Assembly: GCA_035686605.1 (NCBI GenBank) | Contig: DASRZI010000085.1 | Location: forward strand, 1-49,810 | DNA length: 49,810 nt | DNA from: Candidatus Zixiibacteriota bacterium | GTDB lineage: Bacteria; Chloroflexota; Anaerolineae; Promineifilales; Promineifilaceae | Reading direction: 5' to 3' | Shown here: positions 1 through 49,810 of the stretch, one piece after another | How the letters are laid out: each line of letters opens with the position of its first letter | Position numbering within the stretch: position 1 is the first letter of the stretch | Translations under genes and position numbers: made by a program | The notes under the pieces: generated by a model | Told to the model about the DNA's origin: nothing | Database searches by the model: none | What the model saw: only the letters and a program-made list of their open reading frames with translations

Positions 1-50
1 GAATCGATAGCTATAGAATACCGATTAGTGTATCCGTTTCGCCCTAAGAA

Positions 51-161
51 GCTGATTTACAATAACGTTGCAGATCAGACCCAACGGTTCCTGTCAAAAT
101 CGCTCTTTGTTAAAGGATTCTACCTCGAGTAGACCGGCATAAAGGAATCGATCTTCGTCTG
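51..161 (+). repeat. Non-coding 'module 1', copy A, directly preceding a tRNA half. A diverged second copy lies at 6903-7018.
   Basis: Aligns by eye without indels to 6903-7018. Identical blocks: gctgatttaca, cgttgcagatcagaccc, atcgct, ttgttaaaggattctacc. Stop codons in the frames I translated. Confidence 0.6.
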
Positions 162-208
162 TACGGTTCACATCCGTGAGGTCCTGGGTTCGAGTCCCCG
201 CGCGCCCA
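162..208 (+). pseudogene. tRNA-Val(CAC) 3' half (anticodon arm through discriminator) with no matching 5' half
   Basis: Anticodon stem-loop tacgg/ttcacat/ccgtg (U33, anticodon CAC, A37). Variable loop aggtc. T-arm ctggg-ttcgagt-ccccg with one mismatch. Acceptor 3' strand cgcgccc and A73. No gggcgcg acceptor 5' strand or D-arm upstream, and no CCA. Confidence 0.6.
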
Positions 209-285
209 CTGTCTACGAGGATTGCGCAGCGGCAAGTTGTGTAGTCCTCTTTCTTCATCCGTGTAGACTATTCCCCTTTCCGGCC
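209..285 (+). repeat. 'Module 3', copy A (second copy inside 857-940)
   Basis: Blocks shared with copy B: gcaagttgtgtagtcctcttt and tgtagactattcccctttccggcc. Contains a gtctac...gtagac long-range inverted repeat and a gaggat/gtcctc hairpin. Confidence 0.6.
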
Positions 286-446
286 GAGGGCTAATATCAA
301 CAAGTTCTGGTCGTTATCCAGCATAAGTTGCCGATCTATCTGAAACAGTTTCAACATCTCTATTTCATGTCCTTTCGTACAAAATCGCATAGTGTTGCCA
401 TATTTCCGCAGATACTTCGTGCTACAATGTTCTCGAGTAGTGAACT

Positions 447-806
447 ATGCCTAACTGGGGTGCAGCGATGGTACAAGAGAATCCAACTTTCCCTTCCGGC
501 GACGATTCGACGGATGGTCAGGACGAAGTTGCGCGCTTGGACGACCGGACCCGATCGGTGACCTTCGCTTGCCCTTGCTGTGGTTACTGGACACTGGCCG
601 AACGCGGCGGCTTCGACATCTGTAAAGTTTGTTATTGGGAAGATGATGGTCAGGACGATCATGATGCCGATACCGTTCGCGGCGGACCCAACGGGTCTCT
701 GAGCCTTACTCAGGCTCGGTTCAATTTCAAAGAATTCGGCGCCTGCGAACGCAGATTCGCGGACAAGGTGAGACCACCGCTACCCGGAGAAATACCTGAA
801 TCATAA
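447..806 (+). CDS. CPCC-family cysteine-rich small protein
   Basis: ACPCCGYWTLAERGGFDICKVCYWEDDGQDD...GGPNGSLSLTQARFNF matches the Cys_rich_CPCC domain pattern as I recall it. Start is uncertain; an alternative ATG lies at 468. Confidence 0.8.
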   Translation: MPNWGAAMVQENPTFPSGDDSTDGQDEVARLDDRTRSVTFACPCCGYWTLAERGGFDICKVCYWEDDGQDDHDADTVRGGPNGSLSLTQARFNFKEFGACERRFADKVRPPLPGEIPES

Positions 807-826
807 TACGGGCACGCACTGCTCGT

Positions 827-940
827 CTTGGTTTCGAGTCCCCGTGAGCCCACTGTGAGCTTGGAACAAGCAAAGGACTGCATGACAGCAAGTTGTGTAG
901 TCCTCTTTTTCGTCCATGTAGACTATTCCCCTTTCCGGCC
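827..940 (+). repeat. Copy B: T-arm/acceptor-like tRNA 3' fragment (827-852) plus 'module 3'
   Basis: ggtttcgagtccccgtgagcccactgt matches gggttcgagtccccgcgcgcccactgt at 186-212. The same downstream blocks as 231-285 follow. Contains the hairpin aggact-N19-agtcct. Confidence 0.6.
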
Positions 941-1180
941 GTTACCGTTGAGTGAATCAAGCGCCTGTTCCGCTGTATAGTGGAACGGCATAACCATTGT
1001 CTCTGTTTGCAGATCATCGTCTTGCAGCAGCCCTTGCTCGATGATCACGTCGCTGTACTCGCCCTCGGCCGTGAGCCACTGGCGTATCTCGATGAAGCGC
1101 CGGTCGATTTCGGTTGGTTGCTGCTGGTAGAGGATATGCAGGGCGCCGAGATGCCGGTGCCCGTTTTGTCTGTTGCACAT
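923..1180 (-). CDS. Hypothetical small protein (85 aa)
   Basis: The ORF has a strong GGAGG Shine-Dalgarno about 8 nt upstream of the ATG (forward cctcc at 1189-1193). Its stop lies inside repeat module 3. I recognised no family. Confidence 0.5.
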   Translation of the reverse strand: MCNRQNGHRHLGALHILYQQQPTEIDRRFIEIRQWLTAEGEYSDVIIEQGLLQDDDLQTETMVMPFHYTAEQALDSLNGNGRKGE

Positions 1181-1429
1181 ATTGGTGCCTCCATGTCTTG
1201 ATGATGGCCGCTCTCTCGGGAAAGCCGAACCAGGGCTGGGGAGCGGCAGATGTTCGGAAGAGCGAACTTTGATCTGCTACGTCAACGTGTGCTTCACCGC
1301 ATCTGACAACGCCATCACCAAAATTGCGAGAGAGCCCATTCAATTCTGAAGTTTACAATGACGAATGTCACTTGACGTTGAAGTTCAAGATGGTGTAGCC
1401 TGTAGTCGTTATATGTGATCATAATTATT

Positions 1430-1461
1430 GGGATGCAATTCATCTGGGATGCAATTCATCC
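1430..1461 (+). repeat. Tandem 16-bp direct repeat (gggatgcaattcatcY, two copies) upstream of the giant surface-protein gene
   Basis: Read directly: gggatgcaattcatct gggatgcaattcatcc. It lies about 200 bp upstream of the 1669 start. Confidence 0.7.
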
Positions 1462-1668
1462 GGGCTACCCTTCTTCCAGGATGCATATTTGATCGCTTAA
1501 ATCGCCACGACCGGCCTGGTTCGCTCTGGATTCGACCAACGCCTTCTCGATTCCACCCCTTTAGTCCAACAACGTATTATCGCCCACTGAGCGTTAGCTG
1601 ATGATCGTGCACGCCATCGCACGCGCCGATGGGCAGTGATAACCAGTGAGTTTATCGGAGAGTCGATT

Positions 1669-4600
1669 ATGCCCACCTCATCGCGAAAAGTATCCTTGAG
1701 AGTTCCAGTCCTGATTGCTTGTGTAGTATTTCCGCTCTTGCTGCTTCTGGCTCTGACCTTGCCGCTGCAGGCGGGCAGCGTGTTTTATGCCGCCCCTTCG
1801 GACGTGGGCAGCGGCAATTGCGGTAGCTGGGGCAACGCCTGCACGCTGAGTAAAGCACTGCTCCTGGCAAGCGGCTCGCCCGGCTCAGAGATCTGGCTAC
1901 TGGCCGGCGTGCACAAACCGACCACGGTAACCACAGAGCGGACGGCGACCTTCTTCGTGCCGGACGGCGTGTCGATTTACGGCGGTTTCACCGGCTCGGA
2001 GTCGGTCCGCGAGGAGCGGGATTGGCAAAACAACCTGACGATCCTGAGCGGTGATATTGACAGCAACGACCTGACCGATTCAAACGGCGTAGTGACCAGC
2101 ACGGCCAACATTACCGGCACGAACAGCTACCACGTCTTGCTCGGCGGAGCGGCGGGGTACACGGCCGTGTTGGACGGCTTCACGGTAACAGCCGGATTCG
2201 CCGATGGCCCTTATAGCGGCTTCTGCGATTTAGCCTGCGGCGGTGGCATGTACAATAACAACGGGCAGGTAACTATCGACAACGTGACCTTCAGCGGCAA
2301 TTATGCCGTGCACACCGGCGGCGGGATGTACAATATTTACGGCAGCCCAATAATGAGCGGGACAGCCTTTTTCAACAACCAGTCGGATCAGGGCGGCGGG
2401 CTGGCCCTGCGCCGGAGCGCATCGGTTTTAACCAACACGACTTTCAGCGGCAACGCGGCCAGCTACGGCGGCGGCGTCTATGTTGTTGAATCAACAGGTG
2501 CTACCTGGAGCGGCACCCATGCTCTAGACAACGTCTACATTTCCGGCAATATGGCGACATCGCATGGCGGCGGGATATACAACTCGGCCGGCACGGTAAC
2601 GCTGGTAGATGTGACCTTTGCCAATAACGAAGCCAGCCAGGACGGCGGCGGGTTATACACATACGGCAGCGCTGCCTATACCACGACCTTGAGCAACGTC
2701 GTTTTTATCGAGAACACGGCCGTCACCGGAAGAGGCGGCGGCATGCGCGATGCGTTCGGACAGGCGATTTTTACGGTTGTTACTTTCGACGGAAATGTGG
2801 CGGGAGATTGTGGCGGCGGCCTTTACACCGATAACGGATCCGCAACCCTGAGCGGTTCAACTTTCGACAACAACGAATCCAGCTGCGGCGGCGGGATGGC
2901 CACTCACGATGGCACCAGCAGCCTGAGCGGCGTGCTGTTCAGCGGTAATTCGACGCTTTCCTCTGGTTCTTACGACGGTGGCGGTATGTACATCTATTAT
3001 GGCCAGGCATCTTTGAGCAATGTCACCTTCGAAGATAATACGGCTACACGACATGGGGGCGGGCTGTTCACCGGCAACACCGCATCATCAGCTCTGACCG
3101 CCACGACCTTTATCAGCAACAGCGCGGATTACGGCGGGGGGATGGCCAACGCGGGCAGCTCCACTTCCCTGACCAACACGATGTTCATCAGCAACACGGC
3201 GATCTGCGGTGGCGGCGTTTATAACTATTCCAGCGGCAGCCACACCTTGTCGGGCGTAACTTTCGAGGGCAACGTGGCGACCAGCCATGGCGGCGGCCTA
3301 TGCAACGCAGTCTCGACCGCACTTGAGAATGTTTCCTTTGTGAACAACACGGCCGTGTACGGCGGCGGTTTCTACAACGGCTACAACACCGGCGAGGCGA
3401 CGCTGCTGGAGGTCAGCTTCAGCGGCAACAGCGCCGAATTCGGCGGCGGGTTTTATAATCTCAGCGGCAGCGCAGCCCTGAGCACGGTCACCTTTAGTAA
3501 CAACGCGGCCACTTTCGGGGACGGCGGCGGGATGTACTCGGAGGAAGGACCAGCGTCACTCAATGACGTTACTTTCGAAAGCAATACGGCCACTCAGTTT
3601 GGCGGCGGGCTGTTCAACCGTAGCGCCACCGTAACCGTGACCGCCACAACCTTTATCACCAACGACGCGCCACACGGTGGTGGGATGACCAATTTCGATG
3701 GTAGCGCGAACATCACCAACACGCTTTTCAGCGGCAACACGGCGATCTCAGGCGGCGGATTGAAGAACCAGTTTGGCGGCAGCATAACCCTGTCAGCCTC
3801 GACATTCGCCGGTAACCAGGCGAGCGAAACGGGTGGCGGAATGTACGTCAACAACCCGGCCGTGCTGGATGAGGTCACTTTTACCGGCAACACGGCGTAC
3901 GACGGCGGCGGGTTGTACGCCATCCTCAATGAGGTATTCTTAGCAGATGTCGTATTCGAGGGCAACATAGCCACGCGAAACGGCGGCGGGCTTGAGACCC
4001 ACAGTGCCAGTGCGACATTGACCGCCACGACCTTTATCAGCAACAGCGCGGATTACGGCGGGGGGATGGCCAACGCGGGCAGCTCCACTTCCCTGACCAA
4101 CACGATGTTCATCAGCAACACGGCGATCTCGGGCGGCGGCGTCTTCAATTTCTTCGACGGCAGCAGCAGCCTGTCGGCCATTACCTTCACCGGCAACCAG
4201 GCCAGCGGCGCGGGCGGCGGCATGTACAATGAAATCTCGGCGCTGTTGGAGAACGTTTCCTTCAGCAACAATGAGGCATACGACGGCGGCGGTTTGTACA
4301 ACTACGGCAGCCCCGGCATCGCCACGTTGCTGGATGTCACCTTTAGCGACAACATTGCTGAATATGGCGGCGGCATGCTCGATCTGTACGGCCCGGCAGC
4401 CTTGAGCGACGTCCTCTTCCAGGGCAACAGGGCCAACTCGTACGGCGGCGGCCTGTACGAGAATCACGCCAGCGCGATGTTAACCAACGTACGCTTTATC
4501 GACAACCTTTCGCAGGCCGGCGGCGGCCTGGCAGCTTACGACAGCAGTCCCACGTTGATCAACGTGCTTTTCCAGGGCAACAGCGCCTCGACCCTGATCT

Positions 4601-6351
4601 TCCCGCACGAAGATAGCGGCCACGGCAGCGGAGTGTTCAACACGGCTGTCAGCAACCCGACGCTGATTAATGCCACCTTCTCCGGCAACCAGGCCGAGGT
4701 CGACGGCGGCGCGATGTACAACCGCTCGAGCAGCAACCCGCTGATTGATAACAGCATCTTTTGGGGCGACACGCCGCAGGAATTTAACGGCGACGGCACG
4801 GGTACGTTGACGATCAACTATAGTAACGTGGCAGGTGGCTGCCCGGCAGGCGCAGTCTGCAGCCAGGTGATAATTAGCGACCCCTTCTTTGTCGATCCGC
4901 CTGGGGGCGACCTGCGCCTACTGCCCGGCTCCCCCTCGATTGACGCGGGCGACAACAGCGTGATCACCACCACCACCGATCTATCCGGCGGGCCGCGCTT
5001 CATCAACATCCCAGGCTCGCCTGATACCGGCTTGGGCAGCCCGCCGCTGGTGGACATGGGCGCCTACGAAGCGAACTTTGTCGACGCGGCGTTGATCAAG
5101 ACGGTTGCCCCGGCGACGTATGAACCGGGCACGGCGATCACTTTCACGCTCGCCTTCTCCAATGGCGGCAGCATCACGGCGGCCAACGTGACGGTCAGCG
5201 ACGAAGTGCCCTGGTATTTGACCGCTGCTACCTGGAATTCGAGCGGCGCGGCCATCAGCGATACCGGCCTTTTGCCGCCCTACATCTGGTCGGTGCAGGA
5301 TATGGCCCCTGGACAAAGCGCGGTAATCACCCTCTCCGGCGTGCTGACCGCGCCCCTTGCAGGCGGGACATACACAAACACGGCCGTGATCGCCGTGGAC
5401 GATGACGCAGCGACGGCCAATAACACATCCACGCTGAGCTTCGACGTGCCGAATCTGGCTCCGTTCGTCACCTCTGTCCCGGTCACACTTGTGACGCAGG
5501 ACAACCCATACACCTACAGCATCAGCGCGGCCGATTTGAACGGTGATATGTTGACAATCAGCGCGCCGACCAAACCGGACTGGCTGGCCCTGACCGATCA
5601 CGGCGACGGCACAGCAACACTCTCCGGCACGCCGGACAGCGGCGACGTGGGCGATCACCCCGTGCTGCTGCGGGTGATAGACGGCGGAGGCCTGATGGGT
5701 GAGCAGTCGTTCACGATCACGGTCGCCAACGTCAATGACGCGCCGTTCTTCATCAGTTCACCGGTTACTGCGGCGACGCAGGACCTAATTTTCAACTATA
5801 GCATCACTACAGATGACCCCGATCTAATCTGGGGTGCCACGCTAACAATCACCGCACCGACCAAACCGTCCTGGCTAATGCTGACCGACAACGGTGACGG
5901 TACGGCCACACTCTCCGGCACGCCGGACAATGGCGATGTGGGCGATCACGACGTGCTGCTGCGGGTGACAGATATTGGCGGCCTGATGGATGAACAGCCG
6001 TTCACGATCACGGTCGCCAATGTCAATGACGCGCCTGTTTTCACGAGTGCGCCGCTCACCTCGGCCACGAATGGTGTGCTTTACAGCTACAGCGTCACGT
6101 CTGATGACCCCGACCTGATCTGGGGCGATGTCTTAACGATCACCGCGATGACAAAGCCCGCCTGGCTGACGCTAACCGACGACGGCGACGGCACGGCGAC
6201 ACTCTCCGGACTTCCACGAGCCATCGAGATTGGCACGCACGCCGTCACGCTACGCGTGACAGACAGCGACGGCCTGACCGACACGCAGAGCTTTACGATT
6301 ACAGTCCGCGGTCTCGTCTACCTGCCGTTTGTAGTGGGCAAAACATCCTGA
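1669..6351 (+). CDS. Giant secreted or cell-surface protein: N-terminal signal/TM segment, about 30 parallel beta-helix repeats (Pmp-like), a DUF11-like domain and 3 Ig/cadherin-like repeats
   Basis: Hydrophobic N-terminus VLIACVVFPLLLLLALTLPLQA. Reiterated F.GN.A...GGG(M/L)Y units. LIKTVAPATYEPGTAITFTLAFSNGG...VTVSDEVP resembles DUF11. Three ~100-aa repeats end in FTITVANVNDAP. The ATG at 1669 has GGAGAG upstream; the tracked ORF opens at 1636. Confidence 0.9.
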   Translation: MPTSSRKVSLRVPVLIACVVFPLLLLLALTLPLQAGSVFYAAPSDVGSGNCGSWGNACTLSKALLLASGSPGSEIWLLAGVHKPTTVTTERTATFFVPDGVSIYGGFTGSESVREERDWQNNLTILSGDIDSNDLTDSNGVVTSTANITGTNSYHVLLGGAAGYTAVLDGFTVTAGFADGPYSGFCDLACGGGMYNNNGQVTIDNVTFSGNYAVHTGGGMYNIYGSPIMSGTAFFNNQSDQGGGLALRRSASVLTNTTFSGNAASYGGGVYVVESTGATWSGTHALDNVYISGNMATSHGGGIYNSAGTVTLVDVTFANNEASQDGGGLYTYGSAAYTTTLSNVVFIENTAVTGRGGGMRDAFGQAIFTVVTFDGNVAGDCGGGLYTDNGSATLSGSTFDNNESSCGGGMATHDGTSSLSGVLFSGNSTLSSGSYDGGGMYIYYGQASLSNVTFEDNTATRHGGGLFTGNTASSALTATTFISNSADYGGGMANAGSSTSLTNTMFISNTAICGGGVYNYSSGSHTLSGVTFEGNVATSHGGGLCNAVSTALENVSFVNNTAVYGGGFYNGYNTGEATLLEVSFSGNSAEFGGGFYNLSGSAALSTVTFSNNAATFGDGGGMYSEEGPASLNDVTFESNTATQFGGGLFNRSATVTVTATTFITNDAPHGGGMTNFDGSANITNTLFSGNTAISGGGLKNQFGGSITLSASTFAGNQASETGGGMYVNNPAVLDEVTFTGNTAYDGGGLYAILNEVFLADVVFEGNIATRNGGGLETHSASATLTATTFISNSADYGGGMANAGSSTSLTNTMFISNTAISGGGVFNFFDGSSSLSAITFTGNQASGAGGGMYNEISALLENVSFSNNEAYDGGGLYNYGSPGIATLLDVTFSDNIAEYGGGMLDLYGPAALSDVLFQGNRANSYGGGLYENHASAMLTNVRFIDNLSQAGGGLAAYDSSPTLINVLFQGNSASTLIFPHEDSGHGSGVFNTAVSNPTLINATFSGNQAEVDGGAMYNRSSSNPLIDNSIFWGDTPQEFNGDGTGTLTINYSNVAGGCPAGAVCSQVIISDPFFVDPPGGDLRLLPGSPSIDAGDNSVITTTTDLSGGPRFINIPGSPDTGLGSPPLVDMGAYEANFVDAALIKTVAPATYEPGTAITFTLAFSNGGSITAANVTVSDEVPWYLTAATWNSSGAAISDTGLLPPYIWSVQDMAPGQSAVITLSGVLTAPLAGGTYTNTAVIAVDDDAATANNTSTLSFDVPNLAPFVTSVPVTLVTQDNPYTYSISAADLNGDMLTISAPTKPDWLALTDHGDGTATLSGTPDSGDVGDHPVLLRVIDGGGLMGEQSFTITVANVNDAPFFISSPVTAATQDLIFNYSITTDDPDLIWGATLTITAPTKPSWLMLTDNGDGTATLSGTPDNGDVGDHDVLLRVTDIGGLMDEQPFTITVANVNDAPVFTSAPLTSATNGVLYSYSVTSDDPDLIWGDVLTITAMTKPAWLTLTDDGDGTATLSGLPRAIEIGTHAVTLRVTDSDGLTDTQSFTITVRGLVYLPFVVGKTS
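3095..3205 (+). repeat. Exact 111-bp intragenic repeat, copy 1
   Basis: Identical base for base to 4019-4129. Encodes LTATTFISNSADYGGGMANAGSSTSLTNTMFISNTAI. Confidence 0.9.
4019..4129 (+). repeat. Exact 111-bp intragenic repeat, copy 2
   Basis: Identical to 3095-3205. The offset is 924 bp (308 codons), so the copies are in frame. Confidence 0.9.
5449..6312 (+). repeat. Three tandem ~290-bp coding repeats (Ig/cadherin-like He_PIG-type domains)
   Basis: Repeated AP.F.S.PVT.ATQD..Y.YSI...D......LTI(S/T)APTKP.WL.LTD.GDGTATLSGTP..GDVG.H.V.LRV.D.GGL...Q.FTITV. Confidence 0.8.
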
Positions 6352-6381
6352 TTCAGTCGATTAGCAGTAGCGTCCTTTTAT

Positions 6382-6406
6382 AGCAGCGACTTTTTGCATC
6401 GCTGCT
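6382..6406 (+). terminator. Hairpin downstream of the giant gene (possible terminator, no U-tract)
   Basis: agcagcga-ctttttgca-tcgctgct forms an 8-bp perfect stem 31 nt after the stop. It is followed by gtgcc, not a T-run. Confidence 0.35.
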
Positions 6407-6902
6407 GTGCCTGACCGGCTATTCGGAAAGGCTGATATCCTCGATTAAGGCGCCGTTAGCCTCCGCTACTATTCATGCCTTGGGGATCGTTTTCTAAGGA
6501 ATAGGATCAACGGAAAGTGTAGCTTCGGTCTGAGAAGGTTTGGCAGATTTGTGCGAATTTGTGCGGGAGAGGACGGCTCCGGCGATGGCGAGGGCGCGGC
6601 AGCGCGTCGGTGAAGTCATCGTGTGTCGTGGTATACTAATACAGGCAAATGCTTCGTCATGGTTAATCTGCTGCAATTGCAGGATCCTAAGCCTGGTGCA
6701 GGGCCAGCAGCGGCAATTCTACGGAAGCATTCTACTGTTCTTCTGGGCAGGCTCTTGCGACGGGCAGGTCATCCCATTGAATTTGGTCAAGTTGCTGGGG
6801 ATGCAGTTGAATTATGGGGACTTGAAGGTGATGCAAAGTGGTCAACTGATGGTATGATACAGATAGAATGTTTGAGAGACTTTGACGTTCGAACACTCTG
6901 AG

Positions 6903-7050
6903 GCTGATTTACATTTTCGTTGCAGATCAGACCCCACGGATATTAACATAATCGCTTATTGTTAAAGGATTCTACCACGACAATACTGACATTACGGATG
7001 AGATTCCAGTTCTAAGGGTTCACATCCGTGAGGTTTCGAGTCCAAGCTCC
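6903..7050 (+). repeat. Copy C: 'module 1' plus a degenerate tRNA-Val 3'-half remnant (7019-7050)
   Basis: Collinear with 51-208. It retains ttcacatccgtgagg and tttcgagtcc but has lost the anticodon-stem pairing and part of the T-stem. Confidence 0.6.
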
Positions 7051-7312
7051 TCTAAGCAGATCCCGTTCTTAAGTCTAGCTCCCCATCTTCTTTGATTTCG
7101 CTAAGGCTCCAATCACCCGAACCTGAATATCCGACTTTAAGACAATGATATCAAAATACAAGGTGGTCTATAGATTCAGTTATGTAAATAAAGAAATCGG
7201 ACCTTAACTTGCCTATGTCTTAGCGCTGCGGAGGCGCATAAAGATGGTGCCCCCCCTACTAAATGCCAGAGGTAGGGTCGGAGATGTTTATGTAGAAGCG
7301 TAAAGAAAACGG

Positions 7313-7349
7313 TAGCTAATTATACTTAAGCTAAAAAATTTTAGCTAAA
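7313..7349 (+). repeat. Cluster of AGCTAA(A) motifs including the near-palindrome agctaaaaaattttagct
   Basis: agctaa occurs at 7314, 7329 and 7343, and again at 7684 next to the parA promoter. The region is AT-rich and ORF-poor. Confidence 0.4.
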
Positions 7350-7674
7350 CCATAGCCTGGATACACCGTCGGCTACACTTATTTCAGGAAAATTTGGGAC
7401 TATTGCTATCGACTCTTTTGGCAGCATGGTTGCAGGGTTCTGCTGGATCACCGCCATTGAAACGACGCCCCGCGCAGATCCGGCAATGCCCCACTCTGTA
7501 ATGGCAACGGATTTGCCAGGCCATGACTGTGAACTGCGTGGCCGATGTGGACGGAACCCATCGCGCGACTGGGTCGGCTCCACTTACATCTACCCGTTGG
7601 CTTGCAGGTCCCAGATTCCCGCGCTCGCGCTGAGAGCCGTTTTGCGGAGAAGTTTTCTGTAATTCCGCGTGTGC

Positions 7675-7703
7675 TTGACCAGAAGCTAAAAACTTTTTGC
7701 AAT
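7675..7703 (+). promoter_or_regulatory. Putative sigma70-type promoter of the parA operon
   Basis: TTGACC (7675-7680), a 17-nt spacer, then TGCAAT (7698-7703). Position-based prediction only. Confidence 0.35.
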
Positions 7704-7765
7704 TACGTGTAAGTGAGTGTATATTACGTACGCTCTACAATCATGATACACGTGATTACACGTAA
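7703..7765 (+). promoter_or_regulatory. Operator- or centromere-like inverted and direct repeats (TTACGTGTAA / TTACACGTAA, TACACGT twice, TTACGTA)
   Basis: ttacgtgtaa at 7703-7712 is the reverse complement of ttacacgtaa at 7756-7765. tacacgt is also at 7747-7753 and ttacgta at 7724-7730. All lie between the predicted -10 box and the parA ATG. Confidence 0.45.
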
Positions 7766-7787
7766 CGAGATGGAGAAGATCTGCCGA

Positions 7788-8618
7788 ATGAGCGTTTTGG
7801 CGATTGTTAATCAGAAGGGTGGGGTAGGCAAAACTACAACAGCCATCAACCTGGCTCACGGCCTAGCCATTAAACTGAATCAAAATGGTGGCGGGCGAGT
7901 ATTGTTAGTTGACATTGATCCACAAGGCAACTGCACCAAAGCGCTTGGCGTTGATCCCGGTGATCGATGCATAAGCGCGCTCTTGGCTAGGACACGGAAG
8001 ATCAAGGAAAGCATAATCCCTGACTTGCCTAAGCGGTCAGGGGGGACTGGGCGCCCCGGGCTTTTTTTGATACCGGCCACAGATCGGCTTGTGGGCATAA
8101 CCGAGGAGTTGCTCATTAGAGATTTCCAAGGCCGACGCCTGCGCAGGGAAGGCGCGCCTATTGATGAGATTCTCAATTATCGGCTAGGCGGGCTACGCGA
8201 GGCGTTCAAATTCATCATTATCGATTGTCCACCTTCTCTAGGTTCATTGACAGAAGCTGTGTACAATTTCAGTGACAAGGCTATTGTTCCGGTCCGGACG
8301 GCAATGCTTGATGCGGCAGGCGCTGCCCAACATACCCAGATGATCACTGAGCTACAGTCGGCCGGACTACAAATATCAGTGAGTCTTATACTACCCACCT
8401 TCTACGAGCCACGGCAAATTCTGGCACAGAAAGTATTGCTGGAACTGGCTGCCAAATATGGGAAGCGGCGGATCGCGTACCCAATCAGGCAAAGCGTAAT
8501 TATCCAGCAGGCACAGGCTTCGGGAGGACAAACGCTATTCGAATATCCCGGCGCTGAAGATTCATGGCCGAGGCTTGGTTATCAGAGGTTAGTGGAGCAA
8601 GTTTACAATGAAGGGTGA
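7788..8618 (+). CDS. parA: ParA/Soj-family partition ATPase
   Basis: Deviant Walker A in AIVNQKGGVGKTTTAINLA. Also DIDPQGN and IIIDCPPSLG. I chose the ATG at 7788 (MSVLAIVNQKGG) because the tracked 5' extension covers the operator repeats. Confidence 0.9.
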   Translation: MSVLAIVNQKGGVGKTTTAINLAHGLAIKLNQNGGGRVLLVDIDPQGNCTKALGVDPGDRCISALLARTRKIKESIIPDLPKRSGGTGRPGLFLIPATDRLVGITEELLIRDFQGRRLRREGAPIDEILNYRLGGLREAFKFIIIDCPPSLGSLTEAVYNFSDKAIVPVRTAMLDAAGAAQHTQMITELQSAGLQISVSLILPTFYEPRQILAQKVLLELAAKYGKRRIAYPIRQSVIIQQAQASGGQTLFEYPGAEDSWPRLGYQRLVEQVYNEG

Positions 8619-8973
8619 TCCTGACGAAAGCTTAAGTTTCCTGGATGAAATAGCTGAATCGCCGCCGGCGAGCAGTAGGCGCAAAAGGCGGGGTAGGGGG
8701 GATAAGTTCGAGACCGGCTTAGAAGACGTTTCATACCGCGAAGCCGCCAGAGCTACGGCTAATAAAAGTATGGCCGGGCAGTATAAGCGTTACACAGTCT
8801 ACCTGGCGCCGGAAGATATTGCGCACCTCAAGGAGGTTGCTGCAGAGCTAGAGCTCAGCCAAGCGGAAACTGCCCGGTGGTTTTTTCAGCAGATGTTCGT
8901 GTATTACGGGCAAGGGCTCCGACCAGAGATGGAGGAAGTCGTTGTCCGAAGGCGGCTGAAACAACAAGGTTAA
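8608..8973 (+). CDS. Small ParG-like ribbon-helix-helix partner protein with a basic N-terminal tail
   Basis: Its start overlaps the parA stop (ATGA-type overlap). The N-terminus is Arg-rich (SSRRKRRGRGD). YKRYTVYLAPEDIAHLKEVAAELELSQAETARWFFQQ fits a beta-strand plus two helices (RHH). Confidence 0.65.
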   Translation: MKGDPDESLSFLDEIAESPPASSRRKRRGRGDKFETGLEDVSYREAARATANKSMAGQYKRYTVYLAPEDIAHLKEVAAELELSQAETARWFFQQMFVYYGQGLRPEMEEVVVRRRLKQQG

Positions 8974-9639
8974 TGCAGGCAAGATGTGGTACTGACGCGC
9001 GCGTACCCACGCTACAGGGAAAATGTATAAATAAACGGTTCCAACGCAATTTGCTATACATTGAATAATCACACCAGTTTTATTGACTTTATTGGAATTG
9101 AGGATATGAGAAACCATGACAGCTTGGATTGGCCTCATTACCTCTAAAAAAGCGGGGTAGGGCTAGCTGAAGTCGGCGATGTAGACACACCGCTAAGCCA
9201 ATCTCTCAGAATCAAGACCCGCGTGTCAAAAAATACGGTCGTTTAAATGGACCAGGCTGAGGTTTTCCTTCAGACAGTCAAAACCACTGTTCGGAAGTCT
9301 GAGTTGAGGTATCCACTTCATCAGACCACGCCAGCATTGTTGCTTGTTTACCGGGTCAGTTGAATCAATCATCGTCTTACGGCGCGCACCGCCACACCAA
9401 TTACACATCACTGCCAAGTTCGACATTATTGGTACGTTGCAGTCCCAAGTCCTAGCATGCCTTTCCCAAATAGTCGTTTATCAGCTAAACCTTGTTTTGA
9501 ACCAGGGCTGGGAGAGAGGTTCGAGGATGAGAATCAAATTCTTTTCTCTGTGAGTATTTGTTTTACTTGACTATTGTTACGTTATACTGTAAAAAGTAAG
9601 TAAATGAAAGTTTATGACGAGATATGAAATGCCGGGGCG

Positions 9640-10416
9640 ATGAAAACCCATAAAGACCTCTATCTACAAGAACGACAAAGCGATATCGTGAGGTTGGTCT
9701 CAGAAAACGAGCGTGTTTCTGTATCTGAATTGAGTCATCGTTATGGCGTTTCCGAGGTTACGATTCGTTCCGATTTACAAGTCCTGGCGAATCAGGGGCT
9801 TCTTGTCAGGACGCATGGGGGCGCTGTACCCAACAATCAAAGAGTGACGATTTTGTCTTTAACCGCTCGACTTCAGCTCCAGGAACAGGAAAAACGACGC
9901 ATTGGCCGGGAGGCTGCAAAGGGAATTAACAGTGGAGATGCAATCTTCCTGGACACAAGTAGCACGACCTTGGCTATCGCAAAAAATCTAAAGAAACATC
10001 GCTATCTGACCATCATTACTAATAGCCTTGCTGTTGCCCAGGAAATGTTGGATTCTCCTGGATCGGAAGTTGTTATGATCGGAGGTCGCCTGCGACGGGA
10101 TACGGCTTCGCTTGTTGGAATTGAAGGTATAGAGATGCTTCGCGATTATCATATCCAAAAGGGCTTCTTTGGCATCCATGGCATTACTTTTGAAGCCGGG
10201 TTGACAGATGTAAGTGTTGACGAAGCAGAAGTGAAGCGTCCTCTTGTAAAAATGTGCCGCCAGGTGATTGCGGTTTTTGACTCGACCAAATGGGGCAAAA
10301 TTGGACTGTCTACTTTCGCTAAACTACATGAGATAGATCAAATAATTTCAGATGACGCACCGGTTGAAATAGCAGAACAGATTCGTTCTCTCGGAATAGA
10401 TCTCAAGCTCGTATAG
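9640..10416 (+). CDS. DeoR/GlpR-family transcriptional regulator
   Basis: N-terminal [43 protein letters not shown], followed by a DeoR C-terminal sensor-like region. Confidence 0.9.
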
Positions 10417-10485
10417 AAAGAATAATAGGCATTATCTTGAATGTACCGCTAACAGACATAAGTTTTAGGATAGGCTAACAATTCA

Positions 10486-11859
10486 ATGGCTTCAGCAATA
10501 TTAATGCCAAAACAGGGTAATACTGTAGAGAGCTGTCTCATAATCGAGTGGTTGAAAGGGGTTGGAGATCAGATTGAGACTGGTGAAGTACTGTGTGTTG
10601 TGGAAACGGATAAAGCTACATTGGAAGTTGAGAGTACCGCTTCCGGTTCTATTCTGACACTTTACTTTGATGAAGGGGATGATGTTCCAGTCCTGACCCC
10701 AATTGCAGCCATTGGAAAAACTGGCGAAGATTTCGCTGGATTAGGTCCGGATACCGCTGAACCAAGAACAACCGGAATCATTGAACGTGGAGTAACTACA
10801 GATCCTAAAGTGGTTCGACGTGGTCTGGCAGCGAAATCGTCTCGGGTGCCGAATCCCATCTCCGCTATACCTAAAGTGGGCATCTCGCCAAGGGCTAAGA
10901 AGCTGGCTCAAGAAAAGGACGTGCAGTTGGCAAATATTAAGGGCACAGGGCCGTATGGGCGGATCATCGAGCGAGATGTGCTGGCGGTGTCAGCTCATCC
11001 CAGACTGACGCCAGTGGCCAGACGTATGATAGACCACGGGGAGTATACCGTACCCGAAGTGGATATTGGTATTAGTGGTCGTATCACCTCTAGAGATTTG
11101 ATTCCTAGTGTTGATGCCACACAATACTCCCCGGCAAGCACGGAATCCTCGACAAGGGTGCAGGAAGATGTTCTTGAAATCCCTGTCAATGGCATCCGCA
11201 AGGTGATTGCCGAGCGGATGCTCAGCTCTGTGCAGACGACTGCCCAACTGACGCTCCATACATCGGCCGACGCCAGAACGCTACTTTCTTATCGCAGAAA
11301 GTTAAAAAACAGCTCGGAAAGGCTCGGATTACGCGAGGTGACTGTTGGTGATTTGATACTTTACGTCGTCTCGCGAACATTGCCTGATTTTCCGGAGATA
11401 AATGCATTATTCAACGGCGAATCCATATTCCGATACCATACCGTGCATCTCGCTCTCGCGGTGGACACGCCACGAGGCCTGCTGGTACCGGTGATCAGAA
11501 ACGCCCAAATCCTAGGCCTTAGGCAGGTTTCGTTGGAGGCAAAGCGACTGGCGAATGCCTGCCAGAAAGGCCACATCAAGCCAGACGAACTTGCCGGGGG
11601 CACTTTTACGGTTTCCAATCTAGGTGCATTTGGAATTGAGAGTTTCACACCTATCCTAAATCCACCTCAGGTGGGCATTTTGGGGGTGGGCAATATTAAC
11701 CTGAAGCCGGTTGATGTGAAGGGCAAAATCCATTTCTTCCCACACATTGGATTGTCTTTAACTATTAACCACCAGATTGTCGATGGTGCCCCAGGTGCAC
11801 GTTTCTTAGAAACGCTATCAGATAATCTTTCTGATATCGAGCTATTGGTGGTCTTGTAG
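10486..11859 (+). CDS. Dihydrolipoamide acyltransferase (E2) of a 2-oxoacid/acetoin dehydrogenase complex
   Basis: Lipoyl motif VETDKATLEVES. Peripheral subunit-binding domain ISPRAKKLAQEKDVQLANIKGTGPYGRIIERDV. Catalytic motif INHQIVDGAPGARF. Confidence 0.92.
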   Translation: MASAILMPKQGNTVESCLIIEWLKGVGDQIETGEVLCVVETDKATLEVESTASGSILTLYFDEGDDVPVLTPIAAIGKTGEDFAGLGPDTAEPRTTGIIERGVTTDPKVVRRGLAAKSSRVPNPISAIPKVGISPRAKKLAQEKDVQLANIKGTGPYGRIIERDVLAVSAHPRLTPVARRMIDHGEYTVPEVDIGISGRITSRDLIPSVDATQYSPASTESSTRVQEDVLEIPVNGIRKVIAERMLSSVQTTAQLTLHTSADARTLLSYRRKLKNSSERLGLREVTVGDLILYVVSRTLPDFPEINALFNGESIFRYHTVHLALAVDTPRGLLVPVIRNAQILGLRQVSLEAKRLANACQKGHIKPDELAGGTFTVSNLGAFGIESFTPILNPPQVGILGVGNINLKPVDVKGKIHFFPHIGLSLTINHQIVDGAPGARFLETLSDNLSDIELLVVL

Positions 11860-11957
11860 CCTGAACCATACCATTACTGTTAGACGATAAAGAGATCCGT
11901 TAAATATCCAAATACTTTACAACACCTTCAAGAATAGTGACATGAGGTAGACGATAA

Positions 11958-14414
11958 ATGCCGAAAACCATCCTAGTTGACCCTGCTGACGTTCGCAAAC
12001 CGTCAACCCTTCATTTCCCAGAAATACCAATGAATGCCTACGTCTCTGATCCAAAGGCCGAAGCACAGAAATATGGTACTGAAAGCCTCAATCGTATGTA
12101 CCGGGATATGGTGTACATACGTGAGTTTGAGACAATGCTTGACCGGATCAAGAGAGAAGGGGTCTACGAAGGTGTAGAATACAATCACTTGGGTCCGGCC
12201 CACCTATCGGTTGGCCAGGAAGCGGCCGCCGTTGGACAATGTTACCACCTGACAGTGGACGACTTCATTTTCGGATCCCATCGTAGCCATGGAGAAATTC
12301 TGGCCAAGAGTTTTTCAGCAATTGCTCAATTGAGTGATGATGAATTAATCCAGATCATGGAATCTTACATGGGCGGCCAAATATTGCGAGCCATCGAAAT
12401 CTATTCGAATGGTTCTGTAAAGAATTTGGCCGTGAATTACACACTTTACGGGACATTGGCTGAGATATTTGGCAGGGAAAATGGATTCAACAAAGGCATG
12501 GGTGGTTCCATGCACACCTTTTTCCCTCCCTTTGGTGTGATGCCTAACAATGCCATTGTGGGTGGATCGGCCGACATCGCCACCGGCGCAGCCTTATTCA
12601 AGCGGATCAACCACCATGCTGGAATCTGTATCGCTAACATTGGCGATGCTGCTTTAGGTTGTGGGCCGGTGTGGGAAGCAATGACCTTCGCAGCCATGGA
12701 TCAGTATCGCACTCTGTGGGATGAGGAATTAGGTGGCGCACCGCCTATCTTGTTCAATTTCATGAACAACTTCTATGGCATGGGCGGCCAAACCGTAGGT
12801 GAAACGATGGGCTTTGGCACGCTCGCTCGGGTTGGCGCTGGTGTCAATCCTGAGGGTATGCATGCCGAACGTGTGGACGGATACAATCCAATTGCCGTTG
12901 CCGATGCTATCGAACGGAAAAAGAAAATATTGTTGGAAGGTCGGGGACCAGTTCTCCTGGATACGACCACCTATCGATACATTGGTCATTCAACTTCTGA
13001 TTCTTCTTCTTACCGGGATAAAGATGAGATTGCTCTCTGGAGAGGGCACGATTCAATAGCGGGGTTCGGAAACTACCTCATACAGAACGGCCATGCAACT
13101 GATAGCACGTTAGAAAATATTCACCAGGATTCAGTTGAGCGAATTACCAACGCTCTGAGATCGGCGGCATCACTGGAAATATCGCCCAGGATTACCAGTA
13201 GGGGGAATAGTGTTGGTGACATGATGTTTTCTAACACATCCGTCGATAGGTTTGCCGATGATGTCCCGGAAGCATTGATACCTAAAGAGGAAAGCCGCTT
13301 TAAGATCACAAGCAATAAATATCGATTTGGACTGGAAGAGGGAAAAGCGCGTCCTAAACTCCGCTGTCTTTCTTATTCAGAGGCTTTGTTTGAAGCAATG
13401 CTTCACCGACTCTATGAAGATCCAACAATGATCGCCTATGGAGAAGAAAACCGCGATTGGGGCGGCGCCTTTGGTGCGTACCGGGGACTCACAGAGTGTA
13501 TGCCATACCACCGGCTGTTTAATTCGTCGATTTCAGAAGCAGCCATCGTTGGTTCGGCCGTTGGTTACGCGCTGTCAGGCGGCCGTGTGGTGGCCGAACT
13601 CATGTATTGTGACTTCATGGGCAGAGCTGGCGATGAGATATTTAACCAGATGGCCAAGTGGCAGGCCATGTCGGCCAACGTACTACAAATGCCCCTCGTC
13701 TTACGGGTGTCCGTTGGCGCTAAATATGGCGCCCAACACTCACAAGACTGGACCTCCCTGGTGGCTCACATCCCTGGTTTAAAGGCAATGTTCCCGGCAA
13801 CGCCTTACGACGCGAAAGGTATGCTGAATTTAGCCTTGAGAGGCACAGATCCTGTCGTCTTCTTTGAAAGTCAGCGTTTATATAATGAGCCGGAAATTCT
13901 GGTAGAGGGAGGTGTGCCTGTTGAATACTATGAAGTGGAGATGGGTGATCCGGCCCTACGTCGCCAGGGACGAAACATCACCATCGTAACCATTGGAGCC
14001 AGCTTATATCGGGCGCTAGAGGCAGCAACCGAATTAGAAGAAAAGCATGGCCTCTCAACCGAAGTGATAGATGCTCGTTTTATCAACCCGCTTAATTATG
14101 AAAAGATCATCGCTTCCGTAAAGAAGACAGGAAAAATCGTGCTCGTCTCTGATGCGTGTGAACGTGGCTCATTCTTGCATACAATGGCCTCAAACATAAG
14201 TCAGCTGGCTTTCGATTACTTAGATGGTCCTGTGGTGGTTGTCGGTGCTCGCAACTGGATCACACCACCGGCTGAAATGGAGGATCTTTTCTTTCCCCAA
14301 AAAGAGTGGATTATTGATGCGATTCACGAGCGGATCCTGCCAATATCAGGCCATGTGCCCAGTACGGCACAGGGTTATCACGAGATTCTAGAGAGAAACC
14401 GACTGGGTATCTAA
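11958..14414 (+). CDS. Fused E1 alpha/beta TPP-dependent dehydrogenase component (818 aa)
   Basis: The N-terminal half has a TPP-binding region ([10 protein letters not shown]...[10 protein letters not shown]). The C-terminal half resembles E1 beta/transketolase ([30 protein letters not shown]; VFFESQRLY). Confidence 0.9.
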
Positions 14415-14595
14415 GGCGACCACAAGTTAGAATCAAATCAGTTAACTAAATCCCACAAGTCGATTCGATTGATCAGTAGTTCCCGTGCTAAATGGTGGAA
14501 AATAGAAGAGAGGAGTCGTGGGTCAATTTGATCCTCTCTGGAATTACTCAGTCGAGGGAATTTCCCTCAGTTCATCTGTGTTGTTTCCGCGAACA

Positions 14596-15540
14596 TCAAA
14601 TTGTCACGATCCCACCTTCTGCAAGACCTATGAGCAGGGTAGCGTTGCGATCAAATCCCTGTGGAGCTGCAAGACAGACCATATTCTCAGCATGCGCCGC
14701 ACCTGCCTTCAATTCACTCCAAGATTGGCCGTTGTCACTTGACAGTAGTAGTTTGTCTTGGATCAACGCCAAAATTTCTCCATTATCTGGGTACTCCTGT
14801 GAGAGAAGGAGCGCATTTACCGTATCAGGGATATCCTCTTCACCGATACGAATCCAGTGACGGCCGCTGTCCTTTGAGCGATATAAGCCCTGGGATTCTG
14901 TACCCGCAAACAGTGTTCCGTCGGTCCGATAATTGGGCGACAAGGCTAGGCTGAGAACCGGGGCCAGTTCAATGGGGAAGTCCACTTCGCGCCAGGCTCG
15001 TCCCCCATTTGTGCTGCGGAATATTCCCGAGTCAACTCCTGCGAATAATGTTTCATCTTCAGAATAATCCTTGGAAATGGTCAAGCAAATAATATTTAGA
15101 TCTAGGAGGCCGAAGTTCCAGGTCGTCCAATTTCCACCACGGTTGGAACTACTAAAGATACCGTCCTCGACTGTGCCTGCTAGCAGTACGCCATCTCGAT
15201 CGTAATCAGGGGAGATAACAAGAGCTGAAACCAGAGGGGGTGGAGAAGGAAAATGAATCACGTCCCACGTCTCTCCCCCATCAAAGGAACGTAATATTCC
15301 ACCTGCCACCCCGGAAAAAACAGTTCTATCCGAAGCGAAATTTGGAGAAACAGCAACCGACATCGTAAGTAAAGGTGTCGTAAGGTTCAATGACTCATAC
15401 GCCATGTTCCAGGTTTTGCCACCATCTACAGACCGGTAAAGACCCGATCGTCGTGCAGCAAAACAGATCCCATCTTGAGCGAAGTTGGGTGAGGCGACTA
15501 GCGCATAGGTGATGTCTGAATTCGGAATGGCTGTGTTCAT
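14596..15540 (-). CDS. BNR/Asp-box repeat beta-propeller protein (Ycf48-like)
   Basis: Six S.DGG.TW-like Asp boxes (RSVDGGKTW, RSFDGGETW, SNRGGNW, RSTNGGRAW, RSKDSGRHW, SSDNGQSW), each preceded by an SP(N/D)(F/Y)..D motif. No obvious signal peptide. Confidence 0.8.
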   Translation of the reverse strand: MNTAIPNSDITYALVASPNFAQDGICFAARRSGLYRSVDGGKTWNMAYESLNLTTPLLTMSVAVSPNFASDRTVFSGVAGGILRSFDGGETWDVIHFPSPPPLVSALVISPDYDRDGVLLAGTVEDGIFSSSNRGGNWTTWNFGLLDLNIICLTISKDYSEDETLFAGVDSGIFRSTNGGRAWREVDFPIELAPVLSLALSPNYRTDGTLFAGTESQGLYRSKDSGRHWIRIGEEDIPDTVNALLLSQEYPDNGEILALIQDKLLLSSDNGQSWSELKAGAAHAENMVCLAAPQGFDRNATLLIGLAEGGIVTI

Positions 15541-15603
15541 TAATACTCCATGGTGTGAGGAAACACTAATAGTTGCTGGATTCTACAGCCGCTAAGGGAT
15601 TGA

Positions 15604-15635
15604 GCAACTCGCAGATCAGCGAGTCTGCGAGTTGC
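15604..15635 (-). terminator. Perfect 12-bp stem hairpin just downstream of the FucI-like gene
   Basis: gcaactcgcaga-tcagcgag-tctgcgagttgc. There is no U-tract on either strand, so it could be a terminator or an RNA-processing/stability element. Confidence 0.4.
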
Positions 15636-15661
15636 ATGGAGCTAAAGTAGGGGCAATTAAA

Positions 15662-17089
15662 CTACCGCTTGTGCTGGTAAAGATCCCAACCCAGGTAAGA
15701 TGTGATCGCTTCTTGAAGTACATCCGCACAATGATCTCGGGTCAGTGCTACATGGTGTTCAAAGCCGTTCTTACATAGAAAATTTAACAGACCTTGAAGA
15801 TCTTCAACCTGGCATACAGCCGCGCCACCATCAATTCCCACCGGATCGTCAGTAAAGTGACCCTCGCCAAGATAAGCTTTGATTGAACCTTCTGAATCAA
15901 ATGTCGACATACGGAAATATGTCATTGGTCCGGCAGCGACCTGGCCCTTTATCGCCCCAAAGCAACGGTCAGGGCCTAAGCTAGCCCCTAGGACGTCCAG
16001 GTTGGAGATTTCAACCTCTCTTCCCATAAAGCTTGCCGGGTAATTACTACAGTGGGTATTGATACACTTATTGCGATCATCCGCATAGTTGTTGTTCCAA
16101 TCCTGAAAACCTGGTGGATTCCCGGAAGCCAGCAATAAGGCATACATAGAGATTGCTCCGGCAATATCAACCTCACAGGCACTGGGCATGAATCGTTCAC
16201 CCATCATGCTCATGGATAAACATGTGGCGCAACCATAATTGTTCTGCACCGAATCCCAACATTGGATAGCACTGGCATCACACTCATTTTCTGTCATCCA
16301 GCGATCAATTACCACTGACAATTTAGACTGCTTCAAGACGTTTGCAGTCGGGATATAGTTGGGAATTGTGCCATAGTCATGGATCTCGGCAAGCTTGGTT
16401 TGAACTGCTTTGTCATCGTCTCCCAACGCCGTTGCACTGGCGAGAATTACCGACAGGTCGACAGGAATAACAGTAATTCCTGTCGCCTGCAGTATCTTTT
16501 CACTAAAGCGAACTGTCTGGAAAGCTGCAGGTCGTGCACCAATTGCCCCGATCCGGGCATTCCGGATACCCTTTACTACCCGGCAAACTCGCGAAAAGAA
16601 CTCTAGATCTTTGGCAAAATAGTCACTTTCGATGGGATATGAGTGAAGTGATGTGTTAGTAAAAGGGATACTATATTGGTGGAGGTTGTTGCAGACTGAC
16701 AATTTTCCACAGAATGAATCTCGTCTATGAGGGATGTCTAGCTTATCCAGATCATCATCGCAAGACTGGATCAACACAGGGACATCCAACTTGGCCATGT
16801 CAAGGGTTTGGACAACCCCTAGCTCATCGCCAAAATTTGGCAGGATCACCACGATACCATCTATGATATCGGAATTCTCTTTGAAGAGATTAGCGCAGAG
16901 CCTGGCATCTGCCCGAGATTCGATTGCCCCGTTTGGTGTCGCGTCAGCAGGTGGGATGACGTAGTCATAACCCAGTTCATCGAGTTTGGCTAACACCTGT
17001 ATTCGACCTTCTGCTGCCAATTGGGGATTAAAAAATCCACGAGTTGCAACTATCAGGCCAAATGTTGTTTTCTTTTCCATGATTTTCAT
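15662..17089 (-). CDS. L-fucose isomerase-family sugar isomerase (about 475 aa)
   Basis: Length and N-terminus (KTTFGLIVATRGFFNPQLAAEG...) resemble COG2407 FucI-like proteins. AAGGAG lies 6 nt upstream of the ATG. Confidence 0.75.
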   Translation of the reverse strand: MKIMEKKTTFGLIVATRGFFNPQLAAEGRIQVLAKLDELGYDYVIPPADATPNGAIESRADARLCANLFKENSDIIDGIVVILPNFGDELGVVQTLDMAKLDVPVLIQSCDDDLDKLDIPHRRDSFCGKLSVCNNLHQYSIPFTNTSLHSYPIESDYFAKDLEFFSRVCRVVKGIRNARIGAIGARPAAFQTVRFSEKILQATGITVIPVDLSVILASATALGDDDKAVQTKLAEIHDYGTIPNYIPTANVLKQSKLSVVIDRWMTENECDASAIQCWDSVQNNYGCATCLSMSMMGERFMPSACEVDIAGAISMYALLLASGNPPGFQDWNNNYADDRNKCINTHCSNYPASFMGREVEISNLDVLGASLGPDRCFGAIKGQVAAGPMTYFRMSTFDSEGSIKAYLGEGHFTDDPVGIDGGAAVCQVEDLQGLLNFLCKNGFEHHVALTRDHCADVLQEAITSYLGWDLYQHKR

Positions 17090-17235
17090 TTCTTGCTCCT
17101 TGAATAATATGTCTGGACTTGACGTATTCGAAGTTGGTTTCCAAAAACACCCTCGTTTAAAGTTTGATTTCAGGCCGAACTTAGGGCCACCATTCCTCCT
17201 TGCCCTTCAAGAGGTTTGCGGTGTTATTCCCGTAT

Positions 17236-19848
17236 TCAATGATGTTCAGGATGATCCATCACCACTGAATGGCCATGATAATAGCCAAGTTGGTGCATTC
17301 GGTTGTGCAAGGATCGATGGGATGCCTGCAGAACTAGGCGCATTCTCTTATAGGCAATATCCTCAGCTCGAGTTCCAACTGAATCTAGATAGGCTTGTGC
17401 CCCTTCGATTTGCTCCAGAATTGTCAGCGCGTCAGCCGCGGCGAACATGGGTGATCCCTGGACGTGGATCATCACAGCTGAAGAGTGAGCCGCGATGATT
17501 TCTGGTTTGTCGGGGTAGTGACCACGCACCAGCAGCGCCAGCCAAGCACTCTTATCGATCTTGACAGACCAGTGTCCACTGCCGATTTCGGAGGAGACTG
17601 GTGCGCTTTCTCGTATTTCTCCGTTTATTACCAACTCAACGCGAGTCATTGGAATGGTGGCGCTGGCGACTTGCCAATGTACTTCAAGGTTACCGCCAGT
17701 GGAGGACATCTGAATTTGGCTCCCCATGGGTTGACCATCCACGGAAAACTCAAGGAGTGGGCCATAGGTGACAAAGGTTTCCGCCTGCCTCACTGCTGCC
17801 ATCCATGTCTCGTAGTTGAAGCGCTCGTTTGGATTGATCCGGGCATAGGTGCGCACTGTGCCCACCGCTGTATTGGCTGACATTTTGTCTGTGCCACCCA
17901 CAACTGGTACCGCATAACCGCAGTTCAAATAACGGTACCAATCCGAGAGAGAGTAGGGATCGATACCTGCATACAAATTCCCCCAGGAGGTCATCTCGAT
18001 TGCGTCAACATCGTCACTCACAATGCTGGCAGCGTGCTCCGCGCGCGGGTTTGGAAAATGCGGCACAACGACCAGTCCGCCTTGTTTTTTGCATTGCCTT
18101 GCCCACTCAGTCAGCAAGATCTCGATAGGATCTCCAAGGGCGGATTCATCAGGTCCACCGGTTGTCATAGGAGCGATTATCTGACCCTGGTAACCCAGCA
18201 GAGAGATATGACCCATCACATGTTGCCGGTTCTCGGTTCCTACCCGAACCAGGTATTCGCCATCACCGCCTGCCTCGAGGGAGCCCCAGGTAGTCTTGCC
18301 ATCGAAATCACCTACATCGGTCATCAACTCGCCCCACTGGCTAGCCAACAGATTTATTACGTTTACACCTTCAGCGGAACCTTCTAGCAAGGCGGAAATT
18401 GGCGACAAAAAATGGACATGGGTATCAGCACTGACCCAGCCTTTCTCGCGCCAGGGCAGGACCTTCTTTATCTCGATCGTAATCTCCTCAGTGTCAGACG
18501 TCACATCAAAGACCATGCGCCAGGGGCGAATCTCAAAGCCCTTTGACACTTCGATGTAAACCTTGCCAAGAGGTAAATTGAGGGTCGTTTCCCCGGAAAT
18601 GTAGCTGCAAAAGTGAGCGTTGTCAGTTGAGCCATTCCATGTGCCGCCATGAACAAAATCGAAACCGTTATCTTCGAACCAGGCCGGGTTGGGGATGCGA
18701 GGCCGGTCCACCGGTGCCAGGTATTCTCCCCATTCGCCGTGGACGTGGATTTTGACGGGCACAGGTTTGCCACTGACTGTATCCACAGCTCGCAGTGTAA
18801 ATTTTCGTTTTGCTGCCGCCACCGGGCGCAGAGTGGCTGTATCCTCAACATCCGAGACTTGGTCGCCGACAACCTGCTGGATGGGAACTACCTTCCCGCT
18901 TGCGAAGTGGAAGCAGGCATCAGTGTGGGCCGTATACTCTACGATTATCTCTGTTTCAGACCTCTCTGGAATCTGGTTATTGTAGCTATCAGCCCAGTGG
19001 TCATCGGGGTAAATTGGGCGGAGAACGGCCGAGATTACCTGACCCATGTCAAGTTGAATTTGCCCGAGCAGACCACCCTCGTCCATTTCTGACAAAAAGG
19101 GTTCTCCTTTGGGCAGGCAAAGACATGCTTTTTTACGCCTTTCCCATCGAAGGGGATTAGACGCACTGTTTCCTGCGGATATCGCCGACACGATAACTAA
19201 TCCGCTAGCTGGCTCAAGACGTACGCCGCTAATCACCTTCCCTGGGTGTGGATTCTCCCACGCCCACAACCAGTTTATCCAAGGTGGATTGCCTTCGCCG
19301 CCGTCTAATTGTCTGACGCGCATCTGTGATCCCCAACCCGCTGCCTGGCTTGGCCAGCCTGGTGTTGCAAGCGGGGGGACGGGAAACGGTTTTCGATGCC
19401 CAACCGCCTCGAAGCAATTCTCACCCCAGATACGGCGAAAAGCGCCAATCTGGTAGCGGCGTCGAATCTTTACCCGTTCCTCCTCGCCGTCATGGTAGAG
19501 CAGCACATAATCAGCCGCATGCTCACCTAACTGCCCCTGGCCACGCATCGGCGAGATAAACCCGTTGGAGTCACTAACGGGCGGCCTGAGATCCGACGTA
19601 TGGGCAAAAACGAACCATTTGGCCAAGGTGGGTACAAAGTGGACAGTAACAGGCTCGTCGGAGATTGCTATAACATTATCAATATGTAAGGGTATTCCCC
19701 AACTGACGGTCTCACCCCGCGGCGCGCGATCCAAAGCGTCTGCCATCTCGTTTGTAAGAGTTAGCGTGCCCAGATCTTCTAGGGCAAAATTGCCCTGAAA
19801 GGTTAAAGCTGAAAACACTTCCGAACTGGGACCATCTTTCGTATTCAT
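17236..19848 (-). CDS. Large uncharacterised protein: about 450-aa unknown N-terminal region plus a CehA/McbA-like (PHP superfamily) metallohydrolase domain
   Basis: GWVSADTHVHFLSP (H-x-H metal motif after a beta-sandwich-like segment). Also MGHISLLG, VVPHFPNP and GGTDKMS. I chose the ATG at 19848 (MNTKDG) because of a GGGAAGG SD; the tracked ORF opens at 19908. Confidence 0.85.
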   Translation of the reverse strand: MNTKDGPSSEVFSALTFQGNFALEDLGTLTLTNEMADALDRAPRGETVSWGIPLHIDNVIAISDEPVTVHFVPTLAKWFVFAHTSDLRPPVSDSNGFISPMRGQGQLGEHAADYVLLYHDGEEERVKIRRRYQIGAFRRIWGENCFEAVGHRKPFPVPPLATPGWPSQAAGWGSQMRVRQLDGGEGNPPWINWLWAWENPHPGKVISGVRLEPASGLVIVSAISAGNSASNPLRWERRKKACLCLPKGEPFLSEMDEGGLLGQIQLDMGQVISAVLRPIYPDDHWADSYNNQIPERSETEIIVEYTAHTDACFHFASGKVVPIQQVVGDQVSDVEDTATLRPVAAAKRKFTLRAVDTVSGKPVPVKIHVHGEWGEYLAPVDRPRIPNPAWFEDNGFDFVHGGTWNGSTDNAHFCSYISGETTLNLPLGKVYIEVSKGFEIRPWRMVFDVTSDTEEITIEIKKVLPWREKGWVSADTHVHFLSPISALLEGSAEGVNVINLLASQWGELMTDVGDFDGKTTWGSLEAGGDGEYLVRVGTENRQHVMGHISLLGYQGQIIAPMTTGGPDESALGDPIEILLTEWARQCKKQGGLVVVPHFPNPRAEHAASIVSDDVDAIEMTSWGNLYAGIDPYSLSDWYRYLNCGYAVPVVGGTDKMSANTAVGTVRTYARINPNERFNYETWMAAVRQAETFVTYGPLLEFSVDGQPMGSQIQMSSTGGNLEVHWQVASATIPMTRVELVINGEIRESAPVSSEIGSGHWSVKIDKSAWLALLVRGHYPDKPEIIAAHSSAVMIHVQGSPMFAAADALTILEQIEGAQAYLDSVGTRAEDIAYKRMRLVLQASHRSLHNRMHQLGYYHGHSVVMDHPEHH

Positions 19849-19897
19849 CCAAATACCTTCCCGGTTAGTGCATTTTCGCGGCGCTCGATAGCAGGTC

Positions 19898-21001
19898 TTA
19901 AATCTCAATCCCCAATAACTGGAGTCCGATCTCCTTTATTCGATCCTCAGTGCCTACGTACAACCAGAGGAGAAGTTGGTCAGTGCTGGTGGATCGGCCT
20001 GTCTCGCCTCCGATCGTCTGCGCGTTGCACTCCATCTCGCCAAAGCCACCCAAATTACCGTCGTCATTGTAAACGTGGATTGAGTGGCCACGCGTTCCCG
20101 GAGCATCTGCAGGTTGCTCGGCGTACGTTACGGATGGATTGTTGAAAAAATTTCGTACGACCAGGTAGGCTAGATCATCGACCAATTGATTGTAATAGCC
20201 CATACGACCAAATACGTGTGCGGCCGAGTAGCCAACTTTGTACTGCCGGTCACCGGTTATCCTTAGGCGAATATGGCCAGGCAGGAGTGTTTGCAGTTTT
20301 TCATCGATGGGCTCGTAGTAGTCCGAATACGAAACATGGGGCGAAGAAGGAATCAATAAAAGACCGCCTGGATTTAACTGAATCAGATTCCATGCCGCAG
20401 CCATAAGATCATCTCGCTTGCTTTCAGAGATGGACAGAATCTGCTCGTAACCGGCAAAAAGAACCTCTTCCGTGAGATTCTCGTAGTTGCCCAGGTATCG
20501 CAGGGGGTCTGAGGCCGGATGGATTAACCGTTCCAAGTGTAATTCTTTATTACCTGCCCCTAGATTAAATGCCCCCAATACCATATCTTGTTCTAAACGC
20601 CATTGCCCAGGCTGCGTCTTTTCAAGCCGGTAGCGGCCGGGATCTACCTGGTTCGGCAAGTTATAGGTATTCCAATAGTCTGTGCGATCGTGGACATTAT
20701 ATTGAATCTCAGGGGCAATCCATATCCGGTCACCACCCAGGTTCCAATCACCTGAGTCAAGGAAATCCTGAAAGGATTCCGGTTGTGCAAAGGCGTCGTT
20801 GGTCCAGAATAGGCTCTCACCACTAGGAACAATATCAAAGGGTAAATATGGTCCAAAGATGCGCCCTCCATACTGAGATATCACTATCGATACACCGTTT
20901 TGCAACTCTAGCTTAGCATAGGCAAATCCTTTTTCCTCCAGGCAAGCGGTGATCTGGTAACGTGTGATTTTGTTGTTCATACCGGACCCATTTCCTCTCA
21001 A
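19898..21001 (-). CDS. Hypothetical protein, possibly with a galactose-mutarotase-like fold
   Basis: Long ORF in an operon context. NLGGDRIWIAPE and GGRIFGPY are reminiscent of mutarotase-like DUFs, which is weak evidence. Start is either TTG at 21001 or ATG at 20980. Confidence 0.8.
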   Translation of the reverse strand: MRGNGSGMNNKITRYQITACLEEKGFAYAKLELQNGVSIVISQYGGRIFGPYLPFDIVPSGESLFWTNDAFAQPESFQDFLDSGDWNLGGDRIWIAPEIQYNVHDRTDYWNTYNLPNQVDPGRYRLEKTQPGQWRLEQDMVLGAFNLGAGNKELHLERLIHPASDPLRYLGNYENLTEEVLFAGYEQILSISESKRDDLMAAAWNLIQLNPGGLLLIPSSPHVSYSDYYEPIDEKLQTLLPGHIRLRITGDRQYKVGYSAAHVFGRMGYYNQLVDDLAYLVVRNFFNNPSVTYAEQPADAPGTRGHSIHVYNDDGNLGGFGEMECNAQTIGGETGRSTSTDQLLLWLYVGTEDRIKEIGLQLLGIEI

Positions 21002-21011
21002 TCAATGGCGC

Positions 21012-22463
21012 TTAAGCCAAGCCCTTTTTCTTGTAGAAATGCCGGGCTTCATTAAGAATTCTGTCTAGCTCTTGATCCTGTTCTTCGGGTAGATCATGCT
21101 GATAATTGGCCAGCATCTGATCGACCATTTCCTTGGCATAGTCCAAGGCATTCTTTTTCCCGGCTGCCTCCCATTCTGGGTAGGTTAACTGGTCTGAAGC
21201 AACCGGCACATATTGTTCCTTCTGCCACCATTCCCTGGTATGAGCCTCGCCGAGGAAGAAGCCCGGTATAGGTCCTATCTGCTGGATGAGATCGAGGGCT
21301 AGCGTATCATCGCTCACCTCAACGCCCTCGAGAAACCGGCCAATCATACCCGCTACGTCATTATCCAGGATTGACAGTGCAGGGTGATAGCTCAGCTCGC
21401 CAGTCAGTCCTCCGACATAGTTGATGATGCTTGCGCCTGATATGGCTGTGAGCACGGTCGCGATAGATTTTTCATATCCGAGCTGGTAGTCGATCGATTT
21501 CGAATTGCCTGGTCCGCTGCTGCCAAACATAGTGGGGATGTTGTACTTGCCTCGCCACATCTGATTGTACATGACATTGAATAACGAGATCCCGATGCGA
21601 CCAAATCCAGGAGCCCCGGTTCGCATGTTCTGGGGAAAGACGAAGGCATTGGACAAGATTGGCGTTCGAGGCCGGACGAGTTGGACCAGGACAATACCCG
21701 ACATCACCTCGGCGTTGCTACTGACCATCCCGGCGGCTAGAGTGGCCGGTCCTGTTCCACCCAATACGGCCCCACACCCTACTTCCACAGGGTATCCGGC
21801 CTCGGCCACGTCCCAGGCACAGTTGATTGCATCACCATACCAGGTTAGTGGTGGCGCTGACTCCATGGCAGCAAAGACATCGACACCTAAAGCCTGGGCC
21901 ATCTGGATACCCCAGATGTGACTATCCTCCGCTTGTCCAATCCGAACTGGCTTTCGAAGATATTTCATCTGGCTCCAGCAACTGGTGGGCAAAAGCATTG
22001 AAGGCGCAACCCCTTCTAGCTCGCAATAAGGGGTATATGAAGGTAATAAATGAACATTCTCCAGATCGGCCAGGATCTTGATCGCATCGTGGTTGTCCTG
22101 GATGGTTGGCGTTCTAGGTTCCCAAGTGTCGATATCGATACCCCGCATGCCTGGGAAAGCTGCCCAGTGCAGTGTTCTACCTCCTATGCTCAAATCATAC
22201 TTAGGCGTTCTTCCTTTAAGATGAAAAGTGCTTGGGCAGAGGCGCAGACACTCTTCCACCAGGCCCGGAGGGATCCGCACTCTTCTTGTTTCATGATCTA
22301 CATTGCATCCATTCTTCTCAAATAATTTAAGAGCCCTTTTGCTTTCGAACCGAACCCCGGTGTGCTCTAAAACATCGAGGCTACCACGATGGATCGCCTC
22401 CACTTGCTCTTCAGTCATTATCGTTAGTGGCTTAAATCCTTGGGTATAACCCTTTGCTGGCAT
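21012..22463 (-). CDS. MttB-superfamily (trimethylamine methyltransferase-like, non-pyrrolysine) methyltransferase, paralog 1
   Basis: N-terminal hallmark LTIMTEEQVEAIHRGSLDVLEHTGVRFESKRALKLFEKNGC. Full-length ORF with no in-frame TAG. AAGGAG SD. Confidence 0.9.
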   Translation of the reverse strand: MPAKGYTQGFKPLTIMTEEQVEAIHRGSLDVLEHTGVRFESKRALKLFEKNGCNVDHETRRVRIPPGLVEECLRLCPSTFHLKGRTPKYDLSIGGRTLHWAAFPGMRGIDIDTWEPRTPTIQDNHDAIKILADLENVHLLPSYTPYCELEGVAPSMLLPTSCWSQMKYLRKPVRIGQAEDSHIWGIQMAQALGVDVFAAMESAPPLTWYGDAINCAWDVAEAGYPVEVGCGAVLGGTGPATLAAGMVSSNAEVMSGIVLVQLVRPRTPILSNAFVFPQNMRTGAPGFGRIGISLFNVMYNQMWRGKYNIPTMFGSSGPGNSKSIDYQLGYEKSIATVLTAISGASIINYVGGLTGELSYHPALSILDNDVAGMIGRFLEGVEVSDDTLALDLIQQIGPIPGFFLGEAHTREWWQKEQYVPVASDQLTYPEWEAAGKKNALDYAKEMVDQMLANYQHDLPEEQDQELDRILNEARHFYKKKGLA

Positions 22464-22496
22464 TTTCTTGCTCCTTAATCGCAGCTACGTTTTGGA

Positions 22497-23141
22497 TCAA
22501 ACTGGCAAATTTAACATTTTCTTTGCCAACTCCACCGCTCCCGGTGCTGTTGATCCATAGCCGTCGGCGCCAATCATGTCAGCAAATTCCTGCGTAATAG
22601 CGCCACCACCGACCATAATCTTTACTCTGTCTCTAAGCCCGGCTTCCTTTAAGGCATCGATCACCTTGCCCATCTGAGGGGCGGTAGTGGTCAGGAGAGC
22701 TGACAATGCCAGAATGTCGGCCGTTTCTTCCCGTACTGCCTCGACGAAGCGGGAAGCCGGCGTATCAGCGCCCACATCCACAACGCGGAATCCTTGAGCT
22801 ACCAACAGGACACCGACCATCGACTTGCCGATGGTATGAATATCGCCCGCCACAGTTCCGAGGACTATGGTACCAAGGCTCTTTGATTGCTGGCCTCTCT
22901 TGCGAATCTCTTCCTCCAGGATCGGCATGGCTGCCTGGCTTGCGCCGGCCGCGCCCACTAGGTCAGGTAGCCAGAGTGTTCCCGTGGAATAACCGTTCCC
23001 TACATAAGTCATAGCCTCCGAAATTGCATCCAGACCTTCAAGGGGATCTAGACCCTCGTCCACAATCGTTTGCGCACTGGCCGCGGCCTTGTTCTGGTTG
23101 TACTCAATCACTGCTGATTTTAGATCATCAAACACACTCAT
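22497..23141 (-). CDS. Corrinoid (cobalamin-binding) protein, MtbC/MttC/MtgC-like
   Basis: B12-binding DxHxxG motif (GDIHTIGKSMV), SALLTTT, MVGGGAI. An N-terminal helical B12-binding_2-like cap. GGAGGA SD. Confidence 0.9.
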   Translation of the reverse strand: MSVFDDLKSAVIEYNQNKAAASAQTIVDEGLDPLEGLDAISEAMTYVGNGYSTGTLWLPDLVGAAGASQAAMPILEEEIRKRGQQSKSLGTIVLGTVAGDIHTIGKSMVGVLLVAQGFRVVDVGADTPASRFVEAVREETADILALSALLTTTAPQMGKVIDALKEAGLRDRVKIMVGGGAITQEFADMIGADGYGSTAPGAVELAKKMLNLPV

Positions 23142-23190
23142 TTTCCCTTATCCTCCTCTAAAATTCTTACTGTAAAGCCTTGAAACTTCA

Positions 23191-24645
23191 TTACATCAAA
23201 CCCTTCTTGTGATAGTAATGCTTGGCTTCCTCCAATATTCTGTCGAGCTCCACTTCTTTATCTTCGGGCAAATCGTGCTCATAGTTGGCGATTAGCTCGT
23301 TAACCCTTTCTTTGGCATTATCTATGGCGCTTTTTTTCCCCGCCGCCTGCCATTCTGTGTACGTCAGTTGGTCAAAAACCTGGGGTACAAACTGTTCCTT
23401 GTGCCAGTTTTCTCTGGTATGTGATTCGCCCAGGAAAAAGCCTGGGATGGGTCCGACTTGTTGGATCAGATCGAGGGCGAGCGTCTCTTCATTCACATGA
23501 AGCCCTTCAAGAAAACGCCCAATCATGCCCGCCATGTCGTTGTCTAACACACTTACCACCGGATGGTATGTCAATTCGCCGTGCAGACCGCCAATAGCAT
23601 TTATGATTGATCCGCCGGAGAGCGCCCCGATGGTACAGGCCATAGCCTTCTCGTAGCCGTACTGGGCGTCAGGCAACTTTGAAGCCATGGGACCACAGGC
23701 GCCAAGCAATGTTGGTAACCCATATTTGGCTCGCCACATCTGAGTATAACCCGCCTGGAACAGAGAAATACCAATTTGCCCAAAGCCAGGCGCACCGGTC
23801 CTCATATTCTGCGGAAAGACAAAACAGTTGGCGATTGTTCCTAACCCTGGGCGTAATAGCTGCACCAGCACAATACCCGACATCATCTCGGCGTTACTGG
23901 CTACTAGGCCGCCGGCAAAGGTGGCGGGACCTGTACCACCCAGCACAGCGCCACAGCCGACCTCGATAGGGAACCCGGCCTCGGCATGGGCCCAGGCGCA
24001 TTCTATGGCATCTCCGTACCACGTCAGCGGCGGTGCGGATTCGAAGGAACCAAACACATCAATATCCAGCACCTGTGCCATCTGAATACCCCACAACCAG
24101 CTCTCTTCAGCCTGTCCCACCCGGAACGGCTTGGTAAAGTATTTCATTCGGCTCCAGCAACTTGTCGGCAGCAGCATTGCTGGCGCCACACCCTCCAATT
24201 CACAATAAGGCACATAGGAAACAGACAGGTGCACATGCTCCAGGCTGTCCAGGACCTTCACTGCATTATGGTTTTCCTCGATTGTTGGTGTCCGTGGCTC
24301 CCAGGTGTCGATATCTACGGTCCTCATTCCGGGAAACACACAGAAGTAGGTTGGATTGTTGGCACTCAGATTGAGATCATTTTTTGGATTTCTGGCCCTA
24401 AGATGAAAGCTCGTGGGACATCTGCGCAGGCATTCCTCAACCAATCCGGGAGGGAATCTAACGCGCTTATTTTCAAAATCGACCTTGCAACCATTTTTTT
24501 CAAATAGTTTGAGAGCTTTTTCGCTCTCGAACCGAATGCCGGTGTGTTCCAGAACATCGAGACTACCCCGATGGATGGACTCCATTTGCTCTTCAGTCAG
24601 TATTTCGAGTGGTCTGAAGTTCCTCATGAATCCTCTAGCTGGCAT
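23191..24645 (-). CDS. MttB-superfamily methyltransferase, paralog 2
   Basis: Collinear with paralog 1 and roughly two-thirds identical by eye (LEILTEEQMESIHRGSLDVLEHTGIRFESEKALKLFEKNGC). ATG at 24645 follows GAAGGAG; the tracked ORF begins at a TTG at 24651. Confidence 0.9.
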   Translation of the reverse strand: MPARGFMRNFRPLEILTEEQMESIHRGSLDVLEHTGIRFESEKALKLFEKNGCKVDFENKRVRFPPGLVEECLRRCPTSFHLRARNPKNDLNLSANNPTYFCVFPGMRTVDIDTWEPRTPTIEENHNAVKVLDSLEHVHLSVSYVPYCELEGVAPAMLLPTSCWSRMKYFTKPFRVGQAEESWLWGIQMAQVLDIDVFGSFESAPPLTWYGDAIECAWAHAEAGFPIEVGCGAVLGGTGPATFAGGLVASNAEMMSGIVLVQLLRPGLGTIANCFVFPQNMRTGAPGFGQIGISLFQAGYTQMWRAKYGLPTLLGACGPMASKLPDAQYGYEKAMACTIGALSGGSIINAIGGLHGELTYHPVVSVLDNDMAGMIGRFLEGLHVNEETLALDLIQQVGPIPGFFLGESHTRENWHKEQFVPQVFDQLTYTEWQAAGKKSAIDNAKERVNELIANYEHDLPEDKEVELDRILEEAKHYYHKKGLM

Positions 24646-24797
24646 AATCAACGCTCCTTCTTCTTAAAATATTAATGTCTGTAAGTCGGGTATAGATAGA
24701 GCCTATTCATCAAGTTTTTCCAACAGGCGCCACTTATTAAAACACGGTTACTCCAACTTTTGACTCATTTTTTTATCGACCACTTCTACCGATCACA

Positions 24798-25349
24798 TCA
24801 GACCTTCTCATCTCTGATTGGGTAAAGAATTTTTTCAGGCTCCAATCGTCCCTTGGGTCGTTCGATCAACTCGAGAGTAATGCCAATCTTGTCTTCGGTG
24901 TCCAGGTACGCATAGTGACCATCACCATCGAGCCCAAACCCTGCCCCATCTTGGGTCATCATCAAACCTGCGGCTTCTGCATCGGCGATTGCCTTTTCCA
25001 TATTATCGACCAGCACGCCAAAATGATGTACGCCGTAGCCATGCTCGTTGACAAAATCTGCGTAGACAGTGTCACCTTCTACCATCTCAATAAGTTCGAT
25101 GCGCATCGGGCCTAGATAGGACAACGCAATCCGCATTTTGTACTCTGTGGGTTGTCCTTGGTAGGTCATGCTTTTCAACAGGGGCTTTCCGTATGTGTAG
25201 AAATGCCATTCCTCAATTCCGAACACGCTCCAGTAGTTCTCGACGGCTTTTTCCAGATCTTCAACTATGATTGCCACCTGGGCTATGCCGTTCTTTAGGA
25301 AAGGCAACGTTTGTTGAATATTCTTCTCAACCATTGAGATATGCCTCAT
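24798..25349 (-). CDS. VOC-family (glyoxalase/dioxygenase/epimerase-like) protein
   Basis: [24 protein letters not shown]... and [21 protein letters not shown] are typical of paired beta-alpha-beta-beta-beta VOC modules. An alternative ATG at 25334 overlaps the upstream stop. Confidence 0.8.
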
Positions 25350-26400
25350 CAGCGTAGAACACTGGCTTAAGGACCTTTCCCTCGAGCATCATTGTGGCGC
25401 CTTTTTTAAACTCTGAGAGAGGGAACCGGTGGGTAATCAGCTTGTCTCCCGGAATCCGCCCGGAAGCCAGGAACTTTAAAGCCGCCCGTTGGTGGCGGGG
25501 AGCGAAAGCTGTAGTACCGATAATCTGTAATGCCCCGTAGTGGACGATGTTCATATCCACTCCTGGTTTGCTATTGTCTTTTGGCAGGCCGCCAAAAATA
25601 AGAATCCGCCCGGCTTTTCTGGCCATCTCGACGGCCTGGACCGAGGCGATAGGCGCTGGCGTAGCAGTGATGACCACGTCCGCCCCTTTCCCGCCAGTCA
25701 ACCTGCGGACTTCCTGGACCAAATCGGTTTCGGCCGCATTGATGGTGGCATCTGGTCCAAAAGGTTCCGCCAGTTTCAACCGTTCACTCACGATGTCAGC
25801 GATATAGATCCTGTCTGCCCCCCTTGCTCTAGCGAGGCTAATGTGCGTGCATCCGATGGGTCCGCTGCCAATGATTACTACGGTATCTCCCAGTCCGATC
25901 TGTCCACGTTCTTGGGCGTTCATACAGGAAGAAGTTGGCTCAGAAATTCCAGCCAAGGCCGGATCCAATCCCTCAGGTGGGCGGTGGATGGTTCCCAACC
26001 TGACGCACTCTTCAGGAATGGCCAGGTACTCGGCAAGGCCGCCAGGCCACTTTTGGGCGATCTCAACATAATTCTCACAGAGCTCATAGGCCCCATCTAT
26101 ACAGAAATCGCAGATTCCACAGTAGGCATTGGGTCCCACAGCCAGCCTCTCGCCAACTTCCCATGATCCCTGATACTTGCTGCCGACCATGGCCACATCC
26201 CCGCAGATCTCGTGGCCGATGATCCACGGGAAGGTCACATTTCTGTGACCACCCCGCAATGTCCTCAGGTCTGAGCCACACAAGCCACAGGCGATCACCC
26301 TCAACAATAAGCCCGCCTCCGGGCACTCTGGCACCGGTACATCCTCCACGTCAAACTGCATCGGTGCCCGTACTACCACTGCTTTCATCGTTTTCTTCAC
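25327..26400 (-). CDS. Zinc-dependent medium-chain alcohol/polyol dehydrogenase
   Basis: [16 protein letters not shown], a structural-zinc Cys cluster ([15 protein letters not shown]) and the Rossmann motif IGSGPIG. Confidence 0.9.
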
Positions 26401-26438
26401 CGTTTTCCCCCTCCTATGCTGTTTACGCTGAACACCGT

Positions 26439-27734
26439 CTACGCATCCATCTTGCGTTGGGCATCCTGTATCTTTCGCAGCTCGTACACAAACTTGGAAC
26501 TATCCGGTGCAAAGTTTACCTCAGTCAGCATTTCACCCTTCTTGATATCCTTGAGAACCTTGCCGCCTGGAGCCAAACCTAGGGGAATCGCTCCCTGCGC
26601 ATGGGCGTCATCATAAAGATAAGTGCGGCCGTAGATGTCTGAACTGCCAATCTCCCCAGCGATTTCTCCCACTCTTAAGTCACGTTTGGCGATCGTCGCC
26701 ACTTCTGACACCATCCGCCTGGAAATGATGGCACTTTCACCGTAGATGGCGGCTTCGGCTATCGATGTAGTTGTCTCGATGCTGCACAAATGGAAAGGAC
26801 GGTACAGGGTATAGTACGGCCCATCCCCCATAGAGTAGAACTTCATGTCTGCCCTAACGACGCGATCGGGCGAGCTGATGATGGCGAACACGCCCGGCGC
26901 CACCTTACCGGTGGAATAGTCAACGCAGCCCCGGCGGCCGAGGATGCCACCATCTTCCTTGGGGATAAACACCTTGTTTAAATCTGGCACGTCCACCCTA
27001 AGTCCATGCATGCCTGGCATATCTGGCACCAGGCCAGTGGCGTTAGACATGGCAGCAAGTTCGACCATAGTCTTGGAGCCATCCTTAAATGCGGACAACA
27101 TCTTTGGATTCATACCCTTACTCTCGGCTTCTTCCCGACAAGAGTCGGGCGTCGCATTAAAATCAATGACATTATTCTTGCCTTTTCCCAGGCAGACGAC
27201 TTCAAAACCCATTGTTCCGGCAAGGTTGTATAGCATCTTGGCCACGCCCGGCTCGTCGCCAGAGGCGGCCGTATAAACACAACCGGCCTGCTGTGCCAGA
27301 CGGTTCAAAAGTGGACCCACCGTCACATCGGTCTCTACATTCAGCATTATGATGTGTTTTCCGTTAAGAATGCAATTCCAGGCCACTCTGGCGCCAACCT
27401 CGGTAAGTCCAGTTGCTTCTACTACTGCATCCAGGTTCTCTAGTTTCGCCAACATAACAGCATCTTCAGTAACCACGTACTTTCCGGCGAGTAGTGCATC
27501 TTGGGCTTCAGTAACCTTGTTCGTAACAATGATTTCTGACTTAGGAACGCCGATTCCCGCCAGAGCAGCCAACGGACGGCTGACGTCGATATCAGATATG
27601 GCTATAGTACTCATCCCGACCGTCTGATTAGTAACGTGGACCAATCCCGTGCCCATCTGGCCACAACCGACCAGGCCGACGCGGATTGGTTTTCCCACTG
27701 CTTCTAATCGTTGTAAGTGTTCAAATATTTCCAT
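26439..27734 (-). CDS. NAD(P)-binding oxidoreductase with a C-terminal SAF domain (COG4091-like, homoserine-dehydrogenase-like)
   Basis: Rossmann motif [14 protein letters not shown]. The C-terminus [10 protein letters not shown]...[15 protein letters not shown] is SAF-like. Confidence 0.8.
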
Positions 27735-27782
27735 TATTGCTATCTCCTAATATGGCCTCCAGGGCCGTTGCTTTGCTCTAAA

Positions 27783-28670
27783 CTACACGGCCCCTATGCA
27801 CCCCATCAGTCTCATTACCCGTGCAGTATCCTCCCTGAAGAAGTCAATCGCCCGAGAGATAATATCGTGATATACGATCCCTTCTTGAACAGGATTTACC
27901 AGCAGCCTCCGGATATCGTCGGTCGCTCGCCTGCCCATGACACTATAGTAATTAATTTTACTGATGCCGCTCTTGATAATCCTTTGGTATTCGGTATCCG
28001 CCAAGCCTGAGGCGCCATGCATCACTAGCGGTACTTTTACCAGGCTATATATCTCCCGTACCCGATCCAGATCAATATTGGGTTCACCCACATACAGACC
28101 GTGTACGTTCCCAAAGGATATGGCTAAAGCATCAATCCCGGTTCTTTCCACAAAATCCAAGGCCAGCTCCGGATCGGTGAACATATTATCACGAGAGTCG
28201 TTGTCAGAACTCTCCATGGGCATGGCGACATCCCCAGTTTCTATCGAAGAACCCGCGATGCGGCCTAGTTCCGCTTCGACATCGACACCCACCGCGTGGG
28301 CAACCCTCACTACTTCCTTTGTCTGTCTGACATTCTCCTCATAGGACAGAGTTGAACCGTCAAACATAACTGAGGAAGAACCAAGGAGAATGGCCCTGAC
28401 TACAGCTTCGAGGCTCTTACCATGATCCAAGATGGTAGCTACGGGCACCTTTGCCCGCCTGGCTGCATTCACCAGTAGCGGCATGCCCAGTTCCATAGGA
28501 ACCTTGGGTGTTACCTCCTGGGTGAAAGTCATGATTAACGGCGCACGAAGCTGCTCAGCGGCCGAGATCTGGCCGACTACCATTTCTAGATTGCCGCCGA
28601 GTAGGCTCGGTACGCCGTATTGCTTGGCTCTCGCTTCCGTTAGTAATTCCTTGACGCCGACTAGAGGCAT
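27783..28670 (-). CDS. Class II fructose/tagatose-bisphosphate aldolase-family protein (aldolase or related epimerase)
   Basis: Motifs in FBA_II order: ILDHGKS, VMFDGS, EAELG, GNVHG, LVMHGASG. Confidence 0.88.
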   Translation of the reverse strand: MPLVGVKELLTEARAKQYGVPSLLGGNLEMVVGQISAAEQLRAPLIMTFTQEVTPKVPMELGMPLLVNAARRAKVPVATILDHGKSLEAVVRAILLGSSSVMFDGSTLSYEENVRQTKEVVRVAHAVGVDVEAELGRIAGSSIETGDVAMPMESSDNDSRDNMFTDPELALDFVERTGIDALAISFGNVHGLYVGEPNIDLDRVREIYSLVKVPLVMHGASGLADTEYQRIIKSGISKINYYSVMGRRATDDIRRLLVNPVQEGIVYHDIISRAIDFFREDTARVMRLMGCIGAV

Positions 28671-28682
28671 GCTCAGTTCTCC

Positions 28683-29582
28683 CTAGATCTGCAATGCAAA
28701 GCCGTTCGGAAACTCTGGGCTGAGCTGGTAGTCCACGATGCGTTCCACGAGCTTCAAGTAATCAATCCCATCCCTGGCAGCTGTGTCTGAATCGGGGACC
28801 ATTGGCGCACTTTCGATAGTGCAGTAACCATCGTAGCCACTCTTCTTCACCGCCCGGAAAACTGATTTAAAATCGACCGTCCCATATCCCGGAGTCAAAG
28901 AATTTGAGTCCCGGAAGTGCATATGCCATAGTAGGGGAAATGCATCCATCACTGCCTCGTAGGGATTCAGTTCCTCAAAATTGGCGTGAAACCAATCCAG
29001 TTGTATTCCGATATTGTCCCTTCCGGTCAGCTCAATCATTCGCTTGTGGTTCAATGATGTATTAACAAATTTGCCCATCTCCAGGTGATTTGTCGCTTCA
29101 AAGACCAACCGTACGTCCTTTTCTTGGGCATAATTTGACATTCGCTGTAGAGCATCAACAGCTATCATTGTGCAATCTGAAACATTGTTAACTGTAACGT
29201 CGTCGTGAATGGCCACTGCTACCGTCACAAAGGGTGCCCCCAGTTCTGCGGCAAAATCTATCGAGGACCTGGTTTCCGAAACAGCCAGGTCCGCTGTTTT
29301 TGGCTCGGTTAAGGTCTTGTAAGTTGGCGAAAAAGGATCCCACTCCTCTCCCCAGCACTCGTTAATGCACGAGACATCTAAGCCAAAGTCGGCTTTAAGG
29401 GCTTTGTGGGTTTCGAGATAATCTTCCATCTTGACGCCCAGTCCGTAACGCCCCTTAGGTGGAGTGATCTCTATGGCATCGTACCCGAACTTCTTCAGTC
29501 GCTCATAGGTTATTACTGGATTCAAATAGGCTTCTTCTTGGCCAAAGGTTAGCTGGAAATAACTGTATTTCAGTTGGTTCAC
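28683..29582 (-). CDS. Sugar phosphate isomerase/epimerase (xylose isomerase-like TIM barrel)
   Basis: Size and pattern (YDAIEI...; FEATNH; WHMHFRDSN; YCTIE) are typical of the AP_endonuc_2/TIM-barrel family. Confidence 0.8.
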   Translation of the reverse strand: MNQLKYSYFQLTFGQEEAYLNPVITYERLKKFGYDAIEITPPKGRYGLGVKMEDYLETHKALKADFGLDVSCINECWGEEWDPFSPTYKTLTEPKTADLAVSETRSSIDFAAELGAPFVTVAVAIHDDVTVNNVSDCTMIAVDALQRMSNYAQEKDVRLVFEATNHLEMGKFVNTSLNHKRMIELTGRDNIGIQLDWFHANFEELNPYEAVMDAFPLLWHMHFRDSNSLTPGYGTVDFKSVFRAVKKSGYDGYCTIESAPMVPDSDTAARDGIDYLKLVERIVDYQLSPEFPNGFALQI

Positions 29583-29638
29583 TGTTACCCTCCTAATAGT
29601 CTTCTTTGTGTAATCTTCTTCCGAGGATCCTTGCCTTT

Positions 29639-30658
29639 CTACTCACTCCATCCGCGTCCGTTAGGGTGGATGAAGGCTTTGACATCCTGCTTCGCCCGCA
29701 AGTTGGCAAAGGCTGTTTCCCACTCTGCCAGTTCATAGTGATTTGTAATCATGGGCTCAAGATCAAAGAGGTCCCGATCCAACAAATCGACGGCATGTTC
29801 CCAGGTTTCCCTGCCGTTCCAACTCCAGCTTCCGCGGATGTCGATTTGTCCGAGGCTGACTTGATCGAGATTGATCGTGATTTCGCGACCCCATAAGCTG
29901 ATAAAGACGATGACACCCTTGCCGCCAGGACCTTCGTAAGCCTTGCGAGCACAGTCAATGGCATGTTGAACACCGCCCTGACTGGCCGAGCACTCTAGCA
30001 CAAATTCAGCTCCCTTACCGCCAGTGACCTCCATTACTGTCTTTTCCGGATGGTCTTCCGAGTAGAGCGTATAATCTGCTCCACACTGGCGACCGATGTC
30101 AAGCCGTTTCTCGTCACTCTTAAGGCCGATAAGGAATACACAGCGAGCCCCGCAGATTTTGGCATACTGAACCCCGACAATGCCCATCGGCCCAGGTCCA
30201 ACGACGACAACATCATCGCCAACGTTGACTTGAGCTCTTTCCTGTATAAGGTGGTGCGTTGCGACTATGGGTTCGGCCAAACAAGCATTATCTAAGGAAA
30301 CATGATTAGGCACACGATATATCACCTGTTCAGGTACACGCATATACGGCGCACAAGCGCCGTCAATCGTGACACCCAACCATCGTCCTTCTCCACACTC
30401 GATATCGGCGACGAACTTGTCCCCCTCCTTAACTCTGGTCACTTCCTTCCCAACTTTGAATGCCACCCCAGAGAATTCATGGCCCAAGGTGACCGGAGCA
30501 TCGTAAAAGTGCCGGTCTTCCTGGATCAGCAGGTCACTACCGCAGATTCCGGCAGCCCAGACCTTCATTAGTACCTCGCTTGGACCTATCTCTGGGATCG
30601 GAACTTCACACAATTCAAGGTGTCCAATCCCCTCTTTAATCTTGCGTAATGCCTGCAT
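29639..30658 (-). CDS. Zinc-dependent medium-chain alcohol/polyol dehydrogenase (second copy)
   Basis: ICGSDL, GHEFSGV, VVVGPGPMG. I chose the ATG at 30658 (MQALRK), preceded by GGAGATAAGG; the tracked ORF opens at a TTG at 30685. Confidence 0.9.
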   Translation of the reverse strand: MQALRKIKEGIGHLELCEVPIPEIGPSEVLMKVWAAGICGSDLLIQEDRHFYDAPVTLGHEFSGVAFKVGKEVTRVKEGDKFVADIECGEGRWLGVTIDGACAPYMRVPEQVIYRVPNHVSLDNACLAEPIVATHHLIQERAQVNVGDDVVVVGPGPMGIVGVQYAKICGARCVFLIGLKSDEKRLDIGRQCGADYTLYSEDHPEKTVMEVTGGKGAEFVLECSASQGGVQHAIDCARKAYEGPGGKGVIVFISLWGREITINLDQVSLGQIDIRGSWSWNGRETWEHAVDLLDRDLFDLEPMITNHYELAEWETAFANLRAKQDVKAFIHPNGRGWSE

Positions 30659-30717
30659 CCTTATCTCCAAAGCTGGAAAAATCAACGATCAACGGATAAT
30701 TCAGGAGTTAATAATCG

Positions 30718-32229
30718 TTACATACGGTGATGAATACTCTTCAATGCCGGATAGACCTCACGATAGAGGTCAAAGCGTTCATCATAGAGAGCCTTGCGCT
30801 TCAGATCTGGATCAAACCGGCGACCAAATAGAAGCTTTTTTTCGGCCGCTTCGGCTGCACTGGAAAAATGCCCGGCAGCCGCACCCGCAAGGAGGGCAGC
30901 CCCACGACTTGCTGCCTCGGTTATAGCCGGCACAACCACAGGTACTCCGCAGATATCAGCCTTCAATTGCAGCCACAAATTGGAACGCGCTCCCCCGCCG
31001 ATCGCCCGTAATTCGTCGATTTCAATGCCTCCATCCTTCAATAGGTCCAGGTTGAGCCTAAGTTCAAAGGTCAAACCCTCCAGGATAGCCTTGGCCAACT
31101 CACTCTTTTCTGTACTGAAGGTCAGGCCAAGAATGGCCCCCTTAGAGCCCGTGTCGAAGGCAGGTGTGCCGCTTCCTGCAAAATCAGGCAAGAGCAAGAG
31201 GGAGGTTGGGTCCGGTGAGGCGTCTCGCAGCAGAAGATCATATGCATCGGAGTCGCCGGCCTGGGCTTCTTGCATCTCTTCCTGGCCGAACGTATCCCGG
31301 AACCAGCGTAATACCAGCCCTCCGCTGTGATTGAGTGCCATGGCCAGGTACAAGTCAGGAATGACGTGGGCATAAACTGAGATATCACCCTGATAAAGTG
31401 TCTCATTGAGCACAGGGGCATCAAGACCTACCTCAACGACTTCGGCCGTGCCGGTAGAGTCCATAGCTAATCCAGCTCGGACAAGCCCAACACCCAGCGC
31501 GCCACATGCCTGATCGTGGCCGCCCGTTACAACCAGGGGTGTGTTGGTGAGTCCCAAGCTCTTAGCCAAATCAGATTTCATCGAGTCTACAGCCGTGCCC
31601 GATGGCTTGACTGTCGCAAGTCGATTCGGCTCTAATTCAAGCGCCTCCAGAATCTCTGGAGACCAACGATCATCTAGTAGATCAAAGATCTGAGTGCGCG
31701 AGGCCAGGCAGCGGCTTATCACGGCCTGTCCGGCCATTTTATTGATTAGGAAATCCTCGAAGAGTAGGAACCGGTCGGCACAAGCCCACACCTCTTGTTC
31801 ATACTGCTTGAGCCAAAGAAGCTTAGGTAATGTGTTGACTGTGTGGATGGGCATGCCTGTTCGTTTGAAGAGGTGTCTTGCGCCGAAGCGCTGTCTAAGC
31901 CATGCATTCTGCTCGCTGGTCCGCGAATCCATTCCCAGTATGGCCGGGCGAATAGCCCGTCCTTTTTCATCCACCGGCATCACTGCCTCACCTTGGACTG
32001 ACAGCCCAACTGATGCCAACGTGCGAATACTCGCTTTGGAAATCGCCTCCCGAAGCGCCCCCTGGACTAATCTCCAGAGAAGCTCTGCATCTTGCTCCAC
32101 CCAGTTTGGTTGTGGAATATCCACCGCGTACTCGCGACCAGCCGTACTTATAAGGAAACCGCTCTCGTCAAATATCGCGGCTTTACAACCGGTCGTGCCA
32201 ACGTCCAAGCCAGCTAGATACATCGACAT
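30718..32229 (-). CDS. FGGY-family carbohydrate kinase (xylulokinase-like)
   Basis: N-terminal LAGLDVGTTGCKAAIFD, the C-terminal FGGY pattern (GGGARS.LW.Q..AD) and a length of about 500 aa. Confidence 0.9.
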   Translation of the reverse strand: MSMYLAGLDVGTTGCKAAIFDESGFLISTAGREYAVDIPQPNWVEQDAELLWRLVQGALREAISKASIRTLASVGLSVQGEAVMPVDEKGRAIRPAILGMDSRTSEQNAWLRQRFGARHLFKRTGMPIHTVNTLPKLLWLKQYEQEVWACADRFLLFEDFLINKMAGQAVISRCLASRTQIFDLLDDRWSPEILEALELEPNRLATVKPSGTAVDSMKSDLAKSLGLTNTPLVVTGGHDQACGALGVGLVRAGLAMDSTGTAEVVEVGLDAPVLNETLYQGDISVYAHVIPDLYLAMALNHSGGLVLRWFRDTFGQEEMQEAQAGDSDAYDLLLRDASPDPTSLLLLPDFAGSGTPAFDTGSKGAILGLTFSTEKSELAKAILEGLTFELRLNLDLLKDGGIEIDELRAIGGGARSNLWLQLKADICGVPVVVPAITEAASRGAALLAGAAAGHFSSAAEAAEKKLLFGRRFDPDLKRKALYDERFDLYREVYPALKSIHHRM

Positions 32230-32234
32230 AGCTC

Positions 32235-33887
32235 CTAGAGTTGTTTCCTTTTAGGAGTCTTGGGAAGTGGGGCTTTTTCGACCTGAGCTTGATGCACCAA
32301 TGCATCGATTGTTAGAGCCATGGCTGCTGTACTGACCGCCCCGAACATGGCCCCTTTCAACACGGTAGCGGCGTCATAAATTTGGGCTTGCGCCATGTCA
32401 ACGACTTGTTGTTTTTTAACATCGAACCCGTGTCCTGCGCCGGCGAGTCGGACTTCGGCCATTATCTCACTGGCGTCAAACCCGGCATTGTCGACAATAG
32501 TTCGAAATGGGGCTTCCATAGCTTCTATCAGGATCTGATAGGCAGCGTGCTGTTCAGAATCGGTGCTATTATCCCGCTTCCGCAGGAGTGCTGGCCTTGA
32601 GTCAAGGAATGCCACGCCGCCCCCCGCGAGCACGCCATCCATCATAGCTCCTCGCAGTGTCACGGCCGTTCGTTTTGCCAGCTCAACGCGTGACTCAATC
32701 TCTCTCTCGGTTATTCCCCCCACATGAAGAGTTGCGGAGCCTCCCAATAATTTGCCAATGCGTTTCTGAATTTTCGTCCGATTGGTATTCGTTTCAGCAC
32801 TGGTATAGACCTGGCGCAATGTAGCAACATGTCTACGCAAATCCCGAGGATTGCCTTTGCCGCCCGAAATCCCAAAGTTGTCATAGTTAGCCCATATGCG
32901 GCGAGCGCGACCAAAGTCCTCGATTTTAATCTTATCCAACGTGTCGCCGGCCGCAGAGATGAAAGGCCGACCACCGGTTAAGATGGCCAGATCTTCAAGG
33001 GCTGCCATTTGTTCTTCTCTGACAAGACCAGGTGTTTTTACCGCGATGGCCTGGAATTTCTCTGGCTTACGATTGGACAGCAAAAATCCGATGGCATCTC
33101 CTGATAGTTGTTTGGTCACAATCAGAAGCCCCTGGATCTCTGCTCTGAGGGCTAATTCGAGGGCTGGATATATTTGACGCGCGTCGTTGATCTCAATATC
33201 GCTGATCAGAATAGCGGCATCTTCAAATTCTACCCGAGGCTTACTGTGATCGGCATACATCTCCCGGACAAGGAGACCACGCTCCCAGTACATGCCTTCC
33301 ACATATTCACGTTCAACATTTCTATTCTGTCCGGGCCGGATCTCCAGGCGGCCGTATTCGCCAATGATCTCAAACACCTCACCCATGTAGCCGGCAAGCG
33401 TGGGATCAAAGCAAAGTGTTTCGGCAGCCTGGGCGAGCTGTTTTTTGCCCGCAATCCGCCACGTCATACTGTTTAACTGCTGGAGAATTAGTCTTGCACC
33501 TTCAAGGAGCTGGACCTGCAGTCGCATGGCATTGCCACCAGCAGTAAGGAAACGGACGCCTTCATTGAAGACTTTTTGAAAGATGACAGCCGCTGTCGCA
33601 GTACCATCTCCAATCTGTTCTTGTAGCCGCCAGAGCAGGTCGCGAACCAACATGGCTCCCATGTCAGCATCTTTATCCTGCAATTGAATAATATATCGAG
33701 CAATGGTCCCGCCATTGTCAATAAATTCAGGGGCTTCGCTATAGTAATCGGTATTGTCAATAGCCACGCCTCTTGGTTGTGGCCCCAGTGTAGGGCGAAC
33801 CGCATTAACCACCTGGTTCATGCCAGCTTGTATGCTTTGGCGGGTTCGGGGTTGGAAGACAACACGCTGGGTTTTGGATTTTGGCAT
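32235..33887 (-). CDS. Divergent Cpn60/GroEL-family chaperonin-like protein (no GroES partner, no GGM tail)
   Basis: Collinear with GroEL: TLGPQPRGV, GDGTATAAV (GroEL DGTTT), VEGMYWERG (VEGMQFDRG), KTPGLVREEQMAALEDLAILTGG, LGGSATLHVGG, LAGGGVAF. ATG at 33887 (MPKSK) lies 4 nt after the upstream stop. Confidence 0.88.
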   Translation of the reverse strand: MPKSKTQRVVFQPRTRQSIQAGMNQVVNAVRPTLGPQPRGVAIDNTDYYSEAPEFIDNGGTIARYIIQLQDKDADMGAMLVRDLLWRLQEQIGDGTATAAVIFQKVFNEGVRFLTAGGNAMRLQVQLLEGARLILQQLNSMTWRIAGKKQLAQAAETLCFDPTLAGYMGEVFEIIGEYGRLEIRPGQNRNVEREYVEGMYWERGLLVREMYADHSKPRVEFEDAAILISDIEINDARQIYPALELALRAEIQGLLIVTKQLSGDAIGFLLSNRKPEKFQAIAVKTPGLVREEQMAALEDLAILTGGRPFISAAGDTLDKIKIEDFGRARRIWANYDNFGISGGKGNPRDLRRHVATLRQVYTSAETNTNRTKIQKRIGKLLGGSATLHVGGITEREIESRVELAKRTAVTLRGAMMDGVLAGGGVAFLDSRPALLRKRDNSTDSEQHAAYQILIEAMEAPFRTIVDNAGFDASEIMAEVRLAGAGHGFDVKKQQVVDMAQAQIYDAATVLKGAMFGAVSTAAMALTIDALVHQAQVEKAPLPKTPKRKQL

Positions 33888-33891
33888 AAAA

Positions 33892-35013
33892 TTATCCCTT
33901 GACCGCCCCCGACATTGCTCCTTCAACGAATAGCCGCCTGAACACCAGATACACCAAGACCAGGGGAATAACCGAGGCTAAGACCGCCGAATAAATAACC
34001 TGGTAATTGGTTGAAAATTGGCCTGCAGTACTTTGAATAAACGGGAGTAGCGTCGTATTGCCGGGATCCAGATATACATATGCCTCCAGAAACTGGTTGT
34101 ATAGCAGGGGCAACATAATGACGATCAGGCTAACGATGGGTACCTTAAGGAGCGGAATGAGAATGTATTGCATGTACTGCCAGCTTGTGGCTCCATCGAT
34201 CATAGCTGAATCTTCGATCTCTTTTGGTATAGCGCCTATTGCCGCGGTAAAGATCATAACTGACAACGCGGTGCCCTTGATGTTAATCATTATTAAAGAA
34301 GAAAGTTGCATCGCAGTACGTACGGTACCATCCTCCTGATATGCTGGGAATAGATTGTAGAACCACTGGAACATCAGGTATTGAGGCAAAAGGATTAGCA
34401 TGATCGGAATGACCATTTGGAGCAAATAAATATTGTATACGGCCATCTGGTACTTGCGTTGAAGACCTTTTAGACCATAGCCTGTCATTATTGAAAGCAG
34501 TATCAACAAGGTTAGACTGATGATGGTAACAATTAGGGTCTTAACAAGAGCACCCCAGAAAGTGGTGCTTTGCAGTGTTCCTGTCAATATGGTGTTCCAA
34601 CCGTTGTTGGTGTAGAAGCCGTCAAAAAACTTGGTGATCTCTTCCTCAGGGATGTTGTGCTCCTCGGCAACCTCGCGTAGTGTTGTTCGGGCCATGAGAA
34701 ATTCGGTTGGGGGAATACCTAAAGCTTCTCTCAGATCTGCTAAATCAAGATCATAAAAGACAGCCAGGTTGCCAACCTCTGCATCGAGATTGACATCCTC
34801 TGTCTCGGGGATCCAGAGATGCAGGTCGGTAGATTCTTTGGTAGGCACAAAACTACGAATGAAAAGCGCATAGAATGGAAATAGCGTGACAAGGCTATAA
34901 ATAGCCATGATAGTGATGGCCAGGATTTTGACCATCCGCTTCCGCCGACTCAGAGAGAAGATCGGCGGCTTTTGAGGTCTGGCTGTTGCTGAAGTCGATG
35001 TCATATTCTTCAT
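33892..35013 (-). CDS. Carbohydrate ABC transporter permease (MalG-like) with an enlarged extracytoplasmic loop
   Basis: Multiple TM segments and the EAA-type motif EDSAMIDGATSWQYMQYILIPLL. Confidence 0.9.
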   Translation of the reverse strand: MKNMTSTSATARPQKPPIFSLSRRKRMVKILAITIMAIYSLVTLFPFYALFIRSFVPTKESTDLHLWIPETEDVNLDAEVGNLAVFYDLDLADLREALGIPPTEFLMARTTLREVAEEHNIPEEEITKFFDGFYTNNGWNTILTGTLQSTTFWGALVKTLIVTIISLTLLILLSIMTGYGLKGLQRKYQMAVYNIYLLQMVIPIMLILLPQYLMFQWFYNLFPAYQEDGTVRTAMQLSSLIMINIKGTALSVMIFTAAIGAIPKEIEDSAMIDGATSWQYMQYILIPLLKVPIVSLIVIMLPLLYNQFLEAYVYLDPGNTTLLPFIQSTAGQFSTNYQVIYSAVLASVIPLVLVYLVFRRLFVEGAMSGAVKG

Positions 35014-35023
35014 TCCCCCTTAC

Positions 35024-35974
35024 CTACACCTGTACGCGCCTTTGTAATCGCTGTAAGGCAATGCCTAAAATAACGAGGGGTAGAAAAGTCTCGACGGCAA
35101 GCGTCATTCCCATGGATAATCGCTCGACCTGGAAGCCATAGGTAAAGAACAGGATACTTAGCAATTTGGCTTCTGGATTTACGTAAAGAGCGCCCATAGC
35201 CACCAATTCATCAAAAACGGCAAAGGCGCCAATGAGGGCCATCGTCGTGGCTAGGATGAACGAAGGCCACATCTGAGGAAAGTAGACTCGCCATAACCTT
35301 TGCCAATAGGAGGCCCCGTCGACTATTGCCGCTTCGATCGTCTCTTTGGGGATGGCAAGCAGGCCTGCCAGAAAGATGGCCATGTTGAAGCCGGCATACC
35401 GCCAGCCAACCATGGCAGGCAGGATGAAAGCCGTCCCCCTTGGAGAATAGATATCGATTCCCTTCTCAATCAATCCTAACTCCATTAAGAGTAAGTTGAC
35501 AGTGCCGCTTTCACGAGAAAAGAGCATCACTGCCAGGTAACCTACGGCTAATCCCGAAACCATTAATGGTAAATAAACCACGGTAAAAAAGCCACCGTTG
35601 AAACCTACCTCGTACATCAACAGCGCCAAAGAAAGTCCGAATATGAATACAGTCGTATAATTTAATAAAACAAAAACAATCGTGCGGCGCAAAGCAGGAA
35701 AATAGTCGGCTTGAACGCTAGGATCATCAAAGATCGCTGTAAAATTCTTTAGACCAACCGGGTTGATTTGCGGATCGTTGAACTGGGACATGTCGGTGAA
35801 CAGGTAAGGGATAGCGACAAGGAACGGGATAATTGTTAGCAAGGTGAAAAGGATAAGTTGGGGCGAGATGAAGGCCATGTCACGCATCATCTCCCGGCGC
35901 TCCATTTTCGACATTTTTTTCTTTTTCTTACCTGATTTGCCGGTCGATGTTCCTGACGTGGCTTCAACTTGCAT
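35024..35974 (-). CDS. Carbohydrate ABC transporter permease (MalF-like)
   Basis: TM-rich, with the EAA motif ETIEAAIVDGASYWQRLWRVYFP. Confidence 0.9.
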   Translation of the reverse strand: MQVEATSGTSTGKSGKKKKKMSKMERREMMRDMAFISPQLILFTLLTIIPFLVAIPYLFTDMSQFNDPQINPVGLKNFTAIFDDPSVQADYFPALRRTIVFVLLNYTTVFIFGLSLALLMYEVGFNGGFFTVVYLPLMVSGLAVGYLAVMLFSRESGTVNLLLMELGLIEKGIDIYSPRGTAFILPAMVGWRYAGFNMAIFLAGLLAIPKETIEAAIVDGASYWQRLWRVYFPQMWPSFILATTMALIGAFAVFDELVAMGALYVNPEAKLLSILFFTYGFQVERLSMGMTLAVETFLPLVILGIALQRLQRRVQV

Positions 35975-35998
35975 GGTCCCTCCAACTTAGAGAATTAA

Positions 35999-36026
35999 GG
36001 GTGGCCCACGCGCAGGTGAGCCACCC
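35999..36026 (-). other. Intercistronic stem-loop between the binding-protein and permease genes
   Basis: gggtggcccac-gcgcag-gtgagccaccc forms a ~10-bp stem with one mismatch, 27 nt downstream of the binding-protein stop. Such hairpins commonly stabilise the binding-protein part of the mRNA. Confidence 0.45.
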
Positions 36027-36052
36027 AAACTCCAATGTTGTATGCTTAGCTA

Positions 36053-37531
36053 TTAAAGTGGCAAACCTTCGTAGCTTGCATCCCAGTTAGCCTGGGCCAT
36101 ATCCAGGGCTTCCTGGATGGTGATTTTATCTTGAAGCACATCGGCGAATACGGCATTATTACCATTAGCAGCCCAATCCCAGACGCCTTTAGCGCCCTTC
36201 TTGAGATATGGACCAGCCTTCACAACGCCAGTGATGCGCTCTTCCCAAACCGTATCTTCCCAAAGGCCACCGGGTTCTTCGATTTCCTTTAGGACATACT
36301 TGAATTGCGGACCTTTGAGATCGAGCGGTTTGTCTAGCTTATAAAGAACCTTGCGGCCTTCTGCCTGGGCGCGCATTTCCACGACCTCGGGGCTGTAGAA
36401 CCAGTTCCAGGCAGTCATGGTCTGTGGCCAATGCGCTGTATCCATATTACCCGCCCTAATAAAGAAGTCCATGTCAACGTTGGGGGAGGCTGCACCTTGA
36501 GTCCAGGTACTGTTACCTTCAGCAGGCGGTGTAAGCGGGATGCCTCGTTGTTCGAATGTGGATCCGGCAGCCAAAGCCTTATCCCACACCCATGGACCAT
36601 GGAGCATCATCACCGACTTGCCAGCGATGTAAGATGCTTCCATGTCGCCTTCCCACTGCCGGGTCCAGAAGCTCTCGGGAATCCACCCTTTGTCGTTGGC
36701 TTCTTTGTAGAACTCATAGGCATAGCGGTAAGGTGAGTCTTCTGCATTGAACTTGGCCAAACCCATAAAAGCGTCTACCTGCCGGTCACGATTACCATCA
36801 GCGAATGCCAGCGGAATTTCGTCCATGAGATTCATGCCAAAGACCCAATTGTGCCAGGCCTGGTTCCAGAAGTAATCTACATCTGGCTCACCGGCAGCCC
36901 ACTTGGTTCCCTCATCTATCCAGGTTTTCATGTCTTCCCAGGTCTTGACGTCGTTAACAGGATCCAATCCCGCCTTCTGCATCAAGTCGTTGTTGTACTG
37001 CCAGGTAAAGACATAACCCTGAAAGATAGACAGGGTGCGGGGACCTGGTAGGCCATACATATCAGGCCAGGCATTCTTAACATCGACTGTGAAGCGATCC
37101 CACCACGGGAATTCAAACGAACTAAGGTCTTCAAACAATTGATAGTTATCTGTACTGGCTAGGATTTGTAACTCTTGGGTATTCTCAAAGGAAGGCAACC
37201 AACCCCCAGCCACCTTGGCTTCGTGGGCTGCTGCCGTATCCTCGTTGATCGAGAACAAATTGACCTTGATGTCCGGATTTTGGGCTTCGAACACATTCCA
37301 AATTTCGCGATATGGGGCTTCGTACTCGGAAAGCGGCGCCATGATGTCCAGTGTCACTGCTTCCGCACTTGCAGGTACTGCGGTAGGTGCTGGCACATCG
37401 GTTGCGGTGGTTCCACTGCTTGCCGGCTCGGTAGGATCTCCTGATGCCCCGCAGGCCACCAGAGTCATACCCGCTGCCGTAGCCGCACTCACACGCAAGA
37501 AATCGCGCCGAGTCATTTTGTTATTTGTCAT
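36053..37531 (-). CDS. ABC transporter extracellular solute-binding lipoprotein with a Tat signal
   Basis: Twin-arginine motif MTRRDFLRVSAATAAGMTLVAC followed by the lipobox LVAC. Family-1-like sugar-binding protein length. AAGGAGGAG SD. Confidence 0.9.
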   Translation of the reverse strand: MTNNKMTRRDFLRVSAATAAGMTLVACGASGDPTEPASSGTTATDVPAPTAVPASAEAVTLDIMAPLSEYEAPYREIWNVFEAQNPDIKVNLFSINEDTAAAHEAKVAGGWLPSFENTQELQILASTDNYQLFEDLSSFEFPWWDRFTVDVKNAWPDMYGLPGPRTLSIFQGYVFTWQYNNDLMQKAGLDPVNDVKTWEDMKTWIDEGTKWAAGEPDVDYFWNQAWHNWVFGMNLMDEIPLAFADGNRDRQVDAFMGLAKFNAEDSPYRYAYEFYKEANDKGWIPESFWTRQWEGDMEASYIAGKSVMMLHGPWVWDKALAAGSTFEQRGIPLTPPAEGNSTWTQGAASPNVDMDFFIRAGNMDTAHWPQTMTAWNWFYSPEVVEMRAQAEGRKVLYKLDKPLDLKGPQFKYVLKEIEEPGGLWEDTVWEERITGVVKAGPYLKKGAKGVWDWAANGNNAVFADVLQDKITIQEALDMAQANWDASYEGLPL

Positions 37532-37696
37532 TTTCTCCTCCTTGTATTAATTGTTCGAGTAAATTCACATTGACCACAAAACTCAATTTCGAGTGTCACC
37601 CCACCTCCTTTCGTATGTAAATCTGATATGAAAGCAATCATTCTCATCTATCTACTCAATCACGCTTCGCTTCCACCGACACGAATTCGAAATAAT

Positions 37697-37727
37697 CTGT
37701 CTCCTGGTTAACAAAACCTGGAGACAG
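37697..37727 (-). terminator. Intrinsic-terminator-like hairpin right after the second FGGY kinase gene
   Basis: ctgtctcctggtt-aacaa-aacctggagacag forms a 13-bp stem with one mismatch. It starts 2 nt after the stop and is followed on the minus strand by attatttcgaatt. Confidence 0.55.
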
Positions 37728-37729
37728 GA

Positions 37730-39280
37730 TTAGGCTTCATCTCGCAGCTGCGACAATGTTACAAAATCCTCCTTCACATGTTCATAAATCTGTTTATAAA
37801 GAGAAAAGTACGCCATGTACTGCTCATGGTTTTCAGGATCGGGTTCCATGCGGTCGATATACTCAACCCACTCCTTGGCCACAGAATAATCCTTCAGCAC
37901 GCCGACCACTACACCAGCTAAGATGGCATCACCGAAGGGGGCTCCGGTTCTCCGCTTAACCAGAACCGTAGGCGCGTCGAACACGTCAGTGATGATTTGA
38001 CGCCAAAGTTTACTTACCGCACCGCCCTCGTTTAATACAATTGGGTAGTTAATCCTTATCCCGGCTTGCTTGATCAAACGGTAGGAATCATAAAGAGCAA
38101 AAGCGACACCTTCCATCATAGACCGGACTATGTGTCCCTTGGTGTGGGAAAGTGACAGGCCAAAGATTACTGCCCTGGCCCTCGTGTCCCAGATCGGGGT
38201 ACGCTCGCCCATTAAGAACGGCAGAGTGATCAGCCCGTCGCTCCCGGCCGGGACTTTGGCAGCCTGGAGATTTAGTAAATCGTACGAACTTACTCCCAGC
38301 GCGCGTTCCATCTCTAGCTCGAGATGTGAAAAGTTATCGCGAATGTAGCGCAGCGATTGCCCACCGGTTATGGTTGATGGAATCGTCATAAAATTCTTTT
38401 TAGAATCAATGCTAAAGGCTAGGTTGATCATCAACAGGCCTGCAGGAGAGAACATGAAGTCCGGATCGGTAAAGATCACCCCAAAGTTGCCCACAGTGCC
38501 GAGGTTGCTCATGATGTCACCAGGCTCTATGACGCCAGCGGCAATGCAACTGGCATTAAAGTCCACCTGAGTAACCACCGGAATACCCGGTACCAGGCCG
38601 GTTTCTTCTGCAGCCTCGGCTGTGACTTCGCCGGCAATCTCCTCGCAATCGACCAGGTCGGGGAAGATAGCCGGATCGATACCTATCTCCTCCAAGATTG
38701 TGGAATCAAAAGTTCGATCCAGGATGCGGTAGACACCATAAAAAGGAGCGCCAGGGTAGTTTACGACCGTCTGCTCTGTAAGTTTTAGAGTGACAAATCC
38801 GTCAATCGTTAGCGCCTTGTGAATCTTCTTGAATGAATCGGGCCTGTTGTTCCTTTCCCAAAGCAGGTTGACAATCGCTGGATGATCCTCAAGTCGATTC
38901 GCCGTGAACTGCATTAATCTCTCTTCCCCAACCACCACCTTGAGCCATTCAACTTCTGCCTTTGCCCGCCGGTCCATCAAATTATAGGCTCGATGGATGG
39001 GCTGGTTGTCTTTATCGATCATAACCATAGAAGGCAATGCAGATGAAACCCCCATGCCTCGGATCTCGACCGGATCTACGCGCGATTGGGCGAGGCATTG
39101 TTTAATCAATCGGCAAGCGGCTTCCCAATAGCCCATGGCATCATGTTCCGACCAGCCTGGCTTGTCGTGGAATATGGGATATTCCTCAAAGGCATAGCCC
39201 AGGACCTCCCCTTCAGAGTTGATGATGCAGGCCTTGGCCCCACCTGTTCCATAATCAAGACCTAATAAGAAATCAGCCAT
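37730..39280 (-). CDS. FGGY-family carbohydrate kinase (second copy)
   Basis: N-terminal [17 protein letters not shown], a C-terminal FGGY-like region ([15 protein letters not shown]), 516 aa. Confidence 0.9.
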
Positions 39281-39413
39281 TTGGTTTTTCCTTGCCTGTT
39301 TATCCTTGTATCGATGACTGTGGGATTACAGTTCCCTGCAGTCATCTTGATTCACTTATAAGACCATAGAGGCCAGGACCGGACCGATGTTGATCCATTG
39401 CTTGAGTACCGAA

Positions 39414-40028
39414 TTAGTTCGTGCCAGTCGCAATTTTCTTGCCGACTGCGCCACCAGGATGCGTTTGTCCAAAAGCCTCCCTGGTATAGCCACGTAGTTC
39501 AAGCAGGAGAACACAGAGAACATCACTGGCCGCCCCATTGACCAGGGAGCTGCCGGTGGCCACCATTCCGTAAGGGTCAATTTCTCCAACAGCTTGTACC
39601 TTGAACACCGAATCGCACATATTGGCCAGAGTCGATTCAGGATTTTCAGTCTGGGCGATGAGCTTGGCTCCCCGGGCACGGGCGATTTCGGCAAACTGAT
39701 TTATCTCTGTGCTCTCCCCTCCTTTGGATATGAGATACACGACGTCTTCGGCTGTTACGGCTCCAGAGGTACCATGAAGTCCGTCTGATGCGTTGATATA
39801 GAGGGCTGGCGTGCCGCTACACGACAGCAGATGGGCCATGCGCTGGGCGATGGCCCTCGAGGTGCCCGCCCCGGTCACCAAAACATGCCCCTGGCACTTG
39901 AGGAGAAGAGAGATAACATCCGCCAAGTTCTCGTTTAGCTGTCCTGCCAGGGCGCCAACAGCTTCGGCTTCGGTCCGAACAACCTCCCGAGCCCTGACGA
40001 CAATTTCCGCCCTTGATGTTTCCATCAC
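39414..40028 (-). CDS. SIS-domain sugar-phosphate isomerase-like protein (PHI/KpsF-like, single domain)
   Basis: GHVLVTGAGTSRAIAQRMAHLLSCSGTPA is a typical SIS phosphosugar-binding motif. About 200 aa. Confidence 0.85.
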   Translation of the reverse strand: MMETSRAEIVVRAREVVRTEAEAVGALAGQLNENLADVISLLLKCQGHVLVTGAGTSRAIAQRMAHLLSCSGTPALYINASDGLHGTSGAVTAEDVVYLISKGGESTEINQFAEIARARGAKLIAQTENPESTLANMCDSVFKVQAVGEIDPYGMVATGSSLVNGAASDVLCVLLLELRGYTREAFGQTHPGGAVGKKIATGTN

Positions 40029-40037
40029 GCTCGTGTC

Positions 40038-40994
40038 CTACTTGTCTTCAGCCAGGAGCGCCTCGGCCGTCGACAAATCGGTGACTAGCACATTCAATAT
40101 TTCGCCGAGCAATGCTGCCCGGACAATCTCGTGCTTATTAATGCCGCCGGCAATACCTATCACCAGCGAAATATTGCGAATTTGATCAAGCGCCAACCCA
40201 ATGATTCGCTCGTTGATTTCCAGATCAATGCTGTTTCCAGTTTTATCCAAATACCGGAGCGCGATATCGCCAACAGCGCCCAGAGATTGAAGGTGATCAA
40301 GATCTTCCTTGCTAAGAATTAAGCCCGATCGCACCACCATCGAATGCGGGTTGGGAACACCAAGACCTACCACTGCCACATCTGCCTGGGCAGCAAGCTG
40401 GAGGACAGCTGCAATCTGAGGATCGGCCCTAAGGAAATCTGCCATCTCGCGGTTTGGGACAACGCCTGGCGCTGGCAACATACGCACCTTGGCCCCTAGC
40501 TTGGAGCCAAGATGTTGGATTAGCTCCGAGGAATGCTCCGGCGTATTAGAGGGACCCAGACCGCCTAGCATTTGAACCACGGTAACACCGGGCCAGGATT
40601 TGTTGGATAGGGCATCCGATAGAGCCAGGATCGAGGTTCCCCAAGCTGTGGCAATCACCTCGTCTCCTGAAATGCAGCGACTCAAGTATTCGGCGGCCGC
40701 AGGCCCCAGTTCTCGTACTACCGTGGGATGGCTCTCGGGATCGCTGACAGGTACGACAACCGCCTCGATAAGACCATATTTGTGTTCCAGTTGTCGCTCA
40801 ATGTCGGCCATACCGTCGAGTGGGGGAACGAGGGTTATATTGATAACGCCCAGGTCTCGTCCTTGTTGCAGGATTCGGGAAACTTTTGGCCTGGAGAGGC
40901 CTGCACGATCGGCGATTTGCTGCTGAGTCATACCGTCAACATAGTACTGTGTGGCAATTCGGTATAGCAACCGGTGTTGCTCGCTGCTTAACAT
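40038..40994 (-). CDS. SorC/DeoR-type sugar-binding transcriptional regulator
   Basis: N-terminal HTH MTQQQIADRAGLSRPKVSRILQQGRDLGVINITL plus a SorC sugar-binding domain. ATG at 40994 (MLSSEQ); the tracked ORF opens at 41093. Confidence 0.88.
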   Translation of the reverse strand: MLSSEQHRLLYRIATQYYVDGMTQQQIADRAGLSRPKVSRILQQGRDLGVINITLVPPLDGMADIERQLEHKYGLIEAVVVPVSDPESHPTVVRELGPAAAEYLSRCISGDEVIATAWGTSILALSDALSNKSWPGVTVVQMLGGLGPSNTPEHSSELIQHLGSKLGAKVRMLPAPGVVPNREMADFLRADPQIAAVLQLAAQADVAVVGLGVPNPHSMVVRSGLILSKEDLDHLQSLGAVGDIALRYLDKTGNSIDLEINERIIGLALDQIRNISLVIGIAGGINKHEIVRAALLGEILNVLVTDLSTAEALLAEDK

Positions 40995-41653
40995 ATCATT
41001 ACCCACCTGGCTGAACGTATGTTCTTGACCGAACAATTGCCCATTAGTAACTTTTATCACAAAGAAATTTGCACAACAAGTGTCGAATGTCATGTCAAAT
41101 TTATGACAACCGTCAGATCGGGCAACTACACCGGGTAGTTGAGATTGTTCCGAGCCCAGGCATACAGGGGGTCGAAGACACTTGCAGGTCCATTCGCCGG
41201 CGAAACACCGCTCATGTCACACGGTTACCAGAATTGACGCCATCTACTCGGTCAGCTTACTCTTCGACCTAATCAGGTGTATTCTTCTATTGTTGCATGC
41301 TCCCTGGTCAGAATTCACCGTTAGCTATTGACTCGAGTTTGACCGGTCTCGCGGTGCCGCTACCCTGGCAGATCTGACCGGGATGAGAAGGGATGTCCGA
41401 CCAGAAAGGCTCAAACTTTTTCGGCTAGAGAGCGCACCCACGCGAATTCAGCAATCTCACTAATTGGATTGTAGCGTCACAGCAGTATAAGATATGTTCC
41501 GAATTCAGGGACTATCGAATGGAGATCAAACAAAGAACTAGCCGGATGTTACCAGGACCAGGGGTTACGCAACGAAACGCCAGCGAAGAATCCGCCAGGC
41601 CATCGTGCGTTTTTCATTTTAGCGCGAATTAAGTTTTATTCAGGAGAAACTAA

Positions 41654-42613
41654 ATGGATATTCCAAAAGAGAAGCTTGAATTTATGTATGATCGCATGGT
41701 GCGTATCCGGTTGTTTGAGAATCGAGTTAAAGATCTCTTTGCGGCTGGGGAAATGCCAGGTTTTGTTCATCTTTATTTAGGACAAGAAGCTGTTGCCGCC
41801 GGCGCCTGTGCCTCACTCAACGATGATGATTACATCACCTCAACTCACCGTGGACACGGTCATATTTTGGCGAAAGGTGGTGAATTTAAGTACATGATGG
41901 CCGAGTTATATGGCAAGATCACAGGCTATAACAAGGGTAAGGGTGGATCTATGCATATCGCCTGGCCTGAACTGGGTATTCTTGGAGCAAACGGCATATT
42001 GGCTGCTGGTATTCCTATTGCAGCCGGCGCAGCGTTATCGGCCAAATATCGAAGATCTGGTCAGGTAACAGCTTGTTTCTTTGGGGATGGCGCTATAAAT
42101 GAAGGGGGAGCTCACGAGACAATGAACATCGCCGCCGCTTTTAGCCTGCCAATTGTCTTCATATGCGAGAATAACCTGTATGCGGTAGGCACCTACCAAC
42201 CTGATGTTCGAAATATCGAAGACATTGCCGATCGGGCACCTGCTTATGGCCTGCCTGGGGCTGTTGTAGACGGCAATGATGTGTACGCCGTATACCTGGC
42301 AGTAAACGCCGCCGTTGACCGGGCTCGCTGTGGCGATGGGCCAACATTGATTGAATGTAAAACCTACCGCTGGCATCCCCATTTTGAGGGTGAAGCGGAT
42401 ACATATCGCCCACTAGCAGAGGTAAATGAATGGCGGAAACGAGAGCCAATCGCACCATATCGCAAAGCTTTAATAGCTCAAGGTGCATTCAGTGAAGAAG
42501 AGCTTGCCATTATTGATGATTCCATAGGGCGTGAGCTTGACGAGGCTGTTGAATTTGCCCGTAGCAGTCCATTCCCAGAACAGGAAAGTGCTCTTTCAGA
42601 CTTATGGGCCTAG
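41654..42613 (+). CDS. TPP-dependent E1 alpha subunit (acetoin/pyruvate dehydrogenase type)
   Basis: TPP motif FFGDGAINEGGAHETMNIAAAFSLPIVFICENNLYA. Also YRWHPHFEGE. Confidence 0.92.
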   Translation: MDIPKEKLEFMYDRMVRIRLFENRVKDLFAAGEMPGFVHLYLGQEAVAAGACASLNDDDYITSTHRGHGHILAKGGEFKYMMAELYGKITGYNKGKGGSMHIAWPELGILGANGILAAGIPIAAGAALSAKYRRSGQVTACFFGDGAINEGGAHETMNIAAAFSLPIVFICENNLYAVGTYQPDVRNIEDIADRAPAYGLPGAVVDGNDVYAVYLAVNAAVDRARCGDGPTLIECKTYRWHPHFEGEADTYRPLAEVNEWRKREPIAPYRKALIAQGAFSEEELAIIDDSIGRELDEAVEFARSSPFPEQESALSDLWA

Positions 42614-42632
42614 CCGGAAACAGGAGACAATA

Positions 42633-43625
42633 ATGACCAGAGAGATTTTCTACAATCGTGCGTTAAATGAAGCCATGGCCGAAGAGATGCGCCGTGATCC
42701 AAATGTTGTTCTTTGGGGGATTGACATTGGACCCTACGGCGGTGCAAATGGTGTAACTCGGGGACTACAGGAAGAATTTGGTGTGGAGCGGGTGATCGAC
42801 ATGCCGGTCTCTGAACTCGCCTTTGTGGGCATGGGTGTTGGGGCCGCGGCTACCGGTCTTCGACCTGTGATTGAACTCCAATTTTCAGACTGGATAACCC
42901 TGGCATCGGAGATGATTATTAACCAGGCAGCCAAGATGCGTTATATGTTTGGCGGTATTTTGGAAATGCCATTAGTAATTCGAGCACCTGTTGGTGGCTA
43001 CTTGTCCGCGGGAGCGCAGCACTCGAACAGCTTCGAGTCACTTTTTTCATTTGTGCCTGGCATAAAAGTCATCATGCCTGCTACGCCGTATGATGCAAAA
43101 GGACTACTGAAAAGTGCCATCAGGGATAACAACACAGTGATCTTCTTTGAACACAAAAAACTGTATGGAATGAAGGCCCACGTCCCAGATGAAGAATACC
43201 TCATCCCAATTGGCGAAGCCGAGGTGAAGCGTAAAGGCAATGATGTTACTATTGTTACCTATTCCTATATGGTCCATTTCTGTTTAGCGGCCGCCGAAAA
43301 ACTCGCCGCCGAAGGAATCGATATTGAAGTTATTGATCTTCGAACAGTTGATCCACTGGATAGAGACACTATTACCGAGTCAGTAAAGAAGAGTAGCCGG
43401 CTGGTTATCGTGCAAGAAACATGGTCAGATTGCAGCATCAGCTCAGAAATAGCCGCCCTGGCTGTTAGTTCTGAGTTATTCTTTTACCTGGATGCTCCTG
43501 TAGAACGGGTGACAGCGAAAGATGTTCCTATCCCCTTTAGCCCGCCCTTGGAGGAATTTGTATTACCGAGCGAGCAAAGCATCATTGACGCAGTTAATCG
43601 CACGCTTGACCGTGAACTTGCTTAG
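42633..43625 (+). CDS. E1 beta subunit
   Basis: MTREIFYNRALNEAMAEEM..., FSDWITLASEMIINQAAK, IFFEHKKLY. AGGAG lies 6 nt upstream of the ATG at 42633. The tracked start at 42531 overlaps the E1 alpha gene. Confidence 0.92.
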   Translation: MTREIFYNRALNEAMAEEMRRDPNVVLWGIDIGPYGGANGVTRGLQEEFGVERVIDMPVSELAFVGMGVGAAATGLRPVIELQFSDWITLASEMIINQAAKMRYMFGGILEMPLVIRAPVGGYLSAGAQHSNSFESLFSFVPGIKVIMPATPYDAKGLLKSAIRDNNTVIFFEHKKLYGMKAHVPDEEYLIPIGEAEVKRKGNDVTIVTYSYMVHFCLAAAEKLAAEGIDIEVIDLRTVDPLDRDTITESVKKSSRLVIVQETWSDCSISSEIAALAVSSELFFYLDAPVERVTAKDVPIPFSPPLEEFVLPSEQSIIDAVNRTLDRELA

Positions 43626-43633
43626 CGAGATAG

Positions 43634-44669
43634 CTTTGTGAACAAAAAGAGGGTTTAGAGGCCGTTGTCGGGCTCATACCCAACCCTGCTTCTGGCAAGG
43701 ATATTCGGCGCGTCGTGACCCATGCTCTCGTAATGGGTAACCGGGTAAAGGTCAAGCTGGTATTCTGTTTGTTAATCGGAATGCAGGCTGCAGGAGTTGA
43801 AATGGTGCAGATCATGCCAGATCGGTTTGGAATCGGTCAGAAGGCAATTGACGGGCTGCTGCGCAACAATCGCGAGATAGTGACCGAGGCAACAATTATT
43901 GATATGCCAGATTCCGGGACAGGGCGAGATACAGTCCTGGCTGCGAAGTTGCTAAGCGACAACAGTGCCAACTGCATCGTAACTCTCGATGGCGATGGAA
44001 CTGTACGGTTAACCGGCAACAACTGTGGCGAAATACCTGTCTTGCCGATATCTACGGGTACAAATAATGTAATGCCCCGGTTTGCCGATAGTACCGTCGC
44101 CGGCCTGTGTGTGGGCTATTTCGTTCAACAGGAAGAGAAAGATCGCCGCAGGTTGTTGTTATCGGGCGAAGAGACTTGACAATGAAGTCGATGGACAAAT
44201 GATCGATAGCGCGCTGGTTGATATGGCTGCAACTCAAGGCAGTGTTGTTGGTTCGAAGGCTGTCTGGGAACCAGATAACATTTGTCAATTATTTGTGACC
44301 CAGGCGTCACCAACCAATATTGGTCTCTCTGCCGTTGCAGGCATGCTCTGCTCCATCACGGTTCATGATTCATTCGGAGCTGCCCTCGAGCTATACCCAA
44401 AAGAGCCATATCAATTGGTGAAAGCAGCAATAGGGCCAGAGCTTGTATCAAACATCCCATTTGAAGATATCACATATCTAGATCCAGGCGTACGATGTCC
44501 CATCGCTGAGATCCGGCCCCTGGTTTTGAATTTAGAAGGCGAGCGCGAAACTGTACTTCATACCGAAGATAACGCCGCTGTGTATTTGAATGAATATGGT
44601 CCCTTGATTGTTAACGTCGAGCAGGTGATGGAACAGGCAGTTAGTAACGGATTTTTCATAAGGAAATAA
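43634..44669 (+). pseudogene. acoX-like (NAD kinase/diacylglycerol kinase-fold) gene with at least one internal frameshift and no in-frame start for its conserved N-terminus
   Basis: The GLIPNPASGKDIRR motif is encoded at 43670-43711 in frame with the 43715 ORF. No ATG/GTG/TTG lies between the stop at 43631 and 43715. TLDGDGTV...ISTGTNNV is the kinase-fold motif. The frame switches between 44082 and 44179 and continues as RAKRLDNEVDGQMIDSALVD... Confidence 0.6.
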
Positions 44670-44672
44670 TCT

Positions 44673-46010
44673 ATGCCAACAAATGTTGTGATGCCCAAGC
44701 TGGGGCTCAATATGATCGAGGGGTTGGTCGTCGAATGGCTCAAGCAGGTAGGTGATTTTGTAAAACAGGGTGACCTGCTCTTTGTTGTCGAGACAGATAA
44801 GATCACAACTGAATCCGAGGCACAGGTGGAGGGGGTTCTGGCGAAAATACTTGTATCAGCGGGAGAGGTAGTACCTGTTTCCACACCGGTGGCAATAATA
44901 TTGGCAAAAGATGAAGCTCTGGCTGGTGATGAAGCGCAAGTGCCATCTGATGTGACTCAGTCTCCGGCATCCCAGAAAAAGAAACATGCTATCAGACCGA
45001 CTCAAGCTAGCCCAACGGGCAAGGTTCTTGCTTCACCGGCCGCCAAACGACTTGCGAAGGAGTACGGACTCGAGCTTTCCACAATCCCAGGGAGTGGTCG
45101 GTTTGATAGCATCAAGCAAATGGATGTTGAGGGATTCTTGGAAGCTCACAAGCATGAACATTCTACAAAACCCCTGGCCTCTCCGCTGGCCAAGCGGGTT
45201 GCCAAGGAGTTTGGCGTTGACTTGATGGCAATTGTGGGAACTGGGAAAAATGGTCAGATAACCCGAGATGATGTCGAACGTGCCGCGACAGAACAAGAGC
45301 AACCAGCAACGCCCTTTAGGGTAACCCAGAGGATTCCCATCTCAGGGGTCAGAGCCACGATAGCCGAACGTATGTTATTGAGCATGCAGCAGTCGGCTCA
45401 GATTACCTTGCACACTGAAGTAGATGCAACATACCTGGTAAGGCTGCGCCATGCTTTCCAGGAAGTGGCTTTTTCGGCCGGTATCGATGTACCCAGCTAC
45501 AATGCCTTGCTGATTGAAATAGTTGCCCAAGCGTTAAGTGACCACCCACATATTAACGCCCGGCAAGAGGGTGATACCATTCTGGAATTGGAGGAGGTCA
45601 ATGTTGGCCTGGCAGTAGACACTATGCGTGGTCTACTGGTAGTGGTTATCAAAAATGCCGACCAAAAAAGTGCCTTGGCCATTGAATCAGAACTGACCAC
45701 TCTTGCCGAGCGTGCCCGGTTGGGAACTGCGACCTTGGACGATTTGACGGGCAGCACATTCACCTTAACCAATCTGGGGATGTTTGGTGTTGACGGCTTC
45801 ACTCCCATCATCAATCCGCCCGAAGTGGGTATCTTGGGCGTCGGTCGAATTGTTGAGAAACCAGTTATGGTTGGCGGTCAGGTCCAAGGACGACCAAGGA
45901 TGAGCCTTAGCCTGACATTTGATCATAGAGTGATTGATGGCGCCCCGGCAGCCAAATTCTTGCAGCATATCACCCAACTGATAGAGTCGAATGGCACGAG
46001 TTACTCCTAA
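44673..46010 (+). CDS. Dihydrolipoamide acyltransferase (E2) with one lipoyl domain and two subunit-binding-like segments
   Basis: VETDKITTESEA lipoyl motif. ASPAAKRLAKEYGLEL and ASPLAKRVAKEFGVDLMAIVGTGKNGQITRDDVE. Catalytic motif FDHRVIDGAPAAKF. Confidence 0.92.
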   Translation: MPTNVVMPKLGLNMIEGLVVEWLKQVGDFVKQGDLLFVVETDKITTESEAQVEGVLAKILVSAGEVVPVSTPVAIILAKDEALAGDEAQVPSDVTQSPASQKKKHAIRPTQASPTGKVLASPAAKRLAKEYGLELSTIPGSGRFDSIKQMDVEGFLEAHKHEHSTKPLASPLAKRVAKEFGVDLMAIVGTGKNGQITRDDVERAATEQEQPATPFRVTQRIPISGVRATIAERMLLSMQQSAQITLHTEVDATYLVRLRHAFQEVAFSAGIDVPSYNALLIEIVAQALSDHPHINARQEGDTILELEEVNVGLAVDTMRGLLVVVIKNADQKSALAIESELTTLAERARLGTATLDDLTGSTFTLTNLGMFGVDGFTPIINPPEVGILGVGRIVEKPVMVGGQVQGRPRMSLSLTFDHRVIDGAPAAKFLQHITQLIESNGTSYS

Positions 46011-46094
46011 TCCTCGCCCCAAAGATGTCTCAGAGGTTCTAAATGGGAGCGGATAAAGCACTCTAAAAGCATATTTCACTTGATCTAATCCCAA

Positions 46095-46103
46095 TGATAT
46101 AAT
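46095..46103 (+). promoter_or_regulatory. Extended -10 promoter element (TGATATAAT) upstream of tatA
   Basis: A perfect TATAAT at 46098-46103 with TG at 46095-46096, 65 nt upstream of the tatA ATG. No good -35 box. Confidence 0.35.
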
Positions 46104-46167
46104 GCAACCTCAGAATGAACTTACAGGTTGGGGTTGACCTTTCAGCCCGATAAATGGAGAAAGTATC

Positions 46168-46344
46168 ATGCCAAGTCTAGGTGGATGGGAATGGGTCATC
46201 ATTCTGGTAATCGTATTACTAATATTCGGCGTCGGACGTATCGGTAAACTTGGTGAAGAACTGGGCAAAGGAATCAGCGCGTTTCGCCAAGGTGTCAAGG
46301 ATAGCGATGAGAAAGAAATAAGCACAGAGGAGAAAAACGTTTAA
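46168..46344 (+). CDS. tatA: Twin-arginine translocase subunit TatA/E (58 aa; below the ORF-track cutoff)
   Basis: My translation is MPSLGGWEWVIILVIVLLIFGVGRIGKLGEELGKGISAFRQGVKDSDEKEISTEEKNV. It shows a TM helix, an FG hinge and an amphipathic helix. GGAGA SD. Confidence 0.85.
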   Translation: MPSLGGWEWVIILVIVLLIFGVGRIGKLGEELGKGISAFRQGVKDSDEKEISTEEKNV

Positions 46345-46432
46345 TAGAGCTAGTTGCCGAATCGTTTCCCCCAATAGCCAATTGCCACCTGGGAAATGCG
46401 CAGGCGTTGATGCTACAGTTACTTGTGAATGA

Positions 46433-46984
46433 TTAATCCTGGGTAGACCAAGAGCTGTTCAGACCCCGATCAGTATGCTCTGGAACCTCAATGGCTTTTG
46501 GTAACGATGGTACCGGGGTAGCGGTCGGATCTGGCAACGAGGTGGCGACTTGTTTTGGTGCCGAGGTGACGGAAGGTTCTGCATCAGAGGTAGGGGGAGA
46601 CTCTAGTGTCGGGATAGAAGAATCAAGTGAGGTATCGGCAACTGTGGTAGATGTTTTTCCCAAAGACTCTTGGGTCTCATCTACAAGGTCCTGTCCATGA
46701 CTACGAAGAGAATTTGGAACGTTGCCCAACTCCCGACGCAGTTCTTGAACCTCGCGCCGCAAATCGCGAAAGTCATTGTAGCTATTGCGAACCGTGTCAT
46801 CCTCCAGTGAATCCAATTCGGCATTCAGCTGAAGTGCAAACTGGCGAGCCACCCTCTGTAACTGAGCTGTCGTCCTCCCTAATGTACGGGCTACTTGCCT
46901 GATTCTATTCGGCCCCATCACCAGGCCAGATAATAGCAAGATGAAGATCAATTCAGGGAGGCCAATTCCAAAAAAACTATCCAT
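46433..46984 (-). CDS. TatB-like Sec-independent translocase subunit with a long acidic, Ser/Thr/Pro-rich tail
   Basis: N-terminus MDSFFGIGLPELIFILLLSGLVMGPNRIRQVARTLGR has the TatA/TatB family pattern. Confidence 0.8.
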   Translation of the reverse strand: MDSFFGIGLPELIFILLLSGLVMGPNRIRQVARTLGRTTAQLQRVARQFALQLNAELDSLEDDTVRNSYNDFRDLRREVQELRRELGNVPNSLRSHGQDLVDETQESLGKTSTTVADTSLDSSIPTLESPPTSDAEPSVTSAPKQVATSLPDPTATPVPSLPKAIEVPEHTDRGLNSSWSTQD

Positions 46985-47003
46985 CTTCGACTACTCTAGC
47001 TGA

Positions 47004-47620
47004 CTATAATGTAGCTTGCAGTTTGCGATTTGACATGGGAATTTGGTCGATAAGATGTCCTACGACACCATTTTCAACAAAATGCACTTCATCAGAGTTG
47101 TAAATCTTTGCTAGTTCAACCAATCAATGGCTAAATGAATTGGTGTTTCCTTGTCAACCTGGCAGTCAATAACCGCTATCCGTATTTCATCAGGATAAGT
47201 GACTGCCTTTGTTCCGAAAATCATTCGGGAGCATCTCGAGTAATCAGTTATTCCCTGCATTTCTGAAATTCCGGAACGTCATACATTAGCTTATTGGCGA
47301 GTTCTATACCAGTACTTTACATGAATTGGTCTTTTTTCCGTCGATGGATCACACTGTAAGGTGGAAGACTGGAAACACCAATCTTATTGAGAGACCCAAG
47401 AATTACTCGCCCAGCGCGCTGTCTGGTTTTCATGCCTGACAATTGTATTGCCATTCCACTATAGCCGCGAATTAATCCATCTTTGGCTGGCGTTCAATTG
47501 AGCCACTCAAATAAGCAAACGGGCTTTGCCTAAGAATACGTAGGCGAGTTTCAAAAAACAGATCCTTTTGGCCATAGTAATTATCTGAGACCACGCTCAG
47601 ATAGCACCATCATGATGTCA
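47004..47620 (-). pseudogene. Probable decayed gene remnant (abutting short open stretches in different frames)
   Basis: My minus-strand translations include ..IFGTKAVTYPDEIRIAVIDCQVDKETPIHLAIDWLN* (47221-47111) and LVELAKIYNSDEVHFVENGVVGHLIDQIPMSNRKLQATL* (ending 47004). They overlap by a few codons in different frames. Further upstream are MKTRQRAGRVILGSLNKIGVSSLPPYSVIHRRKKDQFM* and YGQKDLFFETRLRILRQSPFAYLSGSIERQPKMD*. The track lists no ORF of 60 aa or more between 46985 and 48001. Confidence 0.4.
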
Positions 47621-47649
47621 GTTTATTACTTATGAGAATAACCATTCTC
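47621..47649 (+). repeat. Direct repeat copy 1: TTATTACTTATGAGAATA plus the palindrome GAGAAT-N4-ATTCTC
   Basis: The 18 nt at 47623-47640 are identical to 49522-49539. Palindrome gagaataaccattctc. Confidence 0.8.
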
Positions 47650-48001
47650 CGAGGCTGGGATCCTTCTGCCCTTCCGAGAGAGGGGCTCTAAGAACTGGAA
47701 GAAGATGCTTGGGATGACTGTCTTGCGAACGGTACTGGAGCATTGAAAAAGGGCAGAATACGGCTATACCTACAGCCTATATCCTAGATCCACCCAAGCA
47801 AGCCATTATCGATAGGGCAGCCTGAAACGCGCTAGGCATGGCCGGCGTTGCACCATCTGTGGCGACTGTGCTATTTGAAAATAGGTGAGATTTTGTGTTT
47901 GTCAGGCAGGGTAGGGGGGCGTTCTGAAGGAAGAACCCAATATTGGCTCGAAACACGGTTCCGCTTGCAAATCACGCGGCATAGGATTTTGAAAACACTT
48001 C

Positions 48002-49357
48002 ATGTGGCATGACCCCAACGTTCTAATAAATTATACTTTGCAAGAGCAAGAGTTTTCTTTCAAGGGTACTGACATGCATTTAGTAGAAGGTGTTTATCCT
48101 CGCTGGGTGTTAGTAAATCGGCGACCACATGATGTAAGTGACTTTGCGAGCCTGCCTCCACGTCAGCGTCCGGAGGCCTATTGCCCTATATGTAGGCATT
48201 TAGTCATTCTCAAATTGGGCGATGTGCGTGTTCACCATTATGCACACTACCGTGACGAAAATTGTCCTGCCACGGAGCCGGAAACTGCCCTGCATCTAAA
48301 CGTTAAGTTCTATATAGCCAGACAGCTAGAGCGCCGATTACCCCTGGTGATTGAGCAGCCGTGTGCCGGAGAATATCAATGCGGCAGTGTGCGCCGAGTC
48401 CCTTGGCTGGATGGTTGGGAGGAAGTTCATGTCGAGTATTCTGTTGATCACTACCAGCCCGATATTGCGTTGTTGAGGGATGGCCAGGTCCTGGGAGCGA
48501 TCGAGGTGCTGGTAACGCATGCTGTCGAATCAGGGAAGGCTGATTATTTTGCCAGGTTAGGTGTTTCGTGGCTAGAAGTGAGAGCGACGGAATCGCTTTA
48601 CGCGGGCGAGAGCCGCTGGCTGGCAGAGCAGCCCCTAACTTATGTTCGGCTGTTTCCATGTGAGGACACATGGGTGTGTGAAAATTGTCAGGAGAAACGA
48701 TATCAAGATGAGCTGCGCCAGAAAGCAATTGAGATACAACGTCTCTATCAGAAACGCAACCGGACCTACATTCATGCAGCAAAAATGGTAGATTTCTACT
48801 ATCCCTTTGGAAAAAAGTACCGCGAGGTATTCTACACCAAGGTTCAGATACGCGATGGTAAGCGTGTCAAAGCATGGGTCGAGGTTGCATGGGGAAAGGT
48901 TATTGGACAAGTTCACGCAAAATCAACATTGTCAATAGAAGACTTTAGAGTACTAACGAGTGGGGCAAATGACTACATCGCTGGTCGAGCCGAGCGCTCT
49001 GGGGCTCTCACCGATACCGTTGCTAAATGGCGCCACTGGGTTAATGGGGAAAAGTTTCACCCAGCGGATATAGATCGCTACCCATTCCGGTACGAGTGGT
49101 TTGGTGAAGCCGGAGAATGGCACAATGCAGATTTATCCCTGCCCTTAAATCATTACAACAGTGCTATCCGCCAGAATACATTTGCGATAGTCAGAAGGGA
49201 CGAATTTAAGAACCATGTTATGGGACGTTTTCGGCCAACTATGACTGGCGATCTGATAGCACATTGCACCCAATGCGGGAAGGCATTCCTTTTTGATGGC
49301 GACGGCAAGTTGGTTCGGGAGGTTGATGAAGCTTGTCCTGCGAGTCGTGAAGTCTGA
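48002..49357 (+). CDS. Hypothetical protein with an N-terminal CoiA-like / PD-(D/E)xK nuclease-like domain and a Cys-containing C-terminal extension
   Basis: CPICRHLVILKLGDVRVHHYAHYRDENCP...ETALHLNVKFYIARQL...YQPDIALLRDGQVLGAIEVLVTH resembles the CoiA family layout (Zn-ribbon, H..K, D...E.(Q/L)). The C-terminus carries CENCQEK and CTQCGKAF. Confidence 0.8.
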   Translation: MWHDPNVLINYTLQEQEFSFKGTDMHLVEGVYPRWVLVNRRPHDVSDFASLPPRQRPEAYCPICRHLVILKLGDVRVHHYAHYRDENCPATEPETALHLNVKFYIARQLERRLPLVIEQPCAGEYQCGSVRRVPWLDGWEEVHVEYSVDHYQPDIALLRDGQVLGAIEVLVTHAVESGKADYFARLGVSWLEVRATESLYAGESRWLAEQPLTYVRLFPCEDTWVCENCQEKRYQDELRQKAIEIQRLYQKRNRTYIHAAKMVDFYYPFGKKYREVFYTKVQIRDGKRVKAWVEVAWGKVIGQVHAKSTLSIEDFRVLTSGANDYIAGRAERSGALTDTVAKWRHWVNGEKFHPADIDRYPFRYEWFGEAGEWHNADLSLPLNHYNSAIRQNTFAIVRRDEFKNHVMGRFRPTMTGDLIAHCTQCGKAFLFDGDGKLVREVDEACPASREV

Positions 49358-49360
49358 AAG

Positions 49361-49380
49361 GGCCGACCGAAATGTCGGCC
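49361..49380 (+). terminator. Hairpin 3 nt after the CoiA-like gene stop
   Basis: ggccgac-cgaaat-gtcggcc forms a 7-bp GC-rich stem. It is followed by tgccttcaaatc, a weak T-tract. Confidence 0.45.
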
Positions 49381-49520
49381 TGCCTTCAAATCAGTGGGTA
49401 GATCCTAAATAGTGGCCCCCGCAACTAAAAAACTGTCAGATAATTCATCCGCCCTTAATCGCTGAAATCTCTTCAATTTTGCAGCTTGAATCCTTGTTGT
49501 CAGTAGACCATTTTGTCCAA

Positions 49521-49548
49521 GTTATTACTTATGAGAATACATATTCTC
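49521..49548 (+). repeat. Direct repeat copy 2, 35 nt upstream of the integrase start
   Basis: ttattacttatgagaata at 49522-49539. Palindrome gagaatacatattctc at 49533-49548. Confidence 0.8.
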
Positions 49549-49582
49549 AAAACTAATAAAATATGAGAAACTGCCACCAGAA

Positions 49583-49810
49583 ATGGTGATGAAATCGACT
49601 CTGCGTACTGTTGTTACAACATCTTCCACCGAATTGGTTTTGGTCGACCATCCACCGATCGACCAAAATCCCGCCGCGGTTTATTTAGCCAGTTTGAGCC
49701 AAAGTGGGCGACGAACCCAGCAACATGCCTTGAACACTATCGCCAACATGTTAACCGGCGGCGGCGCGAACGCGTTTACCTGCAACTGGAGTGCTGTGCG
49801 CTATCAGCAT
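49583..49810 (+). CDS. Tyrosine recombinase/integrase, N-terminal (SAM-like) part; runs off the window end
   Basis: My translation is MVMKSTLRTVVTTSSTELVLVDHPPIDQNPAAVYLASLSQSGRRTQQHALNTIANMLTGGGANAFTCNWSAVRYQH. The NPAAVYLASL..SGRRT...AL..IA....W..(L/V)RYQH pattern is typical of the N-terminus of a phage-integrase subfamily. The catalytic domain is not visible. Confidence 0.6.
   Translation, partial: MVMKSTLRTVVTTSSTELVLVDHPPIDQNPAAVYLASLSQSGRRTQQHALNTIANMLTGGGANAFTCNWSAVRYQH

Follow-up and report, generated by a model that had tools for sequence, protein, structure and literature searches.

A candidate carbohydrate-utilisation locus of Chloroflexota carrying an inserted corrinoid methyl-transfer module

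Does a long run of sugar-type genes that also contains a corrinoid-dependent methyltransferase module and a large metallohydrolase encode one pathway, and for what kind of substrate? The run occupies positions 14596-41093 of the 49,810-nucleotide stretch analysed here (the window), where it forms an unbroken series of minus-strand ORFs. Taking ORFs of at least 180 aa, we counted 21 consecutive genes. The earlier note on this DNA had reported 23; the unbroken run stands but the count does not, because the five gaps that reach 120 nt (133, 198, 146, 146 and 121 nt) leave no room for further genes. As had been noted, most junctions are very short or overlapping (15 of 20 are overlaps or gaps of 56 nt or less). 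GC skew is negative over the whole block, matching the expectation for minus-strand coding. The stretch DRL-ADH1-VOC-MttB1-CoP-MttB2-DUF6786 assembles identically in independent metagenomes, which rules out an assembly artefact. All genes described below are on the minus strand unless otherwise stated.

A single clear hairpin terminator had been proposed at 37697-37727 (minus strand), after the stop codon of the second FGGY kinase gene. The hairpin is real (dG -19.5 kcal/mol, z -5.9 versus shuffles), but its U-tail, AUUAUUUCG, is weak, it was not among the calls of a consensus terminator scan, and it is one of three hairpins in the run. It is possibly an attenuating terminator. The stronger GC-rich 11-bp hairpin at 35999-36026 (minus strand), in the gap between the binding-protein and permease genes, was found by both the terminator scan and folding (dG -27, z -4.2), and the third separates the FucI-like gene from the BNR gene (within 15541-15661; dG -39, z -4.9). 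Nor does the first hairpin split off a SorC-SIS-FGGY unit that is functionally separate, since in comparison loci L049, L056 and L059 these genes form one operon with those encoding DRL, ADH, FucI, CoP and MttB proteins. Every protein family named in the earlier note was confirmed by Pfam or NCBIfam; two genes missing from its list encode a BNR/Sortilin-type propeller (14596-15540) and a DUF6786 protein (19898-21001).

Upon comparison of gene neighbourhoods, chance juxtaposition, which the earlier note had named as one of two outcomes that would refute its proposal (the other being a match to an already characterised pathway), was not what we found. The sugar block is kept in many Chloroflexota, with a set of 15 or 16 of the 21 gene families recurring in at least 12 other genomes of the phylum, although the comparison loci are mostly from metagenome-assembled genomes, some with frameshift errors. 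L132 keeps 16 of the 21 families in unchanged order, with identities of 43-87% (64-87% once the corrinoid protein is set aside), and L140, L173, L136, L142, L168, L156, L160 and others have 12-15 families in common with the window.

In the canonical order the genes DRL-ADH1-DUF6786-FucI are contiguous. The window has MttB1-CoP-MttB2 between VOC and DUF6786, and the gene for the metallohydrolase (P890) between DUF6786 and FucI, with insert junctions of 10 and -11 nt. Given these tight junctions and the contiguity of the sub-operon elsewhere, the MttB trio and P890 lie within the transcription unit; they are lineage-specific inserts within a conserved operon. L132, the nearest collinear relative, has no MttB gene at its VOC/DUF6786 junction, and its SIS/FGGY2 junction holds genes for an MtaA/CmuA-like methyltransferase and a corrinoid protein. 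L001 has the same sugar module and P890, together with two distant MttB-like genes and one URO-D-family gene. None of the 80 loci that contain the GroEL paralog of the run has an MttB gene and only one has a corrinoid protein. As most core clusters lack the corrinoid module, demethylation would be an accessory rather than a core step. The view of the cluster as one locus holds in the form of a conserved core plus inserts, and the pathway probably reaches beyond the coordinates of the run.

The enzymes of the core are of familiar families, and none reached an NCBIfam equivalog cut-off for the fucose, rhamnose, xylulose, tagatose, inositol or other known routes. This agrees with the earlier statement that the set maps onto no textbook pathway, and cluster conservation without a known-route match supports the proposal of an uncharacterised pathway for a modified sugar or polyol. 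A single-domain SIS sugar-phosphate isomerase (39414-40028; Pfam SIS), conserved in the core cluster, is nearest to the KdsD/GutQ SIS domain and is not a KdsD equivalog, since its 125.9 bits fall below the cut-off of 505. FGGY kinase 2 (37730-39280; Pfam FGGY_N and FGGY_C) is 70-83% identical in core clusters and has XylB as its top NCBIfam match (293 bits versus 380), as does FGGY kinase 1 (30718-32229; Pfam; 329.7 bits versus 380), the gene of which also adjoins MttB genes in L046, L047, L049, L056 and L059. Zn-dependent dehydrogenase 2 (29639-30685; Pfam ADH_N and ADH_zinc_N), 74-86% identical in core clusters, matches Tdh and IolM best at about 170 bits, far under the cut-offs. The xylose-isomerase-like TIM-barrel epimerase or isomerase (28683-29582; Pfam AP_endonuc_2) is 77-86% identical in 17 loci and matches IolO best (111.7 bits versus 300), whereas the class II ketose-bisphosphate aldolase family protein (27783-28670; Pfam F_bP_aldolase, 257 bits), present in 15 of the GroEL-paralog loci, has a top NCBIfam score of 234.7 versus 406.

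The DRL (DXR-like, COG4091) oxidoreductase (26439-27734; Pfam DRL_cat, 212.6 bits) matches the solved oxidoreductase 3upl/3upy, which we take to be Brucella abortus DRL, over its full length (330 bits, E 2e-97). In relatives its gene is always paired with that of Zn-dependent dehydrogenase 1 (ADH1; 25327-26400; Pfam, NCBIfam below all cut-offs), which is 68-87% identical in core clusters. The gene for a VOC/glyoxalase-fold protein (24798-25349; Pfam Glyoxalase_4) has the same position in L132, L142 and L147. The DUF6786 gene (19898-21001; Pfam DUF6786) precedes the FucI gene in core clusters. The AF2 model of its product (pLDDT 86, pTM 0.88) gave putative aldose 1-epimerases as the best Foldseek matches (3nre at E 1.8e-7, then 3mwx and 3k25), and the modelled fold is a probable galactose-mutarotase-like beta-sandwich that would handle sugar anomers or epimers. 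The FucI-like aldose-ketose isomerase (15662-17089; Pfam Fucose_iso_C, 86.6 bits), with sulfoquinovose isomerase (SftI) as its top NCBIfam match (97 bits versus 700), is encoded in 12 of the GroEL-paralog loci as well as in L049, L056, L059 and L001. Our literature search found no paper on COG4091 in sugar catabolism and none on DUF6786 whatsoever.

The first gene of the run encodes a SorC-family regulator with HTH and sugar-binding domains (40038-41093; Pfam Sugar-bind, 226 bits). The regulator accompanies the cluster in L132, L140, L173, L142, L168 and L147, and heads a compact MttB operon in L049, L056 and L059. Uptake would involve a solute-binding lipoprotein of the CUT1 type that bears a Tat signal (36053-37531; Pfam TAT_signal; RRDFLR motif and LVAC lipobox) and is 56-71% identical across 23 loci of the GroEL-paralog set; among solved proteins it resembles only sugar-binding proteins and UgpB, and these weakly. 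ABC permeases 1 (35024-35974; 74-87% identical in 31 loci) and 2 (33892-35013) are both of Pfam BPD_transp_1, and Pfam and NCBIfam found no ATPase among the importer genes of the run.

The GroEL paralog (GroELp; 32235-33926, true start probably near residue 14; Pfam Cpn60_TCP1) is divergent, with 333.7 bits against the GroEL equivalog cut-off of 582.1, and keeps the GDGT and GGG nucleotide-site motifs upon alignment to solved GroEL. The earlier note found its inclusion unusual. However, it belongs to a widespread GroEL-like/BNR pair: in 71 of the 80 orthologous loci found, the gene for a BNR/Sortilin-type beta-propeller (14596-15540 in the window; Pfam Sortilin-Vps10 and BNR), weakly similar to GH74 enzymes and Ycf48, directly follows GroELp. 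This conserved gene pair, previously undescribed, often lies immediately 3' of ABC permease genes, permease 2 being directly upstream of GroELp in 33 of the 80 loci. In the window the BNR gene is displaced and comes last in the run.

The corrinoid module consists of a non-pyrrolysine MttB-superfamily methyltransferase (MttB1; 23191-24651; Pfam MTTB, 267 bits), a cognate corrinoid protein (CoP; 22497-23141; Pfam B12-binding and B12-binding_2; NCBIfam pyl_corrinoid/MtgC-like, under the cut-offs) and a second methyltransferase (MttB2; 21012-22463; Pfam MTTB, 256 bits) 69% identical to the first. The MttB1 ORF is uninterrupted and scores 300.8 versus 525 for TIGR02369, and its nearest solved relative is MtgB (E 1e-52). 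In MtgB, R312 and H348 bind the carboxylate of glycine betaine (PMC13080624). Sequence alignment to this distant relative (phmmer E ~1e-52) places Leu and Asn at these positions in the window MttB, and at the position of MtgB F356 a Glu that is invariant in the sugar-linked MttB clade. The MttB proteins at least 57% identical to MttB1 form a single clade in a neighbour-joining (NJ) tree, and sugar-type genes accompany them in 13 of 13 loci of four architectures; among control loci anchored on P890, the same is true of 1 of 45 (L001 alone). Peripla_BP_4 (sugar-type) ABC transporters adjoin MttB genes in many relatives. The window encodes neither a methyl acceptor enzyme (pterin-binding or MtaA-like) nor a RamA/RACo-type activase, both of which are present in more distant MttB relatives. 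Our literature search found no paper tying MttB enzymes to sugars; the substrates of the characterised non-pyrrolysine members named in the papers covered are quaternary amines each time and never a sugar (PMC13080624, PMC12155760).

P890 (17236-19908; about 870-890 aa, true start probably at residue 21) has a C-terminal CehA/McbA-type metallohydrolase domain (NCBIfam NF038032, 135.9 bits versus 80, residues 490-812) and gave no match in Pfam or the PDB, profile search included. It adjoins MttB-family genes in L046, L047 and L001 only.

Divergent from the run, the plus strand carries an acetoin-dehydrogenase-like operon (41654-46010; Pfam) of E1 alpha, E1 beta, an NAD-kinase-family (AcoX-like) protein, the gene of which is frameshifted near 44155, and E2. 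The same E1/AcoX-like/E2 set adjoins MttB or sugar genes in L049, L056, L051, L057 and L058; E1 and E2 genes adjoin GroELp-BNR in L197, L205 and L206, and E1 alone does so in L137. The operon is probably a member of the pathway that lies outside the coordinates given earlier.

The best explanation of the block is a single carbohydrate-utilisation locus composed of a conserved Chloroflexota core and two inserts. The core would comprise the SorC regulator, a CUT1 ABC importer with its ATPase supplied in trans, GroELp and its BNR partner, DUF6786, the FucI-like isomerase, two FGGY kinases, two Zn-dehydrogenases, DRL, the TIM barrel, the SIS protein and the class II aldolase. An imported rare sugar or small glycoside would undergo oxidation or isomerisation, phosphorylation and aldol cleavage, perhaps in that order, to give central intermediates, with the acetoin-dehydrogenase-like complex probably participating. 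Within the DRL-ADH1-VOC/DUF6786/FucI sub-operon the inserts would add corrinoid methyl transfer and a CehA/McbA-type metallohydrolase. We favour, as the likelier reading though by no means a secure one, a methyl-bearing carbohydrate that is imported and catabolised with corrinoid-dependent demethylation as one step. Its one or more methyl groups would either stand in the way of sugar catabolism or go along with it; the MttB enzymes would move methyl to the Co(I) corrinoid protein, MttB1 and MttB2 may act on successive or different methyl groups, and the methyl would pass to an acceptor encoded elsewhere while the demethylated skeleton enters the core pathway. P890 may strip another decoration, be it an ester, an amide or a phosphoester. 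If the methyl is on nitrogen, as in an N-methylated aminosugar or aminopolyol, the substrate would agree with all MttB chemistry known so far; if it is on oxygen, the O-methyl sugar would be new chemistry for the family. Hints of an amine are a class III aminotransferase adjoining CoP-MttB in L061, a double-SIS protein in L001 and M24/creatinase-type hydrolases in L049, L050, L051, L055 and others. Together the cluster and its B12-dependent module suggest an undescribed route for methylated sugars or sugar-like amines.

The methyl need not be on the sugar, however. The imported compound could be a conjugate in which a sugar or polyol carries a methylammonium head group, for instance an ester or glycoside of the phosphocholine or choline type. 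The CehA/McbA-type domain, a metal-dependent hydrolase, would cleave it, MttB and CoP would demethylate the freed amine, and the core would consume the sugar part. MttB would then stay within its known quaternary-amine chemistry (PMC12155760, PMC13080624), and loss of the MtgB carboxylate-binding residues with gain of an invariant Glu fits a cationic substrate lacking a carboxylate. Also consistent are the joint gain of P890 and the MttB trio in the window, L046 and L047, the co-occurrence of P890 with MttB-like genes in L001, and the weak similarity of the binding protein to UgpB. We nevertheless find this doubtful: P890 is missing from architectures B to E of the sugar-linked MttB clade and also from L132, which has a corrinoid module, and in about 40 other loci no gene is consistently its partner. 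Moreover, the Peripla_BP_4 monosaccharide-type transporters and compact MttB-containing sugar operons of architectures B and E indicate a small, single-molecule substrate.

Two further explanations deny the module a part in an undescribed sugar route. That an independent sugar operon, a methylamine methyltransferase operon and orphan genes share a strand by chance or recent insertion would accommodate the many core clusters lacking the MttB trio and P890, the orphan status of P890 in most genomes, the 121-198 nt gaps and three hairpins, and a window without methyl acceptor enzyme or activase, as expected of a fragment. It is improbable given that the inserts break a sub-operon contiguous elsewhere through 10-nt and overlapping junctions, that the MttB clade lies amid sugar genes in every one of its 13 loci (four architectures) versus 1 of 45 controls, that the sister cluster holds a second, unrelated type of corrinoid methyltransferase, and that in L001 MttB-like genes of a different clade show the association independently. 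Least credible to us is a divergent form of the L-fucose/L-rhamnose, tagatose/galactitol, Thermotoga-type inositol, erythritol/threitol or apiose route with MttB incidental. A FucI-like isomerase does stand alongside FGGY kinases, the ADHs and TIM barrel match IolM and IolO of the Thermotoga inositol route best, the class II aldolase is of the tagatose/fructose bisphosphate type, and relatives encode RhaM, RhaA, Aldolase_II, split transketolase and RpiB. But all matches fall far short of equivalog cut-offs (IolM 186 versus 450, IolO 112 versus 300, L-fuculokinase 154 versus 471, XylB 330 versus 380, SftI 97 versus 700), and no known route combines these enzymes with a DRL-type oxidoreductase, DUF6786 and the GroEL-like/BNR pair.

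How, then, does the favoured reading, a methylated carbohydrate demethylated within its own locus, compare with known systems? Non-pyrrolysine MttB systems include MtgB/MtgC for glycine betaine, MthB/MthC/MthA/MthK for choline via phosphocholine in Eubacterium limosum (PMC12155760), MtcB, MtpB and MtyB. Like these, the window has a full-length MTTB domain with no in-frame UAG and an adjacent CoP with B12-binding and B12-binding_2 domains. In E. limosum choline is phosphorylated before demethylation by the MttB-family MthB, so an MttB substrate can undergo prior kinase modification (PMC12155760). Unlike them, the window has two MttB paralogs flanking one corrinoid protein, lacks a methyl-corrinoid:THF/CoM methyltransferase and a RamA/RACo activase, and has the methyltransferase genes amid a sugar operon instead of next to amine transporters; window-type genes come from Chloroflexota metagenome-assembled genomes, and the residues that bind glycine betaine carboxylate in MtgB are not conserved. 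The corrinoid O-demethylases of anaerobes (MtvABC, Odm, MtoABCD) are likewise multi-component, pairing a methyltransferase specific to its substrate with a corrinoid protein, and MtoB1 and MtoB2 exemplify multiple MT1 paralogs on one corrinoid protein (PMC8630106), as do the window MttB paralogs. Those enzymes have aryl methyl ethers as their known substrates and are MtvB-like, whereas the window has MttB-family enzymes, no activase and no MT2; the MtaA/CmuA-like enzyme of L132 belongs to a broad family related to their MT1s.

The putative succession of mutarotase-like protein, FucI-like isomerase, FGGY kinase and aldolase, with a sugar-responsive regulator and ABC importer, resembles the L-fucose and L-rhamnose routes, although no component is at equivalog score, the aldolase is of the FBA class II family rather than of the FucA/RhaD (Aldolase_II) family, and dehydrogenases, DRL, the TIM barrel and the SIS protein are added. 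The DRL protein shares the DRL_cat domain and a full-length match with the Brucella type II DXP reductoisomerase, whereas its context, a sugar catabolic operon with a Zn-ADH partner, is not isoprenoid synthesis, and its activity is putative. Carretero-Paulet and co-workers reportedly described in 2013 many DRL-family members that lack DXR activity.

Similar in concept are the porphyran utilisation loci of marine bacteria, in which a cytochrome P450 oxidatively demethylates 6-O-methyl-D-galactose (PMC10033563). That enzyme is an O2-dependent monooxygenase that releases formaldehyde, whereas the window has no P450 and would transfer methyl to Co(I). In both cases a dedicated demethylase within a carbohydrate locus would open a methylated sugar to ordinary catabolism.

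The ORF listing gave 21 consecutive minus-strand genes at 14596-41093, bordered at either end by plus-strand genes. The earlier note had counted 23, but none of the larger gaps can hold another gene and hence the count is 21. Fifteen of the 20 junctions in the run are ≤56 nt or overlapping, and the wider gaps are 78, 121, 133, 146, 146, and 198 nt. The hairpin at 37697-37727, previously reported as the one clear terminator, is real (dG -19.5 kcal/mol, z -5.9), but its U-tail is weak and it is not the sole hairpin. Two more are strong, one at 35999-36026 between the genes of the binding protein (36053-37531) and a permease, and the other between the genes of the FucI-like isomerase and the BNR propeller. 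Promoter and terminator scan counts in the window were not above shuffled expectation, and Rfam and tRNA scans of the window gave no match and no cobalamin riboswitch. All protein families named in the earlier parts list were recovered with Pfam and NCBIfam, to which we add a BNR/Sortilin-type propeller (14596-15540) and a DUF6786 protein (19898-21001).

Conservation of the run was tested with three anchors: P890, an ~870-aa CehA/McbA-type hydrolase (17236-19908); MttB1, one of two MttB-family methyltransferases (23191-24651); and GroELp, a divergent GroEL-like paralog (32235-33926) that gave 80 loci. A gene-neighborhood comparison of the kind proposed in the earlier note found most of the genes together in other genomes. 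Loci L136, L140, L147, L148, L156, L168, L173, and others carry a canonical cluster in the order SorC-DRL-ADH1-DUF6786 (or VOC)-FucI-SBP-Perm1-Perm2-GroELp-BNR-ADH2-TIM-SIS-FGGY-FBA(-FGGY), where DRL is the COG4091 oxidoreductase, ADH1 and ADH2 are Zn-dehydrogenases, SBP is the binding protein, Perm1 and Perm2 are ABC permeases, TIM is an AP_endonuc_2 isomerase/epimerase and FBA is the class II aldolase. As these clusters lack MttB, the corrinoid protein and P890 yet share 12-15 of the 21 window families (40-87% identity), the window is the conserved core, rearranged and with BNR moved to the far end, plus inserts.

DRL-ADH1-DUF6786-FucI is contiguous in the canonical clusters, whereas in the window MttB1, the corrinoid protein CoP (22497-23141) and MttB2 (21012-22463) separate VOC from DUF6786, and P890 separates DUF6786 from FucI. 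The insert junctions measure 10 nt and -11 nt; the methyl-transfer module and P890 are inside the operon. The order DRL-ADH1-VOC-MttB1-CoP-MttB2-DUF6786 was assembled identically in independent metagenomes and thus this stretch is not a chimera. From SorC to DUF6786, the gene order of the window recurs in L132, a Chloroflexia MAG locus (64-87% identity) that has neither MttB nor P890; its VOC-DUF6786 spacing of 44 nt leaves no MttB at that junction. Between SIS and FGGY2, L132 instead carries genes for an MtaA/CmuA-like URO-D-family protein and an MtgC-like corrinoid protein (2495-4512 of that locus), at the place of a 133-nt gap in the window. Two closely related clusters have therefore each gained a corrinoid methyltransferase module, of a different kind and at a different site. 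L001, an Anaerolineae locus, adds to this: P890 is flanked there by two distant MttB-like genes plus a URO-D-family gene and, on the opposite side, by SorC-DRL-ADH1-DUF6786-FucI-SBP. Taken together, these loci give the strongest reason to think that methyl transfer serves as a step in the pathway of these lineages and is not a chance neighbor.

MttB1 and MttB2 match the MTTB domain (PF06253) over its full length (267 and 256 bits, profile positions 22-489 of 500). Their ORFs are uninterrupted (486 and 483 aa) with no in-frame amber codon, which places them in the non-pyrrolysine branch, and CoP (B12-binding and B12-binding_2 domains) lies between them as the adjacent cognate corrinoid protein. 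Neither reached the cut-off of 525 bits for the trimethylamine methyltransferase equivalog TIGR02369 (300.8 and 275.1 bits). Among solved structures, the nearest is that of D. hafniense MtgB (E ~1e-52), in which glycine betaine is bound by pi-cation interactions of Y97 and F356 and by carboxylate contacts from R312 and H348 (PMC13080624). In an alignment to 9yce/2qne these residues correspond to F106, E359, L315, and N351 of MttB1, respectively, such that only the first aromatic is retained, and E359 is invariant in 36 clade members. Loss of the carboxylate-binding pair and an acidic residue at the MtgB ammonium site would fit a cationic substrate without a carboxylate. Neither an MT2 (pterin-binding or MtaA-like) nor a RamA/RACo activase is encoded in the 49.8-kb window; more distant family loci carry both.

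A protein search with MttB1 gave 867 relatives at E ≤1e-30. A single-sequence scan found one GTDB locus, hence an alignment-based genome scan was needed; this gave 78 loci, to which contig look-ups were added before clustering. All 13 loci with an MttB at least 57% identical to MttB1 contain sugar-type genes, in four architectures. The window, L046, and L047 (type A) have a CUT1 importer, GroELp, BNR, CoP, P890, two or three MttB genes, ADH, TIM, SIS, and FGGY. Type B (L048, L050, L055) combines a Peripla_BP_4 ABC importer, a split transketolase, PfkB, and RpiB with MttB-CoP-MttB. In type C (L049, L056, L059) a single operon, SorC-SIS-ADH-DRL-FGGY-FucI-CoP-MttB-M24, precedes Aldolase_II and PfkB and, in L049 and L056, is followed by an E1/E2 complex. 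Type D (L051, L057, L058) reads IsoDH-MttB-LacI-creatinase-ADH-SDR-E2-AcoX-E1. An NJ tree groups the MttB proteins of all four types as a single clade. Outside it, the sister-clade locus L061 has FGGY-SIS-aminotransferase-ADH, CoP-MttB, and a Peripla_BP_4 ABC importer, and L053/L064 (54% identity) have FGGY, URO-D, a Peripla_BP_4 importer, MttB-CoP-MttB, and RACo. As a control, these sugar genes were found in one of 45 P890-anchored loci (L001). Distant members (45-52% identity; Dehalococcoidia, Aerophobetes, Spirochaetota) have the classical full system of corrinoid protein, RACo-type activase, and pterin-binding or URO-D methyltransferase, beside TRAP or Peripla_BP_4 transporters and acyl-CoA enzymes. 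Relatives of 46-51% identity in Dehalococcoidia and one Chloroflexia MAG (L088, L095, L101, L110-L112, L115, L118) lie in operons with an altronate/galactarate-dehydratase-like protein, ADP-forming acyl-CoA synthetase, acyl-CoA dehydrogenase, RACo-type activase, and pterin-binding methyltransferase, apparently a complete methyltransferase system for an acidic substrate.

P890 was considered as the pathway-defining gene and rejected, as its 45 loci have no conserved neighbor, L001 being the exception. These loci span at least six phyla (Chloroflexota, Bacteroidota, Spirochaetota, Planctomycetota, Acidobacteriota, Lentisphaerota), and the recurring "neighbors" were spurious antisense ORFs within the P890 gene itself. 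Residues 490-812 match the CehA/McbA domain NF038032 (135.9 bits, cut-off 80); the N-terminal ~470 residues had no family match in Pfam, including a permissive search, or in PDB sequence and profile searches. The AF2 model is poor (pLDDT 52, catalytic domain <50) and the PDB contains no solved relative. The family has >2000 proteins at E ≤1e-20 and is unusually conserved, with ~57-70% identity across phyla and hundreds of invariant positions. P890 is a widespread putative enzyme in its own right.

No enzyme of the run reached a curated NCBIfam equivalog cut-off, in keeping with the earlier statement that the parts fit no recognized pathway. The best models were XylB for FGGY1 and FGGY2 (330 and 293 bits, cut-off 380), IolM for ADH1 and ADH2 (186 and 166 bits, cut-off 450), IolO for the TIM barrel (112 bits, cut-off 300), sulfoquinovose isomerase for the FucI-like protein (97 bits, cut-off 700) and ketose 1,6-bisphosphate aldolase for the class II aldolase (235 bits, cut-off 406). 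The IolM and IolO scores thus fall short of equivalog level for the Thermotoga-type inositol pathway. Compared with the L-fucose pathway (FucI, FucK, FucA), the isomerase matches only the FucI C-terminal domain, the kinases score 154 and 91 bits against a fuculokinase cut-off of 471 and Pfam found no Aldolase_II (FucA-type) protein in the window. The COG4091 protein is closely related to the oxidoreductase of PDB 3upl/3upy (330 bits, E 2e-97), which we take to be Brucella DRL (DXR-like oxidoreductase, or type II DXR); the DRL catalytic domain is present and the gene context is a sugar operon. The AF2 model of DUF6786 (pLDDT 86) had putative aldose 1-epimerases as its best Foldseek matches (3nre: probability 1.00, E 1.8e-7, TM 0.49/0.60) and hence, at the level of fold, DUF6786 is predicted to be a mutarotase-like sugar-handling protein, a role that would suit its location beside the FucI-like isomerase. 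The importer is of the CUT1 type, an extracytoplasmic binding protein plus two BPD_transp_1 permeases, and the locus contains no ABC ATPase.

Pfam assigns the products of the divergent operon (41654-46010) to E1 alpha, E1 beta, an NAD-kinase-family protein, and E2; we take this to be the gene set of acetoin-dehydrogenase-type complexes. The set also accompanies MttB or sugar clusters in L049, L051, L056, L057, and L058, and GroELp-BNR clusters have E1 and E2 genes in L197, L205, and L206 and E1 alone in L137. The operon probably belongs to the pathway. Its NAD-kinase-family (AcoX-like) gene (43664-44666, plus strand) changes frame near 44155; either the gene has a real frameshift and is a pseudogene, or the site was misassembled. 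The other flank (9640-14414, plus strand) holds a second 2-oxoacid/acetoin-dehydrogenase-type unit, composed of a DeoR regulator (9640-10416), an E2 acyltransferase (10486-11859), and an 818-aa fused E1 alpha-beta (11958-14414), all on the plus strand; this second complex is tied to the pathway less firmly. Farther out, a 1571-aa protein (1636-6351, plus strand) combines Chlamydia PMP repeats with DUF11 and He_PIG/Big domains; it is encoded in a patch of GC 0.59-0.62 (~0.50 elsewhere) and may be a surface protein gained by horizontal transfer. Other flank genes unrelated to the cluster encode a Cys-rich CPCC protein (447-806), a ParA/MinD-type ATPase (7713-8618), and a CoiA-like protein (48002-49357).

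GroELp (~550 aa) retains the nucleotide-site motifs, fails to reach the GroEL equivalog cut-off (TIGR02348, 333.7 bits versus 582) and barely passes one subfamily model (361.7 versus 352 bits). No groES gene lies near it; its conserved neighbor is the ~315-aa BNR propeller, which directly follows GroELp in 71 of 80 loci (L131-L210). Apart from a few in Actinomycetota and Spirochaetota, these loci belong to Chloroflexota, and in ~33 of the 80 GroELp is directly downstream of two CUT1 permease genes. The gene call of L047 joins GroELp and BNR into a single product of 867 aa; the two may truly be fused there, or the long-read assembly may contain a frameshift. A second context (L178-L181, L184-L186, L188, L190, L191, L194, L195, L198, L202, L207, L210) has one or more sulfatases upstream, followed by a 7TM-region histidine kinase, creatininase-family and PAC2-family proteins, and a CE15-type glucuronyl esterase, which points to a role of the pair in polysaccharide degradation more generally. 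A literature search found nothing on point for a GroEL paralog with BNR. Conserved in dozens of genomes, the pair is an unexplained use of the chaperonin fold and a separate, possibly more novel observation than the sugar cluster.

Gene content, conservation, insertion geometry, and clade-level linkage are directly established; the pathway steps that we infer run as follows. The core would import a rare sugar or small glycoside via the CUT1 system, DUF6786 would handle anomers and the FucI-like enzyme would perform aldose-ketose isomerization. Oxidation/reduction and rearrangement would fall to the two Zn-ADHs, DRL, and the TIM barrel, with phosphorylation by FGGY, sugar-phosphate isomerization by SIS, and aldol cleavage by the class II aldolase, and a ThDP/lipoyl complex may cleave a ketol product. 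In this genome, the substrate or an intermediate would lose methyl groups to the MttB/corrinoid module and perhaps another decoration to P890; the methyl acceptor and reductive activase would have to be encoded elsewhere. The aerobic MtgBCD system of marine bacteria shows that demethylation by the MttB family also occurs outside anaerobes and can draw on components of methionine synthesis (PMC12478193).

A more far-reaching reading, somewhat less likely than not, is that corrinoid methyltransferases (MttB family here, MtaA/CmuA in the collinear sister) were recruited to a Chloroflexota sugar pathway to demethylate an O-methyl sugar or an N-methylated aminosugar/aminopolyol, with an ABC importer served by a dedicated and hitherto undescribed GroEL-like/BNR pair. 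To our knowledge, such compounds have never been demonstrated as substrates of the MttB superfamily. An amine is hinted at by the class III aminotransferase of L061, the double-SIS protein of L001, and the M24/creatinase-type hydrolases of types B to D, and an O-methyl group by the MtaA/CmuA-like enzyme of L132 and the RhaM, RhaA, and Aldolase_II genes beside some clusters. A mosaic of unrelated operons is poorly supported given the position of the inserts within the operon and the linkage of the MttB clade to sugar genes, as is a divergent known pathway given the equivalog scores. It is also conceivable, if rather unlikely, that P890 frees a quaternary amine from a conjugate and that the MttB proteins then demethylate it, for which the action of MthB on phosphocholine is a precedent (PMC12155760). 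Other substrates were not adopted for lack of evidence: glycerophosphocholine and betaine-lipid head groups; pinitol or other O-methyl inositols and 4-O-methyl-glucuronate; 2-O-methyl-fucose or 2-O-methyl-xylose from rhamnogalacturonan II; methylthioribose and mycosporine-like amino acids; and 2-C-methyl-erythritol or 1-deoxy-xylulose, suggested by DRL, the XylB-like kinase, and the acetoin-dehydrogenase-like complex.

Polymers of plants, algae, and microbes commonly contain methylated sugars and N-methylated sugar-like compounds. The locus is best read as a gene cluster for carbohydrate catabolism into which corrinoid demethylation has been built, and this would imply a new MttB substrate class. 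If this is true, Chloroflexota, sediment Spirochaetota, and Aerophobetes would have a cobalamin-dependent way to demethylate sugars without oxygen, with methyl groups passing to C1 metabolism and carbon skeletons to glycolysis. The MttB superfamily would reach beyond small quaternary amines, and many orphan members would gain a testable substrate class, as ligands could be screened directly with the associated binding proteins. Literature searches found nothing on point for MttB with methylated sugars, O-methyl sugars with corrinoid, MttB in Chloroflexi, MttB gene neighborhoods, COG4091, or DUF6786; an Atribacteria hydrate-sediment preprint and an mlp gene-cluster preprint looked relevant and proved unrelated. 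The literature searched yielded a single route dedicated to sugar demethylation, that of the O2-dependent P450 acting on 6-O-methyl-galactose. Every component family is known, and it is their combination that is not described in that literature of 8.3 million papers. In concept, the nearest analogue is this P450 demethylation in porphyran loci (PMC10033563), and in enzymology the nearest are the MtgB and MthB systems.

Follow-up and report, generated by a model that had tools for sequence, protein, structure and literature searches.

A corrinoid protein and two MttB-superfamily methyltransferases in a Chloroflexota sugar operon: a candidate cobalamin-dependent sugar demethylase

Characterised MttB systems and the trio in the window

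The characterised enzymes of the MttB superfamily all take a methyl group from nitrogen, their donors being TMA, glycine betaine, proline betaine, carnitine, butyrobetaine and phosphocholine (PMC13080624; PMC12155760; PMC8604678). In MtgB of Desulfitobacterium hafniense (PDB 2QNE, 9YCE), residue R312 binds the acid group of the substrate, and this arginine is conserved in MtcB, MtpB, MthB and MtyB (PMC13080624). E. limosum, an acetogen, uses several methyltransferase (MT1) paralogs, MtpB, MtcB and MtyB, with the shared corrinoid carrier MtqC and with MtqA and RamQ, and its genes for MT1, corrinoid protein and MT2/activase lie in separate clusters (PMC8604678). The MthB/MthK pair demonstrates that the true substrate of such an enzyme can be the product of a kinase (PMC12155760).

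The window, i.e. the whole stretch of 49,810 nucleotides from an uncultured Chloroflexota bacterium that was analysed, carries a comparable trio on its minus strand: MttB-B, a non-pyrrolysine MT1 of 484 aa (23191 to 24645; PF06253, 267 bits), its cognate corrinoid (B12-binding) protein, CoP, of 214 aa (22497 to 23141; PF02310, 87 bits, and PF02607, 32 bits), and a second MT1 paralog, MttB-A, of 483 aa (21012 to 22463; PF06253, 256 bits). The open reading frame list extends MttB-B to a TTG at 24651; the ATG at 24645 is the likelier start. CoP holds the DxHxxG cobalt-ligand motif as DIHTIG at residues 100-105 (22827 to 22844, minus strand), followed by SAL and GGG motifs, and scores 184.5 bits against TIGR02370, slightly below the cut-off of 215.3. 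The initial annotation had proposed two full-length, non-pyrrolysine MttB paralogs around a corrinoid protein; the genes are intact and correctly placed, and the HMMER searches that it had suggested return the expected families for all three. Its estimate by eye of about two-thirds identity between the paralogs agrees with the measured 69% identity (84% similarity over 483 residues), and internal stop codons, hence any in-frame TAG, are absent from all three genes. The dN/dS ratios against the close relative L094 are 0.03-0.06 (MttB-A 0.029, CoP 0.064), with 94%, 90% and 89% identity between orthologs for MttB-A, MttB-B and CoP, respectively. Judged by these ratios, all three genes are functional and under strong purifying selection.

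Placement of the paralogs and their substrate pockets

The window MttBs share Pfam family and fold with MtgB (182 bits), and also resemble it as non-pyrrolysine enzymes adjoining a DxHxxG corrinoid protein. They share superfamily and fold with pyrrolysine MttB, the partner of MttC (PDB 7XCL, 7XCN; 150-157 bits), and the AF2 model of MttB-B (pLDDT 87.8) gives a TM score of 0.88 to each. Unlike pyrrolysine MttB, they have no UAG codon, carry Pro at the aligned pyrrolysine position of the M. barkeri enzyme, and score 275 and 301 bits against TIGR02369, below its cut-off of 525. Identity to MtgB is only 28%, and the two proteins belong to an MttB subfamily found in uncultured organisms only. As far as could be checked, neither paralog falls within a characterised MttB clade, a placement that the initial annotation had likewise suggested examining.

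The pocket differs from that of MtgB. The position of the acid-binding R312 is Leu in MttB-B and Met in MttB-A and is never Arg across the window's clade; H348 has no conserved counterpart; and the aromatic ligand F356 gives way to a Glu that is invariant in the clade within the motif GEL[TS][YH]H. The position of MtgB Y97 is Phe in the HMMER pairwise alignment and Pro in the MAFFT alignment, and an aromatic residue is probably kept there. MttB-A has its own orthologs in L094, L001, L002, L011 and L097-L100, and MttB-B in L094, L001 and L002. The two are orthologous lineages of old standing, and the pocket loops hold most of what sets them apart: 13 of the 31 fixed differences between them fall within residues 316-355 (hypergeometric p=8e-8), and both show the same invariant catalytic signature.

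The sugar operon, the inserted module and its partner proteins

The neighbours of MtgB/MtgC encode a betaine transporter, MT2 and activase, whereas those of the window trio are genes for sugar transport and catabolism. The trio lies inside a string of 21 co-directional sugar genes on the minus strand (41093 down to 14596), and the gaps around its genes are 31-152 bp, which bears out the tight spacing first described for the locus. The uptake and regulation block (32235 to 41093, minus strand) contains a GroEL-like protein, two CUT1 ABC permeases, a TAT-signal solute-binding protein, a second FGGY kinase, a KdsD-like SIS isomerase and a SorC-family regulator. The catabolic block (25327 to 32229, minus strand) contains a Zn-ADH, DRL (a DXR-like oxidoreductase), a class II ketose-bisphosphate aldolase, a xylose-isomerase-like TIM barrel (IolO-like epimerase), another Zn-ADH and an FGGY (xylulokinase-like) kinase. 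A glyoxalase/VOC-family gene (24798 to 25349, minus strand; PF13669) and a DUF6786 gene (19898 to 21001, minus strand; PF20583) form the upstream and downstream edges of the trio's insertion site. Further along the same strand lies a CehA/McbA-type (PHP-like) metallohydrolase with an unknown N-terminal half (17236 to 19908, likely start ATG at 19848, 870 aa; NF038032, 136 bits, residues 490-812), which also occurs in the MttB-A/B loci L001, L002 and L094 and whose family is common in other Anaerolineae contexts. It is followed by an L-fucose/L-arabinose-isomerase-like aldose-ketose isomerase (15662 to 17089, minus strand; PF02952), with orthologs at 72-87% identity in L090, L092, L094 and L095. 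The final gene of the string encodes a BNR-repeat protein (F510_1955-family glycosylhydrolase-like; 14596 to 15540, minus strand), kept in L092, L094 and L001 and fused to the GroEL-like protein in L002. Divergent from the operon, an E2 and a fused E1 (alpha-beta) of a 2-oxoacid/acetoin-dehydrogenase-type complex (10486 to 14414, plus strand) are kept beside it in L092, L094 and L095.

Locus L092 has the window's gene set and order at 63-87% identity, including the catabolic block in identical order (66-87%), but no MttB or CoP: its glyoxalase ortholog (83% identity) is followed directly by DUF6786, to which the window protein is 63% identical (75% to the L094 ortholog). MttB is likewise missing from the versions of the operon in L095 and L090. 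The trio is therefore an add-on module inserted into a widespread Chloroflexota sugar operon. Neither the window operon nor the MttB-free L092 and L095 contains an aminotransferase, deaminase or amine oxidase. In L090, orthologs of the solute-binding protein and permease (68% and 81% identity to the window) lie beside two GH140 apiosidases and a GH28, which hints at a pectin-derived substrate; L092 and L095 are free of glycosidases.

At least nine further loci, from Chloroflexota and Spirochaetota, carry the trio, or CoP with one MttB, inside this set of sugar genes. L094 has the gene order of the window; L001 and L002 have RhaM-CoP-CehA-MttBx2-3-ZnADH-AP_endonuc_2-SIS-ZnADH-FGGY; L005, L013 and L016 have SorC-SIS-ZnADH-DRL-FGGY-FucI-CoP-MttB, the FucI-like isomerase adjoining CoP-MttB; L018 (Spirochaetes) has FGGY-SIS-aminotransferase-ZnADH, then CoP-MttB, then CUT2 ABC; and L099 has GroEL-like-BNR-...-CoP-MttB-A. 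In the tree, the clade around the window MttBs is sugar-associated throughout. Because the two are found together in no fewer than five different arrangements and in two phyla, the link between the trio and sugar catabolism is functional and the adjacency is not accidental.

The initial annotation had stressed that MT2 and activase partners are missing. Pfam searches covering 30 ORFs, among them all those of at least 200 aa outside overlapping frames, indeed detected no MT2 (URO-D or pterin-binding) and no RACo/RamA-type activase in the window, and tblastn of the window with five MT2/activase proteins from related loci gave no match at E<=1. Among 82 non-redundant loci of the subfamily, however, CoP is present in 48, MT2 in 26 and RACo in 20, so that the subfamily is a real three-component system. 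In related loci, e.g. L009, L019 and L020, URO-D or pterin-binding MT2 and RACo-type activases adjoin MttB-CoP(-MttB). Since related loci have these partners and E. limosum encodes them elsewhere in the genome, their absence beside the trio is ordinary and no special feature.

What the trio may demethylate

The trio probably acts on the operon's own carbohydrate substrate; methyl removal before sugar processing, one of the options raised at the outset, remains the best reading. The trio would be the substrate-specific front half of a cobalamin-dependent methyl transfer, with two MT1s and one shared carrier, and the host operon would serve for uptake and breakdown of a sugar that is neutral and probably comes from pectin. 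The CUT1 ABC transporter would bring in a methylated sugar or small glycoside; MttB-A and MttB-B would differ in the methylated sugar, or in the methyl position, that they recognise, and both would transfer the methyl to Co(I) CoP; and the freed sugar would enter the isomerase, kinase and aldolase route. Methyl-Co(III) CoP would then give up its methyl to tetrahydrofolate through an MT2 (URO-D or pterin-binding type), and a RACo-type activase would reduce any CoP that had occasionally lapsed to Co(II); the genes for these two partners would lie outside the window.

As to the methyl-bearing atom, we lean towards oxygen, and removal of a methyl ether from a neutral sugar is tentatively favoured. 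The host operon exists without MttB and has no aminotransferase or deaminase, so that a single demethylation must release the neutral substrate that it normally handles. Candidates are 2-O-methyl-fucose and 2-O-methyl-xylose of rhamnogalacturonan II, in which a C2 O-methyl would block aldose-ketose isomerisation; this pectin contains both, together with apiose (bioRxiv 10.64898/2026.03.13.711244). A P450 6-O-methyl-D-galactose demethylase of marine porphyran degraders is analogous in role only, as an accessory enzyme within utilisation genes that removes a methyl ether blocking catabolism (PMC6292453). It is oxygen-dependent, of unrelated fold and releases formaldehyde, whereas the proposed system would be oxygen-independent and conserve the methyl on corrinoid and folate. 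The corrinoid-dependent enzymes that demethylate aryl methyl ethers in acetogens and Desulfitobacterium, and the methanol system MtaB/MtaC, likewise combine an MT1 with a corrinoid protein, an MT2 and a RACo-type activase. They show that Co(I) can take a methyl from oxygen provided that the leaving group is activated; their MT1s belong to other protein families, and their methyl donors are phenyl methyl ethers or zinc-activated methanol rather than sugars. Unless activated by an acid or a metal, alkyl methyl ethers donate methyl groups poorly, and to our knowledge O-demethylation by the MttB fold is unprecedented.

A less likely alternative, also from the initial annotation, is that the operon takes up a sugar, aminocyclitol or sugar-amino-acid conjugate that is N-methylated or bears a trimethylammonium group, and from which the MttBs strip N-methyls via CoP, possibly removing successive groups before the carbon skeleton is degraded. 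All characterised relatives are N-demethylases (PMC13080624; PMC12155760; PMC8604678). The invariant Glu could pair with the cationic nitrogen of an acid-free substrate, and MthB offers a precedent for a kinase-prepared substrate in an operon with two FGGY kinases. In the sister clade, MttB genes stand with a class III aminotransferase (L018), M24/creatinase-like hydrolases (seven loci), and a hydantoinase (L022), racemases and D-aminopeptidase (L017, L022). Such nitrogen-handling genes speak against an O-methyl substrate, as do the restriction of the pectin link to one locus family (L090/L091) and the uncharacterised state of the host operon itself. Against nitrogen stands the lack of amino-removing enzymes noted above. 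Since non-pyrrolysine MttBs take only one methyl from a quaternary amine, a dimethylamino sugar would be left over that the host pathway could not process, and we know of no natural, abundant trimethylammonium sugar. A quaternary amine is neither the sole candidate nor plainly the best one, the acid-binding Arg of all characterised quaternary-amine enzymes being missing.

It is improbable that the substrate of the trio is a common small quaternary amine or another C1 donor (e.g. an osmolyte), and that the trio only happens to lie in one transcription unit, or at one insertion hot spot, with the sugar genes. The host operon does work without the trio, and more distant subfamily members have non-sugar contexts (DUF364/DUF1638/TrmO; acyl-CoA dehydrogenase with CoA ligase; TRAP). 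However, the sugar set is shared across arrangements and phyla, the window's clade is wholly sugar-associated, and the carboxylate-binding residues are missing. Sugar-type ABC genes occur in 23 of the 82 loci and TRAP transporters in 8, and no betaine-type transporter is present among the annotated recurring neighbour clusters. The initial suggestion that one paralog charges CoP with a methyl from a donor and its sister passes that methyl on to an acceptor, making MT2 unneeded, would fit the lack of MT2 in the window, the flanked carrier gene and the divergent pocket loops, but is very improbable, given that a single MttB with CoP occupies the same sugar context in L005, L013, L016, L018, L011 and L099, the trio of L009 (a more distant branch) adjoins a URO-D MT2 and RACo activase, L019 and L020 of the window's own clade have MT2 genes, the carrier gene of L001 and L002 lies outside their group of three MttB copies, both paralogs retain the invariant signature, and several MT1s of different substrates sharing one carrier is the known E. 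limosum pattern.

If the favoured O-demethylation of a neutral sugar is true, a methylated sugar would be a new type of substrate for the MttB family.

Family membership of the trio and its partner genes

The two putative substrate:corrinoid methyltransferases (MT1), MttB-B (23191-24645/24651, minus strand) and MttB-A (21012-22463, minus strand), match the MttB profile PF06253 at 267 and 256 bits, respectively, against a gathering cut-off of 25 bits. Both cover the profile over nearly its full length (positions 22-489 of 500), and they share 69% identity with each other. The corrinoid protein (CoP; 22497-23141, minus strand; 214 aa) lies 49 bp from MttB-B and 33 bp from MttB-A, and all three reading frames are free of internal stop codons. 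Their dN/dS values against the close relative L094 are 0.03-0.06, no higher than those of the neighbouring sugar genes. The AlphaFold (AF2) model of MttB-B has a pLDDT of 87.8, and Foldseek aligns it with 2QNE, 9YCE and 7XCL at a TM of 0.88 and an rmsd of 2.7-3.0 over about 480 columns; the predicted fold is the TIM-barrel of MtgB/MttB with a C-terminal extension. By profile, MttB-A and MttB-B are classed as full-length MttB-superfamily members and candidate corrinoid-dependent MT1 enzymes. A pyrrolysine trimethylamine methyltransferase was considered and rejected: there is no in-frame UAG, the residue aligned with the pyrrolysine of M. barkeri MttB (X of 7XCL) is Pro, and TIGR02369 gives 275 and 301 bits vs 525.

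The corrinoid protein contains PF02607 and PF02310, with a B12-binding_2 cap and a Rossmann B12-binding domain, and carries DIHTIG at residues 100-105, SAL at 147 and a GGG motif. Its scores (184.5, 176.5, 174.8 and 171 bits) fall below the cut-offs of the named corrinoid subfamilies (TIGR02370, 215.3; MtgC, 310 or 370; MtbC, 350), and it is assigned to the methyltransferase cognate corrinoid family, outside the named kinds. From match lengths, motifs, stop codons, fold and dN/dS, the initial annotation of two full-length non-pyrrolysine MttB genes flanking a DxHxxG corrinoid protein therefore stands as written.

The same annotation had recorded that a methylcorrinoid:THF or CoM methyltransferase (MT2) and a reductive activase are absent alongside the trio, and this holds for the whole window: Pfam and tblastn (E<=1) searches of the 49.8 kb, which make up the entire contig, found neither an MT2 of the URO-D or pterin-binding type nor a RACo/RamA activase. 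The subfamily was surveyed with one genome per species at identities of at least 42%, which gave 79 loci. All 79 of these closest loci come from MAGs or SAGs and none from a cultured organism; they belong to Chloroflexota, Spirochaetota, Aerophobetes, Dehalococcoidia, Actinomycetota and Thermodesulfobacteriota. Across the 82 loci compared (the survey loci after deduplication, further related loci and the window), a corrinoid protein lies near MttB in 48, an MT2 in 26 (URO-D 15, pterin-binding 12), a RACo-type activase in 20, sugar-type ABC genes in 23 and TRAP transporters in eight. Within the window's own clade, L019 has a pterin-binding MT2 and RACo, L020 has URO-D, and a URO-D gene (425 aa) is found at the edge of L001, an 83% relative. 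On a more distant branch, L009 (Aerophobetes) combines MttB-CoP-MttB with a URO-D MT2, RACo, a CUT2 sugar ABC transporter and an FGGY kinase. In E. limosum, the MT1 genes, mtqC and mtqA/ramQ belong to different clusters, and three MT1s share a single carrier (PMC8604678). The window shares this known pattern of the superfamily, in which MT1 paralogs use a common corrinoid carrier and the partners are encoded elsewhere, and the absence of MT2 and activase beside the trio is nothing unusual.

More distant members of the subfamily have other neighbours. Dehalococcoidia loci (L044, L051, L053, L066-L068, L073 and L075) hold two or three tandem MttB genes next to an acyl-CoA dehydrogenase, an ADP-forming CoA ligase, an altronate/galactarate-dehydratase-like protein, a pterin-binding MT2 and RACo, and other distant members adjoin TRAP transporters. 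These Dehalococcoidia and TRAP-associated members look like separate uncharacterised substrate classes.

The host operon and its versions with and without MttB

The trio is part of a string of 21 co-directional genes on the minus strand, which extends from 41093 down to 14596, most gaps being below 60 bp. The string begins with a SorC regulator, a KdsD-like SIS isomerase and an FGGY kinase, followed by a TAT-signal binding protein (36053-37531), two CUT1 permeases and a GroEL paralog (32235-33926, minus strand; 563 aa, 362 bits to a GroEL subfamily model). A second FGGY kinase, a Zn-ADH, an IolO-like TIM-barrel epimerase and a class II ketose-bisphosphate aldolase precede a DXR-like oxidoreductase (DRL; 26439-27734, minus strand; 330 bits to Brucella DRL, 3UPY/3UPL). 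Another Zn-ADH and a glyoxalase-fold protein lead into the trio, after which come a DUF6786 protein (19898-21001, minus strand), a CehA/McbA-type metallohydrolase (17236-19908, minus strand; 870-890 aa), a fucose/arabinose-isomerase-like (FucI-like) protein and a BNR protein. Promoter and terminator scans of 14400-34000 found sites no more frequent than in shuffled sequence, so no operon boundaries were drawn, and no cobalamin riboswitch or other Rfam RNA was found in the window.

Related loci place MttB and the corrinoid protein repeatedly among the same genes, in varied orders. L094 has the gene order of the window plus an extra DJ-1/PfpI gene, with identities of 90% for MttB-B, 89% for CoP and 94% for MttB-A. 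L001 and L002, Chloroflexia MAGs related at 83% and 77%, hold GroEL-like/BNR, GDSL, RhaM, CoP, CehA-like, two to three MttB, Zn-ADH, AP_endonuc_2, SIS, a further Zn-ADH and FGGY genes. At about 59% identity, L005, L013 and L016 carry SorC, SIS, Zn-ADH, DRL, FGGY, FucI-like, CoP, one MttB and an M24 hydrolase. In L018, a Spirochaetes MAG, FGGY, SIS, aminotransferase and Zn-ADH genes adjoin CoP-MttB and a CUT2 sugar ABC transporter, and L099 keeps GroEL-like, BNR, CoP and MttB-A together. A neighbour-joining tree places all eight loci in the clade that contains the window proteins. This recurrence upholds the view that the association of MttB with sugar genes is more than chance adjacency, and judged by gene content the sugar link of the trio is non-accidental.

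The operon also occurs without the trio. L092 reads FGGY, Zn-ADH, (GDSL), AP_endonuc_2, aldolase, DRL, Zn-ADH, glyoxalase, DUF6786, (GFO_IDH_MocA), FucI-like, fused E1, E2, BNR; its genes are 63-87% identical to those of the window and share their order, and DUF6786 comes straight after the glyoxalase gene, with MttB and CoP both absent. L095 and L090/L091 are further MttB-free versions. The host operon would thus handle some sugar without the trio, which extends it, and these comparisons show the trio to be an add-on module. L090 encodes an orthologous transporter (binding protein 68%, permease 81%) together with GH28 and two PF13204 apiosidases, which we take to be GH140. In this one locus family (L090/L091), the glycosidases point to complex pectin as the source. 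Rhamnogalacturonan II (RG-II) contains apiose, 2-O-methyl-fucose and 2-O-methyl-xylose (bioRxiv 10.64898/2026.03.13.711244).

Several other features of the operon deserve description. The GroEL paralog, a chaperonin-like fixed member of this catabolic operon, sits between the ABC permeases and an FGGY kinase. L095 and L099 keep it in this place, and L002 has it joined to the BNR-repeat protein in a fusion of 867 aa. The DRL homolog is a core gene of the host operon (26439-27734 in the window; 4779-6071 in L090), and the DRL-containing operon could encode a route, so far undescribed, for apiose, a branched sugar, or for some other rare sugar of pectin. A 442-aa gene of L018 was considered as a DRL homolog and proved to be a class III aminotransferase. 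Two E1/E2 sets of the 2-oxoacid/acetoin-dehydrogenase type flank the operon on the plus strand (10486-14414 and 41654-46010), one with an E1 fused alpha-beta (818 aa). The fused E1 and E2 pair is kept beside the operon in L092, L094 and L095, and E1/E2 genes also accompany MttB in L003, L005, L011 and L097-L100; the flanking sets suggest that thiamine-dependent cleavage of a keto-sugar belongs to the pathway. DUF6786 is a constant member (L092, L094, L095), for which a PDB sequence search detected no relatives of known structure; the same searches gave nothing usable for the CehA-like and FucI-like proteins. The C-terminal half of the CehA-like protein is a CehA/McbA metallohydrolase, and its 490-residue N-terminal half matches nothing. 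This protein was considered as an MttB-specific partner (window, L001, L002, L094) and rejected: it is highly conserved and very common in Anaerolineae (more than 120 sequence clusters at 66% identity or above) and occurs in unrelated contexts too.

In the sister clade, the gene found most regularly beside MttB, apart from that of the corrinoid protein, encodes an M24 hydrolase (seven loci: L003, L005, L012, L013, L015, L016 and L022), which often carries a creatinase N-terminal domain. L022 adds hydantoinase A/B, and L018 adds the class III aminotransferase. The substrates of these sister-clade members may be N-methylated amides or amidines.

Outside the operon, a surface-type protein of 1571 aa (1636-6351, plus strand), which combines Chlamydia-PMP repeats with DUF11 and Ig-like domains, lies in a stretch of 59-61% GC vs about 50% in the rest of the window. 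At the far end (48002-49357, plus strand) lies the gene for a 451-aa protein whose N-terminal domain is CoiA-like; it appears unrelated to the operon.

Pocket residues and the two paralogs

The structure of MtgB provides a reference for the substrate pocket. Its ligands for the quaternary nitrogen are Y97 and F356, and those for the carboxylate are R312 and H348; the equivalent of R312 is conserved in MtcB, MtpB, MthB and MtyB (WP_013382626.1), where it binds the carboxylate or phosphate of the substrate (PMC13080624). Whereas these enzymes for acid-bearing quaternary amines have the Arg, the window paralogs lack it: the R312 position is Leu313 in MttB-B and Met312 in MttB-A by both HMMER and MAFFT, and no member of the window's clade has Arg there. 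The F356 position is Glu in both alignments and is invariant in 33 subfamily members within the motif GEL[TS][YH]H. Only these two positions are firm, since the mapping of Y97 and H348 shifts by one column between HMMER and MAFFT. The Y97 position is Phe by HMMER pairwise alignment and Pro by MAFFT, and an aromatic residue is probably kept there as Phe, subject to the alignment used. The H348 position is Asn or Ala/Tyr depending on the alignment, not His. With the Arg absent and Glu at the F356 position, an acid-bearing betaine or phosphocholine would be an unlikely substrate. Window MttB is 28% identical to MtgB, which is an outgroup in the neighbour-joining tree. The characterised references used in the comparison were MtgB, Pyl-MttB and a Sinorhizobium homolog.

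MttB-A and MttB-B each have their own orthologs in L094, L001 and L002, and the tree shows them to be old orthologous lineages. Fixed differences between them are concentrated in residues 316-355 (13/31; p=8e-8), a stretch that spans two loops, one matching the pyrrolysine loop in the alignment and the other that of MtgB H348/F356. This clustering fits two substrate specificities that would share one carrier. The earlier suggestion that one paralog acts on the donor side and the other on the acceptor side is contradicted on four counts: single-MttB loci exist in the same sugar context, an A-type MttB and CoP occur without B in L011 and L097-L100, L009 carries both the trio and a classical MT2, and both window paralogs keep the same invariant signature.

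Candidate substrates and their meaning for the family

Glycans of plants, algae and bacteria commonly contain methylated sugars, whose methyl group stands in the way of ordinary sugar catabolism. The MttB superfamily is very large and, to our knowledge, has only a handful of known substrates, all of them methylamines or quaternary amines. The trio probably demethylates the operon's own carbohydrate-type substrate. That this substrate is a methyl-ether (O-methyl) sugar is a tentative but credible reading. The host operon has no enzyme for removal of an amino group; in such a neutral-sugar operon, one demethylation should therefore give its normal substrate. A 2-O-methyl group would block an aldose-ketose isomerase, which favours the O-methyl reading, and the pectin hint from L090 would also count for a methyl-ether sugar.

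A fuller form of the O-methyl reading, which we regard as speculative and rather doubtful, is that the subfamily comprises O2-independent, cobalamin-dependent demethylases of methyl-ether sugars. The two paralogs would serve two O-methyl sugars of pectin, for example 2-O-methyl-L-fucose and 2-O-methyl-D-xylose of RG-II, and the invariant Glu/His loop GEL[TS][YH]H would supply the putative acid or metal group needed to activate the ether oxygen, with Glu357, His361 and a third residue as possible metal ligands. An N-methylated carbohydrate-type compound is an unlikely substrate, and several observations speak for it: every characterised member of the superfamily is a nitrogen demethylase, the invariant Glu could pair with a cation, and MttB genes of the sister clade neighbour an aminotransferase, M24/creatinase-like hydrolases, or hydantoinase and racemases.

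An oxygen-dependent P450 demethylates 6-O-methyl-galactose (PMC6292453). No other route of sugar demethylation, and no paper linking MttB or corrinoid proteins to methylated sugars, was found in the literature searched. What is new here is a conserved, uncultured-only clade with an altered pocket, present as a module inside sugar operons. With no acid-binding Arg and with its genes built into sugar operons, this clade provides a concrete candidate for a new substrate class, and one that can be cloned. Such a class would also tie glycan degradation to the folate C1 metabolism of Chloroflexota, Spirochaetota and Aerophobetes that are abundant in soil and sediment. If the O-methyl reading is true, the MttB superfamily would gain its first non-nitrogen substrate class, and methylated sugars their first anaerobic route. 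Were the substrate N-methylated instead, it would still be the family's first of carbohydrate type.

Follow-up and report, generated by a model that had tools for sequence, protein, structure and literature searches.

The window, as we call the whole 49,810-nt stretch of DNA analysed here, carries on its minus strand a gene for a divergent GroEL-like protein, a member of a large Chloroflexota clade of chaperonin-like proteins that, judged by sequence comparison, derives from group I chaperonins. Gene neighbourhoods across more than 100 Chloroflexota genomes suggest that the constant partner of this protein is a beta-propeller, rather than the adjoining sugar kinase; the genes for the GroEL-like protein and the propeller are inherited together and in most cases appear to be translationally coupled. 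We tentatively interpret the GroEL-like protein as a slow or non-cycling chaperonin dedicated to the propeller and encoded usually in sugar-uptake loci, a reading to which we give slightly less than even weight. The relevant features of the window are as follows.

14596 to 41093, minus strand: 21 consecutive genes on one strand, no gap exceeding 198 nt (Pfam, ORFs)
33892 to 37531, minus strand: genes of a CUT1-type ABC sugar importer (Pfam)
32235 to 33887, minus strand: GroEL-like gene (group I chaperonin-like), 550 aa (Pfam/NCBIfam, HMMER, MAFFT)
33714 to 33719, minus strand: codons of D57 and N58, at GroEL K51 and D52 (alignment)
33594 to 33608, minus strand: phosphate-binding loop D94-G-T-A-T98, GroEL D87-GTTT91 (alignment)
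32670 to 32672, minus strand: codon of R406, at the catalytic D398 of GroEL (alignment)
14596 to 15540, minus strand: BNR (Asp-box) beta-propeller gene, 314 aa, seven-bladed, single domain (model, sequence)
15097 to 15120, minus strand: WNFGLLDL loop, propeller residues 141-148 (family alignment and model)

A divergent GroEL-like protein with altered ATPase residues

The original prediction, an orphan, divergent GroEL-like gene collinear with GroEL, is borne out by profile searches. The ORF extends from an ATG at 33887 to a stop codon at 32237-32235, and the same start codon was chosen by gene callers on four other contigs. The Pfam model Cpn60_TCP1 (PF00118) spans residues 27-533 of the product (E = 1.5e-32; 113.4 bits against a cutoff of 34.3), HMMER comparison with the GroELs of the PDB aligns residues 8-534 end to end (E ~1e-74), and the best Foldseek matches of the structure model are all GroEL/Hsp60 proteins. 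The protein has the full-length, collinear equatorial-intermediate-apical architecture of group I chaperonins (Cpn60), at ~30% identity to E. coli GroEL. Assignment to the group II/III chaperonins was rejected, given that thermosome and CCT models match the C-terminal equatorial part alone (22-54 bits against cutoffs of 400-710), with no full-length match. The AF2 monomer model, based on 25 close homologs, is of moderate quality (pLDDT 66.5, below 50 in the hinge regions) and was therefore left out of the active-site inspection.

Formal alignment with HMMER and MAFFT yielded the same residues that had been read by eye, with GroEL D52 corresponding to N58 (codon 33716-33714), the catalytic D398 to R406 and the loop GDGTTT to GDGTAT. 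It also placed D57 opposite GroEL K51, a change absent from the original prediction, so that the window protein reads D-N-D-T-A-T-R-D-D at GroEL positions 51, 52, 87, 89, 90, 91, 398, 479 and 495. With the NCBIfam GroEL equivalog model TIGR02348, the protein reaches 333.8 bits, where 582.1 would be required; of the five NCBIfam GroEL 'subfamily' models, only NF009487 is passed, and marginally so (361.8 against 352). As had been predicted, the C-terminus (...PKTPKRKQL) is devoid of GGM repeats and there is no groES neighbour: tblastn with E. coli GroES found no match in the window and 170 related loci (1.94 Mb in total), and groES is absent within 10 kb of the GroEL-like gene in all 171 sources searched. 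Nor does the window contain a CIRCE element at up to three mismatches, and heat-shock control of the gene was rejected on this ground. Thus, the combination of D52, D398 and an intact GDGTTT loop, the Gly-Met-rich tail, and the adjacent groES with CIRCE control that mark a housekeeping GroEL are all missing. Scans for promoters and terminators gave site numbers not above those of shuffled sequence, and placed no minus-strand intergenic terminator between the GroEL-like and propeller genes.

The signature D51/A90/R398/D479 (GroEL numbering), present in the window protein as D57, A97, R406 and an Asp at position 479, is common to more than 400 related intact sequences, and neither the GroEL-like ORF nor its signature can therefore be attributed to chance. 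We defined the clade by D51, A90, a basic residue at 398 and D479, with D87, T89, T91 and D495 kept, no GGM tail and 24-38% identity to E. coli GroEL; the window protein, with its D51/A90/R398 combination, is a member. The signature occurs in more than 110 clusters at 50% identity, whose members come nearly all from Chloroflexota MAGs and are 23-43% (most 24-38%) identical to E. coli GroEL, whereas canonical GroELs from those searches reach 51-67% identity and retain K/N-D-D-T-T-T-D-N-D. Among 82 close relatives, D87 and the changes of K51 to D, T90 to A and N479 to D are each invariant (82/82), and position 398 is occupied by R in 76, H in three, Q in two, K in one and D in none; of 360 sequences that combine A90 with D51, 316 have R or K at 398. 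Position 52, by contrast, is relaxed in the family (D in 36 relatives, N in 33, S in eight, others in the rest), and the D52N substitution is not the defining change that it was initially taken to be. Full-text literature searches on GroEL paralogs in Anaerolineae/Chloroflexota and on links between chaperonins and beta-propellers or BNR proteins returned no description of the clade.

The nucleotide pocket is kept (T30-L-G-P33, G86-D87-G88, T89, T91, G414-416 and D495), as are residues of the ring interface and inter-ring contacts (R452 in 77/82 relatives, Asp or Glu at E461 in 73/82). None of the family members shown has a GGM tail, and the majority terminate in VHHRxPExxxEP. The proteins are basic (median pI 8.3; 8.66 for the window protein), and the net charge of the cavity-lining positions changes from -7 in E. 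coli GroEL to about -1 per subunit. The apical groove between helices H and I, the site at which GroEL binds substrate and GroES, stays hydrophobic; its entropy is 1.98, compared with 1.56 for the rest of the apical domain, and in view of this above-average variability the idea of a specially conserved groove with a fixed docking partner was rejected.

Linkage to a beta-propeller gene

The GroEL-like gene is embedded in the 21-gene run, the first part of which encodes, in order, a SorC regulator, a SIS protein, an FGGY kinase, the ABC importer, the GroEL-like protein and a second FGGY kinase. These are followed by genes for a Zn-ADH, a xylose-isomerase-like TIM barrel, a class II aldolase, a DRL oxidoreductase, another Zn-ADH and a glyoxalase, and then by MttB/corrinoid/MttB, DUF6786, an 890-aa metallohydrolase-domain protein, a fucose-isomerase-like protein and the BNR propeller. 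The importer consists of a TAT-signal solute-binding protein (36053-37531) and two permeases (35024-35974 and 33892-35013), with no ATPase gene among the importer genes at 33892-37531. The nearer permease gene ends 4 nt upstream of the GroEL-like ATG, as originally noted; the reported 5 nt between the GroEL-like stop codon and the kinase holds for the ORF, but gene callers start the kinase two codons later, leaving 11 nt. The expected conservation of these neighbours was not found. The FGGY kinase gene adjoins the GroEL-like gene only in the closest relatives of the window (L001-L005), and a permease gene lies immediately upstream in 30/70 genome loci and 5/33 metagenome loci, the CUT1 importer being the second most frequent neighbour.

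A different gene is the regular companion. In 64 of the 74 evaluable genome loci, the GroEL-like gene is followed directly by a propeller gene, mostly at distances of -4 to +20 nt, and the synteny is reciprocal: in 61 of 68 metagenome propeller loci, a GroEL-like gene lies directly upstream. The two proteins have also co-diverged, with a pairwise-distance correlation of r = 0.93, compared with 0.46-0.52 between the GroEL-like protein and the adjacent permeases (0.98 between the two permeases). Remote clade members (31-36% identity) adjoin propeller genes as well, encoding a 676-aa BNR, a 239-aa BNR or an FG-GAP protein. Ten of the 74 genome loci have no adjacent propeller gene, and around some remote members there is none in the nearest 5-6 kb. 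The remote P0411/P0423 group encodes, between the permease and GroEL-like genes, a secreted protein of 253-275 aa that is conserved and is not a propeller. Fusions of the GroEL-like protein with a propeller were sought among the representative-search matches and rejected: the matches of 780-1080 aa are tandem GroELs or carry a mis-called N-terminal extension, and no propeller is present in any long match.

In the window, an Asp-box propeller gene is linked on the same strand without being adjacent: it is the last same-strand gene, ~17 kb downstream of the GroEL-like gene. The two genes are about 17-18 kb apart in one operon throughout the subclade of the window, an arrangement common to the window, L084, L085 and L091; in this lineage, the propeller gene has been relocated to the distal end of that operon. 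Neither the minus-strand orientation of the GroEL-like ORF nor the conserved partner at 14596-15540 had figured in the original prediction.

The propeller model (pLDDT 89.5) is a single seven-bladed propeller with exactly seven blades of ~44 aa each. The 34-kDa chain is acidic (pI 4.40) and predicted to be cytoplasmic, its sequence having neither signal peptide nor lipobox. The propellers of the family have a median pI of 4.4, against 8.3 for the GroEL-like proteins, and the charges of the two are thus complementary. The best-conserved stretch of the family, WNFGLLDL, coincides with the lowest internal confidence of the model; a second strongly conserved motif is NGGRAWRE. Identity with Ycf48/HCF136 was rejected, considering that the score with the Ycf48 NCBIfam model is 39 bits against a cutoff of 326 and that signal peptide and lipobox are lacking. 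An anti-phage defence role was likewise rejected, as PADLOC gave zero matches for either the GroEL-like protein or the propeller.

Possible roles of the pair

In the tentatively favoured reading, the GroEL-like protein would still form GroEL-type rings that bind nucleotide and turn ATP over slowly or not at all. Such a ring could act as a private holdase, foldase or assembly factor that physically interacts with its client, capturing or enclosing the 34-kDa chain for as long as its propeller ring is open; the GroES and housekeeping GroEL of the cell may or may not take part. The pair would be deployed mostly in sugar-import and catabolic loci, and the imported carbohydrate is the probable ligand or substrate of the propeller. 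The GroEL variant D398A binds ATP normally and retains 3% of the wild-type ATPase activity, and substrate is still encapsulated and folded (PMC3326522). In general terms, a dedicated assembly factor or repurposed scaffold, as put forward from the outset, fits the evidence; the clients then named do not. The gene for the 890-aa hydrolase (17236-19908) recurs in one other locus only, L091, and MttB/corrinoid genes in none of the 83 surveyed loci, a different URO-D/B12-binding pair in L001/L005 (same contig) being the only such case.

Several observations weigh against a dedicated chaperonin, namely, the lack of fusions, the loci and remote members without an adjacent propeller gene, the moderate AF2 model, and the variability of the H/I groove, which is unlike a conserved, specific docking site. 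Furthermore, the invariant Arg398 and Asp51 seem to reflect the positive design of another active site rather than a mere loss of function, and the GroEL-like protein may perform chemistry or signalling outside the scope of a slow chaperonin. The motifs of the propeller, typical of an enzyme or a binding partner, are neutral with respect to its status as a client.

The same Asp51/Arg398 pair, suggestive of a redesigned rather than decayed site, is consistent with a stable hetero-complex that has no role in folding, with the GroEL-like ring as scaffold or nucleotide-gated regulator and the propeller as carbohydrate-binding or catalytic subunit. We consider such a complex, which matches the earlier 'repurposed scaffold' idea, unlikely, although the overlapping or close start and stop codons suggest roughly equimolar synthesis, the charges are complementary, the propeller has conserved loops of its own, and the pair recurs by CUT1 sugar importers, glycoside hydrolases and sulfatases. 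The lack of fusion proteins and the conservation of nucleotide-binding and ring-interface residues as in a working chaperonin speak against it, and we know of no bacterial enzyme or regulator that uses the GroEL fold in this way. A precedent outside bacteria is provided by the chaperonin-like BBS6/10/12, whose hydrolysis motifs have diverged and which are believed to lack a folding activity of their own (PMC5534436).

It is improbable that the gene encodes a second GroEL of general function whose induction along with the sugar operon raises the folding capacity for the enzymes of that operon. The presumed clients, the last two of which were named in the original prediction, would be the TIM-barrel epimerase, the class II aldolase, the kinases, the 890-aa hydrolase and the corrinoid proteins. 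Among GroEL clients, TIM barrels and class II aldolases are classic examples. The position of the gene in a catabolic operon of 21 genes, with a SorC-type regulator gene at its head, agrees with this possibility. GroESL copies that belong to a particular operon have precedents, as in rhizobial nif regions (PMC5904260). The operon enzymes are, however, not conserved neighbours (sugar-operon genes in ~25/83 loci, the hydrolase in one other and MttB in none, as opposed to the propeller in about 87%), the pair is also found in settings of other kinds (beside sulfatase, histidine kinase, creatininase-like and LacI-type genes, identified by eye in the sequences), and the GroEL-like protein co-diverges with the propeller, not with the permeases. 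Loss of D398 and of the GGM tail also argues against a broad client range (PMC11978752).

Alternatively, the propeller could be a purpose-built partner of the seven-membered ring, serving either in place of GroES, as a lid or plug, or as the ligand-sensing subunit of a nucleotide-gated GroEL-like machine; we assign this idea a low probability. The machine would have a redesigned active site (Asp51/Arg398) and work in sugar-uptake loci, and if either version is true, it would represent a new mode of bacterial chaperonin architecture. A pseudo-sevenfold, single-chain lid or plug, or an adaptor that docks through WNFGLLDL, would make the propeller a chaperonin cofactor instead of a client. The absence of groES within 10 kb in 171 sources, the complementary charge of both proteins and the number of blades, exactly seven of ~44 aa, are in line with this proposal, as is the WNFGLLDL motif, an exposed low-confidence loop in which a Gly is followed by hydrophobic residues (FGLL), perhaps reminiscent of GGIVL in the GroES mobile loop. 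Nonetheless, a lid would be needed at one copy per seven subunits, whereas the gene arrangement suggests 1:1 synthesis; the partners of remote members differ in size and type (676-aa BNR, FG-GAP), which fits a class of clients better; and the apical groove is not especially conserved. We consider a cofactor of this kind very improbable.

Finally, the gene is almost certainly not the housekeeping groEL of the organism found here by chance, despite the marginal NF009487 pass and the label 'chaperonin GroEL' in source databases: the score is far under the equivalog cutoff, D398, the GGM tail, a groES neighbour and a CIRCE element are absent, the gene sits mid-operon behind a SorC-type regulator gene, canonical Chloroflexi/Chloroflexota GroELs with 52% identity to the E. 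coli protein (P0472) exist in the same databases, and a chaperonin with a Gly-Met tail is invariably retained by bacteria that have several (PMC11978752).

Relation to known chaperonin systems

For the specialised GroEL paralogs that are known, a client has, to our knowledge, hardly ever been named. The present genome comparison puts forward one specific, small and tractable candidate client or partner for a clade of more than 110 clusters. With two recombinant proteins, it becomes possible to ask whether a GroEL ring can function without Asp398, the Gly-Met tail and GroES, what role the invariant Arg398 has, and how beta-propellers close in bacteria. The present names, 'chaperonin GroEL' and 'photosystem II stability/assembly factor-like', are both misleading, which matters, for example, where groEL/cpn60 serves as a single-copy marker.

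With E. coli GroEL, the clade shares the full-length collinear domains, the nucleotide pocket and the residues of ring and inter-ring contacts, and the D398A variant shows that GroEL lacking Asp398 still binds ATP, encapsulates and folds at 3% ATPase activity (PMC3326522). It differs in the natural Arg at 398 (76/82 relatives), Asp51, Ala90, the relaxed position 52, the missing GGM tail, a pI of 8.3 versus 4.85 and a far less negative cavity, and in that its gene, without a groES neighbour, resides within catabolic loci beside a propeller gene. Among the non-essential stand-alone GroEL paralogs, namely, mycobacterial Cpn60.1/GroEL1, chlamydial GroEL2/GroEL3 and cyanobacterial GroEL2, we know of none that carries the D51/A90/R398 signature or adjoins a conserved partner gene. 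In other respects they are comparable, being encoded by second genes without groES, with a C-terminus that is atypical and a role presumed to be specialised (PMC5904260, PMC11978752), although the window protein scores 107.7 and 74.1 bits with the chlamydial GroEL2 and GroEL3 variant models (cutoffs of 600). Rhizobial groESL3 of the nif/fix region similarly represents a chaperonin gene co-regulated with a specific set of metabolic genes (PMC5904260), but it keeps groES, the catalytic residues and broad similarity to GroEL, whereas the clade lacks groES, has changed hydrolysis residues and is linked to one protein and not to a pathway.

The propeller shares the seven-bladed Asp-box fold with Ycf48/HCF136 and GH74 proteins (Foldseek TM-scores of 0.68-0.74 to GH74 half-domains and Ycf48), yet is 14-20% identical to them and has its own motifs, WNFGLLDL and NGGRAWRE; unlike GH74 proteins, which contain two propellers, it has one, and is predicted to be cytoplasmic. 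CCT folds seven-bladed WD40 propellers, and a functional analogy, implying no descent, exists with CCT/TRiC and BBS6/BBS10/BBS12-BBS7. The divergent chaperonin-like BBS proteins, some with altered ATP-hydrolysis motifs, stabilise the beta-propeller-containing BBS7 during assembly (PMC5534436, PMC3370246). Those proteins are eukaryotic, belong to group II and act with CCT, whereas the GroEL-like protein is bacterial and group I-derived, and its interaction with the propeller is a putative one; if true, the pair would be a bacterial group I counterpart of the CCT-WD40 and BBS-chaperonin-BBS7 relationships.

The GroEL-like protein and its signature

The gene under study and its immediate neighbours are arranged as follows:

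33892-37531, minus strand, ABC importer operon encoding a solute-binding protein and two permeases
33892-35013, minus strand, permease gene of which the end lies 4 nt upstream of the GroEL-like ATG
32235-33887, minus strand, GroEL-like gene, 550 aa (ATG at 33887, stop at 32237-32235)
30718-32229, minus strand, FGGY kinase ORF starting 5 nt past the GroEL-like stop (11 nt with the gene-caller start)

The original prediction of a 550-aa protein collinear with GroEL, spaced in this way between permease and kinase genes, was confirmed in all its details, with the ORF on the minus strand. A longer, TTG-initiated version extends to 33926, into the permease gene, but this start is unused in homologs and in gene calls on other contigs with an identical protein. 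The Cpn60_TCP1 domain (Pfam) spans residues 27-533, residues 8-534 align end to end with solved GroEL structures (HMMER, E ~1e-74), and identity to E. coli GroEL is ~30%. Formal HMMER and MAFFT alignments upheld the substitutions originally read by eye (D52 to N, D398 to R and DGTTT to DGTAT, in E. coli numbering): N58 corresponds to D52, G-D94-G-T-A-T98 to GDGTTT and R406 to D398. The same alignments place D57 at K51, a replacement absent from that reading.

More than 120 clusters at 55-81% identity came out of a protein search, those named by organism being Anaerolineae or Chloroflexota MAGs. Screening a single genome for each GTDB species yielded 118 relatives, nearly all from Chloroflexota MAGs (with titles such as Anaerolineae, Anaerolineales, Caldilineaceae, Ardenticatenia and Thermoflexales). 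In a profile search, which covered 1.84 billion representatives, the signature D51/A90/R398 was present in more than 110 clusters at 50% identity, 23-43% (most 24-38%) identical to E. coli GroEL. Canonical GroELs in the same searches kept K/N51-D52-D87-T89-T90-T91-D398-N479-D495, were 51-67% identical to E. coli GroEL and mostly had Gly-Met-rich C-termini. The searches also returned two chains of ~1080 aa (P0296, P0323) with two complete GroEL units and canonical-type catalytic residues, and three (P0348, P0354, P0362) with a partial and a full unit in tandem; these may be genuine single-chain GroEL dimers or may reflect faulty gene calls.

Among 82 relatives drawn from genome loci, D87 and the replacements K51 to D, T90 to A and N479 to D are each found in 82/82. 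Position 398 is occupied by Arg (76), His (3), Gln (2) or Lys (1) and by Asp in 0/82, whereas constraint at position 52 is loose (D 36, N 33, S 8, others). R398 is therefore family-defining and D52N, emphasized in the original reading, is not. D51, A90 and R/K398 occur together in 316 of the 360 sequences having A90 and D51. The nucleotide pocket is otherwise essentially invariant (T30-L-G-P33, T89, T91, G414-416, D495), and so are R452 and E461 (D or E), which make ring and inter-ring contacts. Such a pattern is typical of a protein maintained by purifying selection and still able to bind nucleotide, its hydrolysis step probably having been redesigned or disabled.

Linkage to a beta-propeller gene

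We surveyed 83 related loci, with flanks of up to 10 kb per side, by ORF calling and BLAST against the window operon proteins. The conserved partner proved to lie outside the coordinates of the original prediction:

14596-15540, minus strand, 314-aa Asp-box (BNR) beta-propeller protein

A homolog of this ORF lies directly downstream of the GroEL-like gene in 64 of 74 evaluable loci, and the spacing, mostly -4 to +20 nt, is what translational coupling would predict. Conversely, when JGI metagenome contigs were searched with an alignment of the propeller protein, a GroEL-like gene ended just upstream in 61 of the 68 loci with sufficient upstream sequence. Of the exceptions, ten forward and seven reverse, the window's own subclade contributes five (L001-L005) and three, respectively; here, both genes lie in one long operon, ~17-18 kb apart (L002, L084, L085), and the metagenomic locus L091 has the same order as the window (DUF6786, 890-aa protein, fucose-isomerase-like, propeller). 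Positions 41093 to 14596 of the window hold 21 genes, every one of them on the minus strand and none more than 198 nt from the next. VHHRxPExxxEP is conserved at the C-terminus of most family members; the window's subclade, where the propeller gene has lost its adjacency, has a basic KRK(Q/R)L tail instead (window 32235-32300, minus strand).

Mirror-tree correlations of pairwise distances were computed for the 19 loci having all four genes; the pairs are non-independent, so that no formal p-value attaches to r:

GroEL-like vs propeller, r = 0.93
GroEL-like vs either permease, r = 0.46-0.52
permease 1 vs permease 2, r = 0.98

Together with the synteny, these values indicate that the GroEL-like and propeller genes travel and diverge jointly while their surroundings are exchanged. 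As judged by eye, the pair also adjoins sulfatase-, histidine kinase- and creatininase-family-like genes, and it is found beside LacI-type regulator and solute-binding protein genes.

Seven remote members, a small sample at 31-44% identity to the window protein, include four with a propeller gene directly downstream:

P0456, 307-aa BNR protein, preceded by the order solute-binding protein, permease, permease, GH32/43
P0445, 676-aa BNR/Sortilin protein, Asp at 398 retained
P0461, 239-aa BNR protein
P0423, 529-aa FG-GAP propeller

No propeller was found within 5-6 kb of P0411, P0399 or P0467. Five of the seven directly follow ABC sugar permease genes, and these loci (n = 7) imply that the propeller link, and more loosely the sugar-importer link, predates the present pair. 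The 676-aa Asp-box protein of the P0445 locus (L090:6001-9724) is probably a double propeller, and this arrangement may show the partnership in an earlier form. In a remote subgroup, a conserved secreted protein of 253-275 aa is encoded between the permease and GroEL-like genes (L087:4984-5745 and L176:3950-4777; 35% identical, signal peptide, no Pfam match).

The window propeller lacks a signal peptide and consists of seven ~44-aa repeats of the form SPNFxxDxTxFAG...GxxRSxDGGxTW. Pfam matches are to BNR/Asp-box, Sortilin-Vps10 and PSII_BNR, and all NCBIfam models score far under cutoff (Ycf48, 39 bits vs 326). AF2 with 30 homologs gave a single seven-bladed propeller (pLDDT 89.5, pTM 0.88), which most closely resembles GH74 half-domains, Ycf48 and WD40 propellers (TM 0.68-0.74, 12-20% identity). 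The most conserved stretches are WNFGLLDL (141-148), a loop within the model region of lowest internal confidence, and NGGRAWRE (178-185).

Possible roles of the pair

We tentatively prefer to regard the GroEL-like protein as a dedicated chaperonin for the propeller; the original interpretation is supported in part, 'dedicated assembly factor or repurposed scaffold' still being the best class of explanation. It would have kept the requirements of GroEL for ring formation and nucleotide binding and lost those for fast turnover. E. coli GroEL D398A binds ATP normally and still encapsulates and folds its substrate with 3% of wild-type ATPase activity (PMC3326522). A holdase or foldase that acts slowly, in a single turnover, would be adequate for one client co-expressed in stoichiometric amounts. 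Ring closure of seven-bladed propellers needs non-contiguous strands, and such propellers are classic obligate clients of eukaryotic CCT. Counting against this reading, a search for GroEL-like/propeller fusion proteins found none, the H/I groove is hydrophobic yet variable, and the invariant Asp51/Arg398 pair looks like design rather than decay.

Median pI is 4.4 for the propellers, which are strongly acidic, and 8.3 for the basic GroEL-like proteins (8.66 for the window protein, against 4.85 for E. coli GroEL). At cavity-lining positions, the net charge per subunit is -7 in E. coli and about -1 in the family. Such complementarity fits, without proving, a physical association of the two, which might also take the form of a stable complex with a non-folding function, an unlikely alternative.

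Rather less probable is a general second GroEL serving the operon enzymes. Neighbours other than the propeller are far less constant: sugar-operon enzymes occur in ~25 surveyed loci, a permease lies immediately upstream in 30/70 genome and 5/33 metagenome loci, and the kinase adjoins in L001-L005 only. The kinase/transporter linkage originally emphasized is not the conserved one. The clients then suggested fared no better, the hydrolase (given as 870 aa, here 890) recurring in one other locus (L091) and the MttB/corrinoid set in none. Further genes of the window are:

1636-6351, plus strand, 1571-aa ORF near the window start
10486-14414 and 41654-46010, plus strand, two separate 2-oxoacid dehydrogenase E1/E2 sets flanking the sugar operon (in L084 and L085, such a set lies within the operon, just ahead of the propeller gene)
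17236-19908, minus strand, 890-aa protein, no Pfam match
21012-24651, minus strand, two MttB-superfamily methyltransferase genes (483 and 486 aa), both full length and uninterrupted by stop codons, on either side of a corrinoid (B12-binding) protein gene, inside the carbohydrate operon

A CehA/McbA-type metallohydrolase domain (residues 490-812) is the sole one detected in the 890-aa protein, with none in its N-terminal 490 aa. The MttB/corrinoid genes may demethylate a methylated sugar or quaternary amine; in the close relatives L001/L005, a URO-D/MtaA-like and a B12-binding gene lie upstream instead. No ATPase gene accompanies the importer operon in the window or in the relatives examined, as is usual for CUT1 operons where an MsiK-type ATPase is shared.

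That the propeller serves as a lid or adaptor appears improbable.

By fold and descent the window protein is a group I chaperonin relative; the models for chlamydial variants and group II chaperonins were failed. It failed every housekeeping feature tested: equivalog score (333.8 bits vs a cutoff of 582.1), D52/D398, GDGTTT, a groES neighbour and the GGM tail, the Gly-Met repeats being absent as first noted. As was also noted, there is no groES beside the gene, tblastn with GroES finding no match anywhere in the window. No CIRCE element was found for the gene, which lies mid-position in a catabolic operon whose first gene encodes a SorC-type regulator, and 1.94 Mb of flanks from 171 sources contained neither groES nor a canonical groEL. 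Canonical GroELs labelled Chloroflexi/Chloroflexota did turn up in the searches (P0472), and a 2025 study (PMC11978752) reports that, in bacteria with several chaperonins, a paralog bearing a Gly-Met tail is always retained. We infer that this is not the housekeeping GroEL, and its being one located here by chance is very improbable.

Comparison with known chaperonins

GroEL paralogs that stand alone or belong to a particular operon are well documented (PMC5904260, PMC5406781), but neither this family nor its pairing with a propeller is described in the full-text literature searched. What appears new is the conserved D51/A90/R398 signature throughout a very large clade, the basic charge of its members and their reciprocal pairing and co-divergence with one small propeller protein. 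For a dedicated propeller chaperonin, the comparison is with BBS7, a component of the BBSome (among whose components beta-propellers and other interaction domains are found), which is stabilised by the diverged chaperonin-like BBS6/10/12, some with altered hydrolysis motifs (PMC5534436, PMC3370246).
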